DNA of 63,444 bases, counting the filler, from Chrysochromulina tobinii (taxonomy: Eukaryota), in assembly GCA_001275005.1 (NCBI GenBank). It is 8 parts of 8 records of this genome, joined end to end, with 100 filler letters (N's around TTAATTAATTAA, not from the genome) between each part and the next. Parts side by side here need not be neighbours in the genome. Positions count along the whole stretch, not along the records: positions 1 to 11,421 come from JWZX01000343.1; positions 11,522 to 19,961 come from JWZX01000346.1; positions 20,062 to 25,555 come from JWZX01000347.1; positions 25,656 to 38,398 come from JWZX01000348.1; positions 38,499 to 41,018 come from JWZX01000349.1; positions 41,119 to 54,795 come from JWZX01000350.1; positions 54,896 to 59,514 come from JWZX01000352.1; 1 more part is not named here. The stretch is one strand, 5' to 3'. Position 1 is the first letter of the stretch. Every line of letters starts with the position of its first letter. This document shows, in pieces, positions 1 through 63,444 of the stretch. A program made the translations under genes and the position numbers. The notes beneath the pieces are model-generated. The model saw nothing but the letters and a program-made list of their open reading frames with translations, had not been told where the DNA came from and made no database searches.

Positions 1-2119
1 CCCAAGGATGAATTCGAGGAGCAGACGCTCCTCGCCATGTGGACCGCCCGGCTCGACGTCGGCCGCATCAAGTGCACCGCGGCCGCCTTCTCGCCGAATG
101 CGGATCTCCTCGCCATCGGCAGCAACGACGGCGCAACGTCCATGTTCAATCCCAAGACCGGCCGCCTGGTGTCCAAGCTGGGGGTTGCGTACACCAAGGA
201 GACCGACCTGATGTCGATGCTCGCCGACAATGGCCGAGGCATCGTCATGGCGCTCAAGTTCAATCCCGCTCCGGGAGTGAAGCCCAGGCTGCGCGTCGCG
301 CTGTCCGACGGCAAGGTGGAGTGCTTCGATCCGATCACGGGCGCCTCGAGCGGCCTCAACGTCGTCGACGGCGGTCAGACACTCGCCCTCGACTACGCGA
401 CAGACGGCACTTGCTACGCGGCGGGCGGCGTCGACCCGACTACCCCCGGCGGCGGTGGGCCAGCGGTGCGCGTGTACGACGACAAGACGTCGAAGCTCAA
501 GATGACCTGCACCGGCGATGCGACCGTCCCTGGCCACTCCAATCGAATCTCGTGCATCCGCTTCCAGAACAGCTCCCAGCTCGCCACGGGCAGCATGGAC
601 GGTGCGGTCTGAGTGCGGTCTTAGTGCCTTCTGAGTGCGATCTGAGTGCGGTCTCCTGGGCTGATTGCGATCTGAGTGCGGTCTGAGAGCGGTCTGAGTG
701 CGATGGGATGGATTGCCAACCGCTCCCAGAACAGCTGAAAGCTCGCCAAAGGCAGCACGGGCGGTGCGGCCTGATTTGCGCTCATTGCGACCGGACGGCC
801 TCCCTAATTAGGAACTGTCAAGCTCTGGTCGGTCGGGTCCAAGGACCCCATTAAGACCTTACCGTCCGACCAGACAGCTTCGTCCATCGCCTTTGAAGTA
901 GTTGGCCCGTCGATCGACTTTGATGGCCATTACATGCTCGTCGGGAGTGCTCGCCCACATAAGAACTTGCTCCTGTACGGCATGAAGACGGACCAGAGCA
1001 TGTTCTGTTGATGACCCATGATTGCCTCCCTCATCAGGCCGAGACGGACCAGAGCATGTTCTGTTGATGACCCATGATTGCCTCCCTCATCAGGCCGAGA
1101 CGGACCAGAGCATGTTCTGTTGATGACCCATGATTGCTCCTGTACGGCATGAAGACCAACACACGCGGTTCTCGGAGATTGGGTAGAGTGCCTCTCTGAG
1201 TGCCTCTGATTGCCTCCCTCATCAGGTACGACATGAGGAACTACAAGCTGGTCTCGGAGATTGGGTGGCGCAAGCTCGCGCCCGCGAAGACGGCGGCGCA
1301 GCGCATGTGGAACCGTGCCAACCTCGCGAGCCTGCAGAAGAGTAACATCCTTGCGGCGTCATTCACAGATGGGGGCAAGATTGTCGCGGGAGGTGCGACG
1401 AGATGACCCCTCTCTGATGGACTCTCTGATTGCCTCTCTGATGGCCTCTCTGATTGCCTCTCTGATGGCCTCTCGGAGGGCCTCTCGGAGGGCCTCTCCG
1501 ATGGCCTCGAATGAGCACTGATGGCCTTTCTCATCGGCATGACTTGCCTAATTTGGGCGTGACTTGCCTCCGTGTCCAGGCGCGATGGGCGCCGGAGGTG
1601 TGGTCAAGATCTTCACACCCAACACGCCACCAAAGGATGCTCAGCCGGTGGGCGGTGATGCGGCCGGCGCTGAGCCCGACGCGATGAGGGAGTTGTTCTC
1701 GGCCGTTGCGAGCTTCTCCGTGCCAAGCGGCGTGATGGGCATCGACGTGTCTCGCAAAGCGATCATTCGAAAGGGGGAGAAGGTGCCTCTGAGTGCCTCT
1801 GAGGGCCACTGAGTGCCACTGAGTGCCACTGAGTGCCACTGATTGCAAAGCGATCATTCGAAAGGGGGAGAAGGTGCCACTGAGGGCCACTGATTGCCAC
1901 TGAGGGTCGCTGATTGACTTTGATTGCTTTTGATTGATATGGTTTGCTATTGATTGCTATTGATTGCCTCCCCGATGGCTCCTCAAACATTAGGTGGGCG
2001 AGGGCGAGAATGCCGTCGAAGCCGCCGAGGACATCAAGATGATGGCCGTCGCCGCAGCCAATGGCATCGTCTACGGCATCAAGCTCCCTAGGGATCTACC
2101 GCACCACGCCGAGCTCTGA
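1..2119 (+). CDS. WD40-repeat protein, 5'-truncated, 5 exons (1-601, 812-974, 1226-1392, 1580-1782, 1994-2119)
   Basis: Frame is open from base 1. Splicing GT-AG introns 602-811, 975-1225, 1393-1579 and 1783-1993 keeps the frame and rebuilds WD motifs (GHSNRISCIRF...LATGSMDG|TVKLWS; LLL|YDMRN). The exact 3' end is less certain. Confidence 0.85.
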
Positions 2120-2251
2120 GCTCGCCCATATTAGGAACGCCTCTCGCGATTGACGAGACCGGCGGCGGGGAGCTTGGCGGCGGCGTGACCCTCCGAGCTG
2201 CGCCCTTATCAGGCAAGCTGCACTCCTCGGAGCCGGCCATTGAGCATGCAA

Positions 2252-2430
2252 CCTTCTAGCATGCAACCCCTTGATATGGGCCCCCCATCATGCCACCTTC
2301 TAGCATGCAACCCCTTGATATGGGCCCCCCATCATGCCACCTTCTAGCATGCAACCCCTTGATATGGGCCCCCCAGAATGCCACCTTCTAGCATGCAACC
2401 CCTCGATATGCCCCCCCCAGCATGCCACCT
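2252..2430. repeat. Minisatellite, about 4 copies of a ~44-bp unit
   Basis: CCTTCTAGCATGCAACCCCTTGATATGGGCCCCCCATCATGCCA repeated head to tail. Confidence 0.9.
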
Positions 2431-3684
2431 TCGGAGCTCTGTGAGCATGCCGGAACCTCTCCACAGCACAGGAGCAAGTGAGGATGTTACAGAGGAGCAG
2501 ACAGTACACGCCTCTCGGCGTTCGTATGCGAACGGGCCTCGGGGATGCACCCGAGGGCTCACTGCTGCTGTGTGGCGACGCCGGTGCGCCCTATGGCGCG
2601 CTTCGTCGAGTGCGCGCCGTCGTGGCGCACTCGAGGGCTTCACTGCTGCTGTGGTCTGGCCTCTAGAGACTGTGTCTGACTGTGTGCCGTGCGTGGAGGC
2701 TGGAGCGCCACGCCAGCACCGGCCGAAACGCGCGGCAGAGTTTAGGCGAAGTTCTGCGGTTCTGCGCGCGGCGTCGCGGGGGTCCGTTGGTGCGTGAGTT
2801 TGGCGTGAGCCGGGCTTCCTTGTCGTCGGGGGCGTTGGCTGGACCGGTCCGCTGGTTTCAAGTCTCTAGTCTGTGCGAAGCGTGGCGTGTATGCGCGCTA
2901 ACTATAAACTAAGCGCAAGGACGAAGGACTGGGTAAAAACTAATCCTTCTAATGTCCGACACGCGGGGACTGTCGTGTGGAGACGTCACTGTGCGGTGGC
3001 GCGGGACCGCTGTCCAACTCCAAAGCCGTGGGAAAGCCGTGGAGGTAGGGGCGGTAGCCGCAAGACGAGCGGGGAGACCCACACAGTCGCATGTGACGCT
3101 GTGAATCTCTAATTATAAATTAAAGTTTAATTAAAGTTTGGGGGCGACTCGCTACGTTATCTTCTATAATCAAAGACGCCACCCTAAATGCGTATCTCTT
3201 TCGTCTTTGCGCGTGGCGGCACCGTCGGCACACCGCCATGCGGCGCTGCGTGCGCTGCCCCCCTGGCGCCACTGTCACTGCGTGCAGGCGCCATACCGCC
3301 AAACAAAAAGGCCCACGCGCCTCCCACACAGGAAACAGAAAAATGACAGGATCACGATCAGAAGCCAAAAAGAATAGCAACACTCACCCCTTCACATCAC
3401 TCACTCACTCACCCCTTCACATCACTCAATCAAATGCACACCATGATGCACACGTGCTACAATAATGTACCTAACCAAAAAGCGAGAGCACAGTCCAGAG
3501 AGTCGCAATCTAATCATACTACCAATGCATACTACGTAATATGCATCTTTGCCACTGGCGGAACCGTTCAGCGCGCCATAGCGCTGCTGCGCTGTCCCCT
3601 GGCGCCAGTCACTGCGCAGACGCCGCACCGCCAAAGGCCACGCGCCTCCCTTCTTGAGTGGCGGCCGGTTCGGCTCGAGCCGGA

Positions 3685-5784
3685 TCACAACATACCATAC
3701 CAGTCGTCGTCACTAGTCACGGTCACGGGGCCAACGATGGCGTTCTTCAAACTGTTGAAGCTGCTGTTCTTGGAGGAGCTGCTGTCGAATGTGCGCGGCG
3801 GCGACGACGGGCCGAGCAGCTCGTCGGGTGAAATGGCGTCACCGCGGCGTAGCAGGAAATGCGTCTCCATGACACCCTTGCCCTTGACTGCGATGGCGCC
3901 TCGCGGCTGCAGGTAGAAGGGTAGGGGGGGCGGCAGCAGCGCGCCGGACGCGGCGGCGGCGGCTGCCGCCGCCCTGTCGGCCGCCTTGTCGGCCACCTCG
4001 GCGGCCGCAAACGCGGCCGCGAACTTGTCCGAGACGTGTGTACGCCCCGGCAGCGAGTTGGACTCCATGCGCGCCGTCGTGTTGATCGTGTCGCCGAAGA
4101 TGGAGTAGTGCGGCAGCGTGCGCCCGACGACGCCACCGACAGCGGGCCCGCAGTGGAGGCCGACGCGGATGAGCATGTTGCCCGAGTTGGGTAGCTCGTG
4201 GCGCCCGGCGCACTCGACCATGTCGAGCGCGCAGCGCGCTATCTGCAGCGCCTGCGCGCACGGGTCGCGCTCGCCCGAGATGCCGGCCACGGCGACGAAG
4301 GCGTCGCCCACGGTCTCGAGTTTCGTCACGCCATGCCGCTGCGCGATCTCGTCAAAGTCCTTGAAGAGGTCGTTGAGCATGGCCATCGTCTCGTGCGGCG
4401 TGATGGTGCCGACGAGGTCCGTGAAGCGGACAATGTCGGTGAAGAGGAGTGTCACGTGCTCGAAGTGCTCCGCAACGTGCTCGTCGCCGGCGCGCAGCAT
4501 CGAGACGACGCGCCGCGGCAGCATCGAGTACAGGAGGCTGTCGTTCAGTTGCTGCTGCAGCGCGATGAAGACGATGAGCGCGGTGATGAGCGCCGCGATG
4601 ACGACGACGGCCGCAACGGCGCCGTTCTCAGGCACGGGAGTCAACGAGCCCGTGCGCGGCTCGATGGTGATCACCCAGGCGGACGAGTAGGCGCGCACAA
4701 CACTCGAAACGGCCCCGGCGTCGTACGCGCTCGTCGGCAGCGAACCGTCACTCGACGAGACGACGACCAAGGGGAGCGCGTCCATGCCGTCGGAGGTCTC
4801 GACGGAGCGCGCGATGGACCACTTGTACTCGGCGCCCAGATGCTCGATGCCGGCGAGCTCGAGCAACTGGCTCCACACGACGATGATGGTGAAGAAGCCC
4901 CAGAAGCGCCGCCCGTCGCCCGTCGCGTTGGTGTCGCAGAGGGACGCGCCCGTCGCGGCGCTCCGCACGACGTCGCAGCCCGTGACGGTCGTGAAGGGTC
5001 CCAGCGGCGAGCCGCCGCGCGGCCAGCGGTAGCCGAGCGACCACGGGTCCGCAGCGGCCGTCGTCGAAGCGAAGAGGGGGATGCGCGAGAGCAGGGCGCT
5101 CTGGCCGTACTTGCAGAAGGCGGTGCACTTCGTGAGGGGCGACAGGATCTTCTTGGGACCCTCGATATGAATCTTCCGGTCCGTCAGCGCGAGGACGACC
5201 GCCTGGCGCCGGTTGGCGATGACCGAGCTCGCATTGAACAAGTCGTGCCCGCCACCCACGTCTCCACCCACGGACCCGCCGCCCGACGACACGGGGGGGT
5301 AGATGGCCGCGACGCGGCCGTACGGCGCAAGCTGAACGTCGTTGATGGCTGGCGACGCCATGACGAGCGCCGGCGCCGCGCGCGTGAACCATCTCTGCAC
5401 GGCCTCGTGCGTCGGCGGTGGCCCCGACTCAACGAAGGTCGCCGCCGCGAGCGACGGGTTGAGCGCGCCGCGCAGAACCGCGCCGAAGGAAACCGCGACG
5501 GACGAGAGGAGCGTCTGCGCGCGCACCTGGCGCGCGATCGCCTCCGAGTTAGTGTACCTCATCATGACGCCGTGGCCCCCGCCGGCGAGCACAGCGAAGA
5601 CGACAGCGGCGAGGCCCAGAAAGCGGCACGGTGCCGCGCGCAACTCGCGCCAACCGCGCCACGCCGACACGCGTGCACAGCGCGGCGCGCGTGCAGCGCG
5701 CTTCGCCGCGCCGGCGGCGCGCGGTGCCGGCGCGAGCTTGCGTTTCATGACGTCGTCGTCGACGACGGACAGGACGTGCACCAT
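3685..5784 (-). CDS. Membrane class III nucleotide cyclase (guanylyl-cyclase-like) with an extracellular CHASE-like sensor region; intronless
   Basis: Two hydrophobic segments flank a region with CHASE-like motifs (QLAPYG, GHDLF, IEGP, FWGF). Cyclase motifs SMLPRRV, TLLFTDIVRFT, KLETVGDAF, IRVGLHCGP, FGDTINTTARMES. Start is 5784 or 5748. Confidence 0.88.
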   Translation of the reverse strand: MVHVLSVVDDDVMKRKLAPAPRAAGAAKRAARAPRCARVSAWRGWRELRAAPCRFLGLAAVVFAVLAGGGHGVMMRYTNSEAIARQVRAQTLLSSVAVSFGAVLRGALNPSLAAATFVESGPPPTHEAVQRWFTRAAPALVMASPAINDVQLAPYGRVAAIYPPVSSGGGSVGGDVGGGHDLFNASSVIANRRQAVVLALTDRKIHIEGPKKILSPLTKCTAFCKYGQSALLSRIPLFASTTAAADPWSLGYRWPRGGSPLGPFTTVTGCDVVRSAATGASLCDTNATGDGRRFWGFFTIIVVWSQLLELAGIEHLGAEYKWSIARSVETSDGMDALPLVVVSSSDGSLPTSAYDAGAVSSVVRAYSSAWVITIEPRTGSLTPVPENGAVAAVVVIAALITALIVFIALQQQLNDSLLYSMLPRRVVSMLRAGDEHVAEHFEHVTLLFTDIVRFTDLVGTITPHETMAMLNDLFKDFDEIAQRHGVTKLETVGDAFVAVAGISGERDPCAQALQIARCALDMVECAGRHELPNSGNMLIRVGLHCGPAVGGVVGRTLPHYSIFGDTINTTARMESNSLPGRTHVSDKFAAAFAAAEVADKAADRAAAAAAAASGALLPPPLPFYLQPRGAIAVKGKGVMETHFLLRRGDAISPDELLGPSSPPRTFDSSSSKNSSFNSLKNAIVGPVTVTSDDDWYGML

Positions 5785-6129
5785 ACATGGAATGTTTTCG
5801 CAGTGGTACGGGAAAACCGGGGCTTTTTTAGGGTTAAATTGCCGGCACCTTTTCGGGTCCGTCGATTCTCCATTAGTAGGAAAGTTTGCTTTTGGAGTCC
5901 GAACCATACCTGTACTCGCACGCACTCGAGGGTTTAGCGTACCTCCCCAAGCGATGAACGTGTACTACGGCGATCGTGTACATGTACTCGATGGGCGTTG
6001 TCGACCAAGTTGAGCCTTCTCTGGGTTTTCTTGTGAGAATGGTGTAGGATTCTGATTGGGGCGCTGACAATTCAGCGCTGTGGGGCGGGGGACTGAGGAT
6101 TCAGCCGGTAAAGTCGGGGTGTGTAGGAT

Positions 6130-6353
6130 TCAGCCGGTAAAGTCGGTGTGAGTGTAGGATTCAGCTGTTCACTCCCGTGTGTAGGATTCACCATCATCGG
6201 AAACGCGAATCCTACAATCCTTGGAGCCAGAGGACCACGCTCGCTCACCGAATGCTGACGTCGCCGGTCGTGGATGCCCGTGCCCGGAACCGTGAATCCT
6301 ACACACACCGGTGTGAACAGCTGATCCTACACACCGACTCGTTTACCGGCTGA
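6130..6353. repeat. Imperfect ~60-bp inverted repeat with ~100-bp spacer (foldback-like), built from GTGTAGGATTC subunits
   Basis: 6130-6191 is approximately the reverse complement of 6292-6353. Extra GTAGGATTC/GAATCCTAC copies occur at about 6042-6215. Confidence 0.7.
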
Positions 6354-6832
6354 GGATCATCAGACTTCAGAGTCAGTGCCGCCCCGCGCGCTACCCGCGC
6401 GCCGCGCCCGCACGGGCCGCGGCACCACGCGGGCGGGCGCTGAATCGTGAGCGGCCGCCCGCTATCCGTGAATCCTCCGGGCGCATTAACATATGAATAC
6501 CTCGCATAGATTGTCGACCTCCATCCTCCTCAACGACCGGACCCAACGTGCAGACCCAACGTGCAACCTACCGGAAATCAAACGAAACACATCGGAATGG
6601 CTTGGCACACGCGCGGCCAAGCCCCCCCCCCTCCACCGCACAGCTTCGATTCCTCACCCGCGCAGCGGAGCCTGGCCACGAAACACACACCGCAGTCTTC
6701 CTCTCTAAAAAGCCGCGCCACGCTCAGCGCCACACCACGTCAGGTAGTACGCGCCCCCACCACGATTTGCCGTACGCGCCGGCGTGTGGAACCAACATCT
6801 CCGAGATTGAATCTCCGGACCGTCGAGGGTGT

Positions 6833-7006
6833 CGTGAATGCACAACCATGCGACCCCCCCTCGGCGTACTGCTGTTCACACCCCGAGGCCGCTCGAGCCT
6901 GCTGTGAATGCACAGCACCATGCGCCCTCGTGAATGCACACCCATGCGCCCCCTCCCCTCGGCGTACTGCTGTTCACCCCCGAGGCCGCTCGAGCCCGCT
7001 GTGAAT
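6833..7006. repeat. Degenerate ~97-bp tandem duplication
   Basis: CCCCTCGGCGTACTGCTGTTCAC...CCCCGAGGCCGCTCGAGCC..GCTGTGAATG occurs twice. Confidence 0.75.
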
Positions 7007-7254
7007 GTGAACCGCGAGACAGAATCGGCGTGATCGGCGCGCCCCACTTGACGAAACACATGCGCACTCGCTGACACTCTGTACCATGCGCCACTCTGCC
7101 ACCGCTGTGGGCAACCAGTCACGTGTGCCTTGCCTAATTCGGCTTGCCAGTCGACTTGCCTAATCCGGCATGGTACTCGTCCTTTCACCGCCAAGGGTTT
7201 GGCGCGAGAGCTGGACTCGGACTCGGTCCATCCAGCCCACCTAGCCATCTTATC

Positions 7255-10200
7255 TTAGGCAGTGAAGTCCTCCTCCTCCGTCTTCGGCTTGCCCACCTCG
7301 GTCGAGACCATCTTCTCAAGCTTGCGCAGCTCGGGCTCGGGCAGGTCGGACTTATCGACGTACCTGTGGGAAAGGGAGGAGAGGGCGCCGTGGTGAGCAC
7401 TTGCATGCAGCCGTCGTGCTCGAGCGCGCCTCCGCCATCTCGAGCTTGGCGACGTACCGCTTGGCGACGTATCGCAATCAGAGTTCATCAGAGGTAATCC
7501 GATCGAATTGGGGTCGCAATCAATGCCGCGGCACGACGTACCGCTTGAGCGAGGCAATCAGAGGTCATCAGAGGCAATCAGAGGTCATCAGAGGCCATCA
7601 ATGCGGCGGCACGACGTACCGCTTGAGCGAGAGAGCGAGGAGCACATCTGCGAACTTGACGAGCCCTCCCGGTTTCTCGACCTTGAGCTTCTTCGCGATG
7701 GACCTGGCGCTGTTGGCGGCGTCGTCCTCGCCGAAGGTGCCGAGGGGCGGGGGCACCTTTGCAATGAGCTCCGGCAGCATGCTTTCAGGGAGCTTGTTGT
7801 TGGCCTCCGGATCGAGCTCAGCCCATGCTTCCATGAAACCGTCAATGTCGGAGGGCGAGACGAGGTCGGGGTTCTGTGAATGTGAACAACGACGGGTGGT
7901 GGGCATCAGTGGTCATCAAGGGCGATGGTCATCAAGGGTCATCAATGGTCATCAAGTGATCATCAGTGGTCATCAGTGGTCATCAGTGGTCATCAGAGGT
8001 CATCAGTGATCATTTTCGCACCTGCTCGGAGAGCGAGGTGAAGTTCTCGATCCATGGTCATCAGAGGTCATCAGTGGTCATCAGTGGTCATCAGTGGTCA
8101 TCAGTGGTCATCAGTGGTCATCAGAGGTCATCAGTGATCATTTTCGCACCTGCTCGGAGAGCGAGGTGAAGTTCTCGAGGATCACAGCGACCATCAGGTT
8201 GAGGAACACCAACGTGCCGAAGAGCTGGAAGGTGACGAAATACGGGATCGCGACCCATGAGCCGCAGTCGACGCCCTCGGTGCACAGGCCGGACTCTTCC
8301 TGCACGAGCGAATCTTGGAGCAGCAGCGTCCAGCCGTCGCCGGTCACCGACTGGAGCAGCAGCAGCATACCTGTGGGGAGAGGAGAGGGCGCCGTGGTGA
8401 GCACATGCATGCAGCCGTTGGTCACCGACTGGAGAAGCAGCAGCATACCGTTGCCCACGGTCTGGAAGTTGCCATCAGTTGCCATCAGTTGCCATCAGTT
8501 GCCATCAGTTTCCATCAGTTTCCATCAGTTTCCATCAGTTGCAATCAGTTGCAATCAGCAGCATACCGTTGCCCACGGTCTGGAAGTTGCCATCAGTTGC
8601 CATCAGTTGCCATCAGTTGCCATCAGTTGCAATCAGCAGCATACCGTTGCCCACGGTCTGGAAGTTGGCATGAGATTCGACGTTGTCCTGAAGGACCAAC
8701 GTCGCGAACAGGTGCATGCCGAGGACGGCATAGATGAACATGACGAGCGCGAGCAGCGAGCACACGTTGAACACGGGTGGGAGAGAGAGGATGATGGTCG
8801 TGACGAGGTCACGCAGCCCCTTGACGCCCTTGAGGATGCGCAGGATCCGCACGATCCGGAGCAGGCGGAGCACGCGGAGCAGGAATGGCGGCACCGGCAG
8901 GTAGGCCGTCAGGTCCGCCGCGAGGTCGTCGATGAGTGCGGTGCAGACGAGCACGAAGTCGAAACGGTTCCAGCCGACCGAGAAGTAGCCTGATGAGGGG
9001 GCGCAATCGGAGGTGCAATCAGTCGCAATCAGAGGTGCACTCAATCGCAATCAGAGGTGCCATCACTGATGAGGGGGCGCAATCGGAGGTGCTCAGTCGT
9101 GCTCAGTCGCAATCAGAGGTGCCATCAGTCGCAATCAGAGGTGTGCTCAGTTGCAATCACGTACCAATCGGGCCGAGCGAGAAGATCTTGAGTGCAAACT
9201 CGGTATAGTAGACGCTGATAAAGAAGCGCATCGCGTAGTTGTACGCATCGCCCTTGGTCATCTCGAAGCCGGAGATCGAGATGAACGCGTCGTCCTCAAA
9301 CTGGTACGATTTGCACGCCATCAGCAGCGTGTTCAGCAGGATGATCGTGATGATGAAGATGTCGAAGTTGACCGACATGACGAGCTTGAAGATGTACATG
9401 CGCATCGAGCCTTCGGGCGGCGGCACTCCCTTCATCGGCTTCGCGAGCACAGCTGTCTTGATCGTCTGGACCCATTGGAGCTGAGCGCCGGTCATGGTAG
9501 CCGAGCCCGCGCCCGTCTCGGCGGCGATCGAGTTGAACGTCTCGACGATCGCGCCGATGAAGAGGTTGAGCGCGATGAAGGCGCCGACGAACATCCACGA
9601 GATCGTGAAGAGTGCGGCGGGCGAGTAGTCGTTGCGCACGGGCGCCAGGCCGGGGCCCTTGGCGGCCATCGCCTGGAACATCTCCGTCTCCCAGAGATCG
9701 CCCGAGGTCTGTGTGGAGATCGTGAGGAGATCGTGAGGAGATTGTGGGGAGATCGTGGGGGGGATCGTGATGAGTCGTGAGGAGATCGTGAAGAGATCGT
9801 GAGGAGGGGGCGGCAAAACAAGGGCGCTCAAGGGCAAATCGATGGCAATCGAGGGCAATCAACCGGGAGAGCGTACCTGGAGGAAGAGCGCGAGCATCGC
9901 CGAGCCGAAGTTGTCGAAGGAGTTGCCTGGAGGGTTCTCCCACGTGTTGCCCGCCGTCACGCACTCCTCGACGGTGGCGATGGTCGGATCCTCCGTGCAC
10001 ATCGCGAAGGTGCCGGCGAACATCTGCATACCGAGGATGGGGCAAAGTCGGCAATCAAGGGCAATCAAGGGCGATCAAGGGCGATCAAGGGCATCAAGGG
10101 CAATCAAGGGCACTCAAGGGCAAAGTCGGCAATCAGAGAGGCCGTCAGAGGCCGTCAGAGGGCCATCAAGGGCAATCAAGGGAGATCGCACCTGCATGCC

Positions 10201-11391
10201 GAGGATGGCGAAGACCGCTTGGATGAAGAGGTAGACGGCAAGCACATTCATGACGGCCGGGATCGAGGCGATGAGGGTCGCGACGATCACTTTCATCGAC
10301 TCAATGCGACCGACGAGCCGCAGGGGGCGGAGTGCACGGAGCACGCGGAGGGACTTGAGGGGGGCGAGCGCCTCAATGTCGAGCACTTCCGCGGCGATGA
10401 CGGTGACGGAGACGAGGACGATGGCGAAGTCGAGTTGGTTCCAGCCGTTCTTGAGGTAGGCTCGCTCGGTGAAGAGGAAGCCATAGGCGATGATCTTGAG
10501 GAGCGCCTCGGTCACGAAGATGGCCTGATGAGGGGGGCAATCATGCGGCCCATCAGAGAGGCCATCAGAGCAGCCATCAGAGAGGCCATCAGAGAGGCCA
10601 TCAGAGAGGCCATCAGAGAGGCCATCCGAGAGGCCATCAGAGAGGTCATCAGAGAGGCCATCAGAGAGGCCATCAGAGAGGCCATCCGAGGCCATCTGAG
10701 AGGCCATCCGAGAGGCGATCAGAGATGTTCACAGCTCCAGCGGCACGCACCGTGAACACGTAGTTGGTGAGCGTCAGCTGGGCTTCGAGAGGCGATTCGG
10801 GGTCAAGGAGTGGCGAGTCGATGGCGAGCGAGACCGACGAGGCGATGATGATGAACAGGATGAACATCTCAAAGTTCGGGTGACGCACGAACCACTCGCA
10901 ACACCTGTGGAAGACATGGCGAGTGCGTCATCAGCGCGTCGTCAGCGCGTCATCAGCGCGTCATCAGCGCGTCATCAGCGCGTCATCAGCGCGTCGTCAG
11001 CGCGTCGTCAGCGCGTCGTCAGCGCGTCATCAGCTTACCTGCGAATGCCGTTGCGCGGGCCGAAGAGGCAGAGCGAGTGCTCCTGGGGCCATGGCAATCA
11101 ACGGCAATCAACGGCAATCAACGAACCACTCGCCTCACCTGCGAATGCCGTTGCGCGGGCCGAAGAGGCAGAGCGAGTGCTCCTGGGGCCAGGGCTTCTC
11201 GACGAGCAGGTCAGACTTGGGCGGCGGCTTGGGTGGCTCCTCCACGGGGATCGGCTCCTCGCCTGGGGGGAGGGGGGGGGAGCGCCGTGGTGAGCACTTG
11301 CATGCAGCCGATCGAGCCGGCTGTTCGACGGGGATCGGCTCCTCGCCTGGCTCGGGCTCCTCTTCCTCGCCGAATGCCGAGAGCACCATGC
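7255..11391 (-). CDS. Voltage-gated Ca2+/Na+ channel alpha-subunit (two channel domains, probably III and IV, plus C-terminus), 5'-truncated at contig end
   Basis: Exons 11347-11391, 11139-11262, 10751-10904, 10192-10524, 9877-10023, 9165-9708, 8645-8989, 8150-8370, 7620-7873, 7255-7363 splice in frame. Motifs: YLKNGWNQLD, S4 LRVLRALRPLRL, SFDNFGSAMLALF, LNLFIGAIVETFN, GWNRFD, S4 LRVLRLLRIVRILRIL, FLNLMVAVILENF, EF-like FMEAWAELDP. Confidence 0.92.
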
Positions 11392-11421
11392 CTGCACGCA
11401 GAAAGGGGGGGGGGGGGGGGG

Positions 11422-11521
11422 NNNNNNNNNNNNNNNNNNNNNNNNNNNNNNNNNNNNNNNNNNNNTTAATTAATTAANNNNNNNNNNNNNNNNNNNNNNN
11501 NNNNNNNNNNNNNNNNNNNNN
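11422..11521. other. Artificial contig spacer; identical spacers at 19962-20061, 25556-25655, 38399-38498, 41019-41118, 54796-54895, 59515-59614
   Basis: Identical 100-nt N-run/TTAATTAATTAA/N-run with stops in all six frames. Confidence 0.98.
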
Positions 11522-11543
11522 CTCCTCCTCCTCCTCCTCCTCT

Positions 11544-11610
<67 letters not shown>

Positions 11611-12820
11611 TCTGTTCCTCAACTGCGCTCGATGAAGCCGTACTCACTGCCGCCGCCTGGGCCACCTCTGCCGCTGGCAAAGCGTGCGGACCAACCGCCT
11701 CCGACGACGGCGCCGCCACCTCCTCTGCCTCATTCGTCCAATTGAAATCCCAAGCGCGCGCCCGGTACTCGGTGCTACCCAGATGGAGCATCAAGTACTC
11801 GGTCGCCAGCAGCAGCGCCACCTCACGATCTATCACACGCTCGGCGCGACCCTCGCCCTTGGAGCCCATGGAGGTGCGCCCATCCCCAGCAGCCGATCCG
11901 GCTGCCGCCTTGGACGCGAGCCGATCGACCGCAGCCCGCGTCTTAGCAAAGGTGGGCGAGCCGTTGGGCGCGATCGTCGCTCGGCAGGCCTCGAGGACGC
12001 GTGCGACCCTCGGGTGCTTCGGAGGGTGCAGCTTGGGCACGCTGCCCGGAACGATCTTGCGCCTCGATGGCTGCTGCCGGGACCGCTGCTGCGCCAGTGC
12101 TGCGTGCTCGGGCCGGCTGTGCAAGCGCTCGAGGGCCAGGTTCGTGGCGGCCACCTCGAGTGCGCGCAGCGCGTGCGCTGAGTGCCGAAGCGCGTGGCTC
12201 ACGCGCGGCAGCGCATGTGGCACAAGCAGCACACCCAGCTGAGCGAGCGAGCGACCAGTCCGCTGCTCGATTAGGGCGCCGAGTGCCGACGGACGCAGCG
12301 CAGCAGGGTCGGTATGTTGAGGCGTCATTCGAGCCTCGCCGGTCGAGGCCATTGGCCCAGCTACAAGTAACTCAAGCGCCATTTGCGCGACTTCCGCGTA
12401 CCCGATCGCTGCGTCGCGATCGCAGGCATGTGCGAGCGGCCAGTGCGCGCGGACAGAAGGATGCTGCGCGAGAGGGCCCACCATGAAGCTGGCAAACGAG
12501 GAAGGTGCCACGGCCGAGGCTCGCTCATTAACGAGTGGCGGCACGCATTGCACATGCAACGCGGAAACGACCTCACGTTCGAAGTCGACGAGGCACGCAA
12601 TCCCATGCGTGGCCACAAAGGCTGCGGCACAAGCTGCCACGGTCTGCTCGATGTGCAGGAGAAGTGCGAGGGCGGGCGTCGAGTGTACGCTCACGCCCAG
12701 CTGCTCGAGATACTGCACACCCTGCCACGCACACACGGACCTTACGACCGCATCGATGGTCGCGTAGCCACCACGGGCAATGATGTCAGCGGCCGCCTGT
12801 AAGCACAAGGTGTTCAACAT
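11522..12820 (-). CDS. NO VEIN-like protein N-terminal region, 3'-truncated in a poly-Asp/Glu tract
   Basis: Pattern LEQLGV..TPAL..LL.IE..V....AFV....I..L.DFE.EV...F....VGPL..HP.V..HW resembles, from memory, the conserved N-terminal block of plant NO VEIN proteins. Confidence 0.55.
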
Positions 12821-13340
12821 CGCTGATGCAGCCGCGTGACGAACGCACACGGCGAAGAGGTGGAGGACTCGGAGCGACGCGTGTGAATGGATCTGCGTAA
12901 AATTTGCGTGAACGTTAAATTGGTTCACCGTTATTTCGGTCGCCCGCGCCGATCAGCCTCCACCACATGCACGATGACACATGCTGTTCATGCATGATGC
13001 AAAATCCGCATTTTAGTCGCTTCACTCGAGATCCGAGCGTTCCGCGATATGCCATCGCGCACTGCCAGAGCCACTGGATCACTAGTGCGCCACTGTGCAC
13101 TGTGCAGCGGGCGCGCAGCCTGGCGCCATAAGTGTGGCGCAAATGGGCACGAATCTCGAGCGCTGCTCTCCTGCTCTGTTCTAATCCGTCCACACCTGCC
13201 CCGATGCCTCCCGCCCCGGGCAGCGCGCTCAGAGACCCACACCCGCGCTAACGAGCACGACTGGATGTATGCGGGCCAGAAATGGTGCGGCGCTACCATC
13301 GTGCCGCCCAAGCGGCCCCGTGTTGTCATAAGCGGCGAGC

Positions 13341-14698
13341 CTAGGCGGTGATGGCCTTCTGTTGCATTTCCGCGTCGGTGATCACAGGGAAATCAGCCGC
13401 CGTGATGGTCATCAGCTCGAAGTCCTGCACGTCGCCATTCGAGCCGGGCGACATCTTCTCGTTGAAGATGCGCACCGCAGATTTCATGCGCGCGAGGTCG
13501 ATGGCGTTGCGCACGGTGCGCGCGTTCGAGAAGAAGGGCATGCGCATCCGCCGGCTCATGTACTCGCGGAAGGCTTCGATCGCTGACGCATCCATCTCAT
13601 ACTCGAGATCGCGGCACATCACCTTGCCGATCTGAACGAGCTCATCGAGCTCATAGTTGGGGAACTCGATGTGGTTGCCGATGCGCGAGTTCATACCCGG
13701 GATGAACGAGTAGAACTTGTCCATGCGGTCCTTGTAGCCCGCGAGCACCACGATGATGTCCTCCTTGTTGTTCTCCATCACGTTGAGCAGGATCTCAATC
13801 GACTCCTGGCCGTAGTCGCGGTCGTTGGCCGCATTGTACAGGTAGTAGGCCTCATCGACCAGCAGGATGCCGCCCATCGCCTTCTTGACCATCTCCTTGG
13901 TCTTCGGCGCAGTGTGGCCGACGTACTGGCCCACGAGGTCGTCGCGCGTCGCCACGACGACGTGGCCCGTGCGGCAGTAGCCCATCCGCTGCAAGATCTG
14001 ACCCATGCGCAGCGCCACCGTCGTCTTGCCGGTGCCGGGCGCGCCCGTGAAGCCCATGTGCAGCGACGGCACGCTCGTCTCGAGGCCGAGCTTCAGGCGC
14101 ATCTTGTCGACGACCAGAAGCGAGGCGATCTCGCGCACGCGCTGCTTGACCGGCAGCAGTCCGATCAGGTCGTAGTCGAGCTTCTGAAGGATGTCCTTGA
14201 CGCCCTCCTTGTACATGAAGTCATCGACAGTGCCCGCTTGCATACTATCGGGGATCTTTTGCAGCAGCATGATCTTGCGCTCGCGCGCCTCCTTTTTCCT
14301 CCTGAGCGCATCTTCGCGCATGGCGATCGCATCCTCCTCCAGCCGGCGCTCGAGATCAGACGTTTTGAGCGCATCGGAGAGGCGGCGATAGTTGCCCTTT
14401 GCTGGGTCGAGCGACGCTTTACTGTCAGCGGAAACGCCCTCCGTGATGCCCGAACCAGGCCCGCGCCCATCAATTGGGGCCTTCATGCGCAGAGCGGACA
14501 TGCGCTGCATGCCCTGCAGGTTCAGTGCAGCGGGCGCATGCAGGGAAAGTGCACCTCCCACGATCAACGACGAGAAAGCCACCTGCGAGCAGGGCAAGCA
14601 TGAGGTCAGGCACCATCGTCCACAAGCATCGTACAGGCACTGGCACAGTGGTCTTGCGCCGGTGGCTGAGTGTCTCGGCGTATGAAGGAGCTTACCAT
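13341..14698 (-). CDS. cbbX: CbbX, AAA+ activase of red-type (form ID) Rubisco; nuclear-encoded with bipartite plastid-targeting presequence
   Basis: LIGLLPVKQRVREIA, HMGFTGAPGTGKTT (Walker A), DLVGQYVGHTAPKT, LLVDEAYYL (Walker B), FSNARTVRN. Intron 14583-14695 (ATG|GTAAGC...CGCAG) gives MVAFSSLIVGGALSL...ALRM. Confidence 0.95.
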
Positions 14699-14908
14699 TG
14701 CGAGACGTCCAGGGGAGAGTGCGTCGAGATTCGCGTTCGCTTAAAGTGTGAACGTGAAGCGGACCCGCATCTCCGGATCGGAGATTTCGATGTTCGCGCG
14801 TTGGACTCGCGTCAAAGATTTTCGTCGTGGCAGCACAATCTGTGTGTGCGGCGGCAGGACTGTACATGTGCTCTCGCAACTTTGTGCCGAAACCGCGGGC
14901 TACCCGCA

Positions 14909-15853
14909 ATGCGACGCCTCTTCATGTGCGCTCGCCGCCGCGGCATCTCCTCCAGCGCCACACGCCCAACGCACCTCGAGCAGACGGCACACGAGCCGCG
15001 CGTGGGCACGCAGGCGTGGGCCACCATCACGCGCCTCACGCAGCTGTCGCCGACGACGACAGCTCTGCAGCTCATGCTGGACAATGACGGTACGGGCGAA
15101 CCGGCAAGCCGATTCACCTTTGTGCCCGGCCAGTGGGTGGACTTTTACATCCCGCAGATCGACGTGGTCGGCGGCTATTCGATCACCTCGTTGCCGTCGG
15201 AGTTGCCGATTCTCGAACTCGCTGTAAAAGCGAGTGCGCACCCTCCTGCCGCATGGTGCACTGGGCGGGCCAAGGTGGGCGACAAGGTGGGCGTGCGTGT
15301 GGGCGGCAGCTTCGTGCTGCGGCCCGCGCCGTCGAATCTTTTTGTGGCGGGAGGCGTGGGCATCAATCCGCTCTTTGGAATGCTGCGGCAGCTCTTTGAG
15401 CTTCCCGAGGGCACGAGCAAGGCCGTGTTGCTGTACACGGCTCGCACGCGCGACGAGCTAGTCTTTGCTGAGGAGCTGCAGGCTCTCGCACAGCGCCAGC
15501 CGGAGCGGACGCGGTTCTGGCTCCGCGCGACGCGCGAGCCGGCCGGGGCGCTCGACGGCGGCGCGACCGCCGCACCGGGTGTGGCGGGCCTCGGGGCCGG
15601 CGGACGGCTCTGCGAGCTCGACCTCGAAGAGGCACTGCGCTGGCTGGGCTGCGAACCGAGCGCGGTGCGCGAAGGGCGCGGCGTGCCGTGGCGGGCCGAG
15701 AGCCGGGCGCGCGAGCCTGGCCCCGGGGGAGCTGGCTGCGCCACCGGCCGGCTGGGCGCCTACGTGTGCGGGCCGCCGCGTATGACGGACGAAACGGTCG
15801 CTGCGCTGCGGCGGATGGGCGTGGCGGAAGTTTACCTGGAAAAGTGGTGGTGA
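14909..15853 (+). CDS. Oxidoreductase NAD-binding domain protein (OXNAD1-like, FNR superfamily)
   Basis: FVPGQWVDF, GGYSITS, FVAGGVGINPL, YVCGPP and terminal EKWW. Arg-rich N-terminus suggests mitochondrial targeting. Confidence 0.85.
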   Translation: MRRLFMCARRRGISSSATRPTHLEQTAHEPRVGTQAWATITRLTQLSPTTTALQLMLDNDGTGEPASRFTFVPGQWVDFYIPQIDVVGGYSITSLPSELPILELAVKASAHPPAAWCTGRAKVGDKVGVRVGGSFVLRPAPSNLFVAGGVGINPLFGMLRQLFELPEGTSKAVLLYTARTRDELVFAEELQALAQRQPERTRFWLRATREPAGALDGGATAAPGVAGLGAGGRLCELDLEEALRWLGCEPSAVREGRGVPWRAESRAREPGPGGAGCATGRLGAYVCGPPRMTDETVAALRRMGVAEVYLEKWW

Positions 15854-15945
15854 TGCTGTTAAGTCTACGCGCGCCCATAGAGGTCGAGCGCAGCGCGCGC
15901 GCGCAGCGCGCGCGCAGTTGTGTGCGAGTTCACAATAGGAAAAAA

Positions 15946-17906
15946 ATGTCGGCGCATCCGGCGGACTTGTTCGTCGTCAATCTGTCGTCACTCGGTGCGG
16001 TGCGCGGCGCAAGAGTCGACGAGGTCGTGCGCTTCTTGGCCATCCCGTATGCCAAGCACGAGCGATTCTGCGCTCCACAGGCGCCGGATCCCTGGGGCGA
16101 GGCTGCACGGGACAATCCTCTCGTGTTGCCGTGTTGCCCGCAGCCCCCGAGCACTCTCTCGCATCCGTTGCGCACGTTTGCAGGCCATCGTCTCGAGCCC
16201 TCGGAGGCTGAGTGTCTTGTACTCAATGTGTTCACTCCACATAGTGCGCTGGCCGACGAGGACGGCCCGCTCAGGCCCGTCATCTTCTACATTCACGGTG
16301 GCTCTGGCAAGTTTGGCAGCTGCCACATGGTCGACAATGCCTCCGGTCAGGCGCTCGCAGCGCAGCACGGCGTAGTGCACGTCGCCGCCAACTATCGGCT
16401 CGGGGCGCTCGGCTGGCTGGCGCACGAGGCGCTTCTCGACGAGGACGCGCATGCTGGCGGCATGGGTTGTGGCAATTTCGGGCTACTCGATCTGGTTTTT
16501 GCGCTGGAGTGGGTGCGGCAGCATGTGCGCGCCTTTGGTGGCGACCCGCAGAATGTCACCATATGGGGTACCTCGACGGGCTCGCAGCTCGTGTGCACGC
16601 TCCTCACGTGCCCGCTCGCGCGCGGTCTCTTCTCCAAGGCGGTGATGCAATCGTGCGCCGACCTTGCCAACGTGCGCGAGCTGCGCCGGCGGCACGACGT
16701 GTGGCTCGGCAAGACTGCGTGTGAGTGGGGCGCCATGCTCGCTGCGCACCTCGGCTGCGCGAGCGCCTCGCCGCGCGAGGAGCTCGCTAAGCTCCGCGCT
16801 CTGCCTGTCGAGGCGTTCATCGATGCGTCGAATGATCTCGAGTCGACAGATTGCTACGAGCCTGCCGTACACCGGCTGCGACAGCATGGCGCCGACGGAG
16901 AAGATGAGGGCAGCGGTGGCGGCGAGGACATGGCATGGGTCCGTGGTGGCACGGGTGGTGACGCGGCCAGTGCCAGTGCGGGGAAAAGACCCCGTACCGG
17001 TAATGCCGGTAATGCCGGTAGTGCCGGTAGGGCCAGCGAGTCGCTCAGCATCTCGCCGAAGCCGCTTCCATCAGCGCAGGCGCTCGCGATGGGCAGAGCT
17101 CTCGAGACCGTACCGGTCATGCTCGGGCTGACCTCGGCCGATGGGCTGGGTAAGGTCGAGCTCGAGTGGACGATGTTCGAGGAGGTGCACTCCCTCGAGG
17201 AGTACTCGTCCCTTCTGGGCGCCCATTTCGGTGCCGACCGCCGAGAGGCCGCGCTCGCCGTTTTTGGGGCGCGCACGCCCGAAGAGGTGGCGTCGCCGCT
17301 TGAGAACTGATGTCCACTTGATTGCCGCTGATTGTCTTGAACTGACGGCCACTTGATTGCCGCTGATGGCCAGTGATTGTGACCGGTAGACCCTTCACTC
17401 GGCATCAGGTCGAGTCGCAGCTCGGTGCCATCGCTGAAGGTCTGTGGTACTCAGCTGCGACTCGCCTCTCCGCAGACCTGCTCGTGAGTCACCGCACGCC
17501 CGCTTGGCTGTACCGGGTCTCCGCGCGAGGCTTCACGCAGCATGGGCATGACGTGCCGCTTTGGAACGGCACGCCGCGCTGGCATGATGCTGCCGCCCCG
17601 AGGGGTGTTCGCGCCTCGGATAAGGTGGCGACCGCTGAGCCGTCCGCCGAGCCGGGGGCGAGGACAGTGGGCGGGGAAGTGGGGAGCGCCGCAATGGGCT
17701 TCCTATGCAACTTTGCGCGCACGGGTGATCCCAACGGGCCGGGCTTGCCCACCTGGACACCACACACGCACGGTGCTGAGCAGTACATGGAGCTTGGGCC
17801 GCAGCTGGGCATGGGCACTCCCTCCGAGCCACAGCTCAGCTTGGAGCGGGCACGCTTTGCTCTACTCTCGGAGTACCTTCTGCGCGAGCGAGGTGAGGCG
17901 GCGTGA
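15946..17906 (+). CDS. Type-B carboxylesterase (alpha/beta hydrolase), 2 exons, intron 17287-17408
   Basis: FLAIPYA, ECLVLNVF, YIHGG, NYRLGALGWL, GNFGLLD, FGGDPQNVTIWGTSTG (GxSxG nucleophile), HGHDV, NFARTGDPN. Confidence 0.9.
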
Positions 17907-18686
17907 GGCTGACGGCGCGCCGTTACTGTCTAACCGAACGGGTCGTCCCCTTCCCGCTCTGTGCACTGCGGACCGCGCCTACCCCCGCCCCCGGGGCCGG
18001 GCGCTCTCGCATACGCGGTGATAGTGCGTTCGGCCACAAGAATGTTCGGCACCGGAGTATCGCCCCGCGCCGCTATCGCGACGATAATGTTAAATCGGTA
18101 TCCGGATCGTGCTCGGTCGGCGCTCCTCCCAACCGAACCGCGTCGCATCTTGATTATAATGTGAAACGGAATCCTTCGGAAATGTCGTTCGTAAGACGTA
18201 ACGGATCTGCCTTTTACGCGCGCGTCGACCGATCTTGCCGTATACGCGGAAACGGTAGTACCGCCGATGGGGGACGTTCCGGATCCGCTTCCGTTCCCGT
18301 CGCGGTACCAGCTGACGGGGCTCGGCGATGGGCAACCTTTTACAGATTACACCCGTCCGCCGCCGTCCGACCCGTGCGAGAGTTTTTCTCCCGCGCACGG
18401 GCTCGGCCTCCTAGAGACCGGACGCGGGACGTGGACCGGATTCGGAACACGCCCCCCCCATGCCCTCACCTTCACCTTGAGCCTTCAGATCATTCACCAA
18501 GCCCGGCCCATCTGCCGCCTTCTCCCGCCGTGAAGATGCCAACCGCATCTCGTCTCCGAGAGGAGACCTGGCGCGGACACATGCATCAAGCACGCACGTC
18601 GCAAGGCTGCCACTCTATGCTTTCGCCATCTTCCCATCCCCAGAGCTCGCCTGCTCAGCACGGCTACTCCCAACATCACCTCAACA

Positions 18687-19961
18687 TCAGCCAGCCTCGA
18701 CGACGACGCCTGCGCAGGCGAGCCGCACGAGCAGCGCCTCGCCCACCGCCGGGCCGGGCGTCGTAAAACCTGCGGGGAGCGGCACCTGAGACGAGCCAGC
18801 ATGGATGCGCTCGACCATGTGGGCCATGTCGACCATGTGGACCATGGCTAATGCAGTCTCGCATGCGCACTGGGCGGTGAGGTAGATCCCAGCATCGCCC
18901 ATGAACACGAGCTTCGTATTCACGACGTTGCCGTTTGCGCCGATGCCGCGCCCTCGCACCGTGGTCGTCACGCCAAGGTTTCCCTTATACCCGAATTTGG
19001 GGATGAGCTTGGCGATGAAGTCTCGCACCGGCGGCACGTACAGGAGCACGATTGAAAGGAGCACGACGGGCACGGTTGACATGACCGCGCACGCGTACAG
19101 GAGGCTCACCGGCACGATCCCCCACAGTGTGAAGAATGCGAGCGGCGACGCACCACCACCGAGCGGCAGGTCAAAGCGCGAGTTAAAGGCGATTCCAGGG
19201 TAGCCGAGCACGGGCGCGCTCGAATGGACAATGCAGCATCCCACGGCGCCCATGCCCTCCATGACCGTGAGACCGCATTTCTGGCGCGACCACGAGGGCA
19301 GAAGCAATAGCACGAGGTCGCGTATCACAGACCATCGCTCACTAGCTGGTATGTACTTGGCGCAGCCGAGGAGCGTGCGGCTGAAACCGATGGAGAAGAT
19401 GTTGAGCAGCGTTAGCATCGTGCCTGGCGGGAAGCCGCCGCCATCGAATTTCGTCAAGCACTCCATTGAAGCAAGGCGCTCGCCGCCTTTCATGAGCGTC
19501 TTGTGCGCGAGCAGCGCGCTGCAAGCAAGCAAGCACATAATCAAGCAAGCAAGCACCTAGTGCGGAGGGCGGCGGCAATGGAGCGCGGGGCCACGCGATC
19601 TTGCTCGCACCTGAGCTCGAAGGGGACGCAGTCGTAGCCCGCAAAGGACACGATGCACACGCCGGCTGCCCGCGCACGCTCGCCGTACTTGGCGCGCATC
19701 TCGGCGACCCACCACAACTCGCCGGTGATGTCGACGTAGTGCGCACGCTCTTCGATGCATGCGACTACCACGGCCTCACCGTATTTAGTGTATGGGCCGA
19801 TACTTGTGAGGATCACGGCCGTCTTGGCAGCCACGCGACGCAGCGACTCTGGGTCGGAGACGTCGGCGTGCATCAGCCTAGGCGGCGACCTTGGCCCGTG
19901 CATAGTCACCAGATCTGTCAAGAGCTTTTGTACGTTGCTCTTTGGCCGGCCGCACATCGCC
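18687..19961 (-). CDS. Saccharopine-dehydrogenase-like oxidoreductase, 5'-truncated, intron 19519-19610
   Basis: ADVSDPESL, IGPYTKYGEAVVVAC, HYVDITGE, GYDCVP|FELSALL, C-terminal GFTTPGPAVGEALLVRL. Confidence 0.85.
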
Positions 19962-20061
19962 NNNNNNNNNNNNNNNNNNNNNNNNNNNNNNNNNNNNNNN
20001 NNNNNTTAATTAATTAANNNNNNNNNNNNNNNNNNNNNNNNNNNNNNNNNNNNNNNNNNNN

Positions 20062-23000
20062 GCTGGCGAGTGTGCTCAAACCCGCCTGCGCCGCCGCCCA
20101 GCGCACAGTACTTCACCGTCTCCACCGGCCTTTGCACCGTCGATCCCTATGCCCCAAACTGCATTCTCTCGCCCAACTTTCCGTTCAATTACTTCACCGG
20201 AGCTGGATCCACCAGCATAACGTGCGACATCAGGCCGACTTCGCTCGCCATCGGAAGTAGCATGACAGCAACCTCCTTTTCAACGCAATTGAACTTTGAC
20301 AGGCTCCGGTTGCCCAACACGGCAGGGGCGCTCGTGATCTTCACCGGGACACTGCTAACAAACGGACCTTCCGATTTCACGTTGGGCAATGGGTCGATCT
20401 TTTGGTCTTCGGACACTGTAACTGTTTCTACGGGCTGGCGAGTGTGCTCAAACCCGCCGCCGCCTCCTTCGCCTCCGAGGACTCCACCGCCGCCTCCGCT
20501 TCCGCCTCTCGCGCCGCCGCCCAGCGGAATGTACTACAACGTCTCCGCCGGCCTTTGCACCGTCGATCCCGCCGCCCCAAACTGCATTCGCTCGCCCAAC
20601 TTTCCGGCGAATTACGGCGTCAGCCAGACGTGCACCATCACGTCGACTTCGCTCGCCATCGGAAGTAGCATGACAGCAACCAGCTTTTCAACGCAAGCGA
20701 CTAATGACAGACTCAGCTTGCCCAACACGGCAGGGACGCTCGTGCCCTTCAGCGGGCTAGTCGGACCTTCCGCTCACACGTTGGGCGCGGGGTCGATCAC
20801 GTGGCTTTCGGACGGTGCAACTGTTTCTACGGGCTGGCGAGTGTGCTCAAACCCGCCTCCGCCTCGTGCGCCGCCGCTTCCGCCTCTTGCGCCGCCCCCG
20901 CCTCGTGCGCCACCGCCCAGCATAGTGTACTTCACCGTCTCTGCCGGCCTATGCACCGTCGATCCCGCCGCCCCAAACTGCATTCGCTCGCCCAACTTTC
21001 CGGCGGCTTACGCCATCAGCCAGACGTGCACCATCACGTCGACTTCGCTCGCCATCGGAAGTAGCATGACAGCAACCAACTTTTCAACGGAAGCGAACTA
21101 TGACTTTCTCAGAATGCCGAACACGGCAGGGACGCTCATGCCCTTCAGCGGGTTGCTGCTCTCAAACGGACCTTCCGCTCACACGTTGGGCGCGGGGAAT
21201 ATCACGTGGGTTTCGGACGCTTCATCTGTTTCTACGGGCTGGCGAGTGTGCTCAAACCCGCCGCCGCCGCGTGCGCCGCCGCTTCCGCCTCGTGCGCCGC
21301 CTCCGTCACCGATGATGCCTTTGCCGCCGATGTCGCCGCAGCTCGATCCGGGCGAGTGCGCTGTCGTCTACTACAAGGCCGTAGATCCCGATGAGATTGG
21401 GATCGTGCTCTTCGATCATCTCTTTCCCGGCGACACGATCTACATCACCGACAACTCCGTTGTTGGAGGGTGCAGCGAGAATTGCCACTGGGCCTCTGAC
21501 GGCTATTGCGACGATGGTGGCCCCGGTTTCCAGTATGCAGATTGTGTCAGTGGCACCGACTGCACCGATTGCGGTCCCCGCCCTGTAACTTGGTCTACCA
21601 CTGAGGGGCACATGATGTATACGGCCCCCACGCGGAGGGGCCCCGGCACCGTCCTCAATATAAGCAACTTTGTGGCGGCCCCCAGTGCGCCGGCCGTTCT
21701 ATTGGGCACGGGCGGCGACGAGCTCTTCGTCTACCGGATTGGTCTGGGGCAAACCCGGGCCACCCCCACATTCCTATGCGGCCTCTGCAGCAAGAGTGCA
21801 GCGGTTAACGCTACAGCTCACCCGTGCGGCTTTAACAACATCCCAGGAATCTCGAGCTACCCTTTGGGCGTCTGGAACTATTTCCAAACTGCCACCCCGT
21901 CTGGCACTATTTCCTTCGCCGGTGCATGGAGCCAGTGGATCTACAACTCGAGCGCGACGGGTCTGGCGGGGGGGTATGCCCCCACGTCGGGCTCCCGGGC
22001 TCAGCTGCTTGCTGCCATCAGCACCCGCACCAACTGGTTTTACCACAACGTTTTCTTTATACCCATTCAGAACGTCGTCCCCGACGGTGGGTATCGCATC
22101 ACCAACCTCCCTCCGTCGATGCCGCCACCGCCCCACGCGCCGCCGCAACCGCCCAGCCCCCCCAACGCCTCCCACCGCCCCGCCGCCGCCGCCGCCGCCG
22201 CCAGCGCACTTCACCATCAACTCCGGCCTTTGCACCACCGATCCCAACGCCGTCGAATGCGTTCGCTCGCCCAACTTTCCGTCGGCTTACGGCGTCAGCC
22301 AGACGTGCTCAATCACGCCGACGTCGCTCGCCATCGGAAATCGCATGACAGCAACCGCCTTTTCAACGGAAGCGGGGTGGGACTTTCTCAGAATGCCTAA
22401 CACGGCAGGGACGCTCGTGTCCTTCAGCGGGTTACTGCTATCAAACGGACCTTCCAATTTCGTGTTGGGCACGGGGAATATATCGTGGACTTCGGACAGT
22501 TCATCTGTTTCTACGGGCTGGCGAGTGTGCTCAAACCCGCCTCCGCCTAGTGCGCCGCCGGCTCCACCTCGGGCTCCGCCTTCGCCTCGTGCGCCGCCTC
22601 CGCCTCGAGCTCCGCCTCGAGCTCCGCCTCGAGCTCCGCCGCCTCCGCCTCGAGCTCCGCCGCCGCCGCCCCCGCCCTCGCCACAGAGCCAGGTGAGCAC
22701 CAGCGCCGGCCTGACCAGTGCACTCGCCAACACCGCCGTCGGCCACATTGTCCTGGCCCCCGGCACCTATAACTTCACAGCCGAGCTCAGCATCACCAGG
22801 AGTGTCATCCTTGAGGCGGCGGTGGCTGGCTCGGTCGTGCTGAATGCACAAGCGAGCTCTTCGAGTCAGCGCCGTGTGCTGAACATCAACCCGGGTTCGT
22901 CGGGCGTCGTGCAACTGATCCGGCTAAGCATCACGGGAGGCTACGCCAGCTCTGGCGGCGGTGTCTTCGTCCAGGGTGGCACAGTGGCCATCTCATCGTG

Positions 23001-25555
23001 CACCGTCAGTGGGAACACAGCTACATATGTGCGCGCTCATGTTTCAATCGCCCTGATGGGAAGATTTTTGACGTGCTTGCCTCGACTCTCGCTTGCACAA
23101 CTGCGGCTTACCCTCCTGTCAACTTCAGTTGGTATGCGCCGCAGAGGCCTGTAACTGCTGTACCTCATTGCCCACATGAGACTCACGTTTTGCTCCTTGT
23201 CTGCAGGGCGGGGGTGTCTATGTCCAGGGTGGCACAGTGGCCATCTCATCGTGCACCATCAGTGAAAACACAGCTACAAATGCCGGACAAGGCGGCGGTG
23301 TCTTTGTCTCTTATGGCACAGTCACGATCACGTCTTCCTCGATCTACGGGCACCTGGCTCAAAATGATGGACAGGGTGGCGGTGTCTTCGTCCAGGGTGG
23401 CACAGTGGCCATCTCATCGTGCACCATCAGTGGGAACACAGCTAACTCTGGCGGCGGTGTTCGCATCGACGGTGGTACGGTGACCTTCTCAGCATGCATC
23501 ATCACTGGCAACAGAGCTACTGGGGGATGGTCGTCGGGTGGCGGTGTCATTGTCGGGGATGGCACAGTGACTTTCTCATCGTGCACCATCAGTGGGAACA
23601 CAGCTGACTGGGGGCCCAATGTCCGTGTCGGAGGAGGCACAGTCTGCTCCTGGGCAACGCCCCTCACCGGCGTCTATGGCACAGTCGTCTCAGCTTGCCC
23701 GGCACCGCCGCCGCCGCCACCACCACCGCCACCACCGTCTCCGCCGCCGCCGCCATCGCCGCCGCCGTCTCCGCCATCGCCGCCATCGCCGCCACCGTAT
23801 CCGCCGGGGACCGCGGCGGTGAGCACCGTTGCCGGCCTGACCAGTGCACTCGCCAACACCGCCGTCGGCCACATTGTCCTTGCCTCCGGCACCTACTATC
23901 TCAGCGCTCAGCTCAGCGTCACCAGGAGCATCGTCCTCGAGGCTGCGGTGGCAGGCTCGGTCGTGCTGGATGCACAAGCGAGCTCCTCCACTTGGCGTCG
24001 TGTGCTGTTGATCAACCTGGGCTCATCGGACGTTGTGCAACTGGTCGGGCTCAACATCACGGGAGGCTATGATGCTGGCGGTGGCGGTGTCTTTGTCAGG
24101 TCTGGCACAGTCACGATGACGTCTTGCTCGATCACCGGCAACACAGCTACCGGCGGGTGTGGTTACGGGTGTGCGGCGGGCGGCGGAGTCAACGTCGCTA
24201 GTGGCACAGTGACCTTGTCATCTTGCACCATCACTGGCAACACAGCTGCTAATGGTGGCGGTGTCTTTGTCTATGAAGGCGCAGTGACCATCTCATCGTC
24301 CACCATCAGTGGGAACACCGCTCCCTGGGGCCCCAGCAATGTCATTGTGCAAGGAGGCACGGTCTGCTCCTGGGCAACGACCCTCACCGGCGTCCTTGGC
24401 ACCGTCTCAGCCTGCCCGGCACCTCCTCCGCCGCCCCCGCCGCCGCCCTCGCCGCCGCCGTCTCCCCCACCATCGCCACCGCCACCATCTCCGCCGCCCC
24501 CATCGCCCCCTCCCTCGCCACCGCCACCCTCGCCACCGCCGGCGCTCTCTTCTGACGCCATCCACCAGGTAAACACCCCTGCCGGTGTGACTTCGACGTT
24601 CACCATCTCCACGCAAACAACCAGCATGTACGTCGCAGTGCTGAGTACTGGGGGCGACGCGAAGAGCATCAGCTCCTTCACATGCGGTGCGAGCACTATG
24701 AGCAGCGGCAACTTTCGGACGGTTGGACCGGCTGGCTGGTTCTATGAGTATGGAATTGGTGGTGCTACCTCGCACGGTTGGGTGTCGATGGGGTTCACCA
24801 ATCTCACTTCAGGCGGCTCCAGCTGCACCCTGGGGATACATCAGCATTATAGCGGTGGTAGCGCTATGATTGCGACAGCCACGACCTTCACGTGCAGTGC
24901 CATGAACCCAAGCTCGGCGGCATGGACGAGGCCATGGACGCCAGCAGGATGCCCTGGGATGTATCGACAGCCATGTGAGGCGCAGTCCTACGTCGCCAAT
25001 ACGTGTGGCCCCTGCCTGCACGGCCCTGTGACTGCTGTGGGCACTACCCCTGCCTGCCCGCCACCACCGTCGCCGCCGTCGCCGCCCTCGCCGCCGTCGC
25101 CCCCGCCCATGCCGCCGGCTTCTCCGCCGCCTCCCCCGTCAACCCCGACGGCGCCGCCGCCGCCGCCGCCACCGCCGCCGCCGCCGCTCTCCTCTGACGC
25201 CTTCCACCAGGTAAACACCCCCGCTGGTGTGACTTCCACGTTCACCTTCTCCACGCAAACAACCAGCATGTACGTCGCAGTGCTGAATACTGGGGGCGAC
25301 GCGAAGAGCATCAGCTCCTTCACATGCGGTGCGAGTTCTATGAGCAGCAGCAACTTTCGGACGGTTGGACCGGCTGGCTGGTTCTATGAGTATGGAATTG
25401 GTGGTGCTACCTCGCACGGTTGGGTGTCGATGGGGTTCACCAATCTCACTTCAGGCGGCTCCAGCTGCACCCTGGGGATACATCAGCATTATAGCGGTGG
25501 TAGCGCTATGATTGCGACAGCCACGACCTTCACGTGCAGTGCCATGAACCCAAGC
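20062..25555 (+). CDS. Large extracellular mosaic protein (CUB-like repeats, Cys-rich module, parallel beta-helix repeats, Pro-rich linkers); truncated at both ends, apparent frameshift near 22170, intron 23029-23206
   Basis: Four CIRSPNFP..Y...TC.I...FSTE..YDFL...W.SD....TGWRVC units, CDDGGPG...CTDCGPR, repeated GGGVFV.GGTV.ISSCTISGNTA, (S/A)PPP linkers. Confidence 0.8.
24541..25555 (+). repeat. Near-identical ~370-bp intragenic domain duplication (24541-24913 and 25184-25555)
   Basis: LSSDA.HQVNTPAGVTSTF...TFTCSAMNPS is repeated with few substitutions. Confidence 0.9.
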
Positions 25556-25655
25556 NNNNNNNNNNNNNNNNNNNNNNNNNNNNNNNNNNNNNNNNNNNNT
25601 TAATTAATTAANNNNNNNNNNNNNNNNNNNNNNNNNNNNNNNNNNNNNNNNNNNN

Positions 25656-28600
25656 AGCCCTCTGGCCGTTGATGTGCCACGCGAGCACGCCGCCGGCGAG
25701 CGTCATGCGGATCCGATCGCCCGCCTTGTAGGCGGGCAGGCCGTCCTGGACGTAGGAGTTCTTGTGCCCGATTCTACCGTCCGCCGTGTAGCCCCAGCTC
25801 CCAGCGTCTTCACCCAGATAGCTGGACATGGCGTCCTTGCTCGGCAGCGCCGCGCCGATGAAGCAGCCATCAGAACTGGTGCCATCCTGCTGAACGACGA
25901 GCTCGACCATCGGCGAGACCGCGCCGAGCAGCGCCCGCCCGTCGCTCATCTCGAGCCTCACGCTCCGCCCGCCGTCACCGAGCGTGGCGCTCGCGACCTT
26001 GAGCTCCGGCGCAAACAGCAGCGCGAGCCGCTGCAGCGTGGCTGTCTCCATCACTTCGATCGCCTGCGCCGAGCAGTCGACCTCACGCAGCGACAGTCGA
26101 CACGCGCCGCTCATCAGGGCCGCCTGCCGCTCCAGGACCGCCTCAAAAGGCATCCGACCAAAGCTGAAGCTGCCGCTGAAGCTCCCGCCGCCGGCTGATG
26201 CCGGCGTGGCATTGCCGAAGAAAACAAACTGGGCCGCCCCGCCGACGCCGGCGTCCACGCTGATGGCGATGCACTGCTGCAGTGCGTCGAGCCGCTTGCC
26301 CGTGAGTGCGTCGGTAATGTGCCCATGGTTCGCGCGGAGCGAGCGCGCCCACCACGCGCGCATCGCCTCGTAGGCGGCGTGCGGCAGCTCGCGGGGCGCG
26401 TGGTTCCACGGGTGCAGCGTGAGCGTGGCTGGTGGCTCGCCGCAGCCCTCCAAGAAGGTGAGGTGGTGGCAGAGGCCGTCGGCGCCCGCCGTTGCCACGT
26501 CGGCATCGCGCCAGCCGCCGGCCGTACGCACGGAGAGCGGCTGGCCGTCGGCGTAGCGCCGGGCGCCGAGCGCGCCGCTGGAAACCAGCGCCGAAGTAAG
26601 CGCGGCCTCGAGCGCGACGGGCTGCAGCCTCTCGACCGCCGCGCGCACCATTGCCGAGCGCGGCTTGGAGCTGCGTGGGATCGCCGTTACTGAAGAGCTT
26701 CGCCGCCGCGTCCACGCACGACTGCACGGCGCCGCCCGCCTCGCGCGCCGCGTGCGCGATCGTTTGGCATCGCGCCGCGTTGTCGGCGATCTCGCGCGAC
26801 CGCTCGCCGACGGCGCGCACAGCCGACACCGATTTCATCCGCCCAGCATCGTCCGCCAGGTGGCGTGCGGGCTCGACGAGGTCTCGAAGCGCACGCGCAT
26901 CGCCGACGAACGCGGCGTCCCAGCCGGCAGCGGGTGGCCGCCACGGCAGCACCGCCTGGCTGCATCGGTCGTAGGCGAGCTCGGCGTCGTCGCCGCCCGT
27001 GACGGCGGCGGCGACGCCCCCCCCGGTCGCATCGACGACGCCAAAGCGCGGCCCGCCGCCCGCGCCGCTGCCCTGCCAAGAGAGTAGGAGCAGCGGCTGT
27101 CCCTCGGCGAGGCGCAGCGCCGCGGCGGCGGGCGCATCAACCGGTGGCGGCAGCTCCGATGGCTCGACCGTCGCGCTGTCGGACGCGAGCATCTTGGGCA
27201 ACACTCGTTGCAGTGCGCCCGCAATTCGATCCACGTACTTCATGTAAAGGCCGACCACGATGGCCTTGTCGCCCTTGCCGGTGAAGGTGGCGCGCTCGAT
27301 GCGGGCGACCACCTCGTCGACGCGCGTCTCGAGCCGGCCGGCGCTCAAGTCGACGGTCCCGAGGGGGCACCCGCTTCGGAGCTGGAGCATCTTGGGCGGT
27401 AGCTTATCCAGCTCCGCCTTCACCCGTGGGACGACGGACAGCCGCAGGATGAGCTCGCCGCTCACTGCCGACTCGAAGACGCACCAGCCGCGGCCCTCGT
27501 CGTCGTCGAGGCCGGCCTCGCCGTGGCGTCCGTCGTACGAGCGCTCGTTGAAGAGCGTGTCGACGCCGCCGGAAATGTGCGCAAGCTGCGCCGCCGCTCG
27601 CTTGGCCGCTTGCGCCGCCGCGTGCGTTGTGAAGCACACGGTCGCAGGTGGAAACCTGCCGAGCGTGCAGCTGACGATGTCGCCGTAGGGCACAAGCGTC
27701 GCTTTGATCGCCGCCCCGTCGACACCCGGGGCGAGATCGAAGAGGCAGAGCTTGCCGTCGTACTCTGGCGGTCGCAGCGGCAGCTCCTTGAGCTGCAGCA
27801 CGGTCGTGCCGATGGCGGAGGCATAGATGTGGCCCATGACGCCAAGGCCTCTTTTGAAGGCGCGTTCCTGCTCCTCGGTGCGCGGGCTCTGGTCGCTGTT
27901 CTGGTACAGCGACGGGAAGTCCCAGAAAAAGGCCTCGATGTCGGACCGCTCTTGAAGGGCACGCCACAAGGCTTCGATGCGATGGCCGGTGGGGTCCGGG
28001 TTGCCCGAGGTGGGCCAGCCGAAGGAGAACGCGCCGATCGCGCGCTCGCCCTTGAGAAGAAGACGCTTCGCTTCCTCGGGTTCCAGATGCGGCGAGATCC
28101 CGCCCACAGGCTTGAGGTCCTGTCGGCGGACGATGCGGTAGTCCGGCTGCCGGGCGAGCTGGGCTTTCAGCCAGGCCGAGCGCACGAGGGCAATATCGCC
28201 GCGTCCGAACGCCTGGAGCAGATCGTTGTCGAGCGCACTCAACTCGCGCTTCACCTCGGGGTCGATGTCGAAGCCGCCTTTGGACGCGGGCGCCGGCGCG
28301 GGTGCCGCCGGCTTCGCTGCTGCCAGTGGCGCGGGCTTTGGCGGCGGCGCTGTCGGCTGCGCCGTCTCGTGAGTTGACTTGCCTTTTTTGGAAGGAGGCG
28401 CGGCTGGCGCGGCGGCGGCTGCCCCTCGCTTGGTGCCCTTCAGGATCGCCTCGACAGTCGGAGGCGCTAGCGGCATCCCTCCCTCCTCCTCATCATCATC
28501 GTCGTCCTCCTCAACGCCCATGAGCGCCTCCGGCGCCACAGCCTTGGCAGCTGTAGCCGGAGCCGCCGCTTCCGCAGGAACGGCCTTGCGCTGTAGCTTG

Positions 28601-28776
28601 CGCCGGCGCTGCTCCTCGGCTGATTCGGCGCCCGCCGCGCTCGTCGAGGCGAACACGGAAGCCACCCACGCTTCTTCCTTGGTGTCGCGCTCGTCGTCGC
28701 TGCCGCCGACGGAGCCGCTGGCGATCTCGAAATTGCGCTTCTGCGCCTTGGCCAGGCGCTCCTGCTCTGCCTTCAT
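25656..28776 (-). CDS. Large protein: low-complexity N-terminus, central HET-like algal domain, C-terminal SPRY/B30.2-like domain; frameshift near 26652; 3'-truncated
   Basis: Central motifs SFGW...PDP.G, FFWDFPSLYQ, MGHIYAS, RGWCVFE, ATFT..GD...V..LY. After the frame switch: CFIGAA...YLGEDAGSWGY...YKAGDRI...WHING. Confidence 0.65.
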
Positions 28777-29037
28777 TGCGGCTTGGTGCTCAACTTACGT
28801 ATCCCTTGCACATTCTCGGCGAGTGTGGGAATTCCGGTTCTTGGAGAGGCGCGGCGTTTCGGCACGACGGCCTGTTGGACGGGGCTCACGCACATCGACG
28901 TTTGTCGTTTCCATCTTTTCGTGTCATAAGAGTGGGTGCAAATCCTGATGGAATCATCAGTGAATCATCCCAAAAGCGGACTCGCAATTGTCCGAGACTC
29001 TCGGCTTTGATGGTCGGCCCAGCGCTTGATGACGTTC

Positions 29038-31203
29038 ATGAGGACAGTCTCCTTGATGAGACTCGTGGCCGCCTCAACAGCGTTGCAGCTGCGAGGTTGC
29101 GTCGCGCCTCGTGCACCGGTGCCGCTGCTGGTGGCCAAGTTTCCGACTCGACCCCATCACTCACATCTCGAGCAGACTGATGAAGTGCAGGTGGACGACG
29201 ACACTTGCGAGGTTGAGCCGGCGGAGCCGCTATTTGTCATGCAGATGCGCTGCGAACTTCGCTGCTGGGCGCGTGGGCGCGAATTCCGCCGCCGGCTGTT
29301 TGCGCGGCAGACGCGCAACCTTCTGCGCCGTCTCCCCGACTGGTACGTTGCTGTCGTGATCGCCGCGCACATGATGGTAGTGCCGATCACGATGACGGGC
29401 ATGGACCTGCTGATGCCGACAGCACAGGTGCGCGTTGCCGAGCGCGAGCTGCGCGACATTCGCCACGCCACGCTCGACACCATCTTCTCTCTCGTGGAGG
29501 GCATGCACTACAAGCCGAGCACGCTCTTCCTCTCCCCCAGTAACAGCGAGCGGCTTGCCGATGCTGAGCAGCTCGTGGATGCATTGGGAGACCCCGCCAC
29601 CGTCCGCTCCGACTCGGCCTTTGGCGCGCTCGCCACCACGCTGATCAAGACGCTCAATGACCCGTACTCGTCGTACACCGGCCCGGAGAGTCTGGCCGCG
29701 GCGGCAGCAGCAGGCGCGGCCCCATCGCACGCACTCTCCCCGTCGCCCATGCCGCCGCCAAGGAGTCTGGCCGACGGCGCCTCCTCGGCGACACAAGGGC
29801 CGATGCCTGAGCTCCAGATGATGCCCTCGAGCGCATTCGTGCCCATCAGCGAGTCGAAGATGGACGAAACCGACTGTGGTCTCACTCTGCGTCCATGGAA
29901 GGCCGTCGACGGCGACCCGCAGGCCGTTGGGGTGAGTGTGCGAGCGGTGAGTCCGGATTCGGCGGCGGAGGCGGTGGGGCTGCGAGCGGGCGACCGGCTG
30001 CTTCGGATCGAAGGGCTGGACTATGAGCTGGCAGCCCTCTCCGCCGAGGGGCTACACGCAGCTCTGCGGGGGCAGCTCTCTGCTGCAGATGTGAACGCTG
30101 CCCTCGCCGCCTCCGACGACGTCGCTGGCGCGAGAGAGGGCGGCACGACGGGTAGAGCGGCAGCCTCCGCAACGGCCGGTGACGATGTGCGGCTGCTGGT
30201 GCGCCGTAGCAACGCCCCGGGCGATGCACCAGCTGACGCAGGCGAGGCCGAGTGGGTCACATTACACCGAAGGCCAGCCGCGCCCGCGCCTTCATGGGTA
30301 CGCTGGGCCTCATTGGGTGGCAGGTTCGGTCCGCGTGTCGGCTACCTACGCATCCGTCAGTTCACCGAGGCGGGCACGGCGGAGCTTGCCGCGACGCTCG
30401 CGCATCTGCACGCCTCCGGGGTGGCCGGGCTCGTCATCGACCTGCGCAACAACCCCGGCGGCCAGTTCACAGAAGCGCTCGCCTCGGCTTCGCTCCTCCT
30501 ACCGGACGACGCCACGATTGCGTACACCATCGATGCGGCCAACAACCTGAACGCCCATACCGTGGGGCTGGTTCAGCAGCAGTGGAGGGCAGCGGCCGTG
30601 GCGGCAGATGCACAGCAGTCACCCGTGCGACGGTCCGGGATGGAGCCAACGCAGCAGCAGCAGCAGCAGCAGCCATCGCCGCTTCTGGCGGCAGCGGCCC
30701 CGGCTGGGACCACCGCCGACTGCGCGAGCAACAGCGACGGCTGTTCTGAAGAGTCATCGGCAATGGGTGCAGCGGCGGCAGCGAGCTCCATCGAAGCTCC
30801 CAGCGGAGCCCGAACCGCCCCTAGGGCGCCGCGTCCTTCGTCGGTGCGCCCACTCGAGCCGTTTCCTCCGAATGTGCCGATTGTGGTGCTCGTCGATCGC
30901 GGGACGGCAAGCTCCGCGGAGCTCTTCGCCGCTGCGTTGCATGACAACGGACGAGGCGTGCTCGTGGGCGAGAACACATTTGGCAAGGGGCTGATCCAAC
31001 GCGTCTTCCCGATGCCGAACGGCGGCGCTCTCAAGCTCACCATTGGCGAGTACCTCCGCCCAAATAAGGCAAAGGTTGAGCCTGGGATCGGCTTGCTTCC
31101 CGACGTGCACTGCGACGCGGGCGATGCATGCGTTGATGTAGCAGCAAGCTTGGTGCGAGGCGGACGCTCGGCATGGCTCCAGGCGGACGCTCGTCACCTA
31201 TGA
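29038..31203 (+). CDS. C-terminal processing peptidase (S41A, CtpA-like) with PDZ domain; probable plastid presequence
   Basis: LNDPYS, PDZ-like DSAAEAVGLRAGDRLL, GYLRIRQF, IDLRNNPGG, catalytic TASSAE and TFGKG. Confidence 0.88.
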   Translation: MRTVSLMRLVAASTALQLRGCVAPRAPVPLLVAKFPTRPHHSHLEQTDEVQVDDDTCEVEPAEPLFVMQMRCELRCWARGREFRRRLFARQTRNLLRRLPDWYVAVVIAAHMMVVPITMTGMDLLMPTAQVRVAERELRDIRHATLDTIFSLVEGMHYKPSTLFLSPSNSERLADAEQLVDALGDPATVRSDSAFGALATTLIKTLNDPYSSYTGPESLAAAAAAGAAPSHALSPSPMPPPRSLADGASSATQGPMPELQMMPSSAFVPISESKMDETDCGLTLRPWKAVDGDPQAVGVSVRAVSPDSAAEAVGLRAGDRLLRIEGLDYELAALSAEGLHAALRGQLSAADVNAALAASDDVAGAREGGTTGRAAASATAGDDVRLLVRRSNAPGDAPADAGEAEWVTLHRRPAAPAPSWVRWASLGGRFGPRVGYLRIRQFTEAGTAELAATLAHLHASGVAGLVIDLRNNPGGQFTEALASASLLLPDDATIAYTIDAANNLNAHTVGLVQQQWRAAAVAADAQQSPVRRSGMEPTQQQQQQQPSPLLAAAAPAGTTADCASNSDGCSEESSAMGAAAAASSIEAPSGARTAPRAPRPSSVRPLEPFPPNVPIVVLVDRGTASSAELFAAALHDNGRGVLVGENTFGKGLIQRVFPMPNGGALKLTIGEYLRPNKAKVEPGIGLLPDVHCDAGDACVDVAASLVRGGRSAWLQADARHL

Positions 31204-31459
31204 GACTTTCCGGACAGGATCGTGCGCCCATGGCCTTTTAGCTTTTTGTGAGTGTCGCAGACTGCACAATGTAACCGAGCCCCACCCTTTGCGTTAACCC
31301 CGCGTACTCGACTGCGCTGTTTTAGTCGAGTTGTAACAAGTGCAAATATTAATATACGCGCCGAACCGCCATGCGCCAATCGCCCATTGCGATGATAGAT
31401 ATGTCGTGGAGCTTGTCGCACCGCGCACATGCATATCCGGGGTCCGGGCCGCCGAACAA

Positions 31460-32981
31460 CTACTCCCCCTGGTACTTGCCGCCGTCTTCGAACTTTTTAG
31501 AGGGTTTGTCCTTGCGCACGCCCTTGAAGCTCGTCTCATTGCTCGACGACGGCACTTGTGTAGGCCGTAGTGGCATCAGCTTGAGCTCCTCAGCCGCCGC
31601 GGCCGCTCTGGCCTCGTCCGCCGTGAGCGTCGCAAATACTATAGGTAACTTCCGCTCCACACACCCGGTATCTGACTGCGAGTGAATCGTATCTGACTGA
31701 GTGGAATTAGGACGAGTCTCAGGACGATAGCGCTCGATACTCGCCTCGAATGAATCCTCGATGGGCACGAGCCGCACACCTGCCTTCCGCAGCTACGGGC
31801 ACGCACGAACAGCAACAGGCATCATTCAGTGTGGGAGCGGACGAGCAGAGAGAGGCGGCGGACGAGAGGGCCAATGCCCAGTGTGGTCGAGCTGCGACCT
31901 GTTGCACGCGCACCTGCAGCAGGGTCTGCTCCTCTTGGCACCATCCTTTGCATCTGAGCGTGGTATCATGCAGCAGGGCCATCCTGCTCGCACCTGCAAG
32001 ATGGAGCGTAGGTTGGAGGACGTGAGTGTCAAACGGTCAGTAGCTGCCTGGGGCGGAAGCTGTGAAGGGAAGCTGTGAAGGGAAGCTGTGAAGGGAAGCT
32101 GTGAAGCGCCTTGGGCTTCACAGCGCACGGAGAGAAGCCGCGGCTCAACGCCAGCCGGTCCTCTGCAGCTATGGCGTCCAGTGCACACCTGCGAGCGCAC
32201 GGAACGCCGAGGGCGTGCCGAAATAGATCCAGTCATGAAAGAAGACTTCGCAGGATCCCTCGCCTACGTCAGACGTGTCGGTTGCCTTGCATTTCCTTAG
32301 ATTGAAGCCATCGAAGTTGACAGCCCGGAAGGCATAGGCGAACATGATAGACGAGGCATTCATGTGCTGCCACAAGCGCGAGTAGCGCCCCTCGACGAGC
32401 CGCAGTGGCTTCGACAGCACGAGATCCAGCCGAGCTCGCACGATCACATCATGCGGGCCCGCAGCGCGACGGAGATCCTCCGCCCGTGCCAGATGGTCCA
32501 TCTGAAGATACCATCGTACCATGAGGACGCCCAAGTAGGGAGAGATGATCATGGGCCTGATGTTCTGATTCGCACGTCTTCGCTGATCCATGAAGACGGA
32601 GCGCTCGACATTCGGCCAGACACGGCACACCTCAGGCATTGTGTACCACCATGCGTCCTGCCCGAAAGCCTTGGCAGCGTCACACAGAGCGGAACCTTGC
32701 TTGTGCGTCTCTGGCAATAACATCGCGCGCACATCGCCCCACTCGGCGAATGATCGTCGCACCTGGTCTTCAAACTCACGAGAGGCGTTCAGAAATCCAA
32801 GAGCAGAGCCCTCAGCCAGCGCAGTTTGCACATTGGCCGGTGCGTTGCACCAGTTCTGCACATCACTGACGAAGAAAACAGAGGCATTGTTTGGGATGAT
32901 GAGGTTCTGCAGCTGGCTTGCGAACCAGTTGGGTGTGGCAGTGCCGTAGAAACGGCCCGAGTACAACACGGCGACCCGCAT
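31460..32981 (-). CDS. Hypothetical glycosyltransferase-like protein, 3 exons (32189-32981, 31914-31993, 31460-31792), ending in an AP2-repeat-like fragment
   Basis: RVAVLYSGRF, HDVIVRARLD and FHDWIYFG motifs. GT-AG introns 31994-32188 and 31793-31913 join the exons in frame. The function call is weak. Confidence 0.55.
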
Positions 32982-33002
32982 TTATTCGCGAGGCCAGGCG
33001 TG

Positions 33003-33470
33003 TATGAGGCGCCACGCGAAATAATCAGACGTCGCGCTCTCTGCGTCCCGTTCAATGGGCGTCAAGGTGGAGTCCCGGCCTTTGCGTCCTGCGCGGAGCA
33101 GGGTTTCGGGAAAACTTGTGAGGAATCTTTTTGACTTGGGGTTCTTTCTTATTTTTCAAAACAATAAACTATGAACTCACAACTTCGAACTCGCAGATTT
33201 CGGGTTTCGGGTGCCGGGTTAGTTTCACGTTGACCGGAGCGGCAGTATGAGGTTGTTGGTTCAAATTTGTTCATTTTTCAAACTTCAAAGTGCAAACTGA
33301 CTTCGGCGACCGAAGTTGTAAGTTGTTTGTTGTTCATTTTTCAAACTTCAAAGTGCAAACTGACTTCGGCGATCGAAGTTGTAAGTTGTTTGTTGTTGAA
33401 CAACTAACAACTTTGAACTTGAAACCCGAAAACGCGAGTTGTTTGTTATTATTTCGCGTGGCGCCTCATA
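33003..33470. mobile_element. Non-autonomous DNA transposon (MITE-like), 468 bp
   Basis: Perfect 23-bp TIRs (TATGAGGCGCCACGCGAAATAAT at 33003-33025, reverse complement at 33448-33470) flanked by direct GGCGTG. AT-rich interior with a ~62-bp tandem duplication. Confidence 0.85.
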
Positions 33471-33581
33471 GGCGTGCGCACAAACTCTCGAATTTCGTCG
33501 AAGAAATCTTCGTCTTGAAACTCTTCTAACCTCACCGCCGACACAGCGTTTTTCCAAGTGTTGAAACGCTGAACGGCAAAT

Positions 33582-35186
33582 TTGCCGACTGTCATGCAGG
33601 AAGAGCGAGGCGTGTCGGCATTTGGCGACGCCATCAGCTTCTGCAAGCTTCATGCGACTGAGCGCACCCCGCACCGCGTGCACACAATGGCCGTGATAAT
33701 GATGGAGCACGTGCCAGCCTTTGCAAACAACGTGCCGTACCGACTGCTCGTAGATTGCTGTAAGAAGATGCATTACAGCACGGAACCCGCGCACACACGC
33801 TTCAACGATGAGGACGACGGCAGCGTCGTGTTTCGCATCGTGCTATCGGGAAAGGTGCTCCAGACGCGGCGCTTGGGAACGGCTCGTCTTCCTGTTGGCT
33901 TCCTGGCCGCTGGCGACACGTTGGGCCTCTCGGCGATGGTCGAGATTGTACCACCCGGCATTCAATATACGGTCGTCTCGGATGCAGGCAGCGAGTTCGC
34001 ATGCATTCGTAAGTTCGATTGGGAGCGCACCCTGCGCCAATTCTTTGAGAGGCAGATCGCCGAGTACGCGACAGTGCTGTCGCGAGCACCAGCTTTCGCC
34101 GAGTGGCCACTGGCAGCGCTGCGAGGCGTGGTAGGCTCGTCGCGGGTAGTCACTGCGCCACCGGGTGCGCTGGTCATGCGCCAGGGCGACGCATCGGACG
34201 AGCTCTTCGTGGTCCGCTCGGGCGAGGTGAGGCTCCTCAAGTCGATGCTGACACGCGAGGTCGCACGGTGGCCCTCGACCAAGGCGCCCATGCAGCCGGG
34301 CTCAAGAGCAACCAGTGCTAGGCTGTCGTCGAGAGGTGAGCATGGTCACTCCTCGCCGAGAGCGCGGCCTTCTTGGGGACCTCCGCCAAGCCGCCCATCT
34401 CCAATGGCAGTGGCAGAGACGCCCGGCGAAGCCGATCCCATCACGGAGGAGGGAGTAACTACATGCCACCGCCTTGTCGTTGCGGGTGGCGCGGTTGAAG
34501 CCAACTGTTTCGGCCATGACGAAGCCCTCGCGGTGATCATTCGACTTGCGACTGCGCGAACGAGCGTGTCCCTCGGGGGTGCAGTGTCCCCAGGGCACCC
34601 ATCGATCTCCATTCCTCCGCCTATCCGCCGCAACGCGAATGCCTTCTGCATCTCTACGGTGCATGCACTCGCCATCGCGCCGCTGCTTTTGATGATCCAC
34701 GCACCCAAACCCGAGCTCCTCGGCGCGCTAGTGGCCGCTTTTGGTGGCCGAGCTCTCTCGTCCACCGCGTTTACTGAACGGCTCCTTCACGAACGCAAAT
34801 GGACTCGGTACAAGGAGCGCGAGCTGGCGGCCCATGCACTCGCGCGCTCGGCACCGACGGTTTTCAAACTCTGTATAGGCTCACGCACAGAGACGCCCAA
34901 GTTTGTGGTCGGCAACCACAGCCGGCCGGCCTCCGCCGCACCCGATAGCCGCTCACTCGACTCGGCAGGTGCAGCACGTGCGAGCAGCCGCCTGGGATAT
35001 GGCCTGGACGAGCTCAATGAGCACATGCAAGCGGTCGTGAACGGCGCGGCGGCGGCTGAGCTGCTCGAAGCCCCAGGTGAACTCGGTGCGACGCTTGTCG
35101 AGTGGAGCATGCGTCGCGTTCGAGAGCACGTGAAACCTCGACGAGCAACGCAGCATGGAAAGGCCTCAGTTGTTGGACCCACATGA
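33582..35186 (+). CDS. Cyclic-nucleotide-binding domain protein (two cNMP-like domains); start uncertain
   Basis: FRIVLSGKV...AGDTLG; APAFAEWP...VMRQGDASDELFVVRSGEV...CFGHDEAL...RNANA. Confidence 0.65.
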   Translation: MPTVMQEERGVSAFGDAISFCKLHATERTPHRVHTMAVIMMEHVPAFANNVPYRLLVDCCKKMHYSTEPAHTRFNDEDDGSVVFRIVLSGKVLQTRRLGTARLPVGFLAAGDTLGLSAMVEIVPPGIQYTVVSDAGSEFACIRKFDWERTLRQFFERQIAEYATVLSRAPAFAEWPLAALRGVVGSSRVVTAPPGALVMRQGDASDELFVVRSGEVRLLKSMLTREVARWPSTKAPMQPGSRATSARLSSRGEHGHSSPRARPSWGPPPSRPSPMAVAETPGEADPITEEGVTTCHRLVVAGGAVEANCFGHDEALAVIIRLATARTSVSLGGAVSPGHPSISIPPPIRRNANAFCISTVHALAIAPLLLMIHAPKPELLGALVAAFGGRALSSTAFTERLLHERKWTRYKERELAAHALARSAPTVFKLCIGSRTETPKFVVGNHSRPASAAPDSRSLDSAGAARASSRLGYGLDELNEHMQAVVNGAAAAELLEAPGELGATLVEWSMRRVREHVKPRRATQHGKASVVGPT

Positions 35187-35865
35187 ATTCTGACCGGCGC
35201 GGCATGAACAGTCGGGCCCGGCTGGGGAATGGGAATATGCGTTATGCCCTTGTCGAAGTGCGATACGCGGTACACGCGCGGCGGCTCACGCATACGACTT
35301 CGTAACGGCCTTGACCTCGTTGAGCTCACGAGATGCGACGATGACCCACGCCAGATCATGTAGAAGAGCAGATGCTCAAACCGACAGACGAGCCCGTTTT
35401 TGTGAGACGTGCACGACCAGCACCAGGCTCTGCCGTCTGCGCGCGCCCGCGCGGGTGGGAACTGCCACCTCGTAGGTAAATTACGATTAAAAGGCGAGGC
35501 GACACCGCACGCTTCACTAAGCTAATGATTTAAGCGTAACGCCGCGCTCTAGACCGCCCATGTCGCCGGTCTTGAGCCGCCGTCGCGCCGGGGAGGGCGG
35601 AGCTCGCAACTCGATCTCTATCTCCGCAAGTTCGCTCGCCCCACAGAAATCCATGCTCCACGTCCGCAAGGAATCGGCTTGGCTCCACACGTCCACAGCC
35701 ACAATGCCCGCGAAGCATTTCGCGACAGCCGACACTGCATTACCTTGGTAATCTGCTCACTGTATGTGCCCTGAGGCTAATACTGAAGATCCTGTAGTCC
35801 TGTGCAAAATCAGTCCTGCCGAATCCTGCAATCTGTACGCTGAACCCTTATAGCCACCGCATCCC

Positions 35866-37455
35866 TCAGCGCTGAGTAATATGGCTCGAGAGCATACCTC
35901 CCTTACCGTAGATTCGCAAGGCCAGGCCGATTAAGATCGAAAAGTTGAGGACGCCGAAGCTCGACATGACCCCAACAAGGCCGAGGCCCTGGCGCATCGC
36001 AAGGTCGAGGCTGAGTATTGTGAGGACCTGGGCGACCACGTTCGTCTTCCAAAGGACACCCCACTTCCCAATACCCATCGCCGTGCCCTCCATCGCACAG
36101 CATGCGGGGTTGGTAATCTGGATGAGCGCGCCCACCACGACGGCGGGAGCGGCGGCGGCCTGGATGGCGGCGTTGGGCGTGAAGAGCCGAAGCAGGTGGG
36201 GAAGGGCCGTCAGCTGTGCTGTGCAGACCAAGCAGCCGAGCACCACGCTCCAGCCCAAGACACGCTTGGACGCCAAGGCGGCCTCGTTCACCGAGATTGC
36301 GGCACGCGAGGCGACGTAGGCTGAGGAGGTTGCCTGCATGGCTTGGCTTACCGTCTCCCCCAGGAAGTAGAGAGTCATCGCGATCGAGTAGGCAGCTCCA
36401 GTGAGACCGGAGATGTCCATCGACTGAGCAGCTTTCGTACGCGCAAGCATGATCAACATGAGCGTCACGTCCGTCACTGGCAGCCCCATCACATCCAGTG
36501 CAGCCCGCCTCGAACGAGAGTTTGTCTTGCTCATGCTCGTCTTCGTACCGGTGCCGGGACTTGGCTGTGCTTCGCCGTTGTCCGTCACGGATTCAGCCAC
36601 ACCGGCCGCGAGCAAAGGCCCCACCGTCCTCAAGTTGGGAGGCGTTAGGATACCCTTCAGCGACGCCATCCGCAGGCGCAGGAGCAGCACAAAGTACATG
36701 CATGCAGAGCAAATCTCTGAGACTGCCGTGGCAAGAGCTGCACCAGTCACACCGAGCCCGCCGCCAAACATCAGGATGGGGTCCAGCACCAGGTTGAGGA
36801 GGTTTGAGGCGCACGCGATCCCGAGCGGAGTCACGGCGTCCAGCGTCCCTCGAAAGGCGGCGAACGACACGGCGGAGAAGGCTGCTGGCACAGCGCTAAG
36901 TGACCGCAGCCGTAAGTACTGCGCCGCGAATGGGGCTGCCAACGCTCCTTCTGGAAGCACGAAGCTCAGGATCTTTTGCGGCCATCCCACGAGGACGACC
37001 ATGCCAACAAACCCAAGCGCGCACGCAACGAAGAGCGAGTTGCACGTGCGGTCGTGCACGCCTTCAACGTCGCCAGCTGCATGCGCTCGCGCCACCAACG
37101 GGGTCGTCACCTTCGGAACAAAGATTAGGATGTTGAAGAGGGAATTGAAAACTTGATTCGCAACGCCCTGTCCGGCCAGCGACACGGCGTCGCCAAGCCT
37201 TCCAACCCAAAAGGTATCGACGGCTCCTGTGAGCGGCACCACGGCGAGGTTTCCCAACGAAGGAGCGTACAGACTCATGATTTGCTTGTCCATCGCGTCA
37301 CCTCGAGGGAGCCAATCTGGGAGTTTGCGCTTTGCGGTGCTGCCTCCTGGCGGTACGCCGCTCATTCGAGGTCTCGCTCGGACCAGTCCTTGGCTGACGA
37401 ATACACCCTCGTGAAGCGCAGCAGCACATAAGAGCGCCACAAGCGCACACGGCAT
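35866..37455 (-). CDS. MATE family efflux transporter with N-terminal targeting peptide
   Basis: PLTGAVDTFWVGRLG, TTPLVA, FRGTLDAVTPL, NLVLDPILMF, GVTGAALAT and about 12 hydrophobic segments. Confidence 0.9.
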   Translation of the reverse strand: MPCALVALLCAAALHEGVFVSQGLVRARPRMSGVPPGGSTAKRKLPDWLPRGDAMDKQIMSLYAPSLGNLAVVPLTGAVDTFWVGRLGDAVSLAGQGVANQVFNSLFNILIFVPKVTTPLVARAHAAGDVEGVHDRTCNSLFVACALGFVGMVVLVGWPQKILSFVLPEGALAAPFAAQYLRLRSLSAVPAAFSAVSFAAFRGTLDAVTPLGIACASNLLNLVLDPILMFGGGLGVTGAALATAVSEICSACMYFVLLLRLRMASLKGILTPPNLRTVGPLLAAGVAESVTDNGEAQPSPGTGTKTSMSKTNSRSRRAALDVMGLPVTDVTLMLIMLARTKAAQSMDISGLTGAAYSIAMTLYFLGETVSQAMQATSSAYVASRAAISVNEAALASKRVLGWSVVLGCLVCTAQLTALPHLLRLFTPNAAIQAAAAPAVVVGALIQITNPACCAMEGTAMGIGKWGVLWKTNVVAQVLTILSLDLAMRQGLGLVGVMSSFGVLNFSILIGLALRIYGKGGMLSSHITQR

Positions 37456-37655
37456 TCAAGCTCCGGAGATCGCGACCCACTCTCTCGGCGGCGTCGCTGT
37501 GAAAAACAACCGTTTGCTGTGAAATCGATTTTTGGAAACTGCACAGCTCTTTTCTCTCGAATCCAGGGTTCGTGAGACAAAGAATAAATTTGCCGCATGC
37601 ATGAGTCAAATGCTTCATGTAGCTGTTGGGGCAGCTCCGACGGTTTTAACACGCC

Positions 37656-38398
37656 ATGAAGTTGCCCTCTTTCGTAGCGGCACTTCGCCTTGCGCTCGCG
37701 CACGCCTTCGGCGGCCTCACCCACAATGCCCACCAGGACAGCAGCGGGAGCGCCGGCGTCTCGGCGCCGCTTCCAGTGTTTGAGCGCCCCGGCGACCAAG
37801 AGATTCCGCGCGGCTGGGACGAGGTCCGTCTGAACCCGCTCAAGGCGACGGCAGTCATAGGCAACGCACGCGTCAACATCTGGGCGTGGACGCTCCCGCC
37901 GCCGCCGCCGCCCCTCCCGCCAAATGCCCTGGACGATGGCAGTGAGTGCTGCGATTCGTACACGCTCGGCGTGTGCGATTCGTGCAACTCTCTCACGTGC
38001 CTGAATTGCTGCGAGCACGTCGATGTTGCTCCAGCACCCTCGCCGCCTCCCGCGCCGCCGCCGTGCATGCCACCATCGCCGCCGCCAATGCCACCGCGCC
38101 CGTCCCCGCCGCCCTTGTCGCCACCCAGCCCGCCGCCTTCGCCACCGCCACCTAAGCGGCCACCTTCGCCACCGAGCCCACCTTCAAGCCCTCCTCCACC
38201 GCCGCCCTCGCCCCAACCGCCACCCTTCCCGCCCAATTCATCGCCACCGCCGCCGCCGCCGCCGCCGCCCATGGCACCCACCTCGCCCTTGCCGCCGCCA
38301 CCGCCAAGCCCGCCTTTCGCCCCACCTCCTCCACCTCCTGCGCCATCGCCTCCGCCATCGCCGCCGTCGCCCCCCGTCCACCGCCGTCGCCGCCGCCA
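37656..38398 (+). CDS. Secreted Pro-rich protein, 3'-truncated
   Basis: Signal-peptide-like MKLPSFVAALRLALAHA, a Cys cluster, and an SPPP tract running into the gap. Confidence 0.7.
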
Positions 38399-38525
38399 NN
38401 NNNNNNNNNNNNNNNNNNNNNNNNNNNNNNNNNNNNNNNNNNTTAATTAATTAANNNNNNNNNNNNNNNNNNNNNNNNNNNNNNNNNNNNNNNNNNNNGG
38501 AGAGCCGTCTGGAACTATCGAGTCC

Positions 38526-41018
38526 ATGACGTCTACAACGCCACTCACGATGGTAGCGGTGGGGTCCGATCCGAAGCAGAGAGCTACGGAAGCGACGACC
38601 AAAATTGCTGCAGTAGCAGCAACCTACGAGCTGCGCAAGTCAGGCAGGACCATAGGTTCGTGGCATGCGCGGGCAGCGCCGAAAGATCGCGAGCGATGGA
38701 CCGAGGAGGTCCAAGAGAACATGCGTACGGCGGCGCCGGTCATCCCGGCGTTCATCCTCAATGGTCCACCAACGATGGAACGAGTCTCGACTATCTACAA
38801 GGGCGCTTCGCAAGAGGCAATCGCTGCGCACTACGCAGCAGCGATGCTGGAGTACCAGGTGTACAACACGGCGTTCTGGGACGCCATCGAACCTTCTCTT
38901 CGGTTCGAAGGCGCGTACGAGGCGATGGACCGCCTTCAGAAGAAGGAATTCATGAACAACGACTTGCGAGATGGAGTGGGCCTGTACAACTACGTACGGG
39001 AGCTCACGAGCGTGAACCCGATCGATCGGCAGATCGAGGCCATGCAGGCCCTGGCCTCGCATGGAAAGCTGCCCAGTGGTGCCAAGGTGACCCTGGTGCA
39101 GGTCGACCAGCACACCAACGGGCTGCTCGCAAAGTGGCTCGCCGTGCAGCGATCCGATGCGACGCCGGACGTGCTCGACTTCCGCACGCGTTTGATCGCG
39201 TCCCTGCCAGATGAGCCGTTCTCCGACAAGGTGGTCAGCATTCGGCTGCACCTGGTCGACATGTGCAACGCGAACCACGACGAGACGAAGACGCCGCAAG
39301 GCCTCGTCCGCATCGTCGCAAAGCGTGCCCGTGAGCTCGGGCTGCCGGCTGGCTCGGTGCTGGATGACGTCGTCGCCCCGCTGATCAAGACCAAGAAGGG
39401 CGACGAGAAGACCAAGAAGGGCGACGGCAAGGACGGGAAGCCGCCCGCGGACGAGAAGAGCAATCGACGGCCGCGCGCGGGCAAGAATGACTGCGACTTC
39501 TGCATCCTCGACCTCTGCCGATCCAAGGAGTGGTCGAAGGGCAAGGATGCGAAGAAGCACTGCTTGGTGTGCAGCTTTTGCGACCCGACCAAGACCATCC
39601 CGCACTACCCGGCGAAAGGCTCGACAGGCGCGCCAACAAGAACGGAGCTCATGGCCCTCACAGTGTGCCAGGCGGCGCTGCGCCTCGACCCGAAGATCGA
39701 CCTGAAGAAGCAGACGATTGCGTACTGTCGCAAGCTCACTGAGGACGCGGACGGTACCAAGAAGCCCGACGAAGTGGCCGCGCCGCTTGTGTCTATGGAG
39801 GCGCTCGAGATGCTCATGGACGAGCACGGTCAAGAGGTTACTGACCCGGCAGAGTTTGTCGCATGGGCAAAGAGCCTCGGCATCGACCTCTGTGCGCCAC
39901 TGATTACTACCCTCGGGGCAGTCGAGGAGGCGGAAGAGGTCACCGCAGAAGCGAAGGAGCAAGCCGCGGCCACGCCTAGCTACGGATGGGTGCAGGACAG
40001 CCCAGTCGACGCCACGCCGGCGTCGACAGGTCCGCAGATCATCGCTAAGCAGGCGGCCGAACTGCGGCAGATGCAGGAGCAGCTCGACCAAGCGCAGGCG
40101 CAGCTCCGAGCGCAAGAATCGGCGCTTCGGGCGGCGCAGGAGCTCGCGCCCGCGCCGCCGGCGGCACCGCGCACGCGAGAGCCCGCTGAGCATCTGCGGC
40201 CGGTTCAGCCAATGACCCCGGTTGTATCGTCGGCGCTCGCTGCGCTGCATGCGGCTACCCCGATCAGTAGCCTGGGGCGTGCGCTCGCGCCGGTGCCCGA
40301 GGAGTCGCTCGTGTCGACGCGAGGCGAGTCCAAGTCGAAGAGCAACCTCGAGATCCAGAGTGTCTCGTACACCGAGGCGTTTGCGCGCGGGGTGGCATAC
40401 CAAGCGCAGGCGCACATGGAAATGGAGCGACGCCTCGTCGCGCTGCAGAACAAGCTCAAAGACCGCACGTGGTCGTGGCCGCTGGCGTACCTGCTCAAGC
40501 TCCCGCTGACGATGACGCAGGCGATGCTCGCGGCGATCAAGGCACTTCAAGCGTCGACCACTGGGTCGGCAGAGAAGACGTTGCTGTGGGGCATCATCCT
40601 GACGCTCGCCATTGACAAGTTCGGCGTGCGGGTGACTCCAGCGGTACGCGCGATGCTCATGTACGCGACCCGGACAATACTCGGCATGCTCGGCGTGCTC
40701 GGGCAGCGCCTCGTCTCTATGTCCAAGCGAGGCGTTTCGGCGGTGCTCGCGCAGATTCTGGCGTCGTTTGCCTCGGTGCTCTCGACTCTCAGCGCCTCGA
40801 TGTCCCCAACTCTGACTGAGGTTGCGCCGGCACAGCGCGAGCACTCTGAGGCGGCACACGTCATTGCGCAGATCCACGAGCACATGCTATCGCCGCTCGT
40901 CACCGTCGTCGTGCCGGTCGGCAATCTGGATGGCACCATCGACACCTCAGTGCCCGGGGTGGAGCAGATCATCTGGGTCGAGGGTCGCGCCGACGAGCCG
41001 GGAGGGTCGAGTGACGAA
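38526..41018 (+). mobile_element. Intronless ORF of more than 830 aa, possibly a retroelement Gag-like polyprotein; 3'-truncated
   Basis: Helical N-terminal region, Lys-rich linker, Cys/His cluster (CDFC....C...HCLVCSFC), coiled coil, hydrophobic segments. No pol motifs are visible, so the call is inferred. Confidence 0.4.
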
Positions 41019-41118
41019 NNNNNNNNNNNNNNNNNNNNNNNNNNNNNNNNNNNNNNNNNNNNTTAATTAATTAANNNNNNNNNNNNNNNNNNNNNNNNNN
41101 NNNNNNNNNNNNNNNNNN

Positions 41119-41206
41119 CCCTAACCCTAACCCTAACCCTAACCCTAACCCTAATCCTAACCCTAACCCTAACCCTAACCCTAACCCTAACCCTAACCCT
41201 AACCCT
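41119..41206. repeat. Telomeric repeat (CCCTAA)n, about 14.5 units, at contig start
   Basis: Direct read. One TCCTAA variant. Orientation is that of a left chromosome end. Confidence 0.95.
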
Positions 41207-42878
41207 CTATGTGGACACCGTGCTGCCGGCGATCAGCGCCGCCGACGCTGACCGCCGGCCCGTGGTCGACACAAGCCCCTCGAATGGTCTCCTCTCGCGC
41301 GAGCCGTACGTGAAGCGCTGGGGGGCGACCTCGAGCCAGGCGGACGCGGCGGCGGGCGCATGGGGCGACATCCATTACTACAATTCTGCCGCCGACTGCG
41401 AGGACCCATCCACCTACCCTTCCGCTCGTTTTGTATCGGAGCATGGGTTCCAAGCCTTCCCCGCCATGGCCGCCTATGAGGCGGTCTCCGCGCCTGCCGA
41501 CTGGTCGCGTGAGTCGAGCCTGGTGCGCTGGCGGATGCGCCACCCGGACGGCGACGCACAGGCCCTCGCGATGCTCCGACGCCACTTCCGCGTTCCGCCG
41601 GCCAACGCGTCGCACGCGGCCGCCGCGCACGCCGCCTCGCACGCCGCCTCGCACGCCGCCTCGCACACCGCCCCGCACGCCGCCGGTTCCACCGTGCGGC
41701 GGCTCGTTAGCGAGATGGAGCGAGCTCAAGGTGTGAATTTACAGCGACGGCTCTTTGGCGAGATGGAGCGAGCTCAAGGTGTGAATTCACAGCGACGGCT
41801 CTTTGGCGAGATGGAGCGAGCTCAAGGTGTGAATTCACAGCGACGGCTCTTTGGCGAGATGGAGCGAGGCTTCCCGCCGCCACCGCTGCCGCCGCCGATG
41901 ATGACGATGCCCAATCCGCCGTCAGAGCTCTCCCCACAGCCGCCGCCGCCCGCCACGCTGCCTCCACCGCCGCCCACGCGCGGCTGGTCATCATGGGGGC
42001 AACGCCGGCTGTTTGACGAGTATCTCTTCCTGACGCAAGCGCAGCAGGCGCGTTGTTACGAGGTTGCCTTTGGGCGCTGGCGCCGCGACCGCGGGCGCGC
42101 CGCCTTTACGATGGGCATTCTCTATTGGCAGCTGAATGCGATCTGGCCAGGGCCTGATTGGGCCACGATCGAGTACGACGGCCGACTGCGCTTAAGCCAT
42201 TACTCGGTGGCGCGCGCCTTCGCCCCTCTCGCGCTCTCTGTGGAGCTCGATGTGGCAGACGACGGCAGCGCGCTCGATGGCCGGCTGCGCGTGCATGCCG
42301 CAAGCGATCTACCCGGCGCCGTCGCGGGCACTCTGCGCGTGGACGTACACCTGTGGGCGACGGCGCCCGCATGGCCGGCACACTCGCTCGAGCTGCCCGT
42401 TAGCATCGCAGCCGAGGCGTCGGCGATCGTTCACGAGGTGAGCTTGGTTGCACTCGGGCTCGGCCCAGGCGCAAAGATCGCCCGCGACGACGCCTTCGTG
42501 CGCCTCAGCTTCGAGCCGAACGACGCAAGCGCCGCCCCGGGCGCCGTGCCAAGCACTGGTCGCGTCTTCGTAGACGTGTGGCTGACCCCCTTCAAGAGCG
42601 CGCGGATGACGCGGGCACAACCCGCGATCGTGAGCCTCGCACAGACGTCGCTGACGCGCGCTGTCTTGCGCATCCTCTCAAATGCCACTGCCGCCCTCGT
42701 CGCCGTCGAGAGCGATGCCGTGGTGGGCGCCTTTAGCGACGGCGCTTTCACATTGCTCGCTGGCGAAGTGCGCGAGCTCACCTTTGAGGCGCGTGCGCCC
42801 TTTGCGCTCGAGCAGATGCGCCAAGGGCTGTCCGTGCGCTCGGTGTGGGATACGTACGAGGGCGAGGAGGCAACATGA
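41205..42878 (+). pseudogene. C-terminal half of a GH2 beta-mannosidase, beginning abruptly at the telomere
   Basis: LYVDTV...SPSNG, GDIHYY, RFVSEHGFQ, MGILYWQLNAIW, WATIEYDG, FSDGAFTL. The upstream part, including the GNNE acid/base motif, is missing. Confidence 0.75.
41697..41868 (+). repeat. 48-bp tandem repeat (about 3.5 copies) inside the mannosidase ORF, preceded by 12-bp repeats
   Basis: GCGAGATGGAGCGAGCTCAAGGTGTGAATTCACAGCGACGGCTCTTTG units. Confidence 0.9.
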
Positions 42879-43041
42879 GCCGTGAAACGGCTGACAGGGT
42901 GAGTGGTTTTTTTCCTAGTACCGAACGCGAGTAACATTAAGAGTACATAGAGCGACACCATCATCACGCATCAGATCGGATCACATTGTCACATCACCTC
43001 CGTGCTCAGACTCGAGTCAACCGAGTAAACGATACTTCGCG

Positions 43042-43866
43042 ATGCACGGCAGATACATGTACTCCGTAACGCGTTTCAAGAGATCCTTTGATCTACACGA
43101 GTCGCACGTTTGTGATGCGGGGAGATTGATTGTGAGTGTGAAACTTACGCGGACTGATGTTGTTGTTGAAAGGCCTCCTCGTGGCCAGCCTGCTCCCGCA
43201 GCTGATCATCGCGAGCAACCTCGTGCGAGTGGACGCGCTGCTCGTCACGCGTGGCCTCTGCTCCTCTCGTGCGGTGCGCTTGCCTGCGCTCCCGAACTGC
43301 GATCGGCCTCCACCTTATCGCTGACTTACCGCCACGAACCCTCGCAGGCAGCAAAGGCAGCAATCCAAGCGGGCAAGGTCACCTCGAGATCGGGTGCGGT
43401 GATTCGCAAGGCATCCATCGAAATCGCCGAGGATGCTGCGCTCAACATCCTTGGCGACAGCGCAGCCGCTGATGGTAGCGAACAACCTATGGCGGCAGCG
43501 GCACTGATAGATGCTGGCAGTGTGACCCTGCCAGCAGTTGAAGGGCCGACAGCTCAGTCCGCGAAACCAAAGAGCGCGCGCGTACTGACCGCTGCCGGCG
43601 AGGCCGCGCTCAAGCTGACCCTCGAAGCGGCTGAGTCCGTCACGCGACGAAGCACTGCGGCATCGCGAGCGGCCAAGCATCAGAATGCTCGGAGAGACGG
43701 CATAGGAAGTGAGGCGCAGGTGCACCAGCGAGGCGCCAACAGCCTGATGGGACAATACATGTCGACAGCCGATGGCACCGGGAAAGCCAAGCACTTTTCG
43801 AAGAAGAATAAGGCAGGGACCGCCGCGGCCGCCGCAGCCGCGCGCGGACTGGGACTCACATCCTGA
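43042..43866 (+). CDS. Hypothetical protein
   Basis: 274-aa ORF with a coding-like, Lys/Ala-rich 3' half. No recognisable motif; start and introns unresolved. Confidence 0.3.
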   Translation: MHGRYMYSVTRFKRSFDLHESHVCDAGRLIVSVKLTRTDVVVERPPRGQPAPAADHREQPRASGRAARHAWPLLLSCGALACAPELRSASTLSLTYRHEPSQAAKAAIQAGKVTSRSGAVIRKASIEIAEDAALNILGDSAAADGSEQPMAAAALIDAGSVTLPAVEGPTAQSAKPKSARVLTAAGEAALKLTLEAAESVTRRSTAASRAAKHQNARRDGIGSEAQVHQRGANSLMGQYMSTADGTGKAKHFSKKNKAGTAAAAAAARGLGLTS

Positions 43867-44354
43867 CGACGAACGTGAGAGTCTCTTGAGGTCCTGAGTG
43901 ATAACTGAGCTCTGACAGAGAGTGAGACTGAGTATACATCTATACAGCTGCACAGTACTGAGAAAGCCCCGCACTTACATGTCATAGGTTTAAAACTGAG
44001 AGAGGACGACCGCACGCCGCGGCGCGCCCCAAGGCCGCCGCCCACCGCGCGCGCGACGAACGACAGAATGTCTAACGTAACAAATCTGCATTATGCGCAT
44101 ACGCGAGATGGAGATGTCAATGGAGATGCGACAGGACCCCGCGCCCCGAGCAGATACGCCACGCCGTCATGGCGTCATGACGTACGCCGTAAAACTAGAC
44201 ACATGAAGCTCGCAAACTAAGTGACAAATTCACGACAGACCGCACACACACCAGCGCCCACGCCCGGTGTCCCACCTTGGTCCCCCGAGGCTCACCCGGC
44301 CGACGAAGCGCCACGCGCCGTCATTTCACTTCATTTTCTGACACCGCGTGGGTC

Positions 44355-45056
44355 TCACGAGGCGAGATAGAGCCGCTGCGCAAAGCCAACGCCTATACCC
44401 TCCTTGGCTGCCGCCGAGATGGGCGCCTTGCCGAGGTAGATGTCGAAGAAAGCATTGCACGTGCCCTTTTCCTTGAGCGTCGCCTGTGCGTCAGGCGTGC
44501 CGCCGCCGATCGAGAGCGCCTCGCCCTTGCACATAAAATACAGCTTGGCGCCTTTGGCCACCTCCTCCCCGCAGATCTTGAGCAGAGCCACGCGGAACTT
44601 ATCGACGGTCGCCGCCGGAACACGCTTGGCAAGCGACTCGGCGAGCGCCTCAGCCACCGCCTGCGCCGACACGGCGCGGTGGAATTGCAGGAACAGCGTC
44701 TTGGCAAACAAGCCGGTTGCAAGGGCGTCGTACAAGGCAGGTTGCTTTGCACTCCCGGCAAACTTTTTGAGCGATCCAGCGGCGCCGCGGCTATCGACGT
44801 AGAGGGCGACCGCATAGACCTTGGCGACGTTGTACTTGGTGCGCGTGCCACCACCCGTAAGCTGCTGGAGCACGCCGCCCATCTTGAGGTCTGGCGGGAA
44901 GAAGATACCATCGATTGAGATGCCGTCGCCGCCCTCGGAGCTGCTCGTTCCCATCGAGTAGCGCAATGCGACTGCAGTCAGACCAACGATGAGAATATTT
45001 CTCCATGGTGCAAAGGTCCACTCAACCTTCTCACCAAACGTTCCTTTGGTCGCCAT
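44355..45056 (-). CDS. Chalcone-isomerase-fold protein (fatty-acid-binding FAP-like)
   Basis: GGGTRTKY..AKVYAVALYV, LFLQFHR, AFFDIYLGKAPISAAAK. Confidence 0.8.
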   Translation of the reverse strand: MATKGTFGEKVEWTFAPWRNILIVGLTAVALRYSMGTSSSEGGDGISIDGIFFPPDLKMGGVLQQLTGGGTRTKYNVAKVYAVALYVDSRGAAGSLKKFAGSAKQPALYDALATGLFAKTLFLQFHRAVSAQAVAEALAESLAKRVPAATVDKFRVALLKICGEEVAKGAKLYFMCKGEALSIGGGTPDAQATLKEKGTCNAFFDIYLGKAPISAAAKEGIGVGFAQRLYLAS

Positions 45057-45321
45057 GTTGCACCGCCGATCCGCGGGTTCCGCCGATCTCGCCCGCATCC
45101 CCGATGCCGCAAGAAACGTCATTTGCACACAAAGTCATACACGACGTGTGCACGTGAAAGAGTATATGTACATGCTTGCCGCACGAGCCAGTCGCAGCGC
45201 TCGCTTTGTGCCGAGATGACATGCGAGAACACGCAAAATCCCTCTTGACACTCTAGTCCGTCGGAGCGCCCCGTGTGCACGCCCGTCGCTCGTGCGCGGC
45301 GAGGGATCTTCAAAGTCTACC

Positions 45322-45870
45322 ATGAACGTGGACGACATGGCGGTCATGATGGACCTGCTCGACGCGGACGGCGATGGCAAAGTGAGCAAGGCGGAATTCG
45401 GAGCGTACTACAAGCGACTGCACCATTGCGATGATGCCACCGTCGACGCGGTGTGGCGTGCGATAGACCGCGATGGCGATGGCAATCTCACGCTCAAGGA
45501 ACTTTGCGACTATTTTGGCATCAGCGCGAACGAGTGCAGCAGCACGATGAAGGCGCAACGTGAGATGGACGACGACCGTGTCCTCGAGGCGCTGCAGCTG
45601 CAATCGTTGATCAACGAGGAGAGGGCGAAGCAGCGGCATAAGGAGACTGCGCACGCAGCTCGGTTCCGTGCCCTGGCAGATCTCGCGGAGGAGATGGCGG
45701 TCGAGGACGAGGGCGCGATGGCGTCGCCCGCGGTGTCGTCCAAGCCGTCCGCCACGGCCTCGCCACCAATGACGATGGAGGAACTCACGCGGCAGGCGAG
45801 GCGCAGAGGCGCCGAGGAGCCTACCTGGCGTTGGAAGAGCCCACCTGGCGGCGGCGCCTTATCGTTTTGA
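45322..45870 (+). CDS. EF-hand calcium-binding protein
   Basis: Canonical loops DADGDGKVSKAE and DRDGDGNLTLKE. Confidence 0.85.
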   Translation: MNVDDMAVMMDLLDADGDGKVSKAEFGAYYKRLHHCDDATVDAVWRAIDRDGDGNLTLKELCDYFGISANECSSTMKAQREMDDDRVLEALQLQSLINEERAKQRHKETAHAARFRALADLAEEMAVEDEGAMASPAVSSKPSATASPPMTMEELTRQARRRGAEEPTWRWKSPPGGGALSF

Positions 45871-46143
45871 GATCTATTTGAGATCAGCATGGGATGGCAG
45901 ACGGGGTAGGGGGTTACCAATGTTAACATGATTTCACCGATAGCGCGATATCAAGCGATATCCACAAGAATACATGGTTTTAGCCTTTCACGGGCGGGTG
46001 GTTCCCCAGAACACGGGGGCTTCGCCCCGGGTTTTACACTAAGTGGTCACATCCGCCGCGCTGCAATTGCCGCGCTGTGATTTCATTATGATTTCAACGA
46101 CTCGAACCGTACCGGTATCTAAGTAACTGCACAGACACGACCT

Positions 46144-46220
46144 TCAAGTTCAAGAGCACATTCGATATGCTTCCTTTAGGACTTAGGTTGTCTGTTGTTT
46201 ATGTAGTAACTTGAACTTGA
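46144..46220. mobile_element. 77-bp miniature inverted-repeat element
   Basis: 11-bp TIRs TCAAGTTCAAG / CTTGAACTTGA, flanked by a perfect 9-bp direct repeat ACACGACCT (46135-46143, 46221-46229). Confidence 0.8.
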
Positions 46221-46390
46221 ACACGACCTTCTCCTAAATTGTATTTCGTTTCACACATCTTTCGAACGGTTTCACAAGGTGTGTGTATCCTGAGCGGGCA
46301 GTAACAGTGCCGTAGCACCGGTTGTCGCGTCTGACGTGTTAACGTTCACAGAGCCGTAGAGCACCGTGGCACCGCAGGAGTCGTCTACCA

Positions 46391-47727
46391 ATGCTGGCCC
46401 GGACGCGGCTCCCCAGGGTCGCTCGCGAGGTTGGTTCAGCCACGCGCATCACGCTCGGGCCGTCCTCGCTGCGCTCTTCCGACGTGCTCGCCGTGCAGGC
46501 TGAGCTCGCGCGGGCCGAGCGCGGCACCGTGAACACTGGAGTGTTGCACGCCGGCCGCAGCTCGGGCAGCAACGTGCGCGATTTGGCGCAGGCGACCGCG
46601 GTGGAGCGCGCCAAGCACTTTCAGATCGTGGCCAACCTGATGCGTACGCTCGGCCTCTCCAAACTGCCCACCATCGCCGTTCTCGACGGCCAAGCAACCG
46701 GCATCGCGCTGGGTATCGGTGCGCACGCATCGGCATGCGTGGTCACGGAGCGCACGCGGCTGTCTCTGCCGGGCCCAGCGTTCGGCTTCGTGCCCGAGTC
46801 CTTCGCGAGCTACCAGCTCGCGCGGCTCCCCGGCGGGCTCGGCGCGTACCTGTCGCTCACAGGCGCATCGCTCTCGGGGCCCGAGCTCGTCGAGCTCGGC
46901 CTCGCCACCCATGCGACCGAATCGCAGGCGGTGCATCGCATCGAGGCAGAGGTGCGCGGCCCGACCGCCCGATGCGCTCCCGCTCGCTCCATTGGATCCC
47001 TCGCGTGATTGAGTGCCTGCGTGCCTGCTCGCAACCCATCTGAGCCTCCCTCTTGTTTGGCCCTCGTCCTCGGGTGCAGCTCTCTCATCAGCGCGTCCGT
47101 CAGCTCGGCCGCTCCCTACGCAACGTCGAAGTCGCGATCATCGAACCACGCCGTCAGCCATACACGGAGCACCATGCCCTCCACTACGCGGCGCCGATCG
47201 CCGAATGCTTCGGCGACGCTCCGGACATAGCCACGATCCTAACGCGACTCGAGGCCGGACAGACGGAGTGGCATCGGCAGGCGGAGCAGGTGATGAGGGC
47301 TGCCTCGCCCCTTGCCCTCACTCTGACCCTCGAGGGGCTCCTGGCCGCCGGACGCGCCGAGTGCTGGACGCACGCCTTGTCCTTGGAGGCCCAGATCTGC
47401 GCCGCCGCCGCCGCCGCGCCCGACTGCGCGCACGGAGCACGACGCCTCGAGGCCGCTAAGCGCGAAGCCCTCGCAGAGGCTGCGCGCCTCGAGCGCCACG
47501 CCGCCGCCGACCCCGACGAGCACGGCGACGAGGAGGACTCTTCCGACGACTCCTCCTCCGACTCCTCCCCCGACGAGGGCTCGTCCTCCTCGGACACGTC
47601 ATCCGACGACGAGAGCGTTGCGGCGGGCGCGCCAAAGCCGCCGCCGCCCCTCCGCTGGGAGCACAGCAGTCTCGCGGACGTCAGCGCGGAGCTCGTGCGT
47701 GGGTACCTGGTGGGCTTCAAATCTTGA
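46391..47727 (+). CDS. 3-hydroxyisobutyryl-CoA hydrolase-like (crotonase fold; possibly mitoribosomal mS47-like), intron 46952-47079
   Basis: PTIAVLDG..TGIALG, VVTERT, LGAYLSLTG, LGLATH, IAECFG, ASPLAL, RWEH. Confidence 0.75.
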
Positions 47728-47862
47728 GGCGGACGTGCACACATTTTCTTCGTGTGTGAAATCCGGTGTGAGGTATCGGATAACTTTGGTTTAGGGTAAC
47801 AAAGGAGAGAAAAATCTCGTCTCCATCTCGATTTTCTGCTCTTTGGCACAGGAGGTTTGAGG

Positions 47863-48717
47863 ATGACGACATCGGCGCCGATGACAGCGTTGACGCTGCT
47901 ACTGCTGCCATTGACCTCGGCAGCGTCAGGGCCGCAGCGATCATGGCTCGAACGGCTCGCACCGACGCAATCGCTTTCACAGCAGGCCGACTACGCGCGC
48001 GCCTCCGCGCTGCTCCGCCAGGGCCGCTCTCGCGCCGACTGCGAGCGAGCTGCTTCGCTGCTCGAGGGATTGCTGGCGAAGGGTGAGGACGGCGACGGCC
48101 GGCTGTCGCTCGCTTGCGCTAAGGCGCTCAATGCCATCATGCGCATCCGCACCAACTCCAACACTCTCCACATCACGCGGCTGCTCGATACGCCGGAGAA
48201 CAAGGCCGTGTGGCGCAGCCTCGGCCCGCGCGCGCTCGAGCTCGCCACGCGCGCAAAGAAGGCGCGGCCTCAGGACCCGGAGGCGCTCGTGGCGTACGCA
48301 GACGCGTACTTCTTCGCCAACAGCGTCAAGGGCGTCCTCGCCGCTGCGGTCACGGGCAGTGGTCTCGAGTTCAAGGGCAATTCGAAGGAGCTCATCCGTC
48401 GCTGCCCGCGTGCTGACGGCGGCGTGGGCCACTGCTACCTGGGCGCCTTCTTCTTGATGGCGCCGTGGCCGCTGTGCAACCCTAAGCGCGCCGAGGAGCA
48501 CCTCTCCACCGCTCACCGCATCGTGCCGTCTCGCCGCAATTCGTACTACATGGGTGTGCTTCACTACCGACTCGGCCGCCCTGCTGAAGCGGAGCGCTAC
48601 TTTCGGCAGGCGCTCAGCGCCAAGTGCGCGAGTGCGAGCGAGGCGGACTTTGGCGGCTTCATGCTGCGCGAGGCCAAGGCCGCCCTCGACGCGTGTGCGC
48701 GCCCCAAGGCGCACTGA
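47863..48717 (+). CDS. Helical-repeat (TPR-like) protein with N-terminal signal peptide
   Basis: LTLLLLPLTSA signal; TPR-like YYMGVLHYRLGRPAEAERYFRQAL. Confidence 0.65.
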   Translation: MTTSAPMTALTLLLLPLTSAASGPQRSWLERLAPTQSLSQQADYARASALLRQGRSRADCERAASLLEGLLAKGEDGDGRLSLACAKALNAIMRIRTNSNTLHITRLLDTPENKAVWRSLGPRALELATRAKKARPQDPEALVAYADAYFFANSVKGVLAAAVTGSGLEFKGNSKELIRRCPRADGGVGHCYLGAFFLMAPWPLCNPKRAEEHLSTAHRIVPSRRNSYYMGVLHYRLGRPAEAERYFRQALSAKCASASEADFGGFMLREAKAALDACARPKAH

Positions 48718-49249
48718 GCCGTCGGCCCTTTGCGCATGGAACCAGGACACTTGTGCCGTTGCAGACGGGGCACGGGGGTGGACCGCGGGGTCGGGTGTGT
48801 GGTGCCACAGCGGAAGCACAGTTCTCTCAACACACATTGGTGCTAGGCGAACCAAGTGCGAGTTTACACTCAGCCTCGGATTTCTTGGATTTTTATCAAT
48901 ATATCAATATATCAATATATGATTATTCACGGACGATAGAACGATGCGACGTCAAATTGCATGTCAAATTGGCTCGGCTGTAATTTGTGTTTCCTCGATT
49001 TCTGCCCTTGGATTTCTGTGCAACTCCAACTCACTGCATCTGTGCTTCCGGTTTCAAAGTCGATGAAGCTACGATATCTTGCCGACATCTTGCCGTGGTA
49101 GACTTTCGCCTTCACACCTTCGTCTGCGCTCGGGTTTCTACCGGTACGGTACTGTACTGAAACTTACCGGTACTGGACAAGAACTTACGCCCCTTTTCAC
49201 CCCGGGTTTGGTGATTGGGCACGCTGAGCCGCTCGCAAGCTGTGCGGGG

Positions 49250-51200
49250 ATGGAAAGAATGCTCGAGAGCTCGCCGTACCTTGACGTGCAGGCTAAAATC
49301 AACGAGTCCGTCAACCGCCAGCTGCAGAACCTTGTCAAAAACGTGCACGCGCACTTTGCCCAAGACGTTGTTCCGCCCAGCGCAGCGGCGTCGGGGGAGC
49401 GACTGGCGGGGATGGTGCGTGTCCGAGGGGGCGGCTGCGCCGCAAGCAAGCCTCACGCGCAAGCCGAGCCAATCATTCAGGACCTGGACGGCCCTCCGAG
49501 ATCACCATCTCTCGCTGTGGAGCAAGGCGCTGAGGCAACACCCGAAGACGCGAAGGTCGTCGAGCCAGTGCCCGAGACGACCGACAACAGCGCACCTACG
49601 GAAGGTGTGGAGCCGGCGGCCGGAGAGGCGACGGAGGCAGAGACGGCGACGGAGGCCACGAGGGCAGAGCCGCCGCCGGCAGAGGCGTCGGCCGAGACGA
49701 GGAACCCGATCTTCGAGATCGGCAGCTCCTGGATCGACGCGATCGTGCAGGCCTTCACGCCGCGAGGAACGTCCGTGCCCAATACGGCGCCCACTTCGAT
49801 TGAACTCGCCCCCCTCTGGACCACAGAAGACTTGAAAGAAGTCTCGACACGTTTGGCGGATCAGCTTCTCATCAACACCGAGAACCAGGTCCAGATCGAG
49901 GAGATCTTCAACCATCTTCAGCAGACGAAAGATGGCATCCTGACAATGGAAGAGTTTGGCCCAAGGACGCCGAGAGAGGTGAGCCTTCGAGACGGCAGCG
50001 GCTCGCTGCCATTTTGGGCGCCGCCGCTCGCCGCCCACCACACCTCGCCCGCCGCTCGCGGCCCGGTCCAGCCGCCGCCCAGCTCGCCCCAGCTCGCTTG
50101 CGCGCTGCCTCGGGCGCTGCCTCGGCATCTGACAAAGCCCCTCTGAGTTTTGCATGGTGCGCCGCAGGCGTCGCGTGACAGCCTTTGGGACAAGCTGCGC
50201 GTGGAGCTGGACGAGAACCAGGACGGCAAGATCTCACTTAAGGAGTTCGTCACCGGCTTCAAGAAATTCGTCCTCAAACAAGCCCTCAAGCAAGTTCCCC
50301 TCCCCACCTCGGTCCCATCGGACCACTCGCACGAGATGACCTTGCTGAACGAGGCGATGAACCGATCGCTCAAGAAAATGGTTGCGGATGTCGCGCAACA
50401 GGTTGGTATGAAGTGTGACACGCCACCACCAGCGCCACCACCAGCGCCACCACCAGCGCCACCACCAGCGCCACCACCAGATGCGCTGCGCCAAGCCAAG
50501 GATAGCTTCCAACAGGAACGTACGGGAGGGGTGCTGGAGTGGCTGCTGGCTAAACTTCGATCAATGATGTTCCGAGCGACGCCAGCACCGATCAATGACG
50601 CACCGAGCGACGCCAGCGACACCCCTATTGCCAGCATTGAACCCGCCTTTCCCGTGATGCCATCTGGCGGCGGCGGCGGCAGTGGCGGCGACGGCGGCGG
50701 CGGTGGCGGCGGCGGCAGCGAGGGCTATGGCGGTCACGCGCAAGGCGGTGGCGGCGAGGGCTTGTGGGCAGTTGTCTTTCCCCTGTCGAAGAGTGGGCGT
50801 GAAGTGTTCATGGCGACGAGACCAGATGGTCAATACATGACGTTCGGTGGAACACCGGGATCTGGGGAGACGCCTCCAGAAACTGCCTCCCGTGAGTTCC
50901 GCGACAAAGGGGGCGTTGTTCCGGGTGGTGTCCTGGATCTCACCGGCTGGACGGAAAGAATGGTCAAGGATCAGTACGGGTCGACGGCCTACTTCATCGG
51001 GCGAGCCCCGAATCGCACCACCTGGAAGTATAATCAGAATAATTCCAAGGAGACCACCGGAGGGGTGTGGCTGACACTCGATGATTTGATTGCTGCCAAC
51101 GCTGAAGGACGGCTGAGGGACGGCAAGCACGTGTTGAACATTGCCAAGCAGGTCATGCCGACGCCGCAGTACCAGCAGCAGCAGCAGCGGCATCCGCAGT

Positions 51201-51240
<40 letters not shown>

Positions 51241-51886
51241 CCAGCAGCAGCCGCACCCGCAGTACCAGCGTTACAGCGCCCGCGGCGTGCTGCTAGGGTC
51301 GAGACGGGGGCGGTCCGAGCTGCCCGTGGCTGCTGGACAGTACCAGCAGCAGCAGTCGGCTGCTGCTGCGGCAGGATGCGAGACGTTTGACTTCCGGGAT
51401 CAACTGCAAGACAGGATCCCAGTGAAGCTGACTACAAATCCCTATGAGGCGACGGCGCGGCTGGAGACCATCGTGGACCCGAAGGGGCTGACCAATGTCG
51501 GTGCCAGGCTACACGCCGAGATGAAGAAGGCAGGCCAGCCGCGCAGCATCGCTACCGTGGTCGCCGGCAACTCTGGGCGGCCCGCCGGCGCATGCGGCTT
51601 TAAGGACGGCACCATCCGCAAGCTGCACCCCGAGCACACGACGCAGGAGGAGGACGTGGTGTCCAACTGGATGACCACCGCCTGCCACAACGAGGGGAGG
51701 CCGCTCATGCCGGGCATGGCCGACGGCGGGCATTACATCGCCAATGCCATCTACCAGGCCACCATCTTTAAAAATTGGGGCATGCTGGATCTGGAGGGCA
51801 GCAGCAAGAAAACTGTGCAGCATGTGAGTGCCCGAGCCCACGCCCCCCGCCAAAGGGCCTACCCCGCCTTCTTGGCAGGTCGCCAC

Positions 51887-51959
<73 letters not shown>

Positions 51960-52509
51960 TGCACACAGTAGCCCCTTGCACATGTCCGACACCGCTCCTG
52001 CGCCTCTTCGCTCACGTCTTTGTCAGGTCGACTACACCCGGGCGCAACACTCCTGGTTGTACGGGCACGCGTGGGTGGTTCGCGATTCTTTTCTCAGCGC
52101 CAAGCAAACGGACAGCTACGGTCAACGATTCTACGACGTCGACGATCAGTACCCCACGTCGCTGGTGTTTGTGGCCGGCCCCAATTGCGGCGCCCGGGGG
52201 CACGAAGCGAGCAGCACTACGACGCGCACGTTCAACCCGCACGCCGAGAAAGACTACGGGCTCTTTCGGAGCGGCGTGCAAGCGGCGCTGTGTGCGGGGC
52301 TGATGGCCATGGCGCAGCTCGGCACCGAGGTGGCGCTCCTCGCCCACATCTCCGCCGGAATCTACGCGGGTCCGCACAAGGCGAAGCTGCGCGCCGACTT
52401 CGAGGACATCGTCAATGAGCTCCTCGAGCACACCATGTGCGACTCGCCCAGCGGGCAGGCGCCGCTCGGGCGCTACTTCCATCGCGTCATTCTCACGCTC
52501 CTTGAATGA
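49250..52509 (+). CDS. Multidomain protein: EF-hand(s), degenerate Nudix domain, PARG-like macrodomain; introns 49979-50167 and 51824-52026
   Basis: DENQDGKISLKE; GGTPGSGETPPETASREF; GNSGRPAG...TQEE...VFVAGPN...ISAGIY. Both introns are GT-AG and keep the frame. Confidence 0.7.
51888..51957. repeat. (CTG)n microsatellite, intronic
   Basis: About 23 uninterrupted units within intron 51824-52026. Confidence 0.95.
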
Positions 52510-53144
52510 GCACGCGCGGCGGAAATACATCGCTCACGCGAGCATGCCCCGTCATTCTCACATGGGGATCTGTAGACTGTACAACGCTGTGGACTTACCG
52601 CTGGTTTGGATGTTTGCACGCGCTCACAGCTGGGGCGGTGCCCCCGCTGATCTCCCGTCGGGCTGTTCTATTTCTTCTGGGTCAGCTCCTCACTGTGTGA
52701 GTTCAAAATCAGGTGTTGGGGATCGAGTCGTATAGTGACTGTGTGTGCAATCAAATCCAGAAATGAATGTTATTATCTCCGCTCGACCCCTTCGGCCTTC
52801 GTTCCAATTCCATGATTATATAGATCTTTAATCTCATTCTCACGACTCCGCTGACCGCTCGAAACTTAATAATACCCAACGCAACGGACGCATCGAAGCG
52901 AAGCTATACCGCATTGACTGATCACATCACGTCACGGACATGGTCACGGATCCTCCGTGAGCTCCGCCTGTCGGCAGAAGCACGCTATGAAGCACGCAGA
53001 CGACACACGTTGCCCACAACGCACAGGCCGATAGGGAGGCAGTCCTCGGTGGGCTAATAGCGTGCACGTCGCTCAACTGCCTGCCTCCCCCCCGCGCCGC
53101 CCTTGGCCCGCCATCCCCGCGCCCTCTGCGCCATGCCCTCCGTC

Positions 53145-53645
53145 GCGGCATCGTCCTCGGCGCCGTGTTGGGCGCCGCGGCATCGTCCTCGGCGCCGTGT
53201 TGGGCGTCGCGGCATCGTCCTCGGCGCCGCTCGTCTGCTCCGGCGACTCCGCCTCGTGCGACATCTCCGCCGCCGAGATGTCGCCGAGATCTCGCCTCGT
53301 GCGACATCTCCGCCGCCACCGCCTCCAGCCGCCCTGGCGATGCGCCCTGGCGCCTCCAGCCGCCCTGGCGCCTCCAGCCGCCCTGGCGCCTCCAGCCGCC
53401 CTGGCGCCTCCAGCCGCCATGGCGCCTCCAGCCGCCCTGGCGCCTCCAGCCGCCATGGCGCCTCCAGTCGCCGTCATCGCCTCCAGGCGCCTCAAGTCGC
53501 CCTGGCACGCCACCGCCTCCGCCTTTTCTACGCGGGCCGCGGCGCGCTCGGCATGGCGCTCGGCATGGCGCTCGGCAAGGCGCTCGGCAAGGCGCTCGGC
53601 AAGGCGCTCGGCAAGGCGCTCGGCAAGGCGCTCGGCAAGGCGCTC
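53145..53645. repeat. Cluster of GC-rich minisatellites (about 30-, 18- and 12-bp units)
   Basis: CGGCATCGTCCTCGGCGCCG.., CCTCCAGCCGCCCTGGCG and GCGCTCGGCAAG arrays just downstream of the Nup62 stop. Confidence 0.85.
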
Positions 53646-54795
53646 AGGGCGCGCGCGGCTGCCCGAGGAGATGGTCCGCCTCCTGAAGGGCGTCCTCCAC
53701 CTTCTTGCCATTCTGCTCTAGGTATTGGAAGGCGCTCAGATGGACATCGAGTATGTTGACCATGTCGAGTATGTTGACCTGGTTGAGGGAGGGCGTGGGC
53801 GCGCCTCGCCCCGGGTGAGGCGCGCGGTTCGCACGACTGTTGACGCGCTCAATGGTGTCATCGAGGAGGCGGCGCGTGTCGTTGAGCTCGCGGTCAAGTT
53901 GCTCGAACAGGGCATATGCCTGCAGCCGTTCCGAGGGGTGATCGGGAAAGGCACTCCCGTCCTCCTCCACTTGGCGCTCAAGGGCGGAGAGTGCCTCGTG
54001 CATCGCGTCCTGATGATGCAGGATGAGCTCGAGCTCCGAGGAGAGCTTCTCCGCCCCGTCCTTGAGCTTCTTGGTCGTGTGATGCAAGCGGAGCGCACGG
54101 TCGCGGGCGTCGAGTAACTCACGGTCCATTTCATCCACTGCGCGCGCCTGCACCACGAAAGTCTCGACCTGTACGCGCAGCTGCTCCCGAAGGTGCACCA
54201 TCGCGTCATGAAGCTTCATGCGGTCGAGCTCGGACCGAAAGGGCTTTGCCGCGGCCGCGGCCGCAGCGGCGGCGGGGGCACCTCCGCCGCCTCCACCTCC
54301 GCCGCCTCCACCTCCGCCGCCTCCACCTCCGCCGCCGCCTGCGGGCGCGGGCGCAGGCGCAGTCGCGCCGCCGCCGCCGAACACACCGCCGCCTGCGGGC
54401 GCCGGCGCAGGTGCAGCAGGTGTAGCAGCACTGCCGCCGCCAAACAGACCGCCCGCAGCCGCAGGCGCAGCAGCGCCGCCGCCGCCGAACAGACCGCCGA
54501 CTCCGGGCGCAGCCGCAGGTGCAGCAGGTGTACCAGCGCCGCCGCCGCCAAACAGACCGCCCGCAGCCGCAGGCGCAGCAGCGCCGCCGCCGCCGAACAG
54601 ACCGCCGACTCCGGGCGCCGGCGCAGGTGCAGCAGGTGCAGGAGCGCCGCCGCCGCCAAACAGACCGCCCGCAGCCGCAGGTGCAGTAGCGCCGCCGCCG
54701 CCGAACAGACCGCCGACTCCGGGCGCCGGCGCAGGTGCAGCAGGTGCAGGAGCGCCGCCGCCGCCAAACAGACCGCCCGCAGCCGCAGGTGCAGT
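53644..54795 (-). CDS. NUP62: Nucleoporin Nup62/Nsp1, 5'-truncated
   Basis: Repeated GGLFGGGG (FG) units, then an Nsp1-C-like coiled coil (F..QA..V...DR.L...QD.....L..LE...ERLQAY...ILDVHLSAFQYLE). Confidence 0.8.
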   Translation of the reverse strand, partial: TAPAAAGGLFGGGGAPAPAAPAPAPGVGGLFGGGGATAPAAAGGLFGGGGAPAPAAPAPAPGVGGLFGGGGAAAPAAAGGLFGGGGAGTPAAPAAAPGVGGLFGGGGAAAPAAAGGLFGGGSAATPAAPAPAPAGGGVFGGGGATAPAPAPAGGGGGGGGGGGGGGGGGGGGAPAAAAAAAAAKPFRSELDRMKLHDAMVHLREQLRVQVETFVVQARAVDEMDRELLDARDRALRLHHTTKKLKDGAEKLSSELELILHHQDAMHEALSALERQVEEDGSAFPDHPSERLQAYALFEQLDRELNDTRRLLDDTIERVNSRANRAPHPGRGAPTPSLNQVNILDMVNILDVHLSAFQYLEQNGKKVEDALQEADHLLGQPRAP

Positions 54796-54897
54796 NNNNN
54801 NNNNNNNNNNNNNNNNNNNNNNNNNNNNNNNNNNNNNNNTTAATTAATTAANNNNNNNNNNNNNNNNNNNNNNNNNNNNNNNNNNNNNNNNNNNNGT

Positions 54898-57800
54898 AGT
54901 TGCGAGACTACCTCGACCAGCGGCGTCTCGGCTATCGGCGCCAAGGTGGACGTCGATGGCGCGTGCTGGGAGCATTCGCATCCCCTCGCCCTCAACGTGT
55001 ACGAGATGAACGAATGGGCCGTCGATCACCCGGGCAACGCCCAGTATGCGCCTGATGAGCGATGATTGCCTCCTCCCTAATTACCTTGATGAACGAGTGG
55101 GCCGTCGATCACCCGGGCAACGCCCAGTATGCGCCGAGCGCCCACCGCAACAAGGCCTTCGCGCTGGCCTCTGATGAGCGATGATTGCCACCTCCCTAAT
55201 TACCTTGATGACCGCCGAGGCTTGAGTGGCCTCTGATGAGCGATGATTGCCTCCTCCCTACTTAGGTATGCACCGAGCGCCAACCCCATCAAAGCCTTCG
55301 CCCTCGCGGGTGGCACGACCCTCCTCTGGCCCGCCAGCCATCCGATGAACCGTTTCGAAGGGCAGGCGAATAACTTTCCCATCCTCGGTCAGCTTTGATG
55401 CTCTAATTGCCTTTTGATGGCCTCTGATGGCCTCTGATGATCTCCCTAATCAGGTATGCTCGGATACGATTGGGTCTCTATTCGCCTCTGATTGCCGCTG
55501 ATGGCCTCTGATGGCCTTTGATGATCTCCCTCATCAGGTAAGCTCGGAGCCTCGGTGGACTTCACCAGCTTACCAACGAGCGTGCAGAACGCTGACGTGG
55601 CGGCACGGTTCGACGCGCTCGCGATGGGCGCCGCAACCGAGGCATGCGGCTCTCCGGGGGAGGTGGCCAATGAACCAACCGAGGGTCACCACTTCCACAT
55701 TGACGGCAACGGCGCGATCGATGACACGTCGCGATTCACTTATTGGACGCTGGGCAAGTACGATGGCGATATGGAGGTTATCCACGCGCACCTGGCGCAG
55801 CATGCGCCCGATCAGCTTCGTCAGCGCGCAGCGCATGCCCTCATCCAAATCTTTGTGATCTCGTGGGAAGGTGACTTGATGACCTCTGAGACACTTCGCA
55901 CGATTGCCTCCGCAGTGTTCGCACTCATCCGGACCGTCTCGTGCTCTCTTGATTACCTCTGATTGCCTCTAATTGCCTCTCATTGCCTCTAATCGCCTCT
56001 GATTGCCTCTAATTGCCTATGATTACCTCTGATTGCCTCCAATCGACTCTCATTGCCTCACTCATTCGGATCATCTCGTGCTCTCGCACGAAGGCCTCTC
56101 CATCAACTGGAACTCGGAAAACTTCCTCGCCTACCACGACATCCTTGTGCGCCATGCGTTCGGCTCAATGCGCGAGATCTTGAGCGAGATCTCGTACAGC
56201 GGTATGATGGCGCGCTACCTCACGTATCAGGACTCGGGGTCGCGCGCTGCCTCGGGCACCTCACCCGACGAGAACTACGCACGGGAGCTCATGCAACTCT
56301 TCTCGGTCGGTCTCATCGAGCTGGGCGAGGACGGCTCGAAGCAGCTCGACGCGCACGGCAACCCCATTGAAACCTACTCGACGGAGAACATCCAAGAGTT
56401 TGCGCGCTGCTGGACAGGCTTTAGCTTGCAGTCGATGCGCGTCAATATCCAAAACGAGGGCCACGCATACGGCAACCGGATCGACCCGATGCGCATCACT
56501 GGCAACGGCGCCGATACGAAGCGCGACCTCTTTCCTAAAATGGACCTGCATCGCGGCCACATCGGCGACGGCCTCCCGCTGTGCGCCGACCTGCCGCCGC
56601 GCCACTTTCTATCGGCAGGCGCGCGCTACACGTACCTCGGGCGTACGGCGAGCGCCAAGCATCAGCCCGAGGCCATTCATGCGACGACCAAGTCGCGCAT
56701 CAATGCGCTCGGCGCCAGCTGGACGGACCAAGTGCCGCGGCTCGCCCCCCGTCCGAACACGTCGAGCCTCTATTCACACCTCTGCGGTCGAGGCGGTGGC
56801 GGCGGCGGAGGTGTGAACAGAGGCAGCTGTCGCTTCCGGAGCGAGGTCCGCCTCAACGTGACACTGCCTTGCGACGGCAAGGAGTGTCTCGTCGACACGG
56901 TGACCGTCGTCGACATGCACGACAACAGCACCGGGGAGACAGTCTACTATGAGTACGTGCGCCCACCGTGCGTGGAGCTCACCTTTTTCCACGGGGCGCT
57001 CGTCATGTCGCAGGTGAGTTGCCCTTGATGACCACCGAGTGCACTTGACGACCCGTGATGAGCCTTGATGATGACCCTTGATTTTCATGGGGCGCTCGTC
57101 GTGTCGCAGGCGAATACCCTCAAGATGTGCGCCGACTTGGGCACTGAGGTGGCGTCCGCCGCATGCTGCCAGCCAGGCGCCCACTTGATCAACACCATGG
57201 CCATCACCGAGTGCGCCTACGTTAACGAGGCGATGAAGTACGACACCGCCGTCGCTCGCTGCGCGGCGCGCATCGACGGGTACACCCAGGTGGCTATGAC
57301 CTCTGATGACCTCTGATGACCTCTGATGACATCTGACGACCTCTGATGACCTCTGATGACCTCTGATGTCGCATGGACGGTTACATCCATATCTGCTCCA
57401 ATTTCTACAACGAATGGCCACGAATGGCCACTAATTGCCACCAATTCCACTAATTGCCACCAATTCCCACTGATTGCCAGGTCTGCTCCAACTTCTACCG
57501 CGCGCCCGGCTGCTTTGCTTATGGCCCCGCGGGCGATCACGGCATGTCATACGAGCGTGCGTGGACGCGGTACAATGCGAGCTCGACCCGGTGCACGATG
57601 CAAGTGCAGGTCTTTGCCAACGACGGCACCGTGACGCTCGTCCACCCCGACAGCCAGGACCCCTCTCTCACCAGAGACAGCGGCAACGTCTTCCGCGTGC
57701 GCTGGGCCGAGGGCCGTTATCCCGCGGGACGCAACTGCACCGTCTCTCCCATCGACGGCGCACCGACCGGGTGCACCACGTTCGACAATGGCGTCTCGTG

Positions 57801-58372
57801 TGTATGCAACGTGGCCATCGACACGCTCGCCGTCTATAATGACGTGGCCGATCTCCCACCGACCTCGCTGCTCGAGCGCACCCTCACCATCGGAGCCCCC
57901 GCCCCGGAGGCGTTTGGACAGGGCGCCTATGTCAGGTGCATGAGCGCCGCGTGCACCGCGGCCGTCTCGTCGTCGGCCTCGTCCGCGGGCTCGTCAGGTT
58001 CGTCAGGTTCGTCAGCGGACGCTCGCCTCGTCGCCGTGTACACGCACGCTTCCTCGGCGGGCGCTCTCGACCAGCGCTCCATCTTCGCCATCCTGCGCAA
58101 CGGGACGCGCCTCACCTACCTCGCAAACAAAGTGTCGACGGTTCGTGTCGGGAGGCCGATGAACGCCTGCATGCTGATTGCCTCCCTCATTGCATGCTGA
58201 TGGCCTCCCTCATCAGGTTCGTGTCGGGAGGCCGATGAACGCCGAGACCGGAGCCGGTGGCGGCTACTCGTTCCGCAACCCGCCCAAGTTCCACTCATTT
58301 CTCCGTCCGTCGATCCGAGACGCGGCGTACGAAACGGAGGCGCTGCTTGAGCACCTCTTCTACCACAAGAAC
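54898..58372 (+). CDS. Algal DUF1800-like large protein, partial; introns 55044-55265, 55388-55537, 55871-56093, 57014-57109, 57290-57480, 58141-58216
   Basis: DQLRQRAAHALIQIFVIS, YHDILVRHAFG, PDENYARELMQLFSVGL, IQEFARCWTG, FRNPPKF, YETEALLEHLFYHKN. All introns splice in frame. Confidence 0.85.
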
Positions 58373-59614
58373 GTGGCGCGACCGCGGTGCGCGGCGCCGG
58401 GTTGGCCGAGGCGGTCGCGCTCGCAGTGAGCCTGAAGCTTGTGCCGCATGGCGCGCTTGGCGGTTCTCGATCGACGTTATGCAATGCAGCTACCACCGCC
58501 GCCCTCACCACCGCCTTGCCCACCGTCACCAACACCTCCGCCACCATTATCACCAACCTCGCCACCGCCACCCTCCGCTCACCGCCGACTTGGTATGCTC
58601 TGATGACCTCTGATGGCCTCTGATGACCTCTGATGGCCTCGGCTGACCTCGGATGACCTCGGATCGGTACTCTGACGGACATCGCGCTCGTGCGCCAGCG
58701 CTGCCAGTGGCGCCGTTGGGGCATGGCGCCCATCTCGGCGCTCATGGTGCTGCGCGGCACGCGCGCGCGCCCGCGTCCTCTCGGAACAGCTCGACGGCAG
58801 CACGGCTCGGAGACGCAGGCGGCGCGCTCGGCGCTCGACGATGCCATCGTCGCCAAGCGCAAGGGAAGCGCTCCAAGCTGCTCCCGGGCTGCTTGGGGAT
58901 GCGCACCAAGCCGATCAAGCTGCGCCTTGCCATCGCCAAGGCGTGAAACCCGGAACCCGAAACCCATGGGTGGGGGAGTGCTAATAGGTGTTAGAGACTG
59001 TAATCTGTATGAGTAGAAACTGATAACATAATGTTACATTACCGACCTGACGATACCGCTTACCGGGGCGTGCGTTGACCGCGGACAGCTGGGAGGCGAG
59101 CAAGAGGCGAACGTACAGTCGAAACGTACAGCTGGGAGGAACTGCTGCATGTACTGTAGAACTTACATGCAATTATGTGTGTAATCGTTAATGTCATCTC
59201 CAGACGGGGCGGACAGATGTGTGTCTCCGCGGTGCTGAGTAGGTTCGCTTTCACAGGAAAACTCTCTTACGTCTGCAACTGCATTGCTCTCTTCTCTCTC
59301 TCGTGCAGCAGTCTGCTCTCTCAGTGTGGTATAACTCCCGAGTATGGCGGTGGATACTGGATTGCACATGGTAACACCAAATTGCAAATTTACGAAGGCA
59401 CACATCAGCCGCTCTCTCCGATCCCTTTGCCACTAAGGGCATGTGTACCATGTACTACAATACCGGCCATACTCCTCTCCTGATGCCCCCGCGCCCCCCC
59501 CACCCTTCCCCCCCNNNNNNNNNNNNNNNNNNNNNNNNNNNNNNNNNNNNNNNNNNNNTTAATTAATTAANNNNNNNNNNNNNNNNNNNNNNNNNNNNNN
59601 NNNNNNNNNNNNNN

Positions 59615-62006
59615 CCCACCCCCTCCCTCGCCCCCCCCTTCGCCGCCACCTCCGAGCCCGCCACCATCGCCGCCGCCGCCGAGCCCGCCACCATCGCCCT
59701 CGCCACCCTCGCCTCCACCTTTGGCACCTCAGACCACCTCTCTCTCGTTTCAAATCATTGCTGTTGCTGGCATCAGTCCAGCAAGTCTCGCCGATGCTAT
59801 TGCCACTGCACTCGGTTGTTATTCCCCTGGCTGCGTTGTCCTTGTTACCACAACGGTCGGGAGGAGACTCCAAACGACCGCGAGCGCGATGCCACAGGTG
59901 TATGCAGTGGTTGTGACTCTGAGTGTACCCAACCCTAATGCTGTCACTTCCATCGCGTCTCTGCCGTTCTCTCCGATTTTAGTCGGCGGAGTGCCGCTGA
60001 GCAGTCTCGTGCTCAGTGTGACGCCGCCAGTCGTGACGATTACTGTCACGTCACCCTCGTCACCACCTCAATCGCCGCCGCCCTCACAGCCGCCCGCGTC
60101 GCCTCCGCCGCCGTTAGAAAGCGCAGCCTTCGGCGACATTGCCGTGGCAGTGGCCCTCGCAGTCGTCGGCGTAGTTGCCGCCTGCGCCTGCACAAGCTTT
60201 CACCTGCTCCGGCGACGGCGACGACGAGCCGAGGCAGAGCGCAACGCAAACGCGCTCAAGGCTGTTGAGGCTGCCGAGGCTGCAGAAGCTGCAAGTAGGA
60301 TGCCGATCGCATCAGATCGTCTGACAGATCTCGAGAAGCTTTCAGTGCTCAAGGGCCGTGATCCTGACGCGCCCATGGCAACTCCGCGCAAGGAAGGTCC
60401 GGAAACAGCTCGCCGCAAGAAGGCTGGGATGCCAGAGGAGCTGGAGCCAACTGGGACTGTTCAGGAAGCCCAGGCAGCGCTGGTGGCCATGTTGTTGGTT
60501 GAGTGGTCGGACCTCAAGATCGGCAACCAAGTAGCGAAGAGTGGCGGCGACGGCGGTGGCGGCGACGGCGGTGGCGGCTTCGGCGCGGTCTGGGAGGCAT
60601 CCGTAGACGACATGGCCATCGCCAGCAAGGCCAACGTCACTCAAGCCGTCGATGGTGCGCTCCGCTCGACGATACCTTCGCCACGCTCCCGTGCAGCCAC
60701 CTCGCCTCCAACCGCATTGCCACCTCCGACCGCATTGCCGCCTCCAACCCGATTGCCGCCTCCGACCGCATTGCCGCCTCCGACCGCATTGCCGCCTCCG
60801 ACCCGACTGCCGCCCATCCTGCCCGTTGGCGGCCGCTACTCACGCACGTTGCGCGGGCACGCCAACGGGCTCATTGCCCGCATTATAAGCGAGGAGGTGG
60901 TGTCGCTGCATTCGCACGAGGCTCTTGTTGAGATGAGTCTCGCTCTTTTTGCCCTCTCACCTCCCGAGCGGGTGCACCCTTACGTGCTTCCGACCCTTGG
61001 GCTAGCGACCGATGGCGCGCGCAAGTATGCGCTCCTCACGCCACGCTGCCAGATCAACCTGGAGGGACTTCTCCAGATGGCAGGGGAGACGCTCTCGCTC
61101 CGGTTCCGTCTGGTCACCGTGTGGAAAAACCTTGCGTGCGCCATTGCCGACGGCCTCACGTTTCTGCACAGACAGGGGATTGCACATGCGGCCCTTCACC
61201 CGGGCAATGTCCTTCTGGACGAACAGATGCGACCCCGGCTTGCCGACTATGGCCCAAGTATGTGTCGGCTGCGTGCGACGTATGCCCGCGTCATCGCCTC
61301 CAACCCGGCAGTACGCTCTCCAGAACGTCGCTCTCCAGAACGTCGCTCTCCAGAACGTCGCAGGGCATCCTCGGCCGCCGCCTCCGCCACTTCCGGCGTC
61401 ATCACTGCCAGAAGCAACCTGCTGTATCTCTCTCCGGAGTCGTTGGCCCTCGTAGGCACCGCGCAGGTTTGGTCAGCCGGGTGCGCGCTCGACCTTGCAA
61501 GCGACATATGGGCTCTTGGCTGCCTCGTGGTGCGCCTGGCGACGCTCAAGCCCCTCTACTACAAGGAACGGCCCGCGATGCTCGCAGCGCTTGCGCACGT
61601 GCGCATATGCATCTCCTCGGGTGCCTGGCGGCCCGCGGCGCAGCTCGTTGGTGAGGCTTTCCTCCCGATGGGCCTGTTGGAGCTCGTGGAGCAGTGCACG
61701 TCACTCATGCCGGCTGAACGGCCGAGTAGCGCCAAGGCGCACTTAGGGCTCGTGCGGCTGCTTGAGGAGGCGAGCGAGCTTGCGAGCGATTCATACGATT
61801 ACGACGTGAGCATGCGACCCCTTCGTGACGCCTATCGCGCCGTTGCCCGCGCATCGCCGGCGCCGGCGTTGCCCCGCGGAGAAGGTTCTGAAGGTCGGAT
61901 ACCCATCAATGATTCGCCGACCTTCGATGATGAGGGCCGGATCTCCATAAGGATACCTGTATCGCCGACCTTTGAAGATGATGATGGACGGATCTTCACT
62001 GCATAA
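59615..62006 (+). CDS. Single-pass membrane protein with a protein-kinase-like (pseudokinase) domain, 5'-truncated
   Basis: Pro-rich ectodomain, TM helix followed by RRRRRR, GGFGAVW, GLTFLH..GIAHAALHPGNVLL, LADYG, YLSPE, SDIWALG, ERPS. Confidence 0.8.
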
Positions 62007-63182
62007 AATTTTCAAACGTATACACTACTATTCAGTAGTAGGTTTGAACGGGAGCTTGATGTATTTCGGAGATGCGCTGCATTCTAGCTGAGTGTGCTGC
62101 ATTCATCTTTCATGTGCATTCATTTGTATTTCAGTGCATGTGCACTACTCCGCTCGCGAGTGAAGAGGAGTGAGGACAAATTGGATGCGCAGCGCGGCGT
62201 GATGTATCGTTAATCCACCAAGGGATACAGGGATGGGAAGCAGAGAGTGGCGCGATCGGCTCCGTCGCACAGCGACAATGTCTACGCAACTGTCAGCATC
62301 AATGCACGGGGTCACAACACTGCGGTGGAGTGAGCGTGGAGGGACCGCGAAGAAACTGAACTGAACTGAACACTGCGCTCACAACCCGTACCACCGACGG
62401 GCGTGGTGGGCGACTGGCGCGGGGCGGCGTCGGACGAGCGTGATCGCGAGCGCCCAGATGCGTCCGGTGCGCACTCGACTCGCGAAGTTTTTGAGCTTCC
62501 GGGAGGCATTCCGCTGCCCAAGGATTATACCCCGTACCCCCCACTTTGTGAACTATGCTCGAGGAGCTCATTGAGCGTGAGCACGATGCTGAGTGATAGT
62601 GCGCAGTTTACTGACGGCAGACAGAATTCTCGTACGTGAGCTCGTTAAGGGATTGAATATTTAGAATGCCGCCGACGCTCGCCATGGCACGAGCCTCCTA
62701 CGGACAGAAACATAAGAATCCATAAGGGTCTTTTCGAATAAATTTCAATCGAGATTGCACCAGCGTGTCCCCAGACGCTAATCTTCGGACGAACCGAATG
62801 TCACACGCGTCACACCGGCCTTAGGCGGCGCACGAGTGCGAGTGCGAGACCTATAGTATCATACAATAGTACCTCCCTCGAAATTCGTCACATGTTCTCG
62901 AAATCGTCACGAGCCTCTTGCATGCGTTGTTTTCGAACGAAGAGTCGACGTGCACTGTGCAGTGTTTTCAGGACCTGCCGCGCAGGCTAGGACCGCGCGG
63001 ACCACACCCACGCACCGCGAACTGTCTTTACTCATGTTCCACCCTCGTTACGCGAGCTGCATCCAGCGGCGACACGCAGAATTCCCGCGCTCGTCAACGT
63101 CTACATCCGCGAGTACATTGGCGTGTCGCCAATCTGCCCTCTTTGCACTTGCTCTCTCATTCGTCTCAATGACCTGCGGCCA

Positions 63183-63444
63183 ATCCTCTCCTCCGTCTCC
63201 GCCGCCTTCGCCGCCGCCTTCGCCGCCGCCATCGCCACCACCTCCCTTGCCACCGCCGCCGTCTCCTCCCCCCTCGCCGCCGCCGTCACCTCCACCATCT
63301 CCTCCTCCGTCACCGCCGCCTTCGCCGCCGCCTTCGCCGCCGCCATCGCCACCACCTCCCTTGCCACCGCCGCCGTCTCCTCCCCCCTCGCCGCCGCCGT
63401 CACCTCCACCATCTCCTCCTCCGTCACTGCCGCCTTCGCCGCCG
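63183..63444. repeat. ~120-bp tandem repeat that would encode an SPPP-rich tract on +; runs off the window
   Basis: 63203-63310 is repeated at about 63317-63424. Confidence 0.75.

What the first reader, a model, noticed from the sequence alone, without database searches (positions are those of the whole stretch)
602..58216. Candidate intron-generating system: introns built from an exon duplication plus a repeat insert
Seen: about 20 introns in 4 unrelated genes on 3 contigs (WD40, channel, esterase, DUF1800-like) share one style, and most carry a copy of the adjacent exon. The intron start copies the start of the next exon at 975-1225, 1393-1579, 7364-7619, 8371-8644, 10905-11138, 11263-11346, 17287-17408, 55044-55265, 55388-55537 and 58141-58216. 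The intron end copies the end of the previous exon at 10024-10191, 55871-56093 and 57014-57109. The duplicated segment (7 to ~40 nt, perfect to decayed) supplies one splice site and the insert supplies the other, so splicing restores the original coding sequence. Known: Introner elements of Micromonas and Aureococcus are DNA transposons with TIRs and short fixed-length TSDs. These introns have no TIRs and long variable duplications. Inference: intron gain by staggered-break repair or target-primed iterative synthesis; the range of decay suggests a range of ages.
Basis: partly seen in the sequence, partly recalled or inferred. Interest (0 to 1): 0.88.

Follow-up and report, generated by a model that had tools for sequence, protein, structure and literature searches.

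The report
Half-introns that copy themselves into exons
In a freshwater alga many introns consist of a 10-50 base copy of the adjacent exon plus a piece shared with other introns, often the one next door, which likely means that DNA repair copies intron ends into genes and so makes new introns without a transposon.

Summary
Observation confirmed and extended. The window belongs to the Chrysochromulina tobinii/parva group. Removing 20 introns restores one reading frame in each of four genes. RNA contigs join one junction and stop at seven more. Eleven of 20 introns carry an exon copy anchored at a splice site, far above chance. In 0.7 Mb of related contigs, 91 of 116 acceptors carrying the window's 24-nt core have such a copy, 10-50 nt long. 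One intron is present in one allele and absent in another at 98% identity; four are absent in a paralogue. New here: inserts resemble neighbouring introns (nearest relative on the same contig 28 of 153 times, 2.5 expected), one carries its donor's exon remnant, and 5' and 3' types are halves of one ~75-nt progenitor. No terminal repeats; a published survey lists zero Introner families for C. tobinii. Best reading, inferred: microhomology-guided template switching in DNA repair, filtered by selection for spliceability. RNA-templated or HUH-transposase copying remain open.

The parts
602..811 (+). WD40 intron; internal decayed copy of upstream exon end (donor-straddling duplication)
   Evidence: RNA piece ends at 600
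975..1225 (+). WD40 intron; start copies next exon (12 of 14), inner ~42-nt decayed copy, B-type acceptor end
1393..1579 (+). WD40 repeat-style intron; exon copy not significant
   Evidence: p=0.08
1783..1993 (+). WD40 intron; perfect 29-nt inner copy of upstream exon end (donor-straddling)
   Evidence: RNA piece begins at 1992
7364..7619 (-). Channel intron with A core at 7385-7408; start copies next exon 8 of 8; spliced
   Evidence: (joint of 256 nt)
7874..8149 (-). Channel intron; perfect 29-nt inner copy of upstream exon end (donor-straddling)
   Evidence: RNA piece ends at 7873
8371..8644 (-). Channel intron with A core at 8389-8412; 28-nt copy of next exon before the core, two later donor-straddling duplications; likely donor of the 7364 insert
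8990..9164 (-). Channel repeat-style intron, B-type end; no exon copy
   Evidence: RNA piece ends at 9164
9709..9876 (-). Channel repeat-style intron; no exon copy
   Evidence: RNA piece ends at 9708
10024..10191 (-). Channel C-type intron; end copies previous exon 16 of 17
   Evidence: RNA piece ends at 10192
10525..10750 (-). Channel repeat-style intron, B-type end; no anchored copy
   Evidence: RNA piece ends at 10523
10905..11138 (-). Channel intron; start copies next exon 16 of 18, inner 57-nt copy of upstream exon
11263..11346 (-). Minimal A-type intron (84 nt, GC donor): 28-nt copy of next exon (25 match) + core at 11282-11305 + pyrimidine tract and AG
17287..17408 (+). Esterase intron; decayed start copy 11 of 14
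   Evidence: p=0.003
55044..55265 (+). DUF1800 intron; start copy 8 of 9, inner copy of 39 nt upstream exon + 42 nt next exon
55388..55537 (+). DUF1800 intron; marginal start copy, duplicated B-type acceptor
   Evidence: p=0.045
55871..56093 (+). DUF1800 C-type intron; decayed end copy 12 of 16
   Evidence: p=0.005
57014..57109 (+). Minimal C-type intron (96 nt): donor-bearing insert + 28-nt copy of previous exon end (25 match)
57290..57480 (+). DUF1800 intron; inner decayed copy of the exon-exon junction
58141..58216 (+). Minimal B-type intron (76 nt): perfect 27-nt copy of next exon + acceptor-bearing insert

Best explanation
These spliced introns join a 10-50 nt copy of the adjacent exon to part of another intron, and they likely arise when DNA synthesis at a break or stalled fork leaves the exon, copies an intron end by microhomology and re-primes a little upstream. 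Shown: the duplication-plus-insert anatomy, one shared family of inserts, gain/absence between alleles and paralogues, excess similarity to neighbouring introns, microhomology at the exit in single cases. Inferred: template switching on DNA as the chemistry; return at (A)G|GT, so that the first exon copy gives the donor (A, B types) or the second copy gives the acceptor (C type); selection keeps only sense-oriented products of at least ~64 nt that splice cleanly; each product is a new donor, so the family spreads without a transposase, mostly over 0.1-3.5 kb and sometimes far. The same process at existing junctions lengthens introns and stacks units.
For: Anatomy: 91 of 116 A-core acceptors have an anchored copy, 83 of 91 starting GT/GC, 27 of 91 perfect; 41 of 115 B acceptors against 9 of 128 control acceptors; 46 of 133 repeat-bearing donors have a downstream copy of the exon end. 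Gain: 81-nt intron in L093 (33-nt perfect copy + insert) absent from the open frame of allele L014, 98% identical; four introns of L034 absent in paralogue L071. Local donors: the 53 nt of the L093 insert occur elsewhere only in the next intron of the same gene, ~480 nt away; rare core variants shared in 39 of 96 same-contig pairs against 15+-4%, 0 of 2000 permutations; nearest relative on the same contig 28.2 of 153 against 2.5. Direction: the L054 intron at 12.5 kb carries 7 nt of the duplicated exon of the intron 2.5 kb upstream in the previous gene, with 5 nt microhomology. A polymorphic insert in L041 switches to the upstream intron's start through 9 nt of identity. Either end can be the precise one and insert starts vary (57 different first hexamers in 79). 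No TIRs or terminal direct repeats (0 of 79). Length 64-102 nt in 124 of 131.
Against: 14 of the 25 closest insert pairs lie on different contigs, and L006 holds a copy two changes from the L093 donor; a ~55-nt progenitor 5' part recurs in 12 loci. So distant copying is common, and with about 1% of a genome seen an exact distant donor is not excluded. Microhomology at the return junction is not above background (1-5 nt against mean 2.3). Inverted words are rare even inside introns (10 of 1078), whereas end-joining fillers often come in both orientations (recalled). Neighbour similarity could partly be gene conversion (L034/L071 share a converted tract). The L093/L014 pair has no outgroup: exact loss between the direct repeats is possible. 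No enzyme was identified.
Confidence: 0.55

Rival explanations
1. RNA-templated insertion: a host reverse transcriptase primes at a nick on nearby pre-mRNA, copies 45-60 nt of an intron end, and the second nick 10-50 nt away makes the duplication.
For: Same geometry; strict sense orientation (279 same-strand against 1 opposite pairs under 1 kb; 10 of 1078 inverted words); local bias plus distant jumps; A inserts are 5'-truncated to varying extents.
Against: C types are truncated at the 3' end instead; no poly(A) tail; one donor lies in the previous gene (gene borders read by eye, one case); no Rfam match in the window or three loci; no insert seen that skips a donor intron (not searched systematically).
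Confidence: 0.2
2. Non-autonomous copy-paste element moved by an HUH transposase, like Replitron-N1 of Chlamydomonas, with local hopping.
For: PMC10288648 section 9: insertion after RG, variable duplications, fuzzy end from the parent copy; C types follow AG, have variable duplications and parent remnants; that paper found one Replitron protein locus in C. tobinii; dispersed near-identical progenitor.
Against: No terminal direct repeats (0 of 79); no stable hairpin in three window inserts (z +0.7 to +1.4); precise end is the acceptor in A/B and the donor in C, with many different ends; no long element shares the core in 0.7 Mb (longest shared flank 62 nt).
Confidence: 0.15
3. Old introns with a conserved branch-point motif, reworked by duplications across splice sites and by gene conversion; no gain.
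For: 15 of 46 donor cases are straddling duplications, some polymorphic; conversion tract in L034/L071; the core may include the branch point (inference).
Against: Cannot give an intron whose first base starts the copy of the next exon; empty sites exist in an allele and a paralogue; homologous frames run through all six DUF1800 and nine channel positions (DNA or RNA origin of those proteins unknown).
Confidence: 0.07
4. Assembly artefact.
For: Short-read assemblies of repeat-rich DNA; unit number differs between assemblies.
Against: Independent DNA contigs and alleles carry the same structures, copies are diverged, RNA skips them.
Confidence: 0.01

Closest known systems
Daphnia pulex neointrons from staggered double-strand-break repair (PMC4202315; passages read)
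   Same: New introns of ~78 nt; a direct repeat of the adjacent exon at the opposite intron end; later internal duplications lengthen young introns; polymorphic in populations.
   Different: Repeats 4-12 bp there, 10-50 nt here; there most inserts had no identified source, here they belong to one family and trace to other introns.
Introners of marine Chrysochromulina MAGs, e.g. TARA_PON_109_MAG_00232 family 5 (10.1101/2022.06.06.494994 passages; PMC9860276 supplement rows)
   Same: Same genus name, ~70 nt, no TIRs, carries the 5' splice site and takes the 3' site from the duplication (like C type here).
   Different: Fixed 4-bp duplication and end-to-end similarity there; here long variable duplications, half-inserts, either end precise. 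Their sequences were not seen (figure and consensus files not held), so kinship is untested.
Replitron-1/N1 insertions of Chlamydomonas reinhardtii (PMC10288648 section 9 part 1)
   Same: Orientation-specific, after RG, variable duplication, fuzzy end from the parent copy.
   Different: Those are 0.9-3.6 kb elements with terminal direct repeats and a transposase; not described as introns.
Tandem genomic duplication model of intron gain, and local intron copying in Oikopleura (both recalled, from no call)
   Same: Splice sites drawn from a duplicated exon segment; related introns within one gene.
   Different: The first needs no insert; the second copies whole introns without a duplication.

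Membership tests
Introner (DNA-transposon type) | Terminal inverted repeats | tested here: not met
   0 of 79 insert ends and 2 of 125 whole introns reach 6 nt; mean equals shuffles
Introner (DNA-transposon type) | Short fixed-length target duplication | tested here: not met
   10-50 nt, continuous
Introner (broad sense) | Family similarity reaching both intron ends | tested here: not met
   One end is a locus-specific exon copy; the survey method required similarity near both ends
Introner (broad sense) | Many related introns at unrelated sites, with presence/absence | tested here: met
Introner (broad sense) | One splice site taken from the duplication, message unchanged | tested here: met
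Introner (broad sense) | Autonomous partner element | not testable with these tools
   No genome held; none seen in 0.7 Mb
Replitron-N1-like | Short terminal direct repeats | tested here: not met
   0 of 79 A-type inserts; C-type inserts not tested
Replitron-N1-like | Variable duplication and parent-derived fuzzy end | tested here: met
Replitron-N1-like | One fixed left end after RG | tested here: inconclusive
   C types were selected for AG; several different 5' ends by eye
Replitron-N1-like | Cognate Rep transposase | not testable with these tools
   No genome; one locus reported for C. tobinii
SINE / non-LTR insertion | Fixed 3' end with poly(A) or simple-repeat tail, truncation at the 5' end only | tested here: not met
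   A types end in a variable pyrimidine tract and AG; C types are 3'-truncated
SINE / non-LTR insertion | Parent small RNA | tested here: inconclusive
   No Rfam match at gathering scores in window, L011, L057, L070
Daphnia-type break-repair neointron | Direct repeat of adjacent exon at the opposite end | tested here: met
   lengths exceed the 4-12 bp reported
Daphnia-type break-repair neointron | Origin at a staggered break | not testable with these tools
   Inferred from the scar only

The most novel reading that the evidence does not exclude
A transposase-free, self-propagating class of introns: host repair copies half of a neighbouring intron into an exon, the accompanying duplication supplies the missing splice site, and every product seeds the next, giving gene-local intron pedigrees and thousands of gains that Introner screens cannot see.
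Probability: 0.5. Interest if true: 0.9.

Novelty: new variant of a known kind. Interest (0 to 1): 0.82.

Why it matters
Where new introns come from is a long-open question, and recent surveys attribute mass gain to transposons. Here a large, still polymorphic family shows donor, recipient and junction in the same gene, in a cultured alga with public genomes, so the mechanism can be tested directly. Because one end of each intron is locus-specific and the inside is repeat-rich, standard Introner searches would be expected to miss it (zero families listed for C. tobinii), so such gain may be undercounted elsewhere.

Tried and rejected
No whole genome held; metagenome contigs could not be extended. 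Motif scans: viral contigs gave 1 and 0 stretches, prokaryote genomes 0. Hairpin in the insert: none beyond shuffles. Rfam: 0 matches in 89 kb. Length modulo 3: no bias, 49/45/37, p=0.43. Return-junction microhomology: not above background. Duplication and insert length are anticorrelated (rho -0.69, n=79), but misplacing the border produces this too, so it is weak. The B-type null is inflated by repeats and some of the 41 passes are tandem repeats of a whole unit. Of 31 script-called C types about 7 look false by eye (low-complexity coding repeats, or straddles with a changed donor). L029/L058, L025/L063 and most L009/L041 indels are unit expansions, not new introns. Dropped rows: 45 of 161 motif sites without acceptor or enough flank; 16 redundant or second-allele loci. 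A tRNA- or SRP-derived origin of the core was considered from recall and found no support. Earlier scan findings: none. Literature: 10 searches found no description of this family; the library lacks most subscription papers; the E. huxleyi genome paper was not held, so its 10-11 bp intronic repeats are recalled only. Supplement 1 of PMC9860276 is cut, files 13-14 of PMC12130899 were not searched, and the authors' consensus files were not seen.
Full report
Setting. The window is eight contigs joined by spacers. The 90% clusters of two of four window proteins found in the collection include Chrysochromulina tobinii entries, one also C. parva, so this is a haptophyte of that group. No whole genome was held.

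Observation. I defined 20 repeat-style introns. Removing them gives a single frame in each of four genes, whose exons match WD40, ion transport, carboxylesterase and DUF1800 families. Eleven of 20 have an exon copy anchored at a splice site at p<=0.005; the summed score is 166.5 against 50+-3.4. Four more hold an inner copy; five show none clearly. RNA contigs of two runs join across 7364-7619 and end at a boundary of seven more of the 13 introns in 1-11400, while DNA contigs of two runs run through (contigs only, tables cut). The ten channel exons tile two 69%-identical proteins with offsets of at most three residues, and homologous DUF1800 frames, one on a 62.8-kb contig, cross all six intron positions without insertion; whether those proteins come from intronless DNA or from transcripts is not shown.

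A family. Three channel introns share a 24-nt core (window 7385-7408, minus strand). An exact scan of 4 of 64 parts of the metagenome collection gave 143 stretches, about 2200 estimated in all (not a genome count), 138 loci and 0.7 Mb held. Of 161 distinct sites, 116 have a pyrimidine tract, AG and enough flank; 91 of these have an upstream copy that starts at the first base of the next exon (null 99th percentile 9, observed mean 18.9), 10-50 nt long, 83 starting GT or GC, 27 perfect. These A-type introns are 64-102 nt in 124 of 131 cases. B-type acceptors show the same in 41 of 115, control acceptors in 9 of 128. The mirror C type (insert gives the donor, copy of the previous exon's end gives the AG) appears among 46 of 133 repeat-bearing donors, 31 called C type (about 24 by eye) and 15 straddling. 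Several C inserts run from a GT through the 10-nt repeat words into the A core; this ~55-nt 5' part was hit 21 times in 12 loci. A, B and C are thus best read as 3' or 5' parts of related ~75-nt introns.

Gain. L093 has an 81-nt intron (33-nt perfect copy plus insert) where allele L014, 98% identical, has an open frame; there is no outgroup, and exact loss between the repeats is possible. Paralogue L071 lacks four introns of L034 and shares two stacks inside a near-identical tract. The other indels in the seven allele pairs are expansions of units or duplications across existing donors.

Source of the insert. The 53 nt around the L093 insert occur, among the loci held, only in the next intron of the same gene, though L006 has a copy with two changes. 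Rare core variants are shared by 39 of 96 same-contig pairs against 15+-4% (0 of 2000 permutations). The nearest relative is on the same contig 28.2 times of 153, against 2.5 expected; 11 of the 25 closest pairs are on one contig against 259 of 21096 overall, and 14 are not. In L054 an intron carries 7 nt that belong to the duplicated exon of an intron 2.5 kb upstream in the previous gene, after 5 nt of microhomology. In L041 a polymorphic insert switches from one donor site to the upstream intron's start through 9 identical nt. In the window the 7364 insert starts with 8 nt found in the exon beside 8371 (read by eye). Return-junction microhomology is not above background.

Mechanism. Two switches are needed: out of the exon into an intron, and back 10-50 nt upstream. 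Microhomology, donors on either side, either end precise, varied insert starts, no terminal repeats and no hairpin point to host DNA synthesis that changes template, not to a transposase reading fixed ends. Selection would then keep sense-oriented products long enough to splice. This is inference (0.55). Strict strand fidelity even inside introns (10 of 1078 words inverted) and common distant relatives keep an RNA-templated route (0.2) and an HUH copy-paste route (0.15) open.

Known systems. Daphnia neointrons carry 4-12 bp repeats and mostly untraced inserts (PMC4202315, passages). Marine Chrysochromulina Introners have 4-bp duplications, no TIRs, ~70 nt (10.1101/2022.06.06.494994, passages; PMC9860276, supplement rows); that survey lists C. 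tobinii and C. parva among genomes screened, and the terms found them in no table of hits (file cut). The 2025 survey gives C. tobinii zero families (PMC12130899, passages and supplement row). Replitron-1 shows variable duplications and parent-derived ends but has terminal direct repeats (PMC10288648, passages and section 9 part 1). The C. tobin genome paper mentions introns once, with no such description (PMC4580454, passages). Ten searches found no description; the library is incomplete.

Verdict. Real, spliced where tested, widespread in the genome, still polymorphic, and not an Introner by the defining tests. It works like Daphnia-type break-repair gain joined to intron copying. New variant of a known kind, interest 0.82; if transposase-free self-propagation holds (0.5), 0.9.

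Noticed in passing
window 41119-41205: A (CCCTAA)n telomere-type run at a contig start runs straight into coding-like sequence; chromosome end or healed break.
   Followed up: no
window 38526-41015: 830-aa open frame without Pfam match; by eye it resembles a retroelement gag region.
   Followed up: partly
window ~14583-14695, ~19552-19611, ~46954-47080, ~49977-50167: Ordinary-looking introns without the repeat words or exon copies (by eye); the new style clusters in a few genes while others have none.
   Followed up: no
window ~6040-6480: Imperfect inverted repeats with short tandem units between two genes (by eye), possibly a MITE-like element.
   Followed up: no
window 3685-5907: Intronless guanylate/adenylate cyclase gene; laid contigs show a ~96% identical, deeper copy, so a paralogue family.
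   Followed up: no
window 10504-11150: A joint skipping 645 nt appears in one contig of each DNA and RNA run; unexplained, perhaps a paralogue.
   Followed up: no
L001 1730-2060: A viral-collection contig with a phage-like primase gene ends in Chrysochromulina-style intron sequence; probably a chimeric assembly.
   Followed up: partly
L034 7560-9000 and L071 1-1400: Paralogues at ~80% share a central near-identical tract with two intron stacks: gene conversion may carry introns between paralogues.
   Followed up: partly
L008, L014, L015, L029, L034, L059, L070: Whole units (exon copy + insert) repeated two to four times, leaving several AG|GT sites inside one intron; candidates for recursive splicing or alternative acceptors.
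   Followed up: no
L009/L041 and L014/L047: In-frame tandem duplications of 33, 39 and 42 nt without insert differ between alleles, showing a high background rate of short duplications.
   Followed up: partly
window 7385-7408: The core holds a GC-type donor-like word and a branch-point-like word within 12 nt; its genome-wide conservation may reflect a splicing role (inference).
   Followed up: no
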